A DNA stretch of 62,925 nt, counting the filler, from Reclinomonas americana ATCC 50394 (taxonomy: Eukaryota): assembly GCA_048213135.1 (NCBI GenBank). It is 13 parts of 13 records of this genome, joined end to end, with 100 filler letters (N's around TTAATTAATTAA, not from the genome) between each part and the next. Parts side by side here need not be neighbours in the genome. Positions count along the whole stretch, not along the records: positions 2,182 to 9,045 come from AFZH01020841.1; positions 9,146 to 11,862 come from AFZH01020842.1; positions 11,963 to 15,898 come from AFZH01020843.1; positions 15,999 to 22,489 come from AFZH01020844.1; positions 22,590 to 25,506 come from AFZH01020845.1; positions 25,607 to 28,889 come from AFZH01020846.1; positions 28,990 to 31,957 come from AFZH01020847.1; positions 32,058 to 39,584 come from AFZH01020848.1; 5 more parts are not named here. One strand, given 5' to 3'. Under the pieces are notes generated by a model that saw nothing but the letters and a program-made list of their open reading frames with translations, was not told the DNA's origin and made no database searches. Below, piece after piece: positions 1 through 62,925 of the stretch (position 1 is its first letter; each line of letters starts with the position of its first letter). The position numbers were made by a program, and so were the translations under genes.

Positions 1-2072
1 GAGGTGTAGATTTGGCCATTGTTCACCACAGCCACCAGCTGAGTGCCGTCGCTGCTGGAGGCCACCGACAGCCACGAGCGGCTGGAATTACGAGCCGTCC
101 ATGTCACGCCAGAGTCAGTGGAGGTGTAAATCTGTCCTCCATTCACAGCAGCCACCAGCTTGGTGCCATCACTGCTGGAGGCCACCGATCGCCACAAGCG
201 AATGGCATCGCGAGGTGACCACGTTACGCCAGAGTCGATGGAGGTGTATATCTTGTCGTTGTTTGCGACCGCCACCAGCTTGCTGCCGTCGCTGCTGGAG
301 GCCACAGATCGCCAGGCGCGATTGGCATCCCGAGGTGTCCACGTCGCGCCAGAGTCGATGGAGGTGTAAATCTGACCACTGCTGACGCCGGCCACCAGCT
401 TGCTGCCGTCACTGCTGGAGGCCACCGAATTCCAGTTACGAAATGATTCATGAGACGTCCACGAAACGCCAGAGTTCGTGGAGGTGAAAATCTGACCTGC
501 ACCAACAACAGCCACCAACTTGGTGCCGTCGCTGCTGGAGGTCACCGACGCCCAGCTGCGATTGGAGTCACGCGCGGTCCACGTCGCGCCAGAGTCAGTG
601 GAGGTGTAGATCTGCCCGTTGAACAACGCAGCCACCAGCTTGGTGCCGTCAGTGCTGGAGGCCACCGACTGCCAGGAAGTGCCCACCTGCAGCCCTTGGC
701 CTGCGCCAACTGCTGTCCACGAAACGCCCGAATTCGTAGAGATGTAGATCTGACCCAATTGCACAACGGCCACGAGCTGGGTACCGTCACTGCTGGAGAC
801 CACTGAAGTCCAGAGGCGAGTGGAGTCACGGACCGTCCAGGTTGCACCAGAATTGGCGGAGGTATAAATCTGGCCACCGTTCACCACCGCCACCAGCTTG
901 GTACCGTCGCTGCTGGAGGAAACTCCAATCCAGGCGCGATTGGAATCACGAGCCGTCCAGATTGCGCCAGAGTCAGTGGAGGTGTAAATCTGACCGCTGC
1001 TTACGACGGCCACCAGTTTGGTACCATCACTGCTCGACGCCACACCCACCCAGTTGCGATTGGAATCGTGAGGCACCCAGCTCACACCAGAGTCAGTCGA
1101 CGTGTAAATCTGACCAGTGCTCACAACAGCAACCAGCTTGGTGCCGTCGCTGCTGGAGGCCACAGCGCGCCAGGCGCGAGTGGAGTCACGGGGAGTCCAC
1201 GTCACACCAGAGTCAGTGGAGGTGTAGAGCTGTCCGCCTTGCACAGCAGCCACAAGATTTGTACCGTCGCTGCTGGAGGCCACGCTGACCCAGTCACGTG
1301 TTGACTCACGAGCCGTCCACGTCACACCAGAATCGGCGGAGGTGTAAATCAGACCAGTTTGAACAATAGCCACCAGCTGGGAGCCGTCACTGCTGGAGGC
1401 CACTGTCCACCAGTTGCGGTTGGATTCGCGAGCTGTCCATGTCGCGCCAGCGTCCGTAGAGGTGAAGAGCTGACCATTGTTCACCGCAGCCACCAGCTTG
1501 GTGCCGTCGGTGCTGGAGGCCACTGACTGCCACCTGCCAATGTATCCAAGAGCAACAGTGGGACTTGCGGAGCATGTTGAACACGACGACCCTGTTTGCG
1601 AATCGCAAATTAGAGGGAATGCGCAACAGTCTCGAAATTAATAAACAAATATGTATGTACAACTGCATCACTTACCACTCCATGGACTTGTGCACGTGCA
1701 CGTCCCAGAAGTGCCGCAGGTACCACGAGCCGAACAAGTAATTGTAGGACTGCAGTTGCAGCTGGCATTGGTGTAGTCGCCCGTGCACAGACACGTACCA
1801 TTACTCTGGCACGTTCCGTGTCCAGAGCACGTCGTGGCTGCCGTACAGTTGACATTGCACGACGCACCAAAATAGTCCGTGTCACACTGGCATGTGCCGT
1901 CAGTCTTGCACGTTCCGTGGCCAGAGCACGTCGTACCCGCCGTACAGTTGACATTGCACGATCCACCAAAATAGTCCGTGTCGCACTGGCATGAGCCGTC
2001 ACTCTGGCACGTTCCGTGGCCAGAGCAGGTGGTGGCTGCCACACAATTCGGAATGCATGGGAACACATACAC
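1..2072 (-). CDS. Partial extracellular-type protein: 4 EGF-like repeats followed by at least 13 BNR/Asp-box (beta-propeller) repeats; runs off the window start
   Basis: Exon ~2072-1676 encodes CSGHGTCQSDGSCQCDTDYFGGSC-type EGF repeats. Intron 1675-1592 (GTAAGT..CAG, phase 1). Exon 1591-1 is open where checked, with a 120-bp period encoding W-x-SVASSSDGTKLVA-x3-GQIYTSTDSGVTW. The ORF track misses this frame because it has no stop inside the window. Confidence 0.8.
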
Positions 2073-2081
2073 CTGCTCTGC

Positions 2082-2181
2082 NNNNNNNNNNNNNNNNNNN
2101 NNNNNNNNNNNNNNNNNNNNNNNNNTTAATTAATTAANNNNNNNNNNNNNNNNNNNNNNNNNNNNNNNNNNNNNNNNNNNN
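2082..2181. other. Artificial contig spacer N44-TTAATTAATTAA-N44 (also starting at 9046, 11863, 15899, 22490, 25507, 28890, 31958, 39585, 42868, 48267, 58275)
   Basis: Twelve identical 100-bp blocks. The core places stop codons in all six frames, so it is an assembly linker. Confidence 0.98.
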
Positions 2182-4500
2182 AGCTATTTCAGCACAGCGT
2201 GGCGGATGAAGATTCGTGGTCGGTGAGCGACGCATACCTTGCGACATGCCCAGTGCACGAGGACCTTGTCCGGTGGCACGTCCATGTAGTCGCATATCCT
2301 CACCGCCAGCAAGTGCAAGTGTCGGTACACCAGGCGATCGAGCAGCACAGGGAGAGTCAGCGCCTCGAACTGCTTGTAGGTGATGCCGATGCCCACGGAG
2401 CGATGCCGGCAAGCGTTCAACACACGCAAGAACTTGCACATGTCCACAAACTTGTCGAGATCGTAGAAGTCACAAAACGCCTTGCCGTACGACGCCGCCT
2501 GTGTCACGCGATGTATCAGGTGCTGCTAATCCTTCCTCCCCTCCCTTTCTCTCTCGTGCTCACCTTTAGCAAATCCATTTGCACACTGATGTCCAGTTCG
2601 TTGCCGGCGGCCTCAATGCACACATCGACGGCCGGCCCGAGTGACTCTCGAATGTGCTGAATGTGCTTGATGCCGTTGGGACTCCGCTCCTGCTCAGGCA
2701 GCATCGTTGAGAAAACACCCCCTCACACCTTGGCCACGGGAACGCAACATTGAACTCCTTGAAGGCGTCGAACAACAGCGCAGGAGGCGAGACGGAGCCG
2801 ACCTCGAAGATCTCCACCGTTCCCAGCGGCACCTTCTCCAAGAACTCGCACACCGAATTCGAAAAGATGCGCACACCATCAATTTCCGGCACCAGCAGGA
2901 CAGATGAATCGTAGAGGAAGCGCTCGTAGTAGCCGTGCGGCCCCACCATCAGCACCAGCGTGGTGTCGGACTCCATGGCCTCCTGGTCCCAGTACAAACA
3001 CACCGTGTCCTCGCCACACCTGCGGGAAGGAGGACAGGTGAGAACGCACAGCACGCTGTCGCACTGCGGATGCCCACGTGTCGATTCGCCGCTTTGGCTC
3101 ACTCACCACACCATTTGCGTCGGCGGCACATCACCCTTGGTGTCGAACTCGGTGACAATCTTGGCAAAGTCGGCACCCGTCACCTTGATGACGCCATTGT
3201 TGCAAAAGAGCGCCACGTATCTCCCACTCGGCGACACACTCATGGCCAGGAACGGACCGCCACCCAGACCCTGCGGGTGGTGCGCGTGTTGGCCAAGCAC
3301 CGTTTGTTATCGTCTCTTCCCACCAACACCCTCACCTGATCTTCCGTGCGATCAATGTCAATCATGACAACAGAGCCGCCAATCGGTTCGCCCGTCTCAC
3401 TGAAGATGGCCTTGGGCGCGACGAGCACCTCCGGTCCACCGCTCAGCGTGTACGCCGGCGAGATGACGGCCATGCAGTGCGGTCGAGCCATGAGCACTGC
3501 GGGGTGGAGCGCGAATGAGAATGACTGCATAGATATAAACAATGACACCGCCGTGTCGCAACTGGGATCCGGCAGCGAGAGCACACGATGCTCCGAGTAG
3601 TTGGTGACGGCGTAGAACTTGAGACTGTCGGTCATCATCACGAGACCCGACGGCCAGAACTTGCAGTCCACCACGCGATCATCTTCACCCTGCACATGCC
3701 ACATTGCCTCTCCGCAGTGAGTGCAATCGACACCATTACCGGGAGGCTGCAACTGCTGCACGCACCAGAGTCACCGACACCGTGTGCAACAACTCGCCGT
3801 GCAAGTTGTACAGAATGCACGAGCCGTCCCTGACGAGAGACCACCAGCACGATCAGTGCCCGTCCGAGAACGGCGACAGAGAAAAAAGGGAACGCAACTC
3901 GAGCACCACCACCGCATTCTCCTCATCTGACCACCCAATGTCCACAATGCCACGCTTCTCCCACTGTGCGCGTGGCGATGAGAGCGCGGAACGGTGACAC
4001 GAGATGAAGGACAAAGAAAAACGCAACAGGGATCTCGGCAAGCCGCTCGCCAGACGACGTAAAGATGCGGAGCTTGGGGCTCATATCCACACCACCCGTG
4101 ACAAACTTGCGCGGGTGCCGAATGAGCGCTGCATCCACGCGTCAGCGATTGCGCGTGTGAGTGAGAGAGAGAGAGGGAGTGAAAACGCAACCAAGAGGAC
4201 CACCAAACTGCGCCGCCGCAGCCATAAACATGGACAGGTCGAGACCGAGAGTCTCGAAGGGCAAATCATACATCTCTTGCTTGCTGCAAACGCGCACACA
4301 CGCATGCATTCAGTCCCCTGCATCTCACTCACTCGCTCGCTCTCTCTTGTCTCACCGATAGTACACAAAGTTGGACTCCGTGCCCAGACTGCACGTGTGT
4401 GTGTCAGTGTGTGCTATGTTAGCATCCTCATTCACGAAAATATCACACACACATGCACACAGAGTGCGTACCGGAACCAATTGTCGGAACCAAGTGGCAT
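2182..4500 (-). CDS. VPS16: Vacuolar protein sorting 16 (HOPS/CORVET core subunit), multi-exon; C-terminal part lost in the gap at 2082-2181
   Basis: Spliced translation gives MPLGSDNWFRKQEMYDL..AQFGGPLALIR..LRIFTSSG, PEIDGVRIFSNSVCEFLEKVP, AVDVCIEAAGNELD..LLKAASYGKAF, LRVLNACR..VGIGITYKQFEAL..HLHLLAVRICDY..VLVHWACRK. These are hallmark Vps16 segments. The start codon is tentative. Confidence 0.93.
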
Positions 4501-4804
4501 GTTTGCGGCTTGCACGCACTCACTCACACACACCTGATGGAGACGGGGAGGAGAGAGAGAGAGGGTGTGTGAGAGAGAGTTGATGGTGCGGATCGACATG
4601 CCGCCCCCGCCAGAAGCCACACAGAAGCATGCAAGCACAGACACACATGCACAGAGACGCACACGCAGAGGGCGAAGATCACTCACCACCAAGCAAGCCA
4701 GTCAGACGCGATGGATGCGACAGGACGATCGGTGGGCGGGACGTATGGTTTCGTTGACGGAGACTGTTTTTTTCATTCATACACACATTCCGCAGCCGAG
4801 CTGC

Positions 4805-6883
4805 TCAGAAGCCCACATCGCCATCGTCCTCGTCGTCATCAATTTCCTCCTCCGACTCGTCGCCCTCGTCGTCGAGGCCATAAAGATCTTCCGAATCGCC
4901 GCCGCCGGCAATCTCGACTTCGCCGTCGCTCGAGTCCATGTCGCTGACATCGTCCGACTCGTCGCTGCTGCCGCCAAACATGTTGCCTTGCATGTTGGCA
5001 TGTGCTGTGTCGGCACAGACAAGGGTTCAGAACACTCGCTGCACCCTCTGCTTCTGCTGCTTCTCTTGTCAACAAAACCAACCTCTTGAGCGTCGTGACG
5101 ACGCGGCGCCTGGTCGCTTCATGGCGCGTGACTTGCTTCTCTTGCCACCGCCGGCACCGCCCGATGCATCCATGCCTGCGTTACCGCCGCCGCCGCCACC
5201 GCCACCGGCACCGCCCCGGCCTGGCGCACCACCACCACCAGCTGCGCCCCGACCAGGCACGCCGCTAACGCCCTGCCCTTGCCGGTAGTCGCCTGCGCTG
5301 CCGCCACCACCGTGAGCATTGTTGAGACCGCCACCACCGCCACCGGCACCACCCGCAGCACGCCTTGACACGGCATCTGTGTGCGACAAGAAAAAGTTGG
5401 CACTTCTTCTCGGAAGAGAGAAAATGCAGTGAAGCGAGAAAAACGCAACGCATGGCCTCGTCCAACTCGTCCTCGCCCAGCGTGTCACCCTCCAGCAGCT
5501 TGCGTTCTTGCTCGCGCAGTCGCGTCTGAGAAGAGACGCGCGCACGTTCAGCTCCGGTGGGGTTCTGACTCTACTTAAATGCTCATTCCCTGACCTTCAA
5601 ATCCTCCAGCTTCTTCTTGCCCTTTTCCAACCGCGCCGCCTCCTCTGTATCGTACTTTTGCTTCTCGTTCTCCAAGTACTGCAGCGTGCGGAACTTGTCG
5701 GCGTAGAACGCAAAGAGACCCTTGAGCTCGCGCTCCAGCTTCTCGTACTCGTCCATGAACCCGGGCCGGATGTTCTGGTACGACTTGAGGCGCTTCTTGC
5801 CGCGCTCCAGCTCACCACGTTTCCGCTCAATCTTCTGCTCCAAGTTGCGCGAGTCCGACGTCATGTTCTCGATGCGCGCCCGCAGGTTTCGCATCTCCTC
5901 CTGCGCGTTCTCAATGTCCCTGCGATGCACGAAGTGAGGCCTTCTCACTCGACAACACCCCGCGTGGTGCAAGCAAGTCGACGAAACTCGCGAATAAACG
6001 CCTCCACCTCGTCAAACTCAATCGTACGCGAGCTGGCCTTGTGGCGCTCCTCCTGTTACACACGCCCCATGTGAGACACTCGAAATCGGACACCACCGCA
6101 ATCATGGCGCGCGCGCAAAATAATGACAACTCACCCGCAGCTCGACCTCGCGCTCCAGATGCTTCGACAGGTCGGCGCCGCGCTTGGTGAGCTCCGTGGC
6201 CAACGTGCGCGTCTGCTTCGTGTCCACCACCCCGCGTTCCATCTCTTGCGGAGTCACATCCTGCTCTCGCGACACATGAGAGATTGAAGAGCGTGTGTGT
6301 GTGAGAGAGAGACCACGCACCGGCTGATCCTTGGACTCCATGGCGCGCTTCAGCAGCGACGAGATCTTCAACAGCTCCTTCACTGCGTATCCATCCGAGC
6401 CATACAGCTTCTTTGTGTTGAGCTTGATGTGTGCCTTGGTCAGCTGCGCTCAACCAGCGTGTCAGAAGACGCAAAGAGCAAGAGTGTGTGTGTGAGAGAG
6501 CAAGACTGACCATCACATGCGCCACGTTGCGCACAAACGCAATACGCTCCTCCTCGTCCTCAATGTCAACCGGCACATCCAACGACGGATCGTACCTAAT
6601 GACAAACAAACAAACACCACAACTTTAAAATGAGCGCCAAAGTGGCCTCTCAGAGAGTGACAGAGAGCAAACACAACTTGTGCACAAGCCACGAGGCAAT
6701 CTCAGCCATCATGCGAAAGTTCGCCGAGCGAAAGCTCTCCATCGACACCGACCGCGGGTACCCCAACGCTCGCAAGTTCTCCACAAAGTCTGACACGTAT
6801 ACACGCACACAAGATGAGCACATAACATAACACACACAGAGACAGAGAGGAGCGCCGCAACTTCTTAGCTCTCGAAATGACAT
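4805..6883 (-). CDS. CLUAP1: Clusterin-associated protein 1 / IFT38 (IFT-B subunit), about 9 exons
   Basis: Spliced translation gives [93 protein letters not shown]. It ends in a Gly-rich then acidic tail (..DDGDVGF*) at 4805. Confidence 0.95.
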
Positions 6884-7098
6884 GAAGCGCGGTAACGGTT
6901 GTCCCCGCGAGCCGCGGACAGAGTCGCGCTTCTGTCCACCTGTTTTTTTCCTGCTTCTTTTGACGCACACCATCGCCGGTGTTCTTCCTTTTTCTGCGTT
7001 TTTCTTGCTTGCGCGTGCGTGAGTCGCGCTGTGCAGACAGAAAACACAGAGTGGAGGAAAAAAAGCGTCTGTCTGCTTTTTTATTTTCGCAAAGGGTG
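6884..7098. promoter_or_regulatory. Probable bidirectional promoter / 5' UTR region between CLUAP1 and the giant membrane-protein gene
   Basis: Only ~215 bp separate the divergent ATGs at 6883 (-) and 7099 (+). The call rests on geometry only. Confidence 0.5.
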
Positions 7099-10000
7099 AT
7101 GGCCATGGCACGCACAAGCAGCCTCGCTCTTCTCTCTCTTTTCCTCCTTCTCGTTGTTGTTGTTGCGGTGACAGTGGCCGGTGACACAGTGCAGCAATGC
7201 GCATCCTCGTCGTCGGTGACTGTGAGCACGCTGCCGACACCGCCGGCATTTGTGCTTCCGCTTAGCAGTGACTTTGATGGCGCCGGGTTGTTTGCGACAA
7301 GAGCTGTCGAGGAGCATGACCGGCGTGTGTCGATCAGAATCACCGCGCTGGTCACTCCGCATCATGTGTGCGCGGCGAGCGGCAGTGTGTTTGTGGCCGA
7401 CACCACAGTTGCGTGGCGAGAGTGTGAGACTTTATGGGATGCGCGCATTCGTTCGGAGCGCGTGCGCGTGTGCGTGTGCGTGGGACGTCGGGAAATGTCT
7501 GCCACTTGACACGCACGCCCACGCGCTCTCTCTCGTGCGTGTTGTTGTCTGTGTGTCTCTGCGCGCGTGTGTGTGTGTGTGTGTCTTTTGTGTGTGTGTG
7601 TGCGGTTCGTGTCCAACTTTGGCTTAGTCAAACTAGGCAATTCCCGTGTTTTCCACCTTGTGCTTGCGTTGTTTTTCGCCGGCATGCATTTTCCCTCATG
7701 TTGTTGGTGTGTGTGTTGTGCAGACGCGGGCGATCCACTTGTACACGTCGGGTACGTGAGAAAAGTGTGTTTGTCTAGTTTTGCGTGCCCCTTGCATATT
7801 GACGCGGATTCTCTCCAGGGTCATTTGTGGCCACGCATGTCAGTCCGGTGCCCGTCTCGTGTGTGTCTACGCACCCGGCGGTGTTCCCGGCTCCATCGAC
7901 TCCGCGTGTGTTCTTTGGGTCGTCGACGACTGTGCGCGTGTGGAATTCGACGAGTTGCGGCCCACTCCCATGCATTGCTGCTTCTCGCACTGCGCTGTTT
8001 TTTCATTTTCTCATTTTTTTGTGTGTCTCCACAGTGACTACGTCAACAGTGTTTGCCGGTGTTGCGGGCAAAGCTGGTTTGGTGGATGGACCGTGCGCCT
8101 CGGCTACTTTCTCACAGTTGCGGCCGGCTCCTCTTGCTGAAATGCCATTTGTCATTGGTGGTCACGTTTGTTCGTCTGCGTGTGTGTGCGTGTGTGCAGA
8201 GTGGTCGGCCTCGCCCATCACCCCAGTGGACAACACCTCTACATTGCCGACAATTACCAGTCGAGCCACATTGTGTTCCGTCGCATCACCTATGCCACGG
8301 GTGCGCGCGCGACTTTTTTATCTCTCCCCTTGCTATTTTATTTGCTTACTTTTTGTGTGTGCCGACATTCTCAGGCCTCGTGACCACTCTGTTCCACTCG
8401 TCGATCAAGTACAATGGCTCCAACTTTGGCTTCTCGGTGGATACCGACGGCTCACTGCTGTGCCCGGATACTCTTGGGCGCCAGGTGATTCGCTACAGTC
8501 CGTCTGGTGAGTCGCCTCTTGCTTCGTCTCCTTGTCTCCGGAAGAAATCGCTCATCCACTCTCTTTCTCCCCCTTCTCTTCCCCTTCTCTTCCCCTTCTC
8601 CCCCCTTCCCCCTTCCCCACACAGGTCAACCTTCTGTCGTCTTCGGCACGGGCGGGTGCTGCAGTCGCGATGGTGGCCACCCGCAGTCCACGTACGATGC
8701 ACCGGTGCACATCCACATGGTGTCCTCGACGCACGCGTGTGTGAGCGAGCCGACGCAGCACCGCGTCCGTATTGTGAACCTGCAAGACGGCTCGGTGTGC
8801 ACGGTGGCCGGCACTGGCGCGCCCGGCACCGTTGACGGGCCCGCTTCGACGGCACAATTCAATCAGCCGGCGGGCATGGCCTACGACTCCTCCACCGGTC
8901 ACTTTTATGTGGGCCAGCAGGGCTGCGTGCGTCACATTGGCAACTTTGTGCCGCCACCGGCGCCGATTGTGGCCAACATTGACCCGCCGGCCTTTGTCAC
9001 CGGCGTCTCCGGTCGCATTCCCATCTGGCTCAATGGCTCCAACTTNNNNNNNNNNNNNNNNNNNNNNNNNNNNNNNNNNNNNNNNNNNNTTAATTAATTA
9101 ANNNNNNNNNNNNNNNNNNNNNNNNNNNNNNNNNNNNNNNNNNNNCCCCAGCCATTCACTTCCTTTCCCGCCCCCCTCACTCTCTTTTATTTAATTCTCC
9201 CTGTCAACAGTGCGCGTGGTCTCTATCAGCCCTGCCCTGCTGGTGCTGTCGGGAGGTGTGCAGACTGTGGTGGTCAGTGGTCGCGGTTTCCTGGCTCCGT
9301 CGGCCACCTTTGTGGTCTCGACGGCGGCTTGCACCGTCGGCGTGCCGGCGGCTGTCAGCGGCGTGCAGGTGACGGTGACGTCGCGTGTCGACACGGCCGC
9401 TACCCTGCAGTTCACGCTGGCAACGTCGGTGCTGCCGGCCGCCAACTACAGGCTGTGCATGCTGCCGTCGCCGGGCGCCGCCTACGTGGCCGTCACCAAT
9501 GCTCTGCAGATTGTCGGCGTCAGCAGCCTCGTGCCGGCCGTTGTGACCTCGTATGTCGGATCCACATTTATCACCATCAACGGCAATGGCCTGCTGGCAC
9601 CGATTGGCGGCGTCATTGCCACGTCGTGCGGTGCTAGTGTGGTGGCCGTGGCAAACATTTCGTGCTCCACCTTCACTGCCGTCAACTCGTCGTCGGTCCG
9701 CGTCACAGTTGTCAAGTCGTCGGGCCTGGTGGTCGGCGCACGTCGTCTGTGCCTCCGCTGGGTGGCCGGCGGCCCGTACATTGATGCCGGCTTGCTGCAG
9801 ATTGGTGAGTGTTGACAGTCAATAGGAACATTCACGTCTTTTCTTCTCCCCTCACACCATGTTTGTGCAGCCGCCGTCACTCAGGTTGTGCCTGCCGCTA
9901 TTCCAGTCCAGTCCACTGCTGTCGTGACCGTGCTCGGTGCGTCGTCACTGTTATCCCTTCCCCCCCCCCCCCCGTCTTCTTCAGTAGATGCTCACCCCGT

Positions 10001-13000
10001 GGCGACAGGATCGGGCTTCATCTCGTCGGCGGCCTCGTTCTTCGTCTCCACGGCGTGCACTGTGACCACGGGTCTGGTGCACCAGGTGACCAAGGTTGCG
10101 GTGTCGACGGCAGGCAACCAAATCTCCGTCACCGTCACCACCTCGAACACGGCTGGCGTCTTCCAGCTCTGCGGCTGCATCTCTGGCGTGTGCGCCGTGG
10201 CCGAGAGCATCTCCACCTTCCACGTGGTTACTCGCACGGTGGCACTGACGCCAGTGGCCGTCGGTCACGGTATCAGCACCGTGATCACGGTGGTGGGCGC
10301 CGGAATGCCGCCCACCATTGGCAACTGGTTCCTGTCGTCGTCGCCGACTGTGTGCACCGGCGTCACGATTGCTTCAGTCACCTCGGCAACCTACATTGAT
10401 CACACCCGCTGCCTGCTGACCGTCACCACGCAGCAGACGGCCACCACACTGTACGTGTGCGCGTCGCCGTTTGTCGGTGCGCCGCTGCTGCACCTGACTG
10501 GCGGTTTCACGGTTCGTGTCCACTGTGTGCGCTTCTCGAGGCGCAGTTGCTAACGTAATGTTATGTTGACATGCTTCTCCCAGATTGCCAAGATTATCAG
10601 CGTCACTCCGGATACCGTGTACGCCAACGACACCACCTTCTACGCCGAAGCTGGTGTGCCGAGCATTGTGCCGATCGCGCTGGCGGGCACGGGCATTGTG
10701 GACCTCAGCGGTGACCAGTATGCCGTGGTGCTGGCGCAGAGCTGCGTTTCGGTGGACATTACGACGATTGCGGCGCGCTTCTCGGTCACCTCGGTCACCC
10801 CGACGTCACTCAACGTGTCTCTCGACACCACGACGGTGGTCGCCGGCGACTGGACCGTGTGCGTCCGCTGGTCGGTCGGTGCCTTCTATGTGCCTGCCAT
10901 TCCATTCCGCTGCTTTGGCCGGTTCCAGATCACTCCCAACACCTTCCCGATCGACACCACAGTCAAGACACTGACGCTGCGTGGTCGCGGCCTGCCGCAC
11001 GCCTTCTTCTTCCCCTTCTTGATTGCGACAAACTGCGGCTTTGCTCCGAACCCCGTGGCTACGGTGTGCCTTGCCATCTGTCTCTCTCTCTCTCTCCCCC
11101 AACGTTGTCTCTTGTCCCTCACCCCATCATTCCCGTGCAGATTACGTGCGCCCGACACACCTGGTGCCACGCGTGGCAAATCTCGTTCACCAACGCCTCG
11201 GCGGCGCCCGGCAACTACAAGCTGTGCGTTCGCCTTCCCCTGGCGCACTGGTGGTACTCGGCCGGCCCCATCACCTTTGCGGGTGTGACGGCCGTCGGTG
11301 TCAACGTCGTGCCGATCCAAGCCGTCATCCCCAACATTCCAGTGACGGGTGCCGGCTTGCCGAACACGTCGTCCGACAGCCGAGCGTACGTGCTGTCTCG
11401 CAGCTGCTCCGGCACCTCGCCGGTGGTGGTTGCCGGTTCCGCGGTCACCAACACGTTTGTGAGTTCAACGCAAGTGCAGCTGCGCTTCGACACCACTGGA
11501 GTGGCGTCGGGCGATGTGGTGTCTCTCTGCGCGCGCTGGACCACCGGCTCGGCGTACGTGACGCTGTCGTCCATGTCGCTGGCGGCGGTCACCTCGCTGT
11601 CCCCCAACAACATTCCCGCCGGTGTGCCGTCCACAGTCCGCGTCCTCGGCGCGGCCATGGTCAAGCCCGGCGTTTTTGTGTTTGCCGATGCGGCCTGCGC
11701 GCAAGCCGCGGCGGCCAGCGCACTGCCAAGCACTTTTGTCGCCGCCTCGGAGATTGACTTGTCTGTCAGTGCCGCGTTGGCCACGCCTGGCCAGAAGAAC
11801 CTGTGCGTGCGCTGGGCCTCGATTGAGCCGTTCGTGCCGGCGGGCACAGTGTCGATTGGTGGNNNNNNNNNNNNNNNNNNNNNNNNNNNNNNNNNNNNNN
11901 NNNNNNTTAATTAATTAANNNNNNNNNNNNNNNNNNNNNNNNNNNNNNNNNNNNNNNNNNNNTTCGCCGCTGGCGTCGACACTCACTTGCCGCACGTCGA
12001 TTGTCGTCACGGTGAATGTGGCCGCCGCCAATGCCGGCAACTACCGCTTGTGCGTCCAGTTTGCCGCCAATCTGCCGTTCACCGACGTGGGCGCCCTGGC
12101 GGCTGCGGCTGTGACCAGCGCCTCTCCCACGAGCGGCATTGTTGGCCAGGTCACTCAAGTGAACCTCGGCGGCACGGCTTTCACCGGCACGCTGACACCG
12201 GCTTCCTTTGTCGTCTCGACTGTCTCGTGCTCGCCGCCCTCGGATCCGGCCAGCAACGTGTACCCGGGTGCTTCGGTCACGGCCGTCGCTGCGGGACAGT
12301 CGGCGTCTGCCGCCGTCATCTCTGTCAGCGCGCTGTCGGCCGCCGCTGGCCAAGCCAACATTTGCGTGCGCTGGTCGCCGTCGGCGCCGTTTGCGCCCGC
12401 GGTCACCGGCTTCATGCTGGTGAGCTCGCTGTCGGTGTCGCCATCGGTGTTGCCGATTGGTCAGGCGTCGCTGGCGGTCACGCTGAACGGCCAAGGCCTC
12501 TTCAACCCGACCGGTGTCGACACGCCGTTTGTGATTGCGCAGTCGTGCGCGCCACTCAGTGGTGCGAGTGGCGCCGCGTTCGGGTCCGTGACGGCCTCGT
12601 CGTCGACGGCGCTCACTCTGTCGTTTGCCACCACTGGTGCGCAAGCCGGCTCCTTCCGCTTCTGTGCGCGCTTTGCCTCCAGCTCGTCGTACGCCGACGC
12701 CGGTGCCATCAACATCGCCTCGGTGACCGGCGCCTCACCGAGCACCATTCTGGCCTCGGCCGGAGCGCAGACCATTCAGTTGGCGGGCAGTGGCTTTGTG
12801 CCGTCGTCGTCGCCAGTGTTTGTGGCCTCCGCCTCGTGCGCCGGCACGCCGACGCCTGCTGCTACGATCAGCGGCGTGTCGGTGGACAGCTCCTCGGCCA
12901 TTCACCTGTCGCTCGATGCCTCGTCGTTGACCACTGGCGCCTCGCTCGTCTTGTGCGTCCGCTGGGCTCCGTCGCAGGCCTTTGTGCCGACACAGTCGGT

Positions 13001-16000
13001 GGCAGTGGTCGTCGTGTCGGCAGTGACGCCGTCGGCCATTCCGCGTGCGGCTTCGCAGACCGTGTCGGTGGTGGCCAGTGGGCTGCCGTCGAATGCAACC
13101 TTCTCCGTGTCCACGGACTGCGCCAACCCGAGTCCGTCGTCGACCGGCGTTACCCTTTCCGTGAGCTCGCAGTCGGCAATTGGCGCCTCGCTGGTGGCCG
13201 ACGCATCGTCGTCACCCGGTGGCCTCTTTGTGCTGTGCGTGCGCTTTGGCACTTCGTCGTCGTCGGCCTTCCGTGCTGGCTCGCTGGCCGTGGCCTACCC
13301 GCAGAGCCTCTCGCCGACGATTATCAATGCGCCGACTGGCGTCACGTTGAGTGGCACTGGCTTCGTGCCCGGCGCCACATTCATTCTGTCGACTAGCTGC
13401 TCGCCAGCCGCGCCGCCGGTGACTGGCTCATCAATTGTGGCCACGTACGGAAGTGCGTCGACGTACTCGCTCGACGTCAACTTCCCGGCGACGATTCAGC
13501 AGCAGGCGTATCAGATTTGCGTCAAGTGGTCAACGGGCGGCGCTTCGTCGTTCGCCGGCACTCTGACCATTGTCTCCAACGACTGTGCGGTCAACTACCT
13601 GCTTTCCACCATGCCGCCGTGGACGTACCAGTTTGTGGCGCCGTGGGGATCGGCGGCTTCGTTTAGCATTGCCAATGGTACCTATCTGCAGGCGTCGGCC
13701 TCGCAGCAGGGCGACACCGACCGCGTGCTGGTGGTGTCGGTCACCCCGTACTCGACGTACACACTGTCGATCAAGATGCAGGCTCCGGCCTACACCGCCA
13801 ATAATTGGTGGCAGGAGACGGCGTTCCGCGCTGGCCGTCACGACGGCTCCGACTTTGACTCGAATTCGGCGGCGTGGACATTTGTCAACAAGTTCTCTCG
13901 TGATGACGGCTATCTCAACGGCAACGGCAACCAGTGGGTCCTCTACCAGGCCTCGTTGCAGATTGGTGCCGACACGGAGCTGTCGATCGGTTTCAAGCTC
14001 GGCTCCCTCGGCGGCGCAGCGCCCACTGTTGGCTGGCAGCTCCTGTCGCTGTGCCAGACGTGCGCAGGTGTGTTTCCACCCCCCTTTTTCTTAGTTCTTT
14101 TTTTAATTCTTGTACTCACTGCGTCTGTTATCTGTAGGTTCTCTGGTGATGCCGCTGAACACGATGCCGACGTGGAGCTCGACCGAGGTGGCATCGTGGG
14201 GGTCGGCTGCTACGTGGGCCATCACCAACAACAATCAGTTGCAGGCGTCGCTGTCGCAAGAGGGCTCCAATGCACGAGTGGTGGTGGTGCCTGTCGAGGC
14301 CAATGCACGCTACACACTGTCCGTGCGCATGCGCTGCCCGACGTACACCGGCAGCAACCAGTACTGGCACGAGTTTGCGTTCAAGAACGGCAGCAACACG
14401 GCGGTCGATTACGACCAGAACGTGGTGACGTGGACTTTTGTGCAAAAGTTCTCCAACCGCGACAACTTCCCGAACGGCAACGGCGACGTGTTCACCACGT
14501 ACACGTTTGTGGTCAACACTGATGCGTCCGGTCTGCTCAGTCTCGGCTGGAAGCTGGGTGCCCTCGGCGGCCCAGCGCCGACTGTGGCGTGGCAGAGTGT
14601 GGAGTTGACGTGCCAGTCGGTGATCCGCTCGTTTACGCCGTCGGTGGTGCCTGCTGGCGTGGCGGGCGCAACGTTGGTGGCCTCGGGCTCCGAGCTTGTC
14701 GACGTCTCCGCCGACGCCAGCGCCTTTATTCTGGCTGCCACCTCGTGCTCATCGCCGTCGTCACTGGCGCCCACTGTGGTGCCGGGCTCGTCGGTGTCCA
14801 GCACTCTGAACAGCGCCACCCAGATGACGTTGCGAGTGACCACATCTGCCACGTACGGTGGCACTCCGCGCATGTGCGTTCGGTGGTCGCCGACGTCGGG
14901 CTACACCGACATTGACCAGCTGAATGTGGCTCTGGTGTCGAGCATTTCGTCGCCGTCGCTGACCACGGGTCACACGGAGACGATTGCGCTGCAGGGTGCC
15001 GGCTTGGTGTCACCGGCCTCGGTGACGATTAGCTCGACTGCCTGCTCGGCGCCGACTGCGGTGACCGGCGTGCAAGTCACCTCGACGGCATTTGTGTCGT
15101 CGTCGCAAATCAATGTGACGGTGCGCACCGACAGCTCGGCCGCCACTGGTGGGCCGTACTTTGTGTGCGCTCGCTGGAACGCAGCCTACGCCAACACCAG
15201 CGTCGGCTCGATCTCGGTGGCCTCGGTGACCTCGATTGCGCCCAACGTGTTTGTGGCTGGCGCGTCGGTCGCTGCTGTGGTCACGGGCGCCAACATGCCG
15301 GTTCTGTCGGCGAGCACTCAGGCGGCCGCGGCACTCGCGCTGTCGTGCAGCACGCCGCTGCCCGCCGGTGCGATTGTGCTGTCTGTGTCGTCTTCCTCCA
15401 GCACCTCGTTCAGCGTCAGTGGCGCGCTGCCGGCCACTCTGGCCGGCTCCTCCGCCTACCAGCTGTGCGTGCGCTGGTCCAGCAGTGCCAACTATGTCAA
15501 CGCGCTTGGCTCCATCTCGGTTGTCAGCATCTCTTCAGTGACACCGCGCGCTGTGTCGGCCACGGCCGCATCGCCGGTGACTGTGTCCGGTAGCAACCTG
15601 GTGTCTGCCGCTGGAGCCGATTTCGCGGTCGCAGCCTCGTGTGCCTCGCCGTCGGCGAGTGTGGCACAGTCGATCGCCGTGGACACGTCCAAGTTGCCGA
15701 CGACCCTTCTGCTCTCTGTCTCGATTGCCTCGACTGCAACTCCGGCCAGCAACTACCATTTGTGCTGGAAGGTGCAGGGTGGCTCGGGCGCCTACACCGA
15801 TCTGGGCGCACTGAGTGTGGTCGGTGCGACGGGTGTGTCCCCGGCCTTGGTGGCGCGCACTGTGCCGCAAGCCGTGGCAGTCAGCGGCGCCGGTTTCGNN
15901 NNNNNNNNNNNNNNNNNNNNNNNNNNNNNNNNNNNNNNNNNNTTAATTAATTAANNNNNNNNNNNNNNNNNNNNNNNNNNNNNNNNNNNNNNNNNNNNCC

Positions 16001-19000
16001 GATCCGTCGGCCGCTGTGCCCGACGTCACTCTTGTCGGCTCTGTCGTGTCGAGCACGGAGATCCACGTGGCGATGACCGTCGCGCCGAGCTCGCCGGCCG
16101 GCGCCTACGCTCTCTACATGAGCGTCGGTTCAGCCCCGCAAAATATCTCGCCATTCAACCTGGCGCAAGTGACCTCGGTGTCGCCGCTGACCCTGTCGCC
16201 ATCGGCCGGCAATGCGGTGCAACTGGGTGGCGCTGGCTTTATTGATCGGTCGTCGGCGTTCTCGCTGGCTGTCACTTGCGCACCATACTCGGGTGCTGTC
16301 GGTGCAGTCGTTGCCACGTTCACCTCCTCGGCGGCCATGCAACTCGCAGTGGACGCACGCGGTGTCGATCCGGGAGCGTACTCGCTTTGTGTGGCCTGGG
16401 GCAACAGCGAGAGTCCCTCGCTGGCCTTTGGCACGCCATTCAGTGTGGTGGCGATTACTGGAGTGCAACCCGCGGCCGTTCCCAGTGGCGCTGTCTCTCG
16501 TGTCAGTCTCCTCGGCAATGGTCTCAACACGCTGGTGGACAACATTGACAGCATTGTGGTGGCGGCCTCGTGTGCCGGTTCGCCAACATCAGTGGCTCCA
16601 GTCACGATCGAATCGCAGCAAGTGACGCCGACTGTGCTGCCGTTGTTGTTGGATGCCACCAGCAGCGCGGCTGGCTCATACCACGTGTGCGTCCGCTGGT
16701 CGCACACGACGGCGTACGCAGATGCCGGCTCTCTGAGCATTGCTCACGTGGTGCTGCCGTCGTCGCCGCTGGTGTTGACGCCAGTGGATGGACAGACGGT
16801 GGGCGTGACGGGCGCTGGACTGGTGAATGTGTCTAGCGACGCGGCCGCATTTGTGGTCGCTCGCAGCTGCGATGTTTCGCCGCCGGTGGTGGTGGCTTCG
16901 GTCAGCTCGCAGTACTCGTCGTCGACGGCCATGACGCTGACGGTGAATGCCGATGGTGCGGCGGCCGGTGCTGCGCATCTGTGCGTGCGCTGGGATCCGT
17001 CTGCGCCGTACACTGACAGTGGTGCGGTGGTGATTGCCGGAGTGGCGCCGTCCCAACCGACGGCCATTACCAATGCGGCCAACCAGTTGTTCACGCTGAA
17101 CGGTGACGGTTTTGTCGACCTTTCCACGGTCGACGCACCCATGTTTATCGCCACCACGTGCTCGTCGACACCGGTGGTCCCGGCGTCGGCGATTTCGCTG
17201 TCGTTTGACGACCCCTCGCAGTTGTCTGTGACTGCCGATGCGTCGAATGCCGCTGGTGGCGTGTACTCGGTGTGCTTGCGGTGGACGAACACGTCGCCGT
17301 ACGTTGCCGTGTCCACCATTAACATTTCGACAGTGTCGAGCGTCAGTCCGACACAGCAGTTTGCTGGCACGACTGTGTCCGGTGTGGTGAGCGGCGTGGC
17401 CTTTTTGCCGTCGTCCGACGACTCGGCGTGGATTTTGGCGGCCGACTGCTCCAAGCCGTCGCCCGACGATCCCGCCATCACCGCCACGCTGCCGGTCTCC
17501 TATGTGTCCAGCACTTCGCTGAGCGTGTCGTTTGACGCGCACGGCGTCGCCCCCGACAACTACCGCGTGTGCTTCCGCCCGTCGGCGGCCGCCGACTACA
17601 TGGATGTCGGTGCTCATGCCGTGTCGGGTGTGTCGTCGGTGGTACCGGCGTTGATTCCGGCCGCCAGCGGTCAGCAGGTGGCTGTTACCGGTGCCGGCTT
17701 CAACAACACGCTCCCGTCGTTTGTGGTGGCGGCCGATTGTGCCAACCCAACTTCGGCAGTGTCATCCGTGTCGGCCACGTTTGTGTCGGAGACCGTGCTC
17801 AATCTCAGCATTGACGCCGGCGCTGCGACTGGCGGTTCGTACTCGCTGTGCGCTCGCTACGACGCATCCGCGGCATACGCTGCGTTGAGCCCGCTCGGTA
17901 TTGTCTCGGTCGCCGCTGTGGCTCCTCAGGCAGTGTGGGCCGGCTCCACTGGCAACTCGATTGTGCTCTCCGGTGCCGGTTTCGTGTCGTCGATTGCGAC
18001 GGATGTTGACGCACCGTTCAAGATCGCCACCGACTGCTCGGCAGCCATGCTTGGCGGTGTGCAGATTGTCAACGTGCAGGTTCCATCCTCGTCGTCGGCC
18101 TCGTTCCAGATCGACACGACGAGCGCTGTTCCGCACGGCGCCTTTGTGCTGTGTGCTCGCTACGTGAGCACCAGCGCTTACGTGCAGATTTCCGCCTTTA
18201 ATGTGGCGGCCACCGTGTCCACGAGCCCGCAGTCCATGTTCATCAACGCCGTGGTGGCAGTGACCGTGGAGGGCGCTGGCTTTGTGGCTCCCATGCAATT
18301 CCGCGTCTCGACAGCCTGCAGCGACAGCGCTGCGGCCGCCGGTTCCAGTGTGTCGGTTACCTCGCTGGCCTCGACGCAGGTGGTGCTGAGCGTCACTGCG
18401 CCGTCGACGGCCGCTGACACGTACTCGCTGTGCGCTCGCTTTGACGATTCGTCGGCGTACTCGTTCGTGTCGACCTTGCAAGTGCTGGCGGTCACGGCCG
18501 TGGTGCCGTCGACTGTGACGGCGTACCAGTCACAGACTGTGCAGCTGAGTGGCTCAGGTTTCACACCGAGCTCGTTCTCCACCGCCTCGTTCCAACTTGC
18601 GAGCTCGTGCTCGTCGCCGAGCTCCGGCTTTGCCACCATGTCGGCATCGGCCGGCACGGCCTCGGTCACGGCGACATTTGGCAGCAGTGCGCTGATTACT
18701 GTCAATGCTGGCGCCGCCGGTGCCTACTACCTCTGCGTGCAGCTGTCGCCGACTGAGCCGTGGACGCAGGGCCCGGCCATTACGGTGGCCACGGCGCAAG
18801 TGACGCCCGACGGTGCGGCTGTGGTGGCCGGTCAGACACGCGACGGCATCTCCGTTGTCGGCACATTCATGACCAGCATTGACAATGTCAGCAATGGCAT
18901 TCTGATTGGTCGCGTGTCGTGCAGCTCGCCGTCGCGCGAGTCGCCCGAGGCCCTGGCCGGTGTCACGGTTACCACGCTGTACCACGATCCCACACTTATG

Positions 19001-22000
19001 GCTTTCCGCGTTGCCACGCAAACTTCGACGGCCGGCGGCCTGTATCCAGTGTGCTTGCGCTGGGCCAACAGCTCGGCCAGCCAGTACACGGAGATTGGCA
19101 CGGTGTACATTGTGCAAGTGATTTCGCTGATGCCCGATCTGCTGCCGATTGGCACGCACAATTCGGTGCTGGTGAACGGCGCCGGTCTGCCCAACGTCAA
19201 TGGTGTCGCCAATGCGTTCTCGCTGCAACTGCCGTCCGCGGCCTGCGGCGGGGACTCGCTGGCTGGCGTGACGCTGGCGTGGACGTCGTCGTCGTCGTCG
19301 CTGATTTCACTGGACGTGACAAGTGACGGCGGTGTTACTCCCGCTGGCCGGTACTCGCTATGCGCTCGCTTCGAGAACGGCCAGCCGTTGGTGGCTGTCG
19401 GCTCGCTCGCCTTCACGGGCGTCACCAGTTTGAGCACGGCGGCGGTGCCGGTGAGCGCGGCCACGCAAGTGCAAGCCGCCGGAGTTGGCCTCGTGCTGCC
19501 CACGTCGGTGGTGCTGTCGACCAATGATTGCACCACCGAGACGCCTGTGGCTGTGTCCGGTGTGAGCGTGTCGGCGGACAGCGTGTCGGCCGACGGCACC
19601 ACGCTGTCGTTGACGGTCACTGCTGACGCTTCGGCACAGACTGGTGGTCCGTTCAACTTGTGTGTGCGATGGACGCAAATGGTGCAGCCGGTGACTGCTG
19701 GCGAGCTGAATGTGGCCAGCGTTGGCGCCACCTCGCCGGTGGCAATTGGCATTGTCAGCGCTGGATCGCAGACCATTCGCGTGCCGGGCTCGGGTTTGGT
19801 GGATCCGGCGGCTTTCCAGGGCGGTCTGTTGCTCTCCAGCACCGGCTGCTCTTCGCCGACTCCAGTCGCCGCTGTGACGGTTTCAACTACCCTGGTCGAC
19901 TCGACGCTGCTGAATGCGCAAGTGACGACCGCCAATGGTGCCTCTGCCGGCTCTGCCACTCTGTGCCTGCGCTTCTCTTCCTCCAATCCGTACTTTAGCG
20001 TCGGCTCGCTGACACTGGTCTCCGTGTCGGCCACCTCGCCGGCGGTGCTCGCCAGCGGCTTTGTCCAGACGGTGGCCGTCACTGGCGCCTCGTTGCAGGC
20101 CACAGCCTCTTTCACGGTGGCAGTGTCGTGCGCGAACCCGACGCCGGTCACCGTGGCTTCAGCTACTGTTACCGGCACGCCGTCGAGCACCTCGTTGCAG
20201 CTGTCGGTGGATGCCACGGCGGCACCCAGCGGCCCTGCGTCACTGTGCGCGCAGTGGTCGACTGGCGCCGACTGGGTGGCGATTGGTTCGCCGCTGACGA
20301 TTGCCTTGATTCAGAGTGTGGACGACAGTGCCATTGCGGCGCTGGCCAACCGCCAACTGGTGGCTACCGGCGGCAGCATCCCGACCTCGTCGGCCTTCAC
20401 GATCGCTGTTCAGTGCGGCAGCGGGACGCCGGTGGTGCCATCGTCCAAGATTACAGTGACGGTGGCCGCCGACGGCAGCAATGCGGCATTGTCTATTGAC
20501 GCTTCGGCGGCCGCTGGTGGTTCCTACCGCTTGTGCTGGCAGCCGGCGTCAACTACTGGCGTGTTCAACGTGGCACCCTTGGCCGTGGTGCAAACAACTG
20601 GCGTTACGCCGTCGGTGTTGGCCGTCGATCCGGGCACGTCGCACACCACTGTGTTGGCGGGCAGCGGTATTCCGGCCAGCATTGTCTCCAATCCGGATGC
20701 CTTGAAACTGGTGACGGACGGTTCGTGCGATCCCATTGATGCGCTCGACGCAGCCACTACAGTGTCGGCGGTGTCGGTGGACGCTTCTGGTGCGTCGGCC
20801 AACCTGTCGGTCTCCTTCTCGAGCGCAAGCACTGGTGGCTCGCGCACGCTGTGCGCACAGTGGTCGGTGGGTGGTCGGTATTCTCCGGCTGCACAGCTCG
20901 ACCTGGCTCTGGCGTCGTCTGTGTCACCGACTAGTGTGGCGGTCAACACGATTGCGCGCATTACGGTGTCCGGCGCTGGCCTTGTCAAGCCGTTTGCGGC
21001 TGCTGTCACGGCGTCGCCGACATGCAGCACTGGTGCGGCGGGCAGTGGCGACGGAACCAATGTGTCGGTGGTCAGTGGTGCGGCGGACTTGAGCTCGTAC
21101 ACGATTGACTTTGGTAACAACGGCCCGGCTGGCGCGACACTTACTGTGTGCGTGCAATACTTGGCTGGCGATTCGTTTGTGCCGATTGGTACTGTCAATG
21201 TCGGCCAGGTGACGCAGCTGAACGTGAATGCCGTGGTGACTGGCAACCAGCAGCTCGTGCAGGCGTCGGGCGTGCAATTCACCGATGTGACGGGCGTGAC
21301 TGCACCGTACGTGGTTGTGGCCGGCACTTCGTGCGGCACAGCCACCACCGTTGTCGGCATGCCGGGCGTGACTGTCACGCCTGTGGCGGCTGGATCGTCG
21401 TCTAGCGTGCAAATGTTGAATGTGGCCGCCGACTCCACTGCGGCCGGTGCCACTGGCGTGTTGTGCTACCGCTTCGGCAACAACTCACAGTACGCCACGG
21501 GACCGGCGTTTGCGGTTCTGCGTGTGCAGCAGGTGTCGGTGTCGATGCTGACTGCCGGGCAGAGTGCCTCGGGTCAGATCACCGGCAGTGGCCTGGTGAG
21601 CGGCTCCGTGATTATCGCGGTGTCGTGCACAGTCCCGCCGCCGAATACGCCGGTTCCAGTGGCCGGTACCAGTGTCACGCTGGGCGCGGTTTCATCCACG
21701 TCGATTGCCTACACGGTGGCGACCACGGATGGCGTCACGCATGGTGGCCACTACCGCTACTGCTACCAGGCGTCGGCTGCGGCCACGTACGCCGACATTG
21801 GCGCTCTGAATGTGGTGGAGGTCCTCGGCCTCCAGGGATCAACTGTCATTGTCGCGTCGAACACGGTGCAGCACTTGACGGTGGCGGGTCGCGGTCTGCC
21901 GACGACCGGCAACACGGCAGTGTTGTCGTCGACAGCATGCTCGTCACCGACCCCGGTGCCGAATTCCACTGTGGCGGTCAACACGAGCGCCAGTGGCGAT

Positions 22001-25000
22001 TCCGCGGCACTCGACGTTGGTACCAACCAGGTGGCCGGCGGTGTGTACCACTTGTGCTTCACGGTCAGTGGTACCAGCGCCGCGGTGGATGCTGGATCGG
22101 TGACGGTGGTGCAAGTGAACTCGGTGCTGCCGGACACGATTGACCGCAGCGTGCCGTCGACTGTCAGCGTGTCGGGTGCCGCACTGCCTACGAGCGGTGC
22201 CACCTACGTGCTCTCCAGCGGCGCGTGCGACGATGCCACGGCATTTGCTCCGGTCACGATCTCCACGTTGCCGGCCAGCACTGGCCAATTGTTGCAGCTG
22301 AGCGTCGATGCTCGTGGTGCCCCGGCTGGCGCCTACGCCTTGTGTGCCACATTCGCCGCGGGCGCGACGCCAGTGCGTCTGGACACGCTGCAGGTGGCGT
22401 ACATTGCGCCGGTTTCCTCGTACGGTTCGGTGGCCAGCACCGGCTCCGCCACCTTTACGGTCAACGGAGCTGGATTGCCGACCGCCAGCNNNNNNNNNNN
22501 NNNNNNNNNNNNNNNNNNNNNNNNNNNNNNNNNTTAATTAATTAANNNNNNNNNNNNNNNNNNNNNNNNNNNNNNNNNNNNNNNNNNNNATTTGCCGCCT
22601 CGGTCTCTCGTGACTGCTCGGCAGCCACGTCGTCCGCACTGGCTGGTGTGACAGTCTCGGTTTCGCCAGTCGACGCGACTCGTGTGCAGTACCAGTTGAC
22701 GGCCTCGCTGGCAACGCTCCCGACCGTGGCCTCTTTGTGCGTGCAGTTGGGTGCTGCTGGTCCGTTCTACACGTTGGCCAGTGTGAATATTGCCTCCCTG
22801 GGTGCGCTCTCGCCGTCGTCTGTTGGCTCTGGTGTCACCAGCTCCACGGTGCAGCTCTCTGGCGGCGCCTTGCCGAGCTCGGGCTCGTTTGTGCTGGCCA
22901 CCTCTTGCGCGGCTAATCCGCCTACGCCAGTTGCTGGCAGCTCGATCACTGCGTCATTCGCTAGCGCGCCGAGCAGCGTCTCGCTGGACGTGAACTCGAG
23001 CGGTGTGCCTGGCGGCTCGTACGTGGTGTGCGCTCGCCTTGGCGATATGACTTCGTACACAGAGCTCGACAGCCGCCTTGACGTGGCGCAGGTGACTGGC
23101 CTCGTGCCGAGTGCACTGGTTGCCAGCAACGGTGTGCAGAATGTGGTGGTGAATGGTGCTGGCCTGCCTACTTCCGGCTCGACCTTCTTCATCGCCTCTG
23201 GTGGTTCGTGTGCCGGTACTCCTGTGGCGGCACTGGTGCCTACTGGTGTGAGCACAAGCTCGCAAACTCCGTTGTCCGTGGACACGAGCTCGCTTGGTCC
23301 TGGATCGTACGTGGTCTGCGCGTCATGGGGTGCTGGAGCTGCGCCGCAGCAGATCTCCAGCTCTCCGTTGGTGGTCTCTGCCTTGGGCACGGCCAACGCC
23401 TCGGCGGTGCCGCAGGCCGACGGAACGGTGGTGTTGGTGTCGGGACAGAATCTGCCACCGACTGTCAGCTTTGTCGTGTCGTCGACGGCATGCACTGGTG
23501 GCGCGCCGACCCCCGTCAGTGGCGTCACTGTCCACGTGGCCACTCCAGTTGATCCGAATGGCGCCTCGCTCACAGTGGACGCGTCCGGTGCGGATCTCGG
23601 TTCCTACCATCTGTGTGCACAGTTGGCTTCTGGCGGCCCATTCTCGGAAGTGGGCCCGCTGTCGATTGCTGGCATCACATCGGTGTCTCCGCTGGTGCTG
23701 CCGAACACGGTTGGGACCACGCAGACGCTGAGTCTCGCGGGCTCCGGCCTCGGCCTCCCCACCGGAACCAATGCGGTGGTGCTGTCTAGCGGTGGCTGCC
23801 AGCCGCCTGTGGTCGGTGCCGAGTTTACGACCACGCCACAGCTGGTGTCGTCGTCTTTGGTGACGGTGGCTGTGGGCGTCGTGTCGTCTCCGCCGTCGTC
23901 CACTTATCGCCTATGCGTGCGCTTCTCGGCCACGCAGGATTACATTGATGCGGGCGCCGTCAGCTTTGCTGTGCTCGACCACATTGCACCGGCGGTGGTC
24001 CCAGTGGCCACGACGGCCACGGTTACTCTGTTTGGCTCTGGACTTGTCAACGTCGACTCCTCTGCCAACACTTTCATTGTGGTGAACGGACAGTCGTGCG
24101 CCAATGGCCTGGCCGACAAGCTGGCCGGCAGCTCTGTGTCAACCACATTTGTGTCCAGCTCACAGATGAAGCTGAATATCACCAACGGCTCGTCGGCTGG
24201 TGTGTTCCAGCTGTGCGTCAAGTGGCCGTCGACTGCAAGCTACTCTACCGTTTCGCCCGTGAACATCGCCTCGCTTACCTCGGTGTCGGTGCTGGCGGTG
24301 TCTCCGGGTACCGATGTGACGTTTGACGCTGCGGGTCTTGGGTTGGTGGCTCTGGCCAACAATGCCATGCCGTCGTCGCTGGTGTTGGCGACTGACTGCT
24401 CGTCGGCTACCTCCTCGCCTGTCGCGCAAGTGTCGATCACCAGTGTCACTTCGTCGTCGACACTTATGCAGGTGACTGTTTCTGCCGGCGCCGGTGCTGT
24501 CGGTGGAGTCTACAAGCTGTGCGTGCGGTGGGCCACGTCGTTTGCGACGTATGCCAACGGTCCGCAGTTCAACGTGGCTCAAACAACGACCCTGTCGCCG
24601 TCGACATTTGTGCCTGGCATTCCGGGCTCTGGCACCATTGCGGGTTCTGGCTTCGTCGCCATTACCGGTGACTCGGCCGCCCTGCAGGTGTTCTCGTCTG
24701 CGACGTGCACGGTGGCGGTGTCTGGTGTCTCCGTGACCGGCACCGTCCAGTCGTCGCTGTCGTTCACGGCGAGCGCGTCGCAGAACGCGCAGGCGGGTGT
24801 GTACAATCTGTGTGTGCGCTGGTCGCCATCGTCGCCGTACGCCTCGGTGGGCACGGTGTACGTCCCGCGCGCCAACTCGCTCTCTCCGTCGTCGGTGTTT
24901 GCGCAATCGTCTGACTCGCTCAGTGTGGTCGGCGATGGCTACCCATCGACCAACACGTTGGTGGTGGCTAGTTCGGCGTGCTCAGGCACTCCGGTCCCCG

Positions 25001-28000
25001 CAATGTCAGTGACAGTGGCGGCAGTGACGTCCACGACAACGCTGCTCAGCGCGACTGTGACAACTGGCGCGACGGGTGGCGTCTTCAACGTGTGCGCTCG
25101 CTACGGCGACAGCGCGCAGTACGTCTCGGTGGGCACACTCGCGGTCCTGACTGCCGGCTCTGTGTCGCCGACAATTGTCGACTCGGCAAACGCCCAACGC
25201 GTGCAAGTCACTGGCTCTGGTTTCCAGGCAGGCGCCAGCTTCTTCCTGGCGACGGCATGCGATCAGCCGCCAGTTGCGACTGTCACGCCGGTCGTTCCGT
25301 ACACCTCGACTCAAGTGCAGCTGGACGTGAATGCCGCCGGCGTGCTGGGTGGCACCTACTCGATCTGCGCTCAGTGGACAAGCGGTGCTACTCCAGTGTC
25401 CCTGGCGAGTCTGGATGTGGCGTCCATTGCGCCGGTGTCCTTCGCCATTGGTGCTACTGCGGCCGCATCGCTGCAAGTGCAGGGCGCCAACTTGCCGACC
25501 GCCAGTNNNNNNNNNNNNNNNNNNNNNNNNNNNNNNNNNNNNNNNNNNNNTTAATTAATTAANNNNNNNNNNNNNNNNNNNNNNNNNNNNNNNNNNNNNN
25601 NNNNNNAGTGACAAGCCTGTCGCCGAGTCAGGTGTTGCCGTCGGCCAGCACGATTCTCACGGTCGCCGGCGCCGGTTTCCCCTCGGGCTCGTCGCTGGCG
25701 TTCAGCATTGGCACGAGTTGCAGTGCCGCGTCTGTCAGCGCCTCGCTGCAGTCGTCGACATCGACGCAGGCAGTGGTCAGTGCCAACACCACCGGTGTGA
25801 CACCTAGTGCGTTGCAGTTCTGCGCATCCTTCGATGCAAGCATGGCGGCAACGCAAGTGGCCACGCTGAACATTGTGTCGATCGGCTCGGTGACCGCCAC
25901 TGTTGCCGCCAATCCGGGCCAGATTATTACGCTGCCGGGTCAGAACCTGAGCAGTCCGCTGACGCTGGCTTTGATTTCCGGCTCCTCGTGCACAGTGCCG
26001 CTCAGTGGCGTGCTCGTGCCGAACTCGAGCATCACCCAGTCGATTCAGAGCGGTGGCGCCAGCGATGTGCTGACCATGAACACCACTGGAGTTGCGTCGT
26101 CTGGCGCCTCTCCCTACACTCTGTGCGCCAGCATTGATGGCGGCGCTTCGTACCTGACGGCCGGTGCCATTACGGTCAATGCTGTGTCTGTGAGCAGCGT
26201 GTTGCCGTACATTATTCCGCGCAGCACAGCTGCTGGCGCGCAGCCGGTGACTCTTACGGGCGTCAATCTGCTGCGAGTGAACGGATTGTATGGCTTTGCG
26301 CTTCCTGGTCAGTGCGGTACCTTCTCGCAGTGGCTGTCGACCAAGATGCCGACGTCGGTGACGGGTGCTGCATCTGGCACGTTCACATCGGTGACGCTGA
26401 GTGTGAACTTCAACTCTGCGGCACCGTTCTCTGGTGGCTACGTCAATCTGTGCTTCCGCCCGACGACGTCGTCGACCACGGGCTTCCGTGTTGATCCGTT
26501 GGCCAATGGTGTTTTGGTCACGGCTGTGGACTCGGTGATTCCGACCACGATTGCTGGATCGGCTGTGGGCTCGGTGATCACCATGGTGGGCACCGGCTTC
26601 TTCCAGCCTCTCCCGATGACTGGCGGCCAGACGCAACCATTCATGATCAGTGTGGGCTCGTGCACTACCCCGGATACCACCTCGATTCTGTACACGTACA
26701 TTGATTTCAACACGGCGACGCTGACGGTGAACACCACGGCGTTGTCGCTGGGTGCTGCCGGCAACATTTGTGCTCGTCCCATTACGGCGAATAACGCCAA
26801 CATCAAGATCGGCATCACCGTCGACATTGCGACGATTAGCGGCCTCAGCATGACCGCTCTGATTGCCAACTCGTCGCAGACAGTGACACTGACTGGCCTG
26901 GCGCTGTCGCGCGCCGCAATCGATGTGGTGCTGGCCACTGCCGTGGACAACTCAACAAAGACATGCGTCGGTTCGAGCATCATCTCCACTGTCACGTCGG
27001 TGACGCAGTCGACGCGCACGACCACGACCGCAGTGGTGACGCTGACTGCATTGCCGTCGATGCCGGCGGTCACTGGCGCATTTGTGTGCTTCCGCTTCAA
27101 CACCAACGCCGGCAACCCGTACGGTTATGGCACGGCGCCCACCATGAATCTGGTCTCCATCCAGTCGGTGACACCGTCGTCGGTGACTCTCGGTTCCTCT
27201 GCCAGCGGCGCGATTGTCGGCGCCTCCATGCCTTCAATTGGCATCACGGATGCCGTCATTATATCGGCCAATTGCTCGACTGCCACCAAGGTGACTGGTG
27301 TGACGGTGACTCTTGGTTCCACGTCGTCCACCAACATTCCGTTGACGGTGACGGCGGCGTCGGACGCGGTGGGTGGTGTCTACTCTGTCTGCTTGCGCTT
27401 CTCTACTGCGGCGACGTACGCCACAATTGGCAGCATCAGCGTCGTGCAAGTGACGGGCACCTCACCGAATGGCGTCGGTGTGCCCAGCGGTGGTGGCGCG
27501 TCGGTCGGCCTCTTGCAGTCGCCGTGGGCGCTGCAGCGCAGGTCACCGCAGTCGGTGCTGGTTACGCAGTCGACCTCCACGGTGTACGTGTACGGTCGCG
27601 GTTTGTCGCTGCTGGACGCTCAGAGCTCGTCTGTGGTGCTCACCAGCAACTGCGACTCGTCGTCGAGCGATGTGTCCCCGATCCCGGTCTCCGGAACCAG
27701 CGTTGCCGTGCGAGTCCACCCGACCGCCGTCGAGCTGTCGGTCACCGTGTCGTCTTCGTCGCCAGCCGGCGTCTACGCTGTGTGCGCACGCTTCTCTGGC
27801 GACGTGGTCTACCGTCACATTGACGACTTGCACCTCATTAGCCCCGCCACGCCGACCTTGTCGCCGATGCACGCTGGTTCCTCGGTGGCGCTGCAGGTCT
27901 CTGGCGCCGGCTTTGTGCAGTCGGCCTCGCTGATGGTGGCGGCGTCGGACTGTGGCGTACCACTGTCGTCTGCTCCGCAGGCGCTGGCGGGTGTCACTGT

Positions 28001-31000
28001 CAAGGTGACGGCCGTGAGCGATTCTCGTATTGATGCGTCTGTCGTGTCCGCTCGTGCTGTGGCCGGTGGAACGTACCCGCTGTGTGCTCGCTGGGGCGAC
28101 GACTCGTCGCTGGCCACCTTTGACAGGATCGGTCAAATCTCCATTGGTTTGTTGTTGCTGTTGTTGTTGTTGTCATAATCCAGTGTTTGTCGCTTGCATG
28201 TAAGGCTCACTTTTTTTGGTTGGTGTGTTTGTGCAGTGTCGGTGAAGCGCGTGTCTCCGCGCGCCGTCATCACATCGTCGAGTGTGGTGGTGTCAGTGGA
28301 AGGAGCTGGATTGCCGGCATCGGGAGCGCTCTTTGCCGTGGCCACGGATTGCGTGGCAGCTAACGGCGCGTCGCTCACTGGTGTTTCGGTGGACCAGGTG
28401 GCGTCTGTCTCGGCCAGCAACCTGACGCTGCGCGTGAGCACGACGTCAGCGGCGGTGGCCGGTACATACACTTTGTGCGCCTCGTGGGCCGCCAATGGCA
28501 CTTGGAAGAGCGTCGCTGACTTCCGCATTGGTGAGTATCTATTCTTCACCCCTCCACCCTAGAGAGTGTCTTGGACATGTCTTCTCATCTCTTGTCTTCT
28601 CTTTTGGGGGGTACAGTGCGCGTGGATTCCTTGTCTCCGACGGTGCTTCATGCCACGTCGGCGACTAGCGCCACAAGCACCGTGTCGGTGATTGGTGCCG
28701 GCTTCCATGTGGATGCCACGGATGTTTCGTCGATCAAGTTGGCTACCTCGTGCTCCTCGTCGGCCGCCGCCTTTGTGTCGTCTCGCGTCATCACTGCTAC
28801 TCCGACTGCGTTGACCTTTGCCGTGTCGGCACAACCCGGCGCGCTGTTGAGCACTCTGTCGGTGTGCCTTCGAGTGGACGTGGCCTCCGNNNNNNNNNNN
28901 NNNNNNNNNNNNNNNNNNNNNNNNNNNNNNNNNTTAATTAATTAANNNNNNNNNNNNNNNNNNNNNNNNNNNNNNNNNNNNNNNNNNNNCCGCCTGGATG
29001 CTGTCCACTGGTGCCTCGTGCAGCATTGGCGGCCGCGTGGCAGGTGCCTCTATTACGGTGGTCGGCCCCTCGACCAACGCACAGCTGCCACTCTCTGTGG
29101 CCGTGCCTGTGGGCGGACGCTTCCGTTTGTGTGCGGCTCTCGTCTCTGGCGCACCGTGGTACGATCTCGGTGATCTGACGCTGGCACGTGTGGCGCAAGT
29201 GTCGCCCTACGTTGTTTCGCTCGACTCCACCGCTAGCGATGTGGCGGTGAGCGTGACTGTGGAAGGCCTGCCGGACACGATGCCGGTCGACACGTTCATG
29301 GTGGCACCGACCTCGACTTGCTCGGTGGCCGCTCGCATTGGCACGACCACTGCGGCGGTGCTTTCGTCGTCGTCCGTGGGCTTGACGCTGACTCTTGGCG
29401 GCAGTTCGGGTATCACAGCTGGTGCATACCGCTTGTGCGCTCGCTCCGCGTGGGGTGCCAACAGCTTTATCGATGTGTCGCCACTGCATGTGGTCTCGTT
29501 TGGCGGTGTGACTCCGTCGGCCGCCGTTGTTGGTGCCACTGTGAGCACACCGGTGCTGGTGAATGCGGTCGGCTTGCCGATTGCCGATCCCACCCTCCTC
29601 TCCGAGTCGTCTGCGGTGGTTTTGGCTGTCGACTGCACCGTTCCGTCTCGCCTGTCGCCGACTGTGTACAGCGGCGTGTCGATTTCGGCCACGGTGACCT
29701 CCACCACCGCCCTGTCGGTGATGGTGCAGGCGAGCGCGCAGGCGTTGCCGCGTCAGCTCAGCATGTGTGTGCGGTGAGTACGGGTTGCGATAGGTGGACT
29801 TAGAGAGTGAGAGAGTGAGACAGAATATGCGCGTATTTGTTGCTACAAGAAAATTTTCTCACCATTTTTTGGTTGATTGCAGATTCCGCAAGACGGAGCA
29901 GTACATGAAGATTGGAGCCTTCACCATGGTCTCGTTCGGCGCTGTGTCGCCGACGGCAGTGACTGTCGGTGTTGTGCAGCGCATTCGCGTGCGCGGCTCG
30001 GCCATTATCAACGTGGATGCTGACGGCAGTGCCTATGTGCTGTCGACGGCCGCCACATGCGCCACGCCGACAATTGTCAGCTCGGCCTCGATTGTGAGCA
30101 CCACCCTGAGTGACTCTCAAGTCGAACTGGCAGTCAATCCGTCCGCTACGCTGACGCCTGGCGCGTACCACGTGTGCGTGCGATTTGCCGTGGCGGCCTC
30201 GGTGACGTACAGTCGCGTGGGCTCGCTCTATGTGGCCGTTTTCGACCAGGTGCTGCCACGCGCCATTCCTGCTGGCATGACGACCACGCACTCCATTACG
30301 TTGAGTGCGCGCGGTGTTCCGTCGGGAGCCACGTTTGCGCTGGCTCCGTCGTGCTCAGCCACGGTGGCCGCTGTGTCTCGCACGTCGGTGACGAGCACGC
30401 ATCTCGGCGTCTCGACGGGCTACCAGCTGTCGCTGAGCGTGACCGCACCGGTCAGTGGCGCATACAAGTTGTGCGTGCGCTACAGTGGCGACGCGTGGGC
30501 CGACGTGAGCACAGCCGCCTCGCTGAATGTGGCGGCCGTCACCAGCGTGTTGCCGCGCGTGGTGACGTCGGCGGCGGTGGCCCTGTCGCAGACGGTGATC
30601 GTGACCGGCACTCAGCTGGTGGATACCCCGGCATCGGCCGACGCTGTGGCCTACATTCTCGCTCGCACCTCATCGTGCTCGTCCCCGGTGGACCAGGTCA
30701 CCATTTCCAGCACGCTCTCGAATGCCACCACAGTGACCCTGTCGGTGACTGTGGGCGCGCAAGTGACGCCTGGCCCCTACTTCCTGTGCCATCGCTTCTC
30801 TTCGACGTCCATCCGCTACGTGGCCGGCTCTCTGAGCGTCGCGGCGGTGACCTCGCGTGTGTCAACACCGGCCGTAATTACCGCTGGTCACACTGATGTG
30901 ACCGTGCGTCTCCTTGGTGCCGGTTTCGATGTGTTTGACAGCAACACGGCCGTGCGCGTTAGTGCTGCAGGCACCTCGTGTGTCGCGGCGCTGCCGACCG

Positions 31001-34000
31001 TCTCCGTCACTCGCGCCTTTGTGGTGGCCAGCGATTTGTTGCGTGTTTTTGCCCGCTTGCTTTTCTGATTTTTGAATCTTTCGTCTCACGCATGGAACTT
31101 TTTGCTGCAGGGGCACACTGAGTGTGCGCATGTCGGTTGGCGTGTCGACAACAGCTGGTCTGGTCGACATTTGCGTCCAGTGGCCGTCGTCGGCGTCGTT
31201 TGTCGCCATGGCCTCGGCAACGATTGGTGCGTGCGCGCGCGGTGTTGCCGGTGTCAAAGCCAGTCACTCACTCACTCACTCACTCCCCTGTACAGTTCGC
31301 TTCACGGACATTTCGCCGGTCGCATTCCCGCAGAACGACCACCACCGTGTGGTCCGCGTCGGTGGCTTGTTCTTCCCATCATCGCTCTCGCCGCAGATGG
31401 TGGTCGGCCGCTCGTGCGCCGACACTACTACCCACTTGAGCACGTCGGTATCGGTCACATTCCTCAGCGCCACCGCCATGAGCGTCAACATTTCGTCGAC
31501 GAGCATGGACGCCGGCGCGTGGGACGTGTGCGTGCGCTGGAGCTCGGACACTACGTACACTCGTGCGGCAAGTGTGTCGCTGATTGCCATGCCGACCAGT
31601 ATTGGTGTGTCCACCTCCCGTCTACACTAGCTTGACTGAGTCTGACAATGTTCCTTGATTGTGTTTGTGTCCCCAGCTGCCGGCACGTCTGTGATGGTGC
31701 CGGCCGCTGTGGTGCTGGGTGCCCGGGAGACGATTACGGTGCGCGGCAGCGGCTTCCGCCCGTTCAGCGATGTGTCGACTCCGGCAGTGTCGATTGCGGA
31801 CCGCGCGGTGCATGCCGCCGCCGCCGCTTCGTCGCCGATTGTGGTGTCCGCCGACTGTGCTCCGGCCGACAACTCCACGCCGGCCGCCGTTCCGGGAGCC
31901 AGTGTGCAGCTGACGTCGGTGTCGGGCGACACAATTGTGTTCTCGCTCGACTCCTCCNNNNNNNNNNNNNNNNNNNNNNNNNNNNNNNNNNNNNNNNNNN
32001 NTTAATTAATTAANNNNNNNNNNNNNNNNNNNNNNNNNNNNNNNNNNNNNNNNNNNNTGCCAACAACCTCGGCATCTACCTGCTGTGTCTGCGCATGTCG
32101 CCTTCTCTCCCGTACCGCACCGCAGCCACTATTCGCTTCGGTGCGTCTTCCGACAGCAATTGTTGTTCTCGTCGAACGTGCACACACTCAAATGTCCAAT
32201 GATTTCCGTTTTTTTGTCGTACAGCCGGTGTGTCGTCCGTGTCACCTCAGGGCGCTCACCTTGCCGAATCGGCCGTGCTTGCTGTGCGTGGCGTCGGCTT
32301 TGCATCGAACGACAGCGACGCGTATGCTTGGATTGCCGCGCGCGATTGCTCGACGCCTGTCGCGTTGCCGGGCATTTCGCTCAGCACGCAGTATGTGGGA
32401 TCCAAGTTGCGTTTTCTGTTCATGTGTGTCTTGCTTTTCGCGTGCCCTTGTTGGTGCTAACATGGTGCGCTGCGTGCAGTGACATTCTCGTCACCATGTC
32501 GACGACATCGGCGGCGCCCTCTGGTCACTTCCGTGCTTGCGTGCGCTGGTCACCACAAGGCCCGTACGCGGATGTGGGTCGCATTGCTGTTGGTATGTTT
32601 TTTCCTCCAATTTTTATGTATCCATGTTGATTGATGTTCTCATTCGTGGTTCCTGCTGTGTAGTGTCGCCGTCCTCGGTGACACCGTCGAATGTGGCAGC
32701 TGGCGCCACCACTCAGCTGCACATTGCCGGCTCTGGTCTTCTCCCTGTTGATTCCGACTCGGCTGCCGTCATCCTTTCCAGCGACGCGTCCTGCGCCACT
32801 CCAGTGGCTGGTGTGTCGGCCACAACCACGTACGAGAGCGACACGTCCATGTCGGCGTCGGTGACAGTGCCGTCTTCGGTGGCCGCTGGCTCCTACTCCA
32901 TGTGCTCGCGCTTGTCGTCGACCAGCAATTACCGCGTGTACAGCGCGCTCACTGTTGGTTGCGTACTTTAGTGTTCCTGGTTTCGTAATCATGCTCGTGT
33001 TCTCACGCGTGGTCTGTCTCGCGCAGCCTCATCGTCGACTCCTTCGACGCCGTCGTCTGGCTCACGCACCGGTCTGATTGTGGGCCTGACGGTCGGTTTG
33101 ACCGTGGGTGCGGCGCTCGCCGTGCTGCTGATCTGGTTGGTCATTGCGCGCCGCCGTCGTACGGGAGCCGCTGAGGTTTGTCGCCTGTGCACAATTCATC
33201 CTGTTGTCAAGATGCTGACCGTCATTGATGCCCCCCCCACGTGCAGCGTGTGCATTCGCCGTCTTCCGGCACCGCCACGCCGGTCTCCACGCAGGCTGTT
33301 GCGTCTTTGTGTTTGCGCCCTCATCTGTTTCTCGCTCGCTCACTCGATTGGCACCGCAGTCGTGGGTGGTGTCGCCGAACGACTTGCACCTGCGTCTGAC
33401 GGAGTTGCAGATGATGGTGAGCGGGTGGTGCGACCTCAAGTGTGCTTGCATCTATCGATATTCACGTGTGTGTGCATGCAGTCGAACAACGGTACCGAGG
33501 TGCAGACGGAGAACCCGCTGCAACGCCGCTTGCGTGGTGGTGTGTTTGCCAGTGAGCCGGCATCTCGCTCCGACTCGCCGACGCAACGCAATATGGTATG
33601 CGTGCGTGTGTCACATTGCGCAGCATGCAGTGTCATATTTGTGAGTCTCATTTTCTCTCTCTCTCTCTTTGTGCGTTTTCCAGCCGCTTCTGCCGCCGCT
33701 GCCAACTGCTCTGCCTGTGAACTTCTCACCATCGTCGTCTGGCGCGGTTCGTACATTGCACACACACGTTCGACTCTGTCGCGCTGGTCACTCACCTGTG
33801 CATTTATTCATTCCATCAGAGCACTCCAATTCGTCACGCGCCCACTGCGTTGTCGCCTTCGTCGCACGCCTCGATGGTGAGTAGTTGCAGCGAGAGAATA
33901 GTGCGTGTTGTTGCTGCTTAAGTGTTGACTTGCGTGTGCTCTCAGTCACCATCGGGTGCACCGTTCATTCCGCGCGGCCGCACTCCGCACATGATTGACG

Positions 34001-34326
34001 TGGCGGATTCGATGATGGCTGGCATGCTGCCGGCGACACCGACAGTTGCGCTTCCTTGGCTTTTTTTTCTTTAAAGTCTCTGTCCATGCATGTTCTCACA
34101 ATGAGAGCAGTCACCGAGCGGACCGCTTCTTGCGCGCACGCCGTCGTCTCCGGCGACTCCATCCAGTGCGGAAATCCCGATTGCCGCACCTGGATCGGCT
34201 TTCAATCGTCAGCTGGTACGTGCGGTAGACAAACAACCATGTTTTTTGGCAAGTTGTGCGTGCACTCACTGTTCGACTTGCTGCTCCGCAGTCGCCGCTT
34301 CCGGAGGCTCCTCGTGCTCCACTCCG
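7099..34326 (+). CDS. Giant type-I membrane protein (~8,000 aa visible): signal peptide, NHL-repeat head, ~60-65 Cys-containing IPT/TIG-like repeats, 2 lectin-like domains, TM helix, Pro/Ser-rich tail
   Basis: Signal peptide MAMARTSSLALLSLFLLLVVVVAVTVAG. NHL motifs VFAGVAGKAGLVDG..ATFSQ and TVAGTGAPGTVDGPASTAQFNQPAGMAYD. A repeated ~105-aa unit V-T-S-V-S-P..G-x-G-F/L..C..G-x-Y-x-L-C-x-R-W/F occurs in ORFs 9210-33000 on the same strand across 7 gaps. TM GLIVGLTVGLTVGAALAVLLIWLVIA-RRRR at ~33071-33160. Continuity across the gaps is inferred and the final exon/stop is not resolved. Confidence 0.8.
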
Positions 34327-34642
34327 TGAGTCCCGCATCTGAGCTTCCTCCCCCATTTTTCAAGTTTTTCGTTTCCTCTCTTAATCCCAGTCTCTTGTAC
34401 TGGGTGTTTGTGCGTTTATGTGTTTTGCAATCTCCATTCGAGAGCACCTGTTGCTGTGTTGGATCTCTGTCTCGCGGTGTTTGTTTTTTTTGTGTTTTTG
34501 CTTTCCTCGCTGCCTCTGTGCACCCGACTGACTATTTCTCGTCCGCCCACGAGACGCCAGTCGCATGTGCGCGCGTGCATACGCAGGAGACAAAAGTGAG
34601 ACAGAGAGGAGTGAATGAGAAAATATTTGGTGCTAATTGTTG

Positions 34643-37600
34643 TTATTTCGATGGGAAGACAAGAAGGGGTACGTGAGGACTCGAGTCGGAGCGAGGTGAG
34701 CGTGCCGGTGGCGTTGCGTGCTTGGGAGGAGACGGTCGCTGCGCGGCACTGAGAATGCCCGGGCTCCATCCACTGCGCTCACGCTCCGCCGTCAGTATTC
34801 GCATCACGTGCTCAATCACTTCTTGTCGACTGCCGACCGTGAAGTCCTGTGCGACAGCACATGTCAGACGGCGGAGTGGCGAAGGAACGAGCGCGCAGGG
34901 CGCCTAACCATGTGGCCAATCTCCGGAAAGATTTTGCAATCAATGAGCTCGGGGTGGTGTCGCGCCATTTCAGCCGCCTGCTCCCGAACATCGTCGGCCA
35001 TGATGATCTGATCTCGTTCACCGCCGATAAAATGCACTGGGATGTCAATCTACGCGCGCGCGCGCACAGACACACATGCGTGAGAAGAAGACAACAACAG
35101 TACTCGTAAACAGCCACTGCACACCTTGCTATACGCGTCAAAGTAGGCGCGCGGTCGGTCGGTGCCATAGCGCAACCGATTGCCCTTTTTCCGATAGTCG
35201 TACGCCTGGAACCTGCCAGACTCGCACAATTGCGAAAAGTGCGCAAACAACCGACTCGACATGCCCTTGAGTCCGTGCATCAGGAAGTCGTTGATGAACG
35301 AAAACGGATTCGTCTTGACACTGCCGCCAGTGACCAGAGTGCTGATGATGAACGAGAAGCAGTCGGAGGCGGCTGGATTGTGTCGAATGTCTTGGTGGAG
35401 GCGAGCCAAAAGAATGCGCAGCGAGTCGGGAATGTGCAAGTCGGAGCGGAAGGGTGCCATCAGCAGACCGACGACCTTGAAGAGGAGCCACACAAACTTG
35501 GTGCGCTGGGTGACCGACAGCAACACAAAGGAAGTCGGTAAGCAGCATGGTTTGGAGGTGGCAGGATACGACACGGTTTCGCACCTTGCGGTGGAGGCCA
35601 GCTGGCGACAGCAGCGTCATGCAAGACAAGTGGTGTGGCTGACCTTGCCGCAGCGCCTCGGCAACGTACACAAGCATCGCAGCACCACCCATCTGCAGGG
35701 AAGGATTAGTGAGTGAGTGTGACAGGCATCGATAAATCACACCACGAACCGAATGCGCCACCGCAGTGATGTCAATGTCCATGCTCGACAGGCAACACCC
35801 GGGGTCGGGCGACAAGCGGCGCGGTGTTGTATCAGGCATCACGTGCTCTGCGCGCAAACATCGAGTGAGCGAAGAGATTGGAGTGTCTGCGTGCACGAGT
35901 CACGTCACCGACGGGATATGAGGGGGATGGCACTGGCGACACGGGCGATCGCACCAGGCCAATGTCTTTGGGCCGACCACTCCCGCCTCCCCGTCGACGG
36001 GAGCGAGAGGAGTGCGGTGAGATGAGTGTGGGTGTCAGCGGGCGCGGCAAGTCGGACTGTGGCGACGGCCGAGCGGCCGGCACACGATTCGGCGACAATC
36101 CCTTCAACCCGGCGGCAGCCGTCTCTCCCAGAACACCACCGCGGCCACTCGCCGGTCGCGTCACACCACGTGGGCTGGACACTGCAGAGTTGGAGGCACT
36201 TCCTGCAGGTCGATGCAGAGGGCATGTGTTGGCGTGGCCGTAGCGCTCGCACAACTCACGCGACTTGATCTGTTGTTGTGCGCAGCTGGTGAGTGAGGGC
36301 TTGTGCACGACACGCGCATTGACACACTCACCGCGCGAATACTGTCAACAATGGCGCGCACGTCACACGTGCCGAGTTCGTCGAGAGAAAAGTTCCAAAA
36401 ATCCGCCGCCCGCACCGCCTCGCCCAGCACGTGCTCACTCGCCGGCTGTCCATGCACTCCCCTGGATACGTTAAAAGAAAAAGAGACGAAGCCGCTAGGC
36501 TGAGTCTCTTGTCTTCCAGAGTTGAGATAATCAGACCATGGTACTCACCGAAAGTTGCCAAGAAACACATCAAAGCCGGCATCGTGAGCGCGGAAAGCCA
36601 GCGCCCCAACTGCGTCATGAGAGGAAACAATCAGTTTGCGGAGGAACAACATTCTCGAGGATGCGACGTACTGAGGCCTGACGGTGCACAGGGGCAAACA
36701 AATTGAGAAGAGTGCATGCAGTATAGGGGATGCAGAAGGGCGGCAAACCGTTGGCGATCCACGCGTACGACGAGTCGAGAACGCCGTGCTGGAAATACAC
36801 GGCACGAGTGGAGCGCCGATGCGGGATGCGCTCGAGGGTCAGCAAGTACCCGTCCTCGGTCTCGATCTCGAAACTCTCGTACGGATATCCTGTTGCACAA
36901 CAACAAACAGTGCGCTCAGCGGGGGAAAGAGAGACGACGCTGTGATGACTGCCACGTAGTATATGCCGCACCTTCTGACTCCACGATCTCGCGGTTGGAG
37001 CGATTGTCTGCCATTGCATGTTCAAGTCAGTTGTTATCGCCATAGCGCACAGAGTATCCATGTCGACGCACCTAGCGTGTTGGGCGAGAGGAGCTGCGCG
37101 GGACGAAAACGCAGCAGCGCCTCCCACAGTTCACGAAACGCCATGACCAGTCGCAGGCGCACAATATACTTTAACGCGCGCGACCAGGCGTCGATGAGCA
37201 GCTGCGAGTTGACGAAAATGTCCTCCAGCAAGCCGGTGTTGACGTGCTCTCGCCAGTGCATGCGGTCGTATGTGGTGTGTGTCGAGATCTGAAACACGCC
37301 TGATCATCCACCGACTGTCAGCAAACAGATAGAGAAAAAAGACGAATCGCCGAGGCGGGGGAGGAATGCACCACTCTCCGAGCGTCGCATCTGCCGCTCC
37401 TGGCGGTACTTGGGGCCACGGAACAGGCGCAAGAAGCCGACCCACAGTCGAACAAAGCGGTAGACAAAAAGCACGGGTGCCAGCAGCCAGGAGAGCAGCC
37501 GAGCAGCAAATGCATACACCTGACTGCGCAGGCGGGCCAGGCGACTGCGCGGAGGTGGTGGTGGTGGTGGTGGTGGTGGGAGAGGCGGCGACATCGGAGC

Positions 37601-38422
37601 AGGTGGTGGTGGTGGAGGTGGTGTTGCTGCACGACGAGCCGCGCTGAGCAAGGAGGAGAGAGCAGGAGTGAGACCGTGTGTGAGTGTAGAGAAGCAGCAG
37701 CACTGCTGAGCAACGAACCGAGGAGGCCGCGGAGACTCTCCGTCGGAGTCGTCGCCAGCAAAGGGCGGCACAGCGGCACCACTCGATGCTGCCTCGTCGT
37801 CACTGTGGAGTGAGAGGGGGGGAGAGAGAGTGAGAGAGAGAGAGAGAGTTGAGAATGCACGCATGCATGCGGAGAATCGGGCCGTGCACGCAACGGATCG
37901 TCCATCATGCGGATATCCTCGTAGTGCCCAGGCTGCACACAAGCAACACACGCAGAGGGTGAGGAGCAGTGAGAACACAGTGAGTGTGTCATCGGAGATG
38001 AGAACGCAACGCGGTGAAAGTAGTGCAGCAGAGCAGCGGCGGCGGCCGTGCACAGCTGACTGGAGAGCTGCCATACTGCGTGTAAGTGAAAGAGAGAGAG
38101 AGAGTGTGTGTGTGTGAGTGCATGCGTGGTGGTGGCGGAGGTGAGGAGGCAAGTACATTCATTGTTGAGAGTCTTGGCGGTCTCGGTGCTGCGTCGGGGT
38201 GAGAGTGAGTGTGCATGTGTGAGTGTCGAGGGACATGTACAGTGATACGCACCCCAAGTCGATGAGGTAGTCGACGGGCCGCAGCATTCTCTCGCACAAT
38301 GAGTTCGAGTGCAGTGAATCCGACGGATGGTGGACGTGCGCAACTTTTGTTACGCTCTTGCGTTGAGCTTGCTGCGGAGGTGATGTCGTGTCTGTCGTAA
38401 TGGACTGTATGTTAGCGGCCAT
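34643..38422 (-). CDS. Alpha/beta-hydrolase lipase (Abhydro_lipase / lysosomal acid lipase-like family), multi-exon
   Basis: GYPYESFEIETEDGYLLTLERIP..VYFQHGVLDSSYAW, GFDVFLGNFRG, FWNFSLDELG..DV, nucleophile elbow VAHS|MGG, LLSPAG, FQAYDY..N..RYG, GERD (acid), IGHM|DF (His). Both ends are approximate. Confidence 0.9.
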
Positions 38423-40100
38423 GCTGGTGGCAGGCGAGTGGAGCGTGCGCGGTGGTTGTGCGTACAAAATAATCATGGATGACAATACCGGAATACAATA
38501 CAGCAGCGACAAGTGCAGCATGGCGACCCTGTTGCAGCCTGTTCGCGATTGATAGTGAATAAGGATGATGAGACGCAAGCAGTGATGGAGTTTGGGTGGC
38601 TGTCGCGGTGCCCGCTTGCGCATGCCTCAGAATCCGAACACATTCATTCTCATCAACTTGCTGGTTCTGCCGTCGCTCGAGTTTCATCCAGCAACAACTT
38701 TCTAAACCCAGCAGCAACACAGCTGCAAGCTGATCACCATCTCAAAGTGAGCAATAGAGACTAAGACATCGCGAAAACAGTGAGAAAGTCGAGATGCCTA
38801 CATGTTGGCGTTTCTGTGCGAGAAAACACGCCTCATGAGAAGCATGGATTTCACGACAAAGATCACTGCGCAGCTGGCACTGCCATCAACGCTCCTGTTA
38901 CCAGTGTAGCTACTTTAGCGAAAAGCTGCAATACTGGTTTGGAGGCCTGTACCACCATTTCTGCAAAATGGTGTGCTGCAATTGTTGCAATTCAGGAATT
39001 GGTCGTGTGCTCTCGCCTAGTTTGTTGCGCCGCGACGCAATGCTTGCCGGCAGCTTTCAATCCATCTCGATTTGACTGCTGCACTCTGCTTTTCTGCTTG
39101 ACAAATGCCTTTTCAGTGCGTTGGTCAATATCAAAAAAGCGTGCGATCTGCACACATGCTCGTGTGCGCCCTTACGGAACATCCAAACGCTCTCCTCCTT
39201 CGCACTGACACAGTCAGTCCCGCTCGAAAAAAGACAAGACACGGCGTTGCAAGTCAGCTCCCTCTAGAGCTCTGGAGCTCCGGTTTGTTCGCTTTTCGAA
39301 ATTCTCACGCACACTCTTCAACAAGCGGGCACACGACGGCGAACCAGCGGCGCCCAGCAATGTGAAACACGCAGCGTCACCGCTTTGCGGGAACGACCGT
39401 CACTGCCCTTTGCTCTCCGACGAATCACGCATGTTTTATTGGATGTCAGCCATGCACATGCATGATTCGCTGCCTCCACGGACGCCTCTCTGGCTGCACC
39501 ACGGGGGTGGAGGCTCACAGTCATACAATGCAGCAGGCGACTCCTCTAGAGCTGCTGCGATTGCTGTTGTTCACATCTTCTTGANNNNNNNNNNNNNNNN
39601 NNNNNNNNNNNNNNNNNNNNNNNNNNNNTTAATTAATTAANNNNNNNNNNNNNNNNNNNNNNNNNNNNNNNNNNNNNNNNNNNNGGATGTGTGGTGTGGT
39701 AGTATTGCTGCTGACATGTCACGCGCCCTCCTCCTACTCCTTTCCACGCACTCACTGTGTGCCTGCAATCCTTTTGCGACATAGAGCACGAAAACAGCAC
39801 CTCCACACTGACGTGCACTCGCACCCCCCAATAGTTAAGAAGGGCACCATTCTTTTCAGAGATCGCGACTTGCATGTCCGCCTCGAGTGACAGCGGCCAT
39901 GCACACTCGACACCAGAGAGGCAACGAGAGACAAGGAAATACCTCGAGCTGTGCGAGTTGAATACAGACACGGATAAACATCGTCACTGAAGCTCTCTCG
40001 TTCACTACCATGGCCACCACTGCTGCACGCAGACGACGAGGGAAAGTTTCAGACGTGAGAGAGGAACACAAAGTAAAGAGGGAAAGGCGTTGCTAAAGTA

Positions 40101-41452
40101 CTACAAGAACAAGAGCAAGGCGGCGGCGGCGGCGCCAAACAAGAAAAGCGACGACGATGTGGTCACGTGCGAAGCAGCGTTGCCACCAGTGGTGCCACCG
40201 CCACTGCTGGAGCCACCACCGCCTGTTGATGTTGCGCAAGCAGCAGCCAGACCGGTTGAGATTCCTGCGTGGAGGGAGAAGAAAACAAATAACGAAACAC
40301 AACGGCGGAGATGCGAAGAATGGACAAGAGAAACAGAAAGTTGTCACGACATAAAAACCCAATCAGTGCTCGGCCTAAAACGAGCGCACAGGGAGGGGGA
40401 CGCACCGGTGCCAGAGTTATAAGCACCCGTCTCGGTGCCGCTGGTCAACGACTGAATCCACGAGACATACGACGACACACGCGTATTGATCGGCGTGGAG
40501 TTGGCCGCACCACAAGCGGCCGGGCCGCGACTGGTGATACCCACCAGCACGTGGTTGTCGGCGACCACGGGGCCACCAGAGTCGCCCTGCACGCGTAGGC
40601 ACACACACACACACATAGCGAGTTAGGGAAGAGACAAAAAGCGCACGTGTGTGTGTACGTGAGAGAGACGAAACATTGCAGGAATCGGTGCCGGCCGGTG
40701 CGACCATGCAAAAATCACCCGAGGCCAGTGTCGGGCACGAGCCGACAGTCAGCGTCACTCTAATCCACGTAAGAAACACAGTTCAGTACCAGTGCACAAA
40801 TGAGAAGTAAAAAAAAAAAATACAAGAAAGAGACCCACTGTTTCAGGAATTGCGAGGTGGTGGCGTTGGTCGTCGTCGGGTCTGCGGTGGTGGCGATGAT
40901 AAATAAGAATGAATGGCGGCGGCGAATCAACAACAACAGCACTGAATGCGAAAAGAAGGAGAAGAAGGACGCACCACTGGTCAACCCAAAGCCAATGGGA
41001 GTCACATTGGTGCTGCAAAAGAGGTGTGCACAGTGTGAGCGGAGGCAGAAGGGAGTGAAAAGAGGAGGAAAACAACGCAACCCCACAGCCATGATTGCCG
41101 TGTTGAGCTTCACCGGATTGACAGTGGTTCCGCAGGTAGCCGAGCGACTGAGGAACACCAGGCACAGATCGTTGGACTGATTGGTGCTGGAGCCGACATA
41201 GTCGGGATGGCGCGTGAAGCTCGACACTGAAATCTCCTGACCCGCATTGCTCTGCGTGTCAATGCGACCCACCTAAGACAGACACAGACAGAGACAAAGA
41301 AACAGAGTGTATGTCAGAGGGAGTGTGGAGGCACTCGCGCGCGTGAGATCCTCGCACGAAACCACAGCAACGATTCCGGACAGCGATTGCCCGGGAGTGA
41401 AACAGTGAGCTGTGTGTGTAAGAGACCAGGAAGTGTGAGTGAGTGACACGGG

Positions 41453-41483
<31 letters not shown>

Positions 41484-41942
41484 CAGCAGTGACCACAACG
41501 TTGGCCGCAATCAAAGATCCTGCGCGTGCGTGTGTGCAAGTCAGTCAGTGTCTCTTTCACACACACACACACGCGCGCGCACCTCCGCAGAACGGTGAGC
41601 GGTTGACTTGGAAGCTGACCATGAACGGGTACTACGCGCGCACACACACAGAGAGGGAGAAGAGAGAGTGAGTGTGTGTATGTCTTTGTGTCTCTCTCTT
41701 TGTCAAACACACGCACTGCGGTTGGGTCAGTGACCACACTGCCGCCGACAATGCGCACAGTGTCGTCTTCCTCACTGCTGGCCTCCGTGGACGCAGCTGC
41801 ACAATGAAACCTCTTGTCAGTCTCTCTCTCTGTTTCACAACGGCTGAGCATCTCTCTCTCTCTCTTTCTCTTTCTCACCGGCACATGCTGCAACGCACAG
41901 CAGCGCAATGAGAAGCAGCAGAGACAGAAGACGCGTTGCCAT
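40101..41942 (-). CDS. Secreted trypsin-like serine protease (S1A) with a C-terminal hydrophobic, GPI-like signal
   Basis: Signal MATRLLSLLLLIALLCVAACA, propeptide ..EEDDTVR/IVGG, CGGSLI..VVTAAHC, NDLCLV, TDSCN|GDSGGP, GITSRG, NTRVSSYVSWI. A Gly/Ser/Thr linker precedes SSSLFLFGAAAAALLLFL*. Confidence 0.92.
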
Positions 41943-42350
41943 GTGTCTTTGTGTTTTGCTTCCACGTGCACGTGAGTGACAAACACACAATATACTTTTC
42001 GAGCAGGCGGACGATGAAAAGCTCTCTTGTGTGTTCTTCTTCTTCTTCTCTTGCTCTCACTCTGTGTGTCTTGTGCGTTCACTCTCGCGTGCTCTTGGGG
42101 GTCACAGAATCAGCATCTCCTTGTGCGGAAGATCAGTGGCCCCACGCGGCTCCCGAGTCGGGCCATCTCGGGCCACTGATTTTTTTTAAGTGGTGCTTTT
42201 CTCCGTCAGTCTCGCGCGTGTGTGCAACACAAAGAGTGCTCTTGTGTGCCGCTTAACAACAAGCATACTGTGCATCGACCGTAGCGCGGAATATTCTCCG
42301 TTCGATATCGTCGATTCATTTGCTTCTCTCCTCGCGCGCGCAAGTTTTTG

Positions 42351-45300
42351 TCATCGGTTAATGCCCTCCAATTTGTTCTGTGCGTGGATGCATGGAGTAA
42401 GCACCATATACATATGCGAGCGCGGAGAAAGCGAGCATGCCAAACAAACCTGTGCGAGATCGTACAATCTGACCGGGCGAGGATACAGGATGAGCAAAAT
42501 CGGCAAGTCACACAGGCACGCACAGACATACACGCACCTGCTCCACCAATTGTCGTAGGCCTCGTAGACCTTGGAGGTCATCCATGCGGCGGCGTCGGCG
42601 TCGCTGAGATCGGGTACCAGTCGCTGCCGCAAGTTGCGCATCGAGTTGGTCTTGAAGCAGCCGAGCTTCGCCTCAAACATGGGTTGCACGAGGCCGATCA
42701 GCTCGTCCGTGTGCTCGCGGATCACCAAGAAGCCGCGCACGCACAGGTCGAGGAACATGTTGAAGTACTCGGAACGCGGCTCGTTCTTTTCGCCACTGTC
42801 GCCGAGAATCATGACCTGCAAAGCAGCGACAATGGTCAGCAATCGCCTGCCGTCTCCCCGACCCCCTNNNNNNNNNNNNNNNNNNNNNNNNNNNNNNNNN
42901 NNNNNNNNNNNTTAATTAATTAANNNNNNNNNNNNNNNNNNNNNNNNNNNNNNNNNNNNNNNNNNNNCTTTCAAGCAATAATACATGGTCACGCATGCGA
43001 CACGTACCCGCACAGTGGAATAGGTCTCGATGGCCCACAGCAGCTGATGCATAAACGGACGCACCAGCGAGGCCGTCTCGGTGAGATAATCAAGCAGCGT
43101 TCCTGCCGCGCCGCGCCGCGAAATCAGCACACATCCACGCAGAACAAACAACGGACGGACAACTGACCAACGTGGTCGTAGCGCAGCATCTGGATCAGCT
43201 GTGGCATAATCAGCGCCACTCGATCCGGGCTCTGTGCGCGAAGGGCGCGGACGACGTACTGGAGGAGAAAGAGAGTAACATGAGTTGACAGTGGAAAACA
43301 CATGAGCGTCGCGTGTTCGCAACAGCCAGCGTACCTGCTGCACGAATGCATTGGTGAACCATACGCGGTTGAGGAAGAGCAGCACCAGCTCGATGGATCC
43401 AGGCGCCCAGTTCACGAGTCGCTGCAAGTGTACGAAAGTCGACGCATCAGGCGCTCTGCACTCGGTGCAGATCGAGAGCAGCAGCAACGCTTCGCACGCA
43501 ACGGGAAGGAACGGGAACTTGGCCACGTCCTCCGACGTCAGCGTGTCAGACGCCGTGGGAACGTGCGGGATGAGGAAGCGCGCCGCTTCGGGATAGTCCA
43601 AGAACCGCTCGACATTCAGTTGAACCTGCGCGCCACGATGAGATGCATTAATGTGCATGACTGTGTCGTGCGAGGTCTCACCACTCGCTCCACACTGGTG
43701 CGTGCCAGCGAGCAGAACATGAAACGCTTGCCGACGGCCACCACCAGTCGCGGCGAGACGCGCATTGCACATTCCACCATGCTATCCCAGTCATTCTGCG
43801 GCGCGACCAATAGTACACTTGAGGACAGGAGCAGTGGCAGACGGGATGCAGTGGCTGCGAACTGACCTTGCTTGCGGAGAAACCGCCGTCGCTGTACCGA
43901 TCAATACCGGCGAGACCGCGATCTGGATCCTTGTACGAGTTGGTCCACAGCGACAAGCGCTCCATTTGATGCTTCATCAGCTGCAACAGGAGCTGGCATT
44001 GCGCCTTGTAATGGCCCGCCACCAACCGAGTCAGTCGACCGGCGCGCGATCCTCCTACCTCGGCCGGTTATTATCTGCTTGAACATTGCATGGCACACGG
44101 GCATGGATCAGCAACACACCTGTCGTGCTGTGCTCCGTCTCCCACCACCGGCGGCTGGCGCCGGCGCTGGAGGGTGATGGTCGCGGGGCGGAACCCTTGG
44201 TCGACGATGCTGTCGACTTGAGCGACCGCAGGTTGTCGCGACTCTGGCTCGTCGGGAGCGCCACAATGCTGCGACCCGCATCGCGTGCCGTGCTGAGACT
44301 GTACATTGGAAGATGTGCACCAGCTGAGATGGGCGAGTGCGGCTCATGTGAAACAATGTGATGTTTTCTCACCTCTCCGACGACTCGCTGATCGTGTCCG
44401 GTGGCACCTCGTTGATGCCAGTCATGCGCTCGTTGATAAATGAGATCAGTTCAATGACAAAGCTGACGTCCTCCTCCGTCTCCAGCGGCGACGTACTCGA
44501 CGCCCAACTGCATGGCGGGGATGAGCCTCCCTATCCCACGACTCTCGCAAACAAACAACGCGGATCGCACCTCGAGTTGAACGTGAACCACTCAAACAGG
44601 CTGTCGTACAGCAGCGCACAGAACTCTTCGCCGGCCGCCGGTTGCGTCTCAAACAGGGGCGCACGCAGCATATTGGCGCACAGGGCAAGCAAACTGAACC
44701 GCGGTCCGTATGCCTCGTCAAACGTGCTGATCCAACAGAGACCGCGTCAAAACAGACAGCAAGATGAAGTGCGCACACCACAAACGCACCACATGCGCGT
44801 CGACAACGTGCGTCGCAGCAACTGATAGAGCACGTAAAGCTCCTCGGGCCGGTCGTGCCGCACAATGTGGAAGCGTTCGTGCAGGAAGCGCAGCCACACA
44901 CGGAATGTGCGGAAGTCGAGGGTCTGTATCTTGCGGGTCAGCGACGGTGGTGCGCTCGGAAAACAGGTCTCGTACTCACCGTGGCAAATGGCTCCTGCTC
45001 AGGTCGGTCGCCAGCATCAGCTCGTCGGCGTCGGCCACCGCGTGGGGACGCGTCACCGGCACTGTTCTCGTCAGAACCGTCGCCCTCCTCGTCATCGTCT
45101 TGAGCCGACGTGTCGCTCTCGCTCAGCAGCGAATCCACCACACTGTTAGTGGGGTCTGTGTGCGGCATCGACGTCAGTGCCGCTGTCGACATGCCGGGAC
45201 GCGGGCTGGAACGGAAGTCGGGATTCATCAGCTGACGCGGGAATGGCCGCGATGGTGGGTGCGACAGTGGCAGAGCCGGCTACAATGTATGTCACAGCAA

Positions 45301-48266
45301 TCAGAATTCACAACCACACACACACAGACAACAGAAATGCATTTACCTCGCCGACATCGCCCTCGTGCATGCACCATGCGCTGCTGTTCTTCATCAAATG
45401 CCTGCCAAATAGAGTGAGGGTGGAGACATGGCGTGTGCGCAGTGTGTGTTCATGCAAACCATGCAGTGGGTGCGGCGGTCGAGAAAATGCCCAGCTGATT
45501 CTGCGCACACCAGGTCCTGCGACACAGTGGCTGTTGTTTCAGCAACTGGCAGCACAAGCGACACGGCTGCGAGAGCAACTCACCAGCACAGTTGTACCTC
45601 GTTCATCAGCTGCACCGACAGGTGAGGCATCGCCGAGAGCAGCCATGTCCACCAGTGAGTGGCAGCCTCGAGACTCTGCGGCGTGAACAAGCTGACTGGT
45701 GTGAACACAACCCAGTGCAGCAGGTGTTCGGCCACTTGCAGAAACTGCGACACACACACGAGTGTGAGTGCACGACTCTCGTACGAAACGAAGCGACATC
45801 TTGGTCTTGCGACTCCCACTACCTCGGCGCTCTCCATCAGCAACAAACACGAGCGCTGCAGCAGCGACGACAGGGTCGTCAGCGGATCCGCATCGTCCAT
45901 TTCCACACCCCAGTCCTCGCGCATGCGACCGTGCTTCTCCGCCAGCTCGCGAAGTGCCGCAGCGAGTTCGGCGGCCGCGTCCATTGCGCGGTTCATCATG
46001 GCCTGACGAACGTGCGGTCTTTGATCTGCGGCGTACCACCGTGAGCGATCTTATCGAAGCAGCGCTTGCACTCTTGTGACACTTACCAAGCGGCGTGTGT
46101 TGCAAGACTGTGGCGAGAGACGACATGCCGTGAACGTCGCCGTGCAACGAGCGCACCATCAGCGACTGCAGGTGCGAGGCCGAGCTGAATTCACTGGTGG
46201 CACGGTGGAATTCACGGTTGCGGCGCAGCGCCCACTCGACTGCGACATTTTCGTGAGTGTGCGTGCACTAAAGGAAAAGAGACACTCGTGTGGTTGGTAC
46301 AGGCACTCACTGGGGCTCTTGGGCGGCGGCGACTCGAGCACCATGGACACGCCCAAATGGTGCTCGTACTGCTGGTGCAGACGCACGAGACCGCTAATGT
46401 AGTCGTGCAGCGTCGATTGCACGGCCAGCGGTGCCAGTGCCAGAGTGCGTGAGATCCAGGCACCGGAGAGGCGGAGCAGGCTCAGCAGGATCTCCAGTCG
46501 ATCACGCTGACTGTCGACCAAGCTGAGTTCCTTGGCGTAGCCAGCGTCGAGCAGCGTGCGGATGCAGAAGGAGTGCTGTCCATCCATAGATGTAACGGAT
46601 GAGACACTGTCGACATTCAAGTGAAGCACACACACACACAAACACCCATGCGGGAGACGGAACTCCTTCGGCCGAGCTGAGCGATCGGGAGATGCTCAGT
46701 CCCACTCCCTGGATCAGGTCCATGAGCGTGCCCAGCACCAGTCGATCCCACAGGGCGGCAGGCAAGCGCTGGCCAATGAGCTGGATGTAGCGCACGCTGC
46801 GCTCGCGAACCGCCTTGACACGGGCGCACAGCGCCGGCAGCAGCTGGCGGGCGACTTCGAGGCTCACCGAGTTCATGTTTACGCTTCGGGAGGTCTCTGT
46901 GCACGGCAACAACATGTGAGACGGGAGGGCAACATCGATGGGCGGTCACGCGGCAACACACACGCACCCGCATGGCCAGCGCCGAGGAGTGGCGCGACTT
47001 CCAGACCCGCAGTGGAGGCACCAGCGACTGTCGAGCGCCAGCTGGAGGAGTGCACAAAGGGCGACATGAACCGCTTCTGACGATCGCCGCCGTCTACGTC
47101 GTCGAGTGCACCACTACCACCACCACCACCACCACCACCGCTGGCACATGCCGCACCGTCGGCAATATGACCGCCGGTACCCGCAGCCGCGTTGGAGGGT
47201 GATCCGCTGGCGGGGCGCATCATGGAGCGCTGCAGAAGCGAATTGTTCGACACCAGCGAGCGCTCCATGGCGTCCAAGTACGTGTCAAACACCTACGTGC
47301 CCATCAGTGTTGAGCAGTGGCGGGGGAATGCAGGAAGAGAGGTAGGAAAAACGCACCCGATCAGTGATGCTCTTGACAATCTCGTAGATGGTGGTGGAGG
47401 CAGTGGAGCTAAATAGACTCTCGTCCTCCATGTACGCGAACAGCGCTTGCAACGATCCCGATTGCACGCGCAGCGACTCGAGATGGAAGATGGAGAGCAC
47501 GAACACGCACTCTGCAAATGTGAGGTTGGCAATTCCGCGGTCGTCGCCCGGCAACAGCTGGCGGACTTGCAGTCGCAGCTGCGGCATGTACTGTGGAGGC
47601 GCGCCGGTCAGCAGCACACGCGATGTGAAGAAGGTACGGTACGAACGCGTGTGTGAACAGACCGTGTCGGCAAGTTCGGCATTGTGCTTGACAATGGCCT
47701 GGATCTCGTGCTCCGTCTCCAGGAAGCTCTGACCGACAATGCCAGACTTGGAGCCGTCGACTCGCTTGGCCACCAGTGCCGGCGCTCGTGCAGTCATCTG
47801 AGAGAAAGGCGCCATCAAAATGAGCTGCACGCACACTTATGCTCCCAACGCGGCAGCAGCACCTGCAGCACGGCATTGAACCAGGTGTCTTTCCACGGAC
47901 CCTTGACCGAGAAGCCGTACAACACACAGTAGAACCAGATGCGGCGGAAGGTGCGACGGAGCTCCGGACTCGGTGAGAGAACGCTCGACTCGGGCAGCGT
48001 GCGAACGGCGGCGGCAGTGCACGGCAACAGGACGCCGAGATGACTGGCCATCGAGGGAGCCTGGGAGCGATCCATTTTGGCCACACGCAGCTGCACCTGC
48101 AGTCCGAGTGTGGAGAACAGGTGGAAGATGCGCTCGCGCAGCCGCGCCACATGCTTCTTCTTGCGCACCGTGGTCATGAGCGTGTGAAGCGCCGGTGGGA
48201 TCTGTTTTACGAGAAGATAAGTGAGCAAGAGGAGAACTTTTCCTTTGCACTGGCACGTGTTGTGTG
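42351..48266 (-). CDS. PI4KA: Phosphatidylinositol 4-kinase III alpha (STT4/PI4KA), partial; N-terminus and part of the kinase domain fall in gaps
   Basis: C-terminus YFNMFLDLCVRGFLVIREH..LVQPMFEAKLGCFK..LRQRL..YDNWWS|RLYDLAQ. PIK helical region YVVRALRAQSPDRVALIMPQLIQMLRYD..HQLLWAIET. Also ELRRTFRRIWFYCVLYGF and FVLSIFHLESLRV..LFAYMED. Confidence 0.9.
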
Positions 48267-48479
48267 NNNNNNNNNNNNNNNNNNNNNNNNNNNNNNNNNN
48301 NNNNNNNNNNTTAATTAATTAANNNNNNNNNNNNNNNNNNNNNNNNNNNNNNNNNNNNNNNNNNNNTGCAAGCAATGCAGCGTTCAAGTCCAGCAATAAG
48401 TGTACAAATGCGGACAGTCGCCGGGCACGCGAGCCGCATCTGTCCATTGTTGCGTTACTGCGTGCGCGTGTTTTGGCGA

Positions 48480-51400
48480 ATGGCGACAGAGGCGTCTCCG
48501 CGTCCTCTTCTCTCGCGGTCATCTCCGACGCGCAACATGACGCTGCCGGAGATCACGGCGGCGGTTGTGGCGGCGGTTGCGGCGGCCGGTGGCGAGGAGG
48601 TGACATCATCATCATCAGCAGCAGCGTCGACCGTTGTCGTTGCATCAGCCCGGCGACCTCCACTGCACGATGTCACCTTCAACAGCGCTGTGCCTGCTGC
48701 TCTTCCGCCACCTCCGCCTCCGCCTGTGCGAAGTGCCACGCATCCTGGTCATGGCGGATGGGAGCGACGGAACATGGTGTGTGTGCCTGTCGCTTTTACT
48801 TGCTCTCACTGTGTGTGCTCATTCGCGTGTGTAGGTGTTCATTGAGCAGCTGGCGGAGCGCAACAGAGAGCAGCAGAAGTTGCGTGAGGCAGAGCTTGCC
48901 AAGGAACGAGCGGCTCGGGAGAAGCTTCGCCAACGCATCTTGCTGGAGGTGTGTGTGTCAATCGTTCGCCATCGCTTGTTGCTTGCTGGTGTGCTTAAGA
49001 GAGAGTAGGCGGCGGAGAGGACACAGGCACGGCAGCAGCAGTTGACGAGTACGTATGCGGGAGATGAGTTTGCGGACGATGAGGCGGTGGAGGACGCGGT
49101 CAAGGGGCGCAAGCAGTCGCGTGGTTCGGTTCCGCAGGCGCCCAAGCGCCGGCCGTCGAAGAAGTTCTTGGAGTTGAAGCAGAGGCATCAGGAGATGCTG
49201 CGCGACATGGAGCTGGAGCGCAAGGCGCGCGAGGAGCAGAGGTGATTGCGGATTTCGTGTCCGGAATGCCTGTTTCTTTATATTAACGTGTGATGAGTTG
49301 GGCAGGGCGGAGAAACAGCGGCAGCAGGAGGAGATGCATGCAAAGTTGAAGCGCAAGCTCGGTGTGGCCGAGGTGACGAGCACCAAGGACAGATGGTGAG
49401 TGTCGTTGAGGGTGCGAGAGTAGGTTTCATCTCGTGAGCTGACACAAAACACCGGTGGTCGATTGCAGGTATCAAAACGCTTCAGAGGAAGGCGCGGAAC
49501 CAGCGTCACCGCAGCGTAGTGAGTCACCAGCGGTACAAAAGGCCAAGCCGCGGCCGCCATCGCAGCCGCGCCCTCGCACGCATTCATCGGCGGTCAGTTT
49601 GCAGCCACGATGTCAACGAACGCCGTGTCTCGTTTGTCTCACACCGTACAAACCACAGGACTCGACTCTTGCGCGGCTGCTGGAAGAGCATCCCGAGAGG
49701 CCTCGAGTGCCCTCGCGACAGTCGCCAACCTCACCGTTTCGTCGTCCTCTCATTTCTTCCATCCTGTCTCTCTCACTCACTCTCGTTCTTTCTTTGCCGC
49801 CACAGAAAACAGCTGATTGCACGCGGCAAGCTGGCACGCAGCACGAGTTCACTGGGATTGATGGAGTCGCCGAGTGCGGAGGACACTGAATCCAAGGTCC
49901 ACCTGACGCACACGCAGAGGGGTGTGTAATACGGAACGCAGTCATCCGTGTTTCCCTCAGTCCACTGACAGCTGGTTTCCAGAGCAACTGATCAGCCGCC
50001 TACACATCAACAAGGTCGGTCAGGCATCTGTGTCGGACATTCACAAGTGGAAGTCGCGGCACGGAATTGATTCGGAAGCAAGAGTTGCGACGGCTGCCGC
50101 TGCCGCCACACTGACTCGCGTCACTTTTTGTGCTCACCCGCAACGACGATGGGCGCACAGATCTTTTGCATGACATGCAACTTGCCGGGCTTGCGTAATG
50201 CTCTGTTGGAGCGAGGATGGCACGAGAACCCCGATCCCGAGAGTCTCTTCTTCGACTTCAAGTGGGCCCTCAAAGCCAAGGAGATCCCGTACAAGACGCT
50301 GAACAAGACGCAGATTGTCAACCACTTTGAACGGAACTCGGTCATTGTCTCCAAGATTGGATTGATGAACAACTTGTCGGGCATTCGGTGGTACGCCGAC
50401 GTGGATTTGCGGATATTCTTCCCGCGATGTTTTGAGCTGTCGAAGGAGCAGTTGGACGAGTTTGAATGTTGCGTCCAGTGGTGAAAGGAAGTGCACGAGC
50501 GCAGCTGGTTCTCATCTGTGACTGTAGATGAGTACAAGCTGACGGCTGCCACATCGCTGTTGCGAGTGTTTGTCAAAATGCGACAGCGTGACAAGTTCGA
50601 CCCCGCCGTTGTGCGACTGGCGCTGCAGGCGTGTGAGAATCACGTTTTGCAAACATGGGAGCTGTGTGAAGATGTTGCGTCTCTCTTCCTCCATGGTGTG
50701 GTGCTGCTTGTGCGCTCACCATCTCGCAGCTGTTCGGCTTTGGTGAGTTCCGCGAGCTGACGGCGGAGGAGTGGGAGAAGGTGTGGAAGGTGCCGGCCGA
50801 GTCGTACGCTTCGGTCTGTGCGCAACCGGGACTCTCTGGAGGTGCGTGTAGATGTCTCTGTTTTTTTTTCGTCACTGTGACTCACGAGCATGCGCCATCT
50901 TGTAGAGGAGTTGCAAAGCACGCTGTTGGGACTTTCAGGCGTACCACCTCGAGCCGCAGCAGGCAAGAGTGCGACTCCGAGAGCTGCAGGGTCGGGGTCA
51001 GCGAGCGCCGCGGCAGGCAGCGGTGGAGCGTGGGACGAGCTGGAGATGCGAGCCAACAAGGTGCTGTCGATCCTGCAGGAGCGCAACCCGCAGTATCACA
51101 TTGAGGGCGTGCGCAATGTGTGGATTGTGAAGCCGGGTCGTCTGTCACGTGGACGAGGTGAGTTGCAGGGAGGGATTCTTTTCCACACGGATTGTGCACT
51201 GAACCCCGTGATGATTGTGTCTTCGTGATAGGCATTGCCTGCTTCAACAGCCTCGATCGCATCAAGGAGTACACAAAGGATCGGGAGAAGGATGCATTTG
51301 TGGCACAAAAGTACATTGAGGCGCCGCTGACGATCAACCGGAAAAAGTTCGACATTCGACAGTGGGTGCTGGTGACCGACTGGAACCCGCTGACAGTGTG

Positions 51401-52490
51401 GTTCTTTGATGAGGCGTACCTGCGTTTTTGTGTGCACGACTTCACGCTGGACAATGTCGACGACTGGTGCGTTGCTGTCCTTTTTTCAGGTGGAGTCGAC
51501 GGTGGGAGCTGACTGTAGCGTGCTGGCAGTTTCATCCATCTGGCCAACAACTCGATCCAGAAGGACTCGGAGGATTTCGACGAGACCGAAATCGAAGGCA
51601 ACATGTGGCACACGAACGAGTTCCAGGCCTGGCTTCAGTGCGTACGACACTTCTCTATTGTACATCTTGTGGCAGAGACCTCACTGCTACGCACCTGGCA
51701 GAACTACGTACGGGCGCGATTTGTGGCTGGAGAAGATTCAGCCGGCGATGAAGCGCATTGTGGTGTGGGCGTTGGAGTCGGTGCAGGACATGGTGGAATC
51801 GCGCAAGAACTCGTTTGAGCTGTTTGGCTACGACTTCATGATCGACGATCAGTTTGACAGCTGGCTGATCGAGATCAACTCGTCGCCGGACCTCAGCTTC
51901 AGCACGCACGTCACGCAGGATCTCGTCTCGCGCATGCTGCCCGACATTGTCAAGGTGCTTGTGGATTTGCCCGATTCTGGACTGTACTGCCCCAAGTCGG
52001 GTGGCGTGGAACTCGTTGCGTGTGGTGGTGACATATATATAGAGAGAGACGTACGCGTTATTTCGATGCTAACACGCGTGCGCGCAGGACGTGGAGAACG
52101 CCAAGACATTCGACACTGGTCTGTGGCGCTTGCTGCACCGTGCACCCTACAAGTTCTCGTCCATGCGATCGCAAGTTGCGTGTGTGTGTGTGTGTGTGTG
52201 TGACATACTGCGAGGGAAAAGACTCACTATAATAGATTGGACAGTTCAACGCCTCGCTCGTGTTGACGGGCCAGAAGATGGTGCCGAAGCGGCCGCGTGC
52301 CGGCTCTGGTTCCGGCAGTGGTATCAATCTGCCGATGCTCAACACGGAAGAGTTGGCGATTGTGGGTTCGGCGGCAGGCGCGTCGTCCGAATCATCGTTC
52401 CCCGGTAGCGGCGTTGCCGGTGGCAGTGGAAGTGCAAGTGGCAGCCTCACAGATCGCAGGCACGCCGGCATTCATCTGGTCAGCATATAG
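48480..52490 (+). CDS. TTLL3: Tubulin glycylase of the TTLL3/TTLL8 family, multi-exon with a long low-complexity N-terminus
   Basis: [104 protein letters not shown]. The start position is tentative. Confidence 0.9.
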
Positions 52491-52640
52491 TTTTGTACTG
52501 ATGTCTCGTATTGTTGTTGTTGTTGTTGTTGTTGTTATGAAAAAATGCTTGTCAATTGTATTGTCATTGTGGTCGCATGCTGTTTCCCGTTTCACTGCTG
52601 AACTTCTTTTGGTGAGCCGAGCGCACAGAAGAGTCGGCGA

Positions 52641-53929
52641 TCACAAGTTCGCCGCCGACGACGAGCCATCGATGCCGTTGAAGATCAGAGTGTTGTTGAG
52701 TGGAATCAGTTGGTGCGTCAGCAGCTTGATGACTTCTTGCGAGCCGACTCCGCCCAGGAACGATGCAATGTTGTGCAGCTCGGCATTGCCATACCGCACA
52801 CTGTGGGGGAAAAGGAGAGAGTGAGCAACGAACGATGCATGTGCTTGCTGTGATCGATGGGTGGTGACACGCACATTTCCTGCACGTGCTCATCGAGTGG
52901 CGTCGCTTCGAGACTGCGAGCCGTCATCACGTTGCTGAGGTCGGAGCGTAGTTCCTGCGCATCGCTCTGCACGTGCGTAGTAAGCAGGAGACGCACGCAA
53001 ACGCACTCCATTTCTCTCTTCGGTGGCACACCTCGAGCATCGAGTCGACAACATCGCCCGGGTAGCGACCATTGCGCTTCACAAAGGCATCGACGGCGCG
53101 CAGCACCAGGTACCAGTCGAGCTCGGTCGGCACACCGTAGGATCTCATGGTCATGGCCGAGGCTGCGGAGTGAAAATGAGGATACCACAAGGTGAAAGGA
53201 TGCGCAGAATAAAAAAGGACGCAACAAATCTCCTGCACATGAGCTGCATCGGCCTCGATCTCCTGGTCCAGAGAGCGGTAGTGGAGGGCCTGAATGTAGA
53301 TGACATGCTTGCAAAAGTACTCCGTGTCCCAGCTGGAGATCTCGCCGACATCGCGGCTGAGACTCACCAGGAGTTCCTCGACACGCGCACGCACAGCAGC
53401 CAAGTCGCTCGCCGCCTTTTCCTGATAGCTGTACGAAACGAGTCAATGCAAGATGGATTGTGCGCGCGTCTAATCACGGTCGCCACGACGAAACATGCGC
53501 TGCGTGGCCAGGTACGCTTCGGTGCTGGCCTCCATGTCGGGAATCTTGCCGAGCAACGGCAGCGCGCCGGCACCCTCGTTCTCAGTGAACTCCTTCACCG
53601 CACGGGCCATGATCCAAAACTTCGGTGTTTCGTGCGTGAGCTCGGCACATCGCTCGTGCGCAAACACCTTGCGAACCTACATCGCATTCCACGCCACTGT
53701 CAAGTCACATGCACTGTCGTCGTCACCATCGTCGAAGAATGTGTGTGCACGAAACATTGGAGGGGATTTCGTACGGCACGTATGCGCGGTACGCGTGCTG
53801 CAACGCCTGGTCCATGTTGGCGGCCAGCGGGTCGCGCAGCTTGAGTGCCTTGACTTGAGCCTTGAAGACGTCCTTTTCCGCCGTTGTGCTGGGCATACGG
53901 CCATCATGCTGCGGTCACGCTATAGAAAT

Positions 53930-53991
<62 letters not shown>

Positions 53992-55493
53992 GCGCGCGCG
54001 AGTGAAAGAGAGACAGAGGCTCTCCTCGTCGTGCGCACCTCGGCCATCCACTGCTCGCGCAAACGCAGCAGAATAACTACAAACGGTGCGTGGTGCAGCA
54101 CTTGCGGATCGTCCAGGTTGAACGACGCCGCAAAGTCGCTCAGCTCGGGGAACGGACGCGTGAGACGCAGGTCCAGCATTGGCGTGTCAGGACGATGCTC
54201 CACCACTGCGACAAGTCAGTCATCACGCAACGGCGGGAGGAGGAGAAGGAGGGCGCGTACCAGTGTGCTCGGGCACGGCCAACCGCAGCTGCGCAATGAG
54301 GCCATTGCAGCGCGCAAACACGAGCGGCACGCCCACGCTCCAGCACGCGCGGCCGACTGGCGCCGCCTGCTCCAACGTCATTCCCGTTGCAATCACACAG
54401 CTGAACCGGTGGAAATACTCCGGATCGCGTTCCGCAATCACCGCAGGGTCCTGGAGCAACGCACTGGTGACTTGACGAGGAAGAGGAAGGGAGAGCGAGA
54501 GGAAGGGAGGGAGAGGGAGAGGAAGGGAGGGAAGAAGCAAACAAAAGACGGGAGTGGCTTCGAGAGCCTGAATAGAAAAGGGAAGCGCAACGGAGGGAGA
54601 AAGAGGGAGAGGAAGGGAGGGAGAGGCAAACCAAACACGGGAGTGGATTCGAGAGCCTGAGTAGAAAAGGGAAGTGCAACAGAAGGAGAAAGAGAGAAGC
54701 AGAAGAAGGGACAGGGAAGAGGTGAATAAGACGGGAGTGGATTCGAGAGCCTGAGTAGAAAAGGGAAGTGCAACGGAAGGAGAAAGAGAGAAGCAGAAGA
54801 AGGGACAGGGAGGGAAGAAGCAAACAAAAGACGGGAGTGGCTTCGAGAGCCAGAATAGAAAAGGGAAGCGCGACGGAAGAAGAGTGAGAGAGTGGAAGAA
54901 GCAACTAAAAGACGGCAGGTTCGAGAGCCTGATCAGAGGCCAAGTGAGACAGCCAGGAAGCCAGACGAAGGAGAGAAAGAGAAGGGAGGGAGAGGAGAAT
55001 GCACATAGCTAGTGCAGAGAGGAAGACGCACCTCAGTGACAAAGTCACCAGAGACGTCGGGATTGAGCTCGCGCAGCAACTCGGCCGCGACCTCTGCGCG
55101 ATTGCGTCCAATCGAATCGGCCGTGACGAAAAAGTTCTTTCCCAAGTCCATTGCAGTGACCAGTGCATCGTCAATGATGGTGAACTTGCCAATGCCTTTT
55201 TGCATAGCACACAGTCACCAGTGAGAATGCATTTTGTGTGTCACTCTCACTCACTCACTCACCAGGCAACACCAGGTTCTTGAGGATTTCTGTGCCAGTG
55301 GCCGACGCATGCAACAGACACACATGCGCTGTCTCAATCGAGTGTTGCCCGTGCTCACCCCACAGACTGAGAGAGAAAAGGTCATTTCTTCTCTTCTTTC
55401 ACTGTGTGTGTGTGAGTGAGAGTGTGAGAGTGTGTGCACGCACCGGATCTGTCGGTCGTACTTGCGCTGCTTCTTGGAGAGGTCGGCGGCCAT
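52641..55493 (-). CDS. NAE1: NEDD8-activating enzyme E1 regulatory subunit (APPBP1/ULA1/AXR1)
   Basis: [134 protein letters not shown]. Confidence 0.95.
53932..53989. repeat. (CA)n microsatellite in a NAE1 intron
   Basis: Uninterrupted CA run. Shorter CA/GT and GA/CT runs occur in many introns of the window. Confidence 0.95.
54540..54932. repeat. Purine-rich minisatellite (~90-100 bp unit, 4-5 copies) in a NAE1 intron
   Basis: ACGGGAGTGG[C/A]TTCGAGAGCC..AGAAAAGGGAAG recurs at ~54548, 54637, 54731 and 54831, with a degenerate copy at ~54911. Confidence 0.9.
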
Positions 55494-55608
55494 GATGAGA
55501 GTGTGTGTTTAGTTTGTGTTGTTGTCCACAGGACACGCGGAACAATTGTAACTTTCACATAGGGCTTTCTTTCATTACGGATACAACGAAACAATACAAG
55601 TGGTGGGC

Positions 55609-58274
55609 TTATGCCGGTGAGTGTGGATGCATGGCGCCGCTTGAGTTTTGTGGAGTTGACGGCTCACTTCCGTCGGTTTCAAAGCCGCCGGCACTGTAGG
55701 CCGAGTCGCCGCCGGGTGAGCGCATCACGTCGGCAGCGTGGCGCACAGACTTGGGTGCTGTGGGCGTGCTGGCTGCTGCACTAGCTGCTGCTGCAGCGGC
55801 ACGAGACTGTTTGGGAGGAGCAGAGGAGGGTGAGATGTTGTTGCTTGGTGAAGTCATGAAAGGATTGTTGCAGATTTACCTTGTCGGAGGCCACGGCGGC
55901 TGTGCCGGCACGCTCTGCGGCTACTGCACCGAGCAGAAGCTGCGACGAGTCGTCCAAAATCTCCCGCTCCAAGTGCATCTGCTGCTGACGCGAGTGCTTG
56001 GTGGTGCGAGCCGACGGGTGCACGTCGAGATTGAACTACACACGGATAACGTCAGTCGATCATGGTGGGAATTGGTCGTCTCTGCTCCGCTGCACACGCA
56101 ACTCCCAGCTCCGAGTCGCTCAGTTCCTCGGCCGCGTCCAGCGACTTGCTGACACCCGACAAGTCCAAATTGTACATGCGCATCGACTCGTGCGCGCCCT
56201 TGGGCGACGACAAGACTGTGGGGCGATCGACGGCCGTCACTGCCATGCGCGATCCTGGTCTTGAGTGTGCCATCTCACGCGGCAGCGTCGGCAGCGGTGC
56301 GTGTGAGGCCGGATCGAGCAATCGGGTGTTGACCGACGACTCTGCAGCGGCACTTCGTAAGCAAACAAGACACACACGTTTCTCGCACGCATCACGCACC
56401 ATCTCCTCCGCTCTCCTTGATCGCCTGCAATCGCATCGTTTCCTCTGCTTGTCGATGCAACCGCGCCCGCAAGAGCTCCTGTTGCTCACGCAGATACAGC
56501 TGCTGACGAGCGCGCTCGTTGGCCACCGCCACCTCGCCGTCAAAATCAGGGGACTTTGAGCGATGCGAGTGGCCGCCGCCAGCGGTCGCAGCTGCAGACT
56601 GCGGCCGGTAGGCGCCGACGCGACGAGGGCGTCCTGTGTCGGCAGTGCGACCCGACATGGACGAGGCGGGGCGAGTGCTGGCCGCCGAGGCGCCACCGCC
56701 CGCCTTTTGCACGCGCCGACCCATGGATTGCGAGAGACCGCTGAGTGCCACGTCGACGCTGGCCTGCTGGGCCTCGACGGCACTGGTTGGCCGTCTTGCA
56801 CCCTGCTGCTTCTTCGCCTGCTCGCGCTGCCGCATGACAATGACGCGCTGCTTCGAATCCTGCGGATGACTGCTCTTGCCGCTCGCCGGTCTACGGCTGA
56901 CCAGTCCGTGTCGTTGTATCTGCTGAAGGAACGACGACGATGCTCCGCCAGGTGGTGGCGGCTGCCGTCGCGAACCTCCACCACTGCCGCCACCATAGAT
57001 GCGCATGAGCATCGCAATGTCGGCATCCTCCTCGTCAGAGTCTTCCCACACGGCGCTGTCGTGTGCGCCACGGCCCGCCGCTCCATGCGGCGATTTCGAG
57101 CGCTCCAGCGGCGCCTGCGCGAGGATACCGTCGGCCGAGGGCACGCCGGTGGCATCGCCAGGCATCAGCTGCTTGATAACTTGCATGAATGACTCGTGAT
57201 CCAGGCGGCTGTGTGGTCGATTTCGTAGTGCGGCTGCCGCATCGCCAGCGCCGCCCGCCTCGTCAAAGCCGTCTGCGGCACCGGGAGGCAGCTCTCGAGG
57301 ACCTAGAATTTTGCGCAAGCTATGAGCACAGGGCGAGATATAAAGGAAGAGAGTAAGAGAAAGTTACGCAACTGGGATACTCGTCAGAGTGCATGGCCGC
57401 GTCAAGATCCTCTGGCGCCGGCTCCGTGGCATGCCGTGAACTGTGGCCGGGTTCTGATGGCTCGGGAGCACCAGGTCGCGCCGGCACCGGCGACTCGCGA
57501 CCAGTCGGGCTCGTGTCGCGATTGCCGTGTGCGTACGAGTGCAAGGCATTCATCAGCAGACTGCCGCCGGGCACACTCGCGTCTCGCTCTGCCTTCAGCT
57601 CGCTCATGGTCTGCGCACGCGACAAATCAGCACAAGGCGCATAATAATCAAGTGTGCCCACTGCAAACCAACCTTGCGCTCGCCCTCGGTGGCCCGCCAC
57701 GATCGCCCCCCTTGTGGTGCTTGTGGCGGATGCGGTCCGCCTTCCACCTCCACTCCAGACACAGACTCGCTGTTCTTCGTGGAACCATCTGTCGCGTACC
57801 TGCCCTTGCGCTTCGAGCCGCCACCACCAGATGACTGCGGCCGGCGCGGAGGCGACGCCTGAATCGTCTCCACGTGTCCATTGGTCAGCAGCTGTTGCGG
57901 CTGTGCGTACGCACTGTGTGGTCGAGTCTGCTTGGTGACGCGGCGTCGCGGTGGACTGGTGAGCGGTGGCGAGTACAGGCCCGACGCCAGACTGCTGGCC
58001 ACGGTGAATCGCGTGTCCCACTGTGGTCGCTTCTCCTGCGGCTGCATGCTGGCGCCTCCCGCGCGACTGGCGGGTCGCGAGGGCGGATTGCTGGTCGACT
58101 TGGAGGCGCCGGTGCGTGCCGATGCAGGTCGCTGCGATCCCGCCGCCGCCTGGGTGTCGTCATGGTTAGCACGAGTGAGGGAGGGAGGGGAAAGAGCACA
58201 AAAAGCTGCCACCAACCTTGCCCTCGTCATCGGCAAGCCCATCTCCGTGCGCATCGTCGTCCACCACCTCCACA
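55609..58274 (-). CDS. Uncharacterised low-complexity protein with a short coiled coil; 5' end in the gap
   Basis: Consecutive minus-strand ORFs (57604-58254, 57320-58021, 56392-57318, 55609-55857) can be linked by GT..AG introns, e.g. donor GTTGCG at 57372 with the next exon reading S-PRELPP. Contains repeated RP-x-S-A motifs and NERARQQLYLREQQELLRARLHRQAEE. No family recognised. Confidence 0.55.
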
Positions 58275-58374
58275 NNNNNNNNNNNNNNNNNNNNNNNNNN
58301 NNNNNNNNNNNNNNNNNNTTAATTAATTAANNNNNNNNNNNNNNNNNNNNNNNNNNNNNNNNNNNNNNNNNNNN

Positions 58375-58415
58375 TCTCTCCTCCTCCTCCTCCTCCCTCC
58401 CTCCCTCCCTCCCTC

Positions 58416-58449
<34 letters not shown>

Positions 58450-58459
58450 TCTCTCCTCC

Positions 58460-58490
<31 letters not shown>
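58375..58490. repeat. CT-rich microsatellite at a contig start
   Basis: (CT)n/(CCT)n/(CCCT)n runs directly after the gap. Confidence 0.9.
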
Positions 58491-58493
<3 letters not shown>

Positions 58494-58717
58494 TTTTTCC
58501 CACACTCAACAGTCACTGACAAACGATGGCCTGTCTGACTTCCTTGGCCGCTTCTTGGCCGCAGCTGCAGCTGCGGCCTGTGCAAAGGCAGTCGTCCAGG
58601 CTGCAGGGTTCACTGATGGGAGTGACATAAAGAGAGAGTGAGATCGAGCAGAAACGCAGTCAATCGATTTTCAGTCAGTGATTGCGTGCGAGAAGTGTGT
58701 GTGTGACTGTGGTGGCC

Positions 58718-61024
58718 ATGGTGAGAACACCAGTGAGCGAGAGAGTGTGTGTGAGAGAAGGAGAGAGAGATGCGCGTGAGAAACAGAGTACATTTGTGAG
58801 ACTGACAGATTGGCAGACAGGAACGCGCATGTGAGACTGACACAGGCAGACAGTGCATGTGCATGTGTGTGTGGGAGAGAGATGCGCATGAGAAACAGAG
58901 TACATTGTGAGACTGATGACGCAGACAGATTGGCTGACACCTTGACTGATTGCTGTGCTTGCAGGATAAGCCCACAGAACACTGCATGTATACACTGGAG
59001 GTGTTAGGCGAGATCGTTGAGGCGCCTTATGTTGCGTCTTTTTTCTTTTTTTGTGGAGATGCGCTTCTGCTGGCTGCTCGCTCAATTGTCGACACAGTTG
59101 CAACCGTGCATGATTGCGTTCTCGGTCATGCTCGTTGTGTTGTACTCGACTGCGGCCACTGGATTCTTGACGTTGCGCGCTGTGTGTGTGAGAGAGAGAG
59201 TCGCCCTCCCGTCATGGGCGTCTCACCTCGTCGCAGATTCGCTCGCCTGCGACCCATGCGACCGCGATCGCCACTGCTCACGGCCATTGGTCTCATGGCC
59301 ATGGCCATCACTGGCGTGTTCTTGCTGGCATTCATCTTTCGTCGGCATTGCGTCATGCTGGTGTTTGTGTTGCCGGGTCCCATTGTGTGGATCGGGTCGC
59401 AGGTCGGTCAGCCTTCGCACAGTCCCTCTGGTTGATATTTGACCCAACTGTTCCCCCCCACAGTTTCTGCGAGCTCTGCGACTGCTGGCACTCTTCCGCA
59501 CCTCGCGGAGGCAGTTCCTGCGCTACCTGCAGGACGCAGACAACTCGGTGGATCCCTCATCGTCGATTGAGAAGCTCACTCCTCGCGTGGTCAATGCACA
59601 ACCGGTTCTTTTCGGACGGACCTCGTTCATTGCCGAGTCGCTCTACGTGCACCTCTCGCTGGGTGTTGTTGTGGCAGCACTCGGCACGATTGCCATTGTT
59701 CTCAGCGTGCGCATCCCGAATCTGTGGAACCCCAACACGGCGTTGACGGACACGGAAGTGTGTGCGTGTTATTTTGCAGCTCACGATACTGTGACGGGCA
59801 CCACTGTCGCATGTTGCGTGCGAGTGTGTTTCTGCTCATTGTCCCGTCCGTGCACACGTTTACGCGGTTTGCGCGCAGATATTATCCTCTCCGCTGTGCT
59901 GTTGCTTACTTGCCGCTGGTTGCGCGACATTACTGATTTGCTGAATGTGCGCTCCGAACTGCTGCTGGTCGGCGCCACCAACTTGCCCGTTGGCACATGT
60001 GCGTCGACGGGAGACTTTTTCTTTCATCAACATGCCTTGCCTGCTGCCTCGTTTCTCACCCGGCTCTCCTTTGCAGTAACCCTCATTGTCTGGATCTACC
60101 ACAAGAACCCACCTGCTTGGGCGTATGTGCTCAGTGCGGCGCTGTTGGTCGCTGTAACCGCCGCCGGCTCCGTGTACATGCTGTACTACACGCTGGCAGA
60201 CTATCGTCTGCGCAGTCGGTGGGACGCCGTGGCGGCGTCCGTGGGCAAACTGGAGGAGCCGCTGGTGGGTGGCCAGCGAAGTGGCTTCTGCTCGGTGTTG
60301 GTCGATCCGGAGGCGCGAACCCTCTTCCGTCGGCATCTGGTGGCGCAGATGGCCGTCGAGGTGTGTGTTGGGAGAGAGAGAGAGAGACTTGTCTTGTTTT
60401 TTTGTTGCGACTCTCATTCGTCCTCGGATCGCAGCACTTGCTGTTCCTCGACAGATTAGACCAGTGGCGAGAGATGCTGCGCCGCGATCGCAACTCGCGT
60501 GCGGCGATTGAGATGCTTGATACGTTGTACGGGCGTCACTTTGTCGACGGCGCCAGTGACGAACTCAATCTGGTGCGAATGCATTCCACTATGTGTCACA
60601 AACCTCTCTCACCCCATTGTCGAGCTACAGCCTGGCCACGTGGTCCGCCAAATCCGGGCCTCGTTCAACAACGCCACCAGCGCGTCACCGAATGCCGACG
60701 TGTTGCAACGAGTGTGCGCCGAAGAGCCACTTCCCGACCTGTCATCATTCACCGGCGAAGACGCGCCTGACGACCTGGCCACCTTCACTAATCGACGATA
60801 CACTGGCAGTGTGTTCTACGCAGCTGCGAAGCAGTGCCTCTTCATCTTGCGGTCAGGTTCGCCACGTCTACCTCAATCAGTACCATTCCCCGCCGGCGTG
60901 CTCATATGCTGTTGTGATTTTCGCAGACTGCTGGGCTCGCTTCCGCACCTCAGCGACGTACGTCAAATACCTCGAACAGGGCAACGAGTTGGTATTACGA
61001 ACCGCCGTTGCGCTGACACTGTAG
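58718..61024 (+). CDS. 7TM-RGS protein, copy 1 (seven TM helices plus a C-terminal regulator of G-protein signalling domain)
   Basis: The spliced model has 7 hydrophobic segments, MRPRSPLL after TM1 and RDITDLLNVRSEL before TM6. RGS domain: VLVDPEARTLFRRHLVAQMAVE|HLLFLDRL..LYGRHFVDGASDELNL|PGHVVRQI..VFYAAAKQCLFILRS|DCWARFRTSATY. Confidence 0.88.
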
Positions 61025-61213
61025 CACGTCTCAACCCACCACCACCACCACCTAAGTCGGCGCTCTTCTGAACGAGGAACGCCATAATGAATTGATTGTT
61101 TTGAAGTCGTACGCACGTCGGTGTCCTCGTCGTTTTCCACGTGCTTGCAGGAGAGAGTGTGCCTGATCGTCCACATCTTGAGTGTGTGAAGGAATCCAGT
61201 GTGTGTGATCGCC

Positions 61214-61251
61214 ATGGTGAGGGTTCCGATACGCATTTGTGATCAAAACGA

Positions 61252-61287
<36 letters not shown>

Positions 61288-61303
61288 TGACGTTGTGTGT
61301 GTG

Positions 61304-61338
<35 letters not shown>

Positions 61339-62925
61339 AGAGTCATGTGATGACAGTCAACACTGACTGCATTGTGATGAGGTGCAGGATGTGCCTGGTG
61401 AAGTCTGCCAACTCACCCTGCAGGTGCTGGCTGAGATGGCGGCGACAAACTATGTTGCGACAAGCTCTTCATGCGCAGCTGTCTCTGTGATCGCTCATCC
61501 TGTTGTCGTACGCGCGCCACAGTTGAAGCCATGCATGATCGCATTCGCAGTTGGCCTCGTTGCAGTGTACACAGTGGCTGCCTCCTTATTCCTGAGGTTG
61601 CGAGAGTGTGCGAGAGTGACCTGCTTTCGCCTCGCACTCTCTCATTCGTACACGCTGTGGCCTGCAGGTTTGCGCGCTTGCGAGCTATGCGACCTCGGTC
61701 GCCGCTGCTCACCGCACTAGGCTTCGTGGCCATGGGCGTCACTGGCGTGTTCTCGCTGACATTCATCTTCCGCCCACACTGCGTTTTGCTGGTGTTCTTG
61801 TTGCCCGGTCCCATTGTGTTTCTTGGGTCGCAGGTCGGTCAGCATTCGCACAGTCCTTGTGGTTGATATCCGACCCTTCTGTTTTCGCCGCAGTTTCTGC
61901 GATCTTTGCGACTGCTGGCACTCTTTCGAACCTCGCGCAAACAGTTCTTGCGTTATTTGCAAGACGCGGGTAACGCAGCGGATCCTTCTTCATCCGCTGA
62001 CAAGCTCACTCCGCGAGCGGTCAAGCCGCAGCTCGCTTTGTTCGGACGGTCGTCGTTCATTGCCGAGTCGTTCTACGTGCATCTACTTCTGGGCGTCGTT
62101 GTGGTGGCGCTGGGCACCATTGCCATTGTACTCAGCGTGCGCATCCCGAATCTGTGGGACCCCAGCACAGCGTTGACGGACACGCAAGTGTGCGCGTGTT
62201 ACTCCGCAGCTCACGACACGTTGACGGGCACAACTGTTGCATGTTGCGTGTAATTGTGTGCGTGTTCTCCGCCGCACTCGTGCATGAGTTCACCGTGCTG
62301 CTGTACAGATATTATCCTGTCGTCTGTGCTGTTGCTTACGTGCTACTGGCTGCGAGACATTAACGACCTGCTGAATGTGCGCTCCGAACTGCTGCTGGTC
62401 GGTGCCACCAACTTGCCTTCTGGGATATGTGCGTCGAAGAGATGATCTGCACATGTACCACACGCCGTGTTTGTCTCGCGTCTCACCCGACTCTCATTCG
62501 CAGTAACCCTCATCATCTGGGTCGCTCGAAGCAACCCACCTGCATGGGCGTATGTGCTCAGCATTGCGCTGCTGCTTGCTGTGACGCTTGCCGGCTCCGC
62601 GTACATGCTACATTACACGCTTGCCGACAACCGCCTGCGCAGTCGATGGGACGCCGTGGCGGCGGCCGTGGGCAAGCTGGAGGAGCCGCTTGTCGACGGT
62701 CAACGGAGTGGCTTCTGCTCAGTATTGGTGGACGAAGAGGCACGAGCCCTCTTCCGTCAGCATCTGGTTTCACAGATGGCCGTCGAGGTGCGTGGGAGGA
62801 GGGGAGGGATACTCGTCCTGGTTGTTTTGATGTTCAAATCCCTCCCTCGTTCCGCAGCACTTGCTGTTCCTCGACAGGTTAGATCAGTGGCGAGAGATGC
62901 TGCGCCGCGATCGATCATCGGGTGC
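61214..62925 (+). CDS. 7TM-RGS protein, copy 2 (tandem paralogue), truncated by the window end
   Basis: Exon-by-exon match to copy 1 (RPRSPLLT, LSVRIPNLW, DLLNVRSELLLVGATNLP, LRSRWDAV, LFRQHLVSQMAVE|HLLFLDRL). Intron positions are the same while intron sequences have diverged. Confidence 0.88.

Follow-up and report, generated by a model that had tools for sequence, protein, structure and literature searches.

Few features of intron starts are conserved as widely as a purine at position +3 and G at +5. The question raised by this locus of Reclinomonas americana is whether GTTGCG, which, read as GUUGCGU in the normal register, carries U at +3 and lacks G at +5, serves there as a mainstream 5' splice site. 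The original prediction placed about 28 such donors in the window, i.e., the whole analysed stretch of 62,925 nucleotides, and the hexamer was found at 28/28 of these positions on the correct strand. GTTGCG occurred 73 times in the window vs 77 times in shuffles. Of these occurrences, 53 lay on the sense strands and 20 on the antisense strands of the 17 searched regions, whose strands we assigned ourselves; for GTTGCGT, the corresponding counts were 27 and 5. GTTGCG thereby made up 53/4941 sense-strand GT sites, a background of 1.07%. Splice-site use, rather than hexamer abundance, sets GTTGCG apart.

Donor usage was assessed with two gene-chain searches. The donor-agnostic search required only GT...AG, used no donor matrix and covered the 17 regions on their assigned strands, and the trained search used self-trained signal matrices. 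The donor-agnostic search returned 116 predicted introns, in which GTTGCG was the top donor hexamer (18), followed by GTGCGT (10). Run on the opposite strands as a control, this search gave GTTGCG in 0/104 pseudo-introns. The trained search returned 132 predicted introns, with GTTGCG at 22, GTGCGT at 21, GTGTGT at 10 and GTGAGT at 9, indicating that the other common donors were those originally named; GTAAGT accounted for 1/131 donors and GTGAGT for 9/131. At position +3, the predicted donors carried G in 50%, T in 41% and A in 4%. All introns in these sets are predicted from sequence, and the sets contain errors. We also considered the well-constrained introns of CLUAP1, VPS16 and TTLL3/8, for which spliced alignments that ignored the donor motif were made with 1, 12 and 10 homologues, respectively. 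Excision of seven GTTGCG introns gave ungapped alignment to the homologues. We conclude that GTTGCG(T) is both genuine and very common as a 5' splice site in this genome, and that the introns it starts are ordinary short (~60-90 nt) GT-AG introns. It begins approximately 16-17% of the predicted introns (roughly one in five), 7/17 homology-fixed junctions fell exactly on it, and it is a mainstream donor class.

A degenerate donor matrix, in which +3 is free to be G or T and GTTGCG is expected from loose matching in GC-rich DNA, would suit the composition at +3 and the use of GTTGTG, GTTTCG, GTCAGT and GTCAGG in CLUAP1, but it is hardly credible: independent positions predicted 1.28 GTTGCG donors in the trained set, where 22 were seen (p ~1e-20), and 1.45 in the blind set, where 18 were seen, and T stood at +7 in 18/22 of the trained donors. 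Within the 63 kb window, this reading is refuted.

T at +7 was also present in 20/28 listed sites vs 12/45 other GTTGCG occurrences. The donor class is the specific heptamer GTTGCGT, i.e., the co-dominant GTGCGT plus one T after GT. The commonest +4 to +7 word among the donors with T at +3 was GCGT (18/54), which was also the +3 to +6 word in 21/65 donors with G at +3; GTTTCGT (4) and GTTGGT (3) do not match this core. The proposal that GTTGCG is GTGCG with one extra T agrees with the shared GCGT core. Two results complicate it. The extra-T forms of GTGAGT and GTGTGT were missing: GTTGAGT was seen 0 times and GTTGTGT once among the 54 donors, vs 9 GAGT and 10 GTGT words among the 65. In addition, the duplexes with textbook U1, given below, were unfavourable.

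The intron bodies were then compared between donor classes. GTTGCG introns matched the others in branch motif (CTCAC/CTCAT), CAG acceptor, phase and composition, with a median length of 69 nt vs 74 nt. The word CT[ACG]A[CT] was present 8-50 nt upstream of the 3' end in 18/22 GTTGCG introns vs 40/64 introns with G at +3, and C at -3 of the acceptor in 17/22 vs 50/64. By their ends (all modelled introns being GT...AG by construction), frame, branch word and acceptor, the GTTGCG introns appear to belong to the U2-type (major) GT-AG class. U12-type introns start with [AG]TATCCTT and have a branch site resembling TCCTTAAC near the 3' end; the GTTGCG introns start with GTTGCGT and have the same branch words, CTCAC/CTCAT, as the other introns. 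All-against-all blastn of 131 introns gave just (GT)n/(CT)n-type microsatellite matches plus the paralogue pair described below. A separate intron type, either a divergent minor-spliceosome class or mobile intron (introner) copies, is scarcely believable: a long, rigid 5' motif without -1 G preference does resemble U12-type introns, but GTTGCG introns do not differ from the rest in branch motif, the distance of that motif from the 3' end, CAG acceptor, length or phase, [AG]TATCCTT is absent and the intron bodies are mutually dissimilar beyond microsatellites.

The individual sites are listed in Table 1. Of the 28 listed sites, 16 were recovered by the donor-agnostic search, 18 by the trained search and 20 by their union. 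Homology adds support for 6861, 50084 and, weakly, 50674, and paralogue conservation adds support for 59031, 59813 and 61597.

Table 1. Introns, donors and candidate donors with GTTGCG in the window.
Feature	Span	Strand	Donor	Length (nt)	Support and remarks
CLUAP1 intron 1	6790..6861	-	GTTGCG 6861	72	Phase 1; P0001 alignment ungapped, MSFRELR/N/FVE
CLUAP1 C-terminal intron	5377..5449	-	GTTGCGT 5449	73	Both chain searches
VPS16 intron	4129..4191	-	GTTGCGT 4191	63	11/12 homologues
VPS16 intron	3964..4027	-	GTTGCGT 4027	64	12/12 homologues
VPS16 intron	3830..3898	-	GTTGCGT 3898	69	12/12 homologues
VPS16 intron	2690..2748	-	GTTGCGT 2748	59	10/12 homologues
VPS16 candidate intron	3497..3562	-	GTTGCG 3562	66	Absent from original list; in frame, no stop
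TTLL3/8 intron	50084..50160	+	GTTGCG 50084	77	Phase 0; 6/10 homologues
TTLL3/8 intron	50468..50527	+	GTTGCGT 50468	60	Phase 1; 7/10 homologues, both chain searches
TTLL3/8 intron	50674..50756	+	GTTGCGT 50674		3/10 homologues, variable region
TTLL3/8 intron	52015..52087	+	GTTGCGT 52015	73	Trained search only, 0/10 homologues
TTLL3/8 intron	52175..52235	+	GTTGCGT 52175	61	Both chain searches, 1/10 homologues
Paralogue A intron	59031..59097	+	GTTGCGT 59031	67	Ends in CACAG; paralogue B partner donor 61454
Paralogue A intron	59172..59236	+	GTTGCG 59172	65	Paralogue B partner donor 61597
Paralogue A intron	59813..59878	+	GTTGCGT 59813	66	Paralogue B partner 62243-62308
Intron, tail of giant plus-strand gene	31038..31110	+	GTTGCGT 31038	73	Both chain searches
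Intron	32958..33026	+	GTTGCGT 32958	69	Both chain searches; same gene as 32406, 33298, 34045
Intron	7954..8034	+	GTTGCG 7954	81	Both chain searches
Intron, trypsin-like gene	41013..41081	-	GTTGCGT 41081	69	Both chain searches
Intron, NAE1/APPBP1-like gene	53163..53225	-	GTTGCGT 53225	63	Both chain searches
Weak candidate intron	57294..57372	-	GTTGCGT 57372	79	Both chain searches
Listed donor without independent support	7408..7413	+	GTTGCG 7408		Both chain searches took GTGAGA at 7424
Listed donor without independent support	8117..8122	+	GTTGCG 8117		Both chain searches continued to 8161
Candidate donors beyond original list	38010, 37894, 56102	-	GTTGCG
Weak candidate donor beyond original list	61007	+	GTTGCG

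The CLUAP1 and VPS16 junctions, which had been cited as well constrained, were placed on GTTGCG by the homologue alignments. In VPS16, Pfam Vps16_N profile positions 349 and 350 are contiguous across the intron at 2748; the candidate intron at 3562 was spliced out in the alignments with 6/12 homologues and read through by the chain search. The CLUAP1 intron at 5449, in a poorly conserved region, was unused in the P0001 alignment. CLUAP1 also contains the four other donor hexamers mentioned above. In TTLL3/8, the junction at 50084 (...GIDSEAR/IFCMT...) showed no gaps in the three alignments inspected, and that at 52175 was ungapped in homologue P0009. The acceptor for donor 50674 is uncertain (50729 or 50756), and the chain searches picked 50644 instead. 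The exon upstream of 41081 matches Pfam Trypsin profile positions 60-111, and the exons flanking 53225 align, in order, to human 1r4m_A residues 341-406 and 416-439, with spacing off by ~4 residues. Both chain searches recovered donor 34045; donor 33298 came from the trained search alone and donor 32406 from the donor-agnostic search alone.

The 7TM-RGS gene and its paralogue provided a further comparison; exons 3 to 6 of the two copies share 80-85% identity. All three GTTGCG donors were kept in the paralogue, as originally observed; they were identical, and the introns that follow them were 53%, 42% and 58% identical, with gaps. At 59031/61454, TATGTTGCG is identical in both paralogues and is followed by indels. 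At 59172, GTTGC is kept in paralogue B and then followed by an indel. The identity of the intron at 59813 compares with 81-85% in its flanking exons, and both chain searches recovered its partner donor 62243. Because the 51 nt before 59813 differ mostly at synonymous third positions (6/9 codon differences from paralogue B, read off the alignment), we consider the upstream GTGCGT at 59762 to be exonic.

Five of the listed donors were less secure: 7408 and 8117, which had no independent support; 32406 and 59172, which have in-frame GTGTGT alternatives 18 nt downstream at 32424 and 12 nt downstream at 59184, respectively, that may be the true donors; and 57372, whose intron scores low (D 1.8, A 1.4, a weak acceptor). 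By eye, the originally proposed junction at 8117 seems to suit an NHL-like repeat better than the chain-search choice does. The in-frame alternatives and the two unsupported sites speak for a gene-model artefact, in which GTTGCG was picked where a neighbouring GT is the true donor. Such an artefact is very improbable, as the donor-blind search, the antisense control and the motif-blind alignments all converge on GTTGCG.

The exon side of the donors differed between classes. The original claim that GTTGCG sites mostly lack G at -1 was confirmed, with G in 4/28 listed sites vs 18/25 GTGCG donors. Although the samples are small, the contrast recurred in the trained set (3/22 GTTGCG vs 41/65 donors with G at +3; Fisher p 6e-5), the blind set (2/18 vs 19/48; p 0.04) and the homology-fixed set (1/8 vs 6/7; p 0.01). 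GTTGCGT donors show no exon-side preference.

Two known kinds of mammalian 5' splice site resemble GTTGCGT. Roca and Krainer reportedly described mammalian shifted-register 5' splice sites of the GUUAAGU type in 2009, and Roca et al. are said to have described bulge registers of human 5' splice sites in 2012. GUUAAGU sites, like GTTGCGT, have U at +3. Their downstream core pairs with U1 once every pair moves by one position, as the core here may also do; the core is AAGU in mammals and GCGU here. In the shifted register, the pairing of the -1 G passes to G+1, in keeping with the lack of a -1 G preference here. Human bulged sites, like GTTGCGT, have one extra nucleotide after GU, and the remainder pairs as in a normal donor. 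However, in a bulged site the -1 G should count at least as much as in a normal donor, which was not seen in GTTGCGT, and the extra nucleotide should be found before GAGU and GUGU as well. A generic GTG donor bulged at +2/+3 fits poorly: with GCGT, GAGT and GTGT at 21:9:10, about 8 each of GTTGAGT and GTTGTGT were expected, but these forms are missing, and -1 G is not enriched. The absent -1 G preference would suit a shifted register better than a bulged one. The mammalian shifted-register sites are cited in PMC4856993 (ref. 10, Fig. 1B), whose Table 3 counts 54 and 36 bulge +2/+3 and +3 registers, respectively, among 201,541 curated human sites.

Duplex energies were calculated with an assumed textbook U1 5' end, which may not be that of the host. 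With this U1, GUUGCGU without -1 G gave +1.1 kcal/mol in the canonical, +1.9 in the shifted and +2.7 in the bulged register, so that no register was stable and the shifted one was no better than the canonical one. The mean energies were -1.2 kcal/mol for GTTGCG, -5.5 for GTGCGT and -10.7 for GTGAGT; the counts of GTAAGT and GTGAGT given above run counter to this order, which speaks for an adapted U1. The unfavourable shifted duplex is unlike the basis of the mammalian type, with the same proviso on the host U1. Energies near zero or positive would be of no consequence if U1 pairing were irrelevant. Intron definition and U6/U5 or a protein would then set the 5' end of these very short introns, which have a CAG acceptor and a strong branch motif, and GTTGCGT would be favoured for something other than its match to U1. 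PMC4856993 mentions cases that are U1-independent or involve a distant U1. We consider this decidedly unlikely, as it leaves unexplained both the GCGT core shared with the other dominant donor and the selection of -1 G in GTGCG donors but not in GTTGCG donors.

A U1 given a hypothetical G at its position 5 ranked the donors as GUGCGU > GUUGCGU > GUGUGU > GUGAGU >> GUUGAGU, near the observed counts. Its best GUUGCGU duplex without -1 G was a 5-bp shifted helix (-4.2). It also predicts strong GUAUGU, which was seen in 1/131 donors. The best reading, to which we give about an even chance, is that pairing with the GCGU core is offset by one position, the U1 of this lineage probably being adapted to it. 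We infer that U1 would pair U+3 to U+7 of GUUGCGU as it pairs U+2 to U+6 of GUGCGU, with G+1 filling the place normally held by the exon -1 G. The -1 G would be dispensable in this register because G+1 pairs with C9 of U1. U6 would have to loop out one nucleotide, keeping cleavage before G+1. U1 is probably adapted because no version other than GCGU is used, and textbook U1 would bind this one very weakly; its 5' end may fit GUGCGU better than the textbook one, e.g., with G opposite the +4 C. The one-position slip would then be stable for the GCGU core only.

A dedicated second U1 or U1-like RNA could define a separate U1 class, its 5' end being directly complementary to GUUGCGU without any change of register. 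It would also account for a fully specified heptamer with strong position interdependence (22 vs 1.28 expected), the lack of exon-side consensus and the missing GAGT/GTGT counterparts. Diplonemid alternative U1 genes with differing 5' ends, as described in part of PMC12621601, are a precedent. We regard a dedicated U1 as rather unlikely, since a single U1 with slipped pairing accounts for the common GCGU core more simply and nothing at the 3' side of GTTGCGT introns sets them apart from the rest.

Whether by an adapted U1 5' end or a second U1, this lineage may have remodelled 5' splice-site recognition so that GUUGCGU became the commonest intron start; we suggest this tentatively and with some doubt. 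If true, a noncanonical register would be a main splicing mode rather than a rare exception. Out-of-register U1 pairing is otherwise documented only as a rare mammalian exception, as opposed to the share of introns found here. GC-rich algal genomes such as Chlamydomonas have GTGCGT/GTGAGT donors, and the co-dominant GTGCGT, GTGTGT and GTGAGT of the window resemble them. We know of no description of such genomes in which, as here, 41% of donors have T and 4% have A at +3, or of a GTTGCGT class in them, and literature text searches, in which the lineage was not specified, turned up no earlier description of such a donor class. Each of the five positions of GTGTG, the GT-AG consensus of Euglena gracilis, pairs with the U1 of this species (part of PMC11170887), and the diplonemid S. 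specki has an alternative U1 (part of PMC12621601). As far as these parts go, the donors there, as here, are GC-rich and unlike GTRAGT, and the U1 5' ends of those species match the local consensus or come in variants, as may be so here; the difference is that the normal register is kept there (GTGTG, GTATG) and no class of GTT plus core is mentioned.

With approximately 1/5 of its introns carrying such a site, the organism would lend itself to studies of how U1 and U6 hold the cleavage position under offset pairing, and likewise of the co-evolution of the snRNA 5' end and the splice-site consensus. Many of its genes would be mis-annotated by gene finders whose training donors are of the GTRNGT type; both chain searches, even the trained one, missed the homology-proven GTTGCG donors at 6861 and 50084.

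We fixed junctions by homology with a spliced protein-to-DNA aligner, written for the purpose, which charges every intron the same cost and uses no splice signal beyond GT (or GC) and AG. The references were P0001, a CLUAP1 homologue that was 61% identical in the query exon and was used alone for CLUAP1, 12 full-length homologues for VPS16, and 10 homologues for TTLL3/8. Counting the single CLUAP1 alignment, VPS16 donors placed with at least 10 of the 12 homologues and TTLL donors placed with at least 6 of the 10, GTTGCG accounted for 7 of the 17 homology-fixed donors. The CLUAP1 junction in the original prediction held, as MSFRELR/N/FVE was read against P0001 without a gap. This alignment leaves one junction, near 6316/6320, ambiguous and cannot be relied on at the C-terminus. 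Donors with T or C at +3 other than GTTGCG were also fixed by homology in CLUAP1 (6677, 5987, 6510, and 5594). Positions of the Pfam Vps16_N profile were continuous (349/350) across the VPS16 intron at 2748, and the TTLL3/8 junctions at 50084 and 50468 were free of gaps wherever they were present in three displayed alignments. The exons flanking 53225 in a NAE1-like gene aligned in the correct order to residues 341-406 and 416-439 of the human chain 1r4m_A; the spacing is about 4 residues off and, therefore, this support is approximate only.

Donors and one candidate intron placed by spliced alignment in three genes
Gene	Position	Strand	Donor	Support
CLUAP1	6861	-	GTTGCG	P0001 alignment
CLUAP1	6677	-	GTTGTG	P0001 alignment
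CLUAP1	6510	-	GTCAGT	P0001 alignment
CLUAP1	6134	-	GTGAGT	P0001 alignment
CLUAP1	5987	-	GTTTCG	P0001 alignment
CLUAP1	5594	-	GTCAGG	P0001 alignment
VPS16	4191	-	GTTGCG	11/12 homologues
VPS16	4027	-	GTTGCG	12/12 homologues
VPS16	3898	-	GTTGCG	12/12 homologues
VPS16	3497-3562 (candidate intron, 66 nt, in frame, stop-free)	-	GTTGCG	removed by 6/12 homologues
VPS16	3106	-	GTGAGT	12/12 homologues
VPS16	2748	-	GTTGCG	10/12 homologues
VPS16	2563	-	GTGAGC	12/12 homologues
TTLL3/8	50084	+	GTTGCG	6/10 homologues
TTLL3/8	50468	+	GTTGCG	7/10 homologues
TTLL3/8	50674	+	GTTGCG	3/10 homologues
TTLL3/8	51158	+	GTGAGT	10/10 homologues
TTLL3/8	51467	+	GTGCGT	8/10 homologues
TTLL3/8	51638	+	GTGCGT	10/10 homologues
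TTLL3/8	52015	+	GTTGCG	0/10 homologues
TTLL3/8	52175	+	GTTGCG	1/10 homologues

The VPS16 candidate intron, which lies beyond the sites originally listed, has a branch-like word (TTCTCAT) and a CGCAG end, and its removal improved the alignment in those homologues; a retained or optional intron is one possibility. The homologues came from an exhaustive search, after a word-index search using one exon of VPS16 had returned no match. Over single exons, the nearest proteins reached approximately 60-65% identity. Few homologues carried a source name, and these names were scattered (Entosiphon for VPS16, Chloropicon for TTLL). Among 80 CLUAP1 metagenome loci, there was no close relative for intron comparison; the best identity was 59% over short stretches and 52% among near-full-length loci. 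Scanning 23 individual exons against Pfam fixed no additional junction.

Whole-window self-trained gene finders fused genes or chose the wrong strand, and codon statistics transferred poorly from gene to gene, with weak discrimination; therefore, we fixed 17 regions and their strands beforehand from frames, Pfam matches, and base skew. A blind chain search, which required GT...AG and scored codon content and intron composition only, gave 116 introns whose top donor hexamer was GTTGCG (18), followed by GTGCGT (10). Applied to the opposite strands, the same search gave no GTTGCG in 104 pseudo-introns. As a word, GTTGCG is not enriched, with 73 copies in the window vs a mean of 77 in shuffles; therefore, the signal must be in the location of the copies. 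The sense strands assigned to the 17 regions held 53 GTTGCG, that is, 1.07% of 4941 GT sites, and 27 GTTGCGT; the corresponding antisense counts were 20 and 5. When donor and acceptor matrices were self-trained starting from the blind result, 132 introns were obtained, in which GTTGCG (22) was followed by GTGCGT (21), GTGTGT (10), GTGAGT (9), and GTTTCG (4); GTGCG[T], GTGAG, and GTGTG had indeed been named as the other common donors. GTTGCG was present on the proposed strand at all 28 positions where it had been predicted as a donor. The blind search hit 16 of these 28 exactly and the trained search found 18, together with further GTTGCG donors at 38010 (-), 37894 (-), 56102 (-), and 61007 (+). 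Both sets contain errors, as 6861 and 50084, which are proven by homology, were missed by both searches. These results support GTTGCG as a mainstream atypical donor class, confirming the original observation, the count of which was, if anything, too low. Among the full-text literature matches listed, we found no description of GTTGCG or GUUGCG as a splice consensus.

Two tandem paralogues on the plus strand (58930-60480 and 61350-62925) are 86% identical in DNA over their alignment; they are multi-pass membrane protein genes with the same intron positions. As had been claimed, the three GTTGCG donors (59031/61454, 59172/61597, and 59813/62243) were identical in both copies while the intron bodies had diverged. 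The introns behind them were 53%, 42%, and 58% identical with gaps, vs 80-85% without gaps for exons 3 to 6. For the third pair, the chain search preferred an upstream GTGCGT at 59762. However, six of the nine codon differences in the stretch 5' of 59813/62243 were synonymous in the pair alignment, indicating that this stretch is exon and that 59762 is not the donor. Runs of (GT)n or (GA)n directly 3' of several donors (32406/32424, 59172/59184, and 52175) create in-frame tandem GTs a few codons apart, such as the GTGTGT at 59184, 12 nt downstream of 59172; these are possible alternative 5' sites. Pfam did not confirm the assignment of the pair to a 7TM-RGS family: three exons gave no credible Pfam family at E <= 0.5, and the sole match was a sub-threshold DUF6044 (E 0.041).

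Unless another set is named, motif statistics refer to the 131 N-free donors of the trained set. At +3, G (50%) and T (41%) predominated, and C (5%) and A (4%) were rare. A degenerate donor matrix was considered as an explanation for the hexamer; independent positions predict 1.28 GTTGCG and 22 were observed (p about 1e-20), which removes this explanation, and the blind set agreed (18 observed vs 1.45 expected). As +7 was T in 18 of the 22 GTTGCG donors, the unit is GTTGCGT; T at +7 was likewise found at 20 of the 28 listed sites vs 12 of the 45 remaining GTTGCG occurrences. The proposal that GTTGCG is GTGCG with one extra T was partly upheld. Of the donors with T at +3, 18 of 54 carried the core GCGT at +4 to +7; of those with G at +3, 21 of 65 carried it one position earlier (+3 to +6). 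However, GAGT and GTGT, which are also common cores, do not accept an added T; GTTGAGT was found zero times and GTTGTGT once, where approximately 8 of each are expected from the 21:9:10 ratio of GCGT, GAGT, and GTGT cores. The predicted difference on the exon side was also seen, with G at -1 in 4 of the 28 listed sites vs 18 of 25 GTGCG donors. When GTTGCG was compared with donors with G at +3, -1 was G in 3/22 vs 41/65 in the trained set (Fisher p 6e-5), 2/18 vs 19/48 in the blind set (p 0.04), and 1/8 vs 6/7 in the homology-fixed set (p 0.01). Exon positions -6 to -1 of GTTGCG donors showed no consensus.

A register or variant-snRNA explanation of this class is a well-motivated hypothesis. 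If GUUGCGU were moved one position, its U1 contacts would be those of GUGCGU, with G+1 occupying the place of the -1 G; such a shifted register is known for rare mammalian sites (PMC4856993). Shifting predicts no selection for G at -1, which is the exon side observed. A U bulged at +2/+3 would keep the -1 G useful and is, therefore, the poorer fit. Of 201,541 human sites, 54 and 36 use the +2/+3 and +3 bulge registers, respectively (PMC4856993, Table 3), whereas the frequency of the GTTGCG class in the window is of another order. With a textbook U1 5' end, modelled with pseudouridines as U and from which the organism's own U1 may differ, the site at 2748 gave +1.1 (canonical), +1.9 (shifted), and +2.7 kcal/mol (bulged), and mean best-duplex energies were -1.2 for GTTGCG, -5.5 for GTGCGT, -5.0 for GTGTGT, and -10.7 kcal/mol for GTGAGT. 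The predicted best binders of this U1 were scarce among the 131 donors (GTAAGT 1, GTGAGT 9). When a U1 carrying G at position 5 was assumed, GUGCGU, GUUGCGU, GUGUGU, and GUGAGU all ranked well above GUUGAGU. Such a U1 would account for a one-position slip being tolerated by the perfectly matching GCGU core alone; it also over-predicts GUAUGU. Lineage-specific U1 5' ends exist; all five positions of the E. gracilis consensus GTGTG are reported to pair with its own U1 (PMC11170887), and one diplonemid is described with two U1 genes with different 5' ends (PMC12621601). Our preferred reading is shifted pairing by a U1 that may be adapted to GUGCGU. Rfam at gathering thresholds detected no RNA genes in the window, including U1 and U6.

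The remaining alternatives concern the introns themselves. A U12-type (minor-spliceosome) class was rejected because the branch word, acceptor, length, and phase are as in other introns. A branch-like word (CTCAC/CTCAT) lay 8-50 nt before the end of 18 of 22 GTTGCG introns vs 40 of 64 introns with G at +3, C at -3 of the acceptor was as frequent, median length was 69 vs 74 nt, and phase and composition did not differ. Introners or another mobile class were rejected since the trained-set intron bodies are not copies of one another. Therefore, GTTGCGT introns belong to the ordinary major type, in which GTTGCGT is a second, rigid word at the 5' end. Throughout the window, most predicted introns have a strong branch-like motif (CTCAC/CTCAT or, less often, CTGAC, CTGAT, or CTAAC), and its median distance to a CAG acceptor is 16-22 nt.

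The window is eukaryotic, with approximately 58% G+C over its 62,925 bases, high gene density, and many short introns. Twelve pairs of 44-N runs with 12 bases between members (e.g., 2082-2125 and 2138-2181) span 2082-58374 and cut several genes, including the 3' part of VPS16 and a giant gene. A Pfam scan covering 300 of 613 stop-to-stop frames had a low yield. The giant gene (plus strand, 9195-31957 and on to ~34700) has one unbroken frame of 2196 codons (15947-22534), few introns in its repeat body, and weak IPT/TIG matches in its tail; a gene model upstream of it (6.96-9.04 kb) with a weak NHL match may be its 5' end. The gene at 3-2081 (-) matched BNR/Asp-box repeats and teneurin-like EGF domains in Pfam, and its visible part is nearly without introns.
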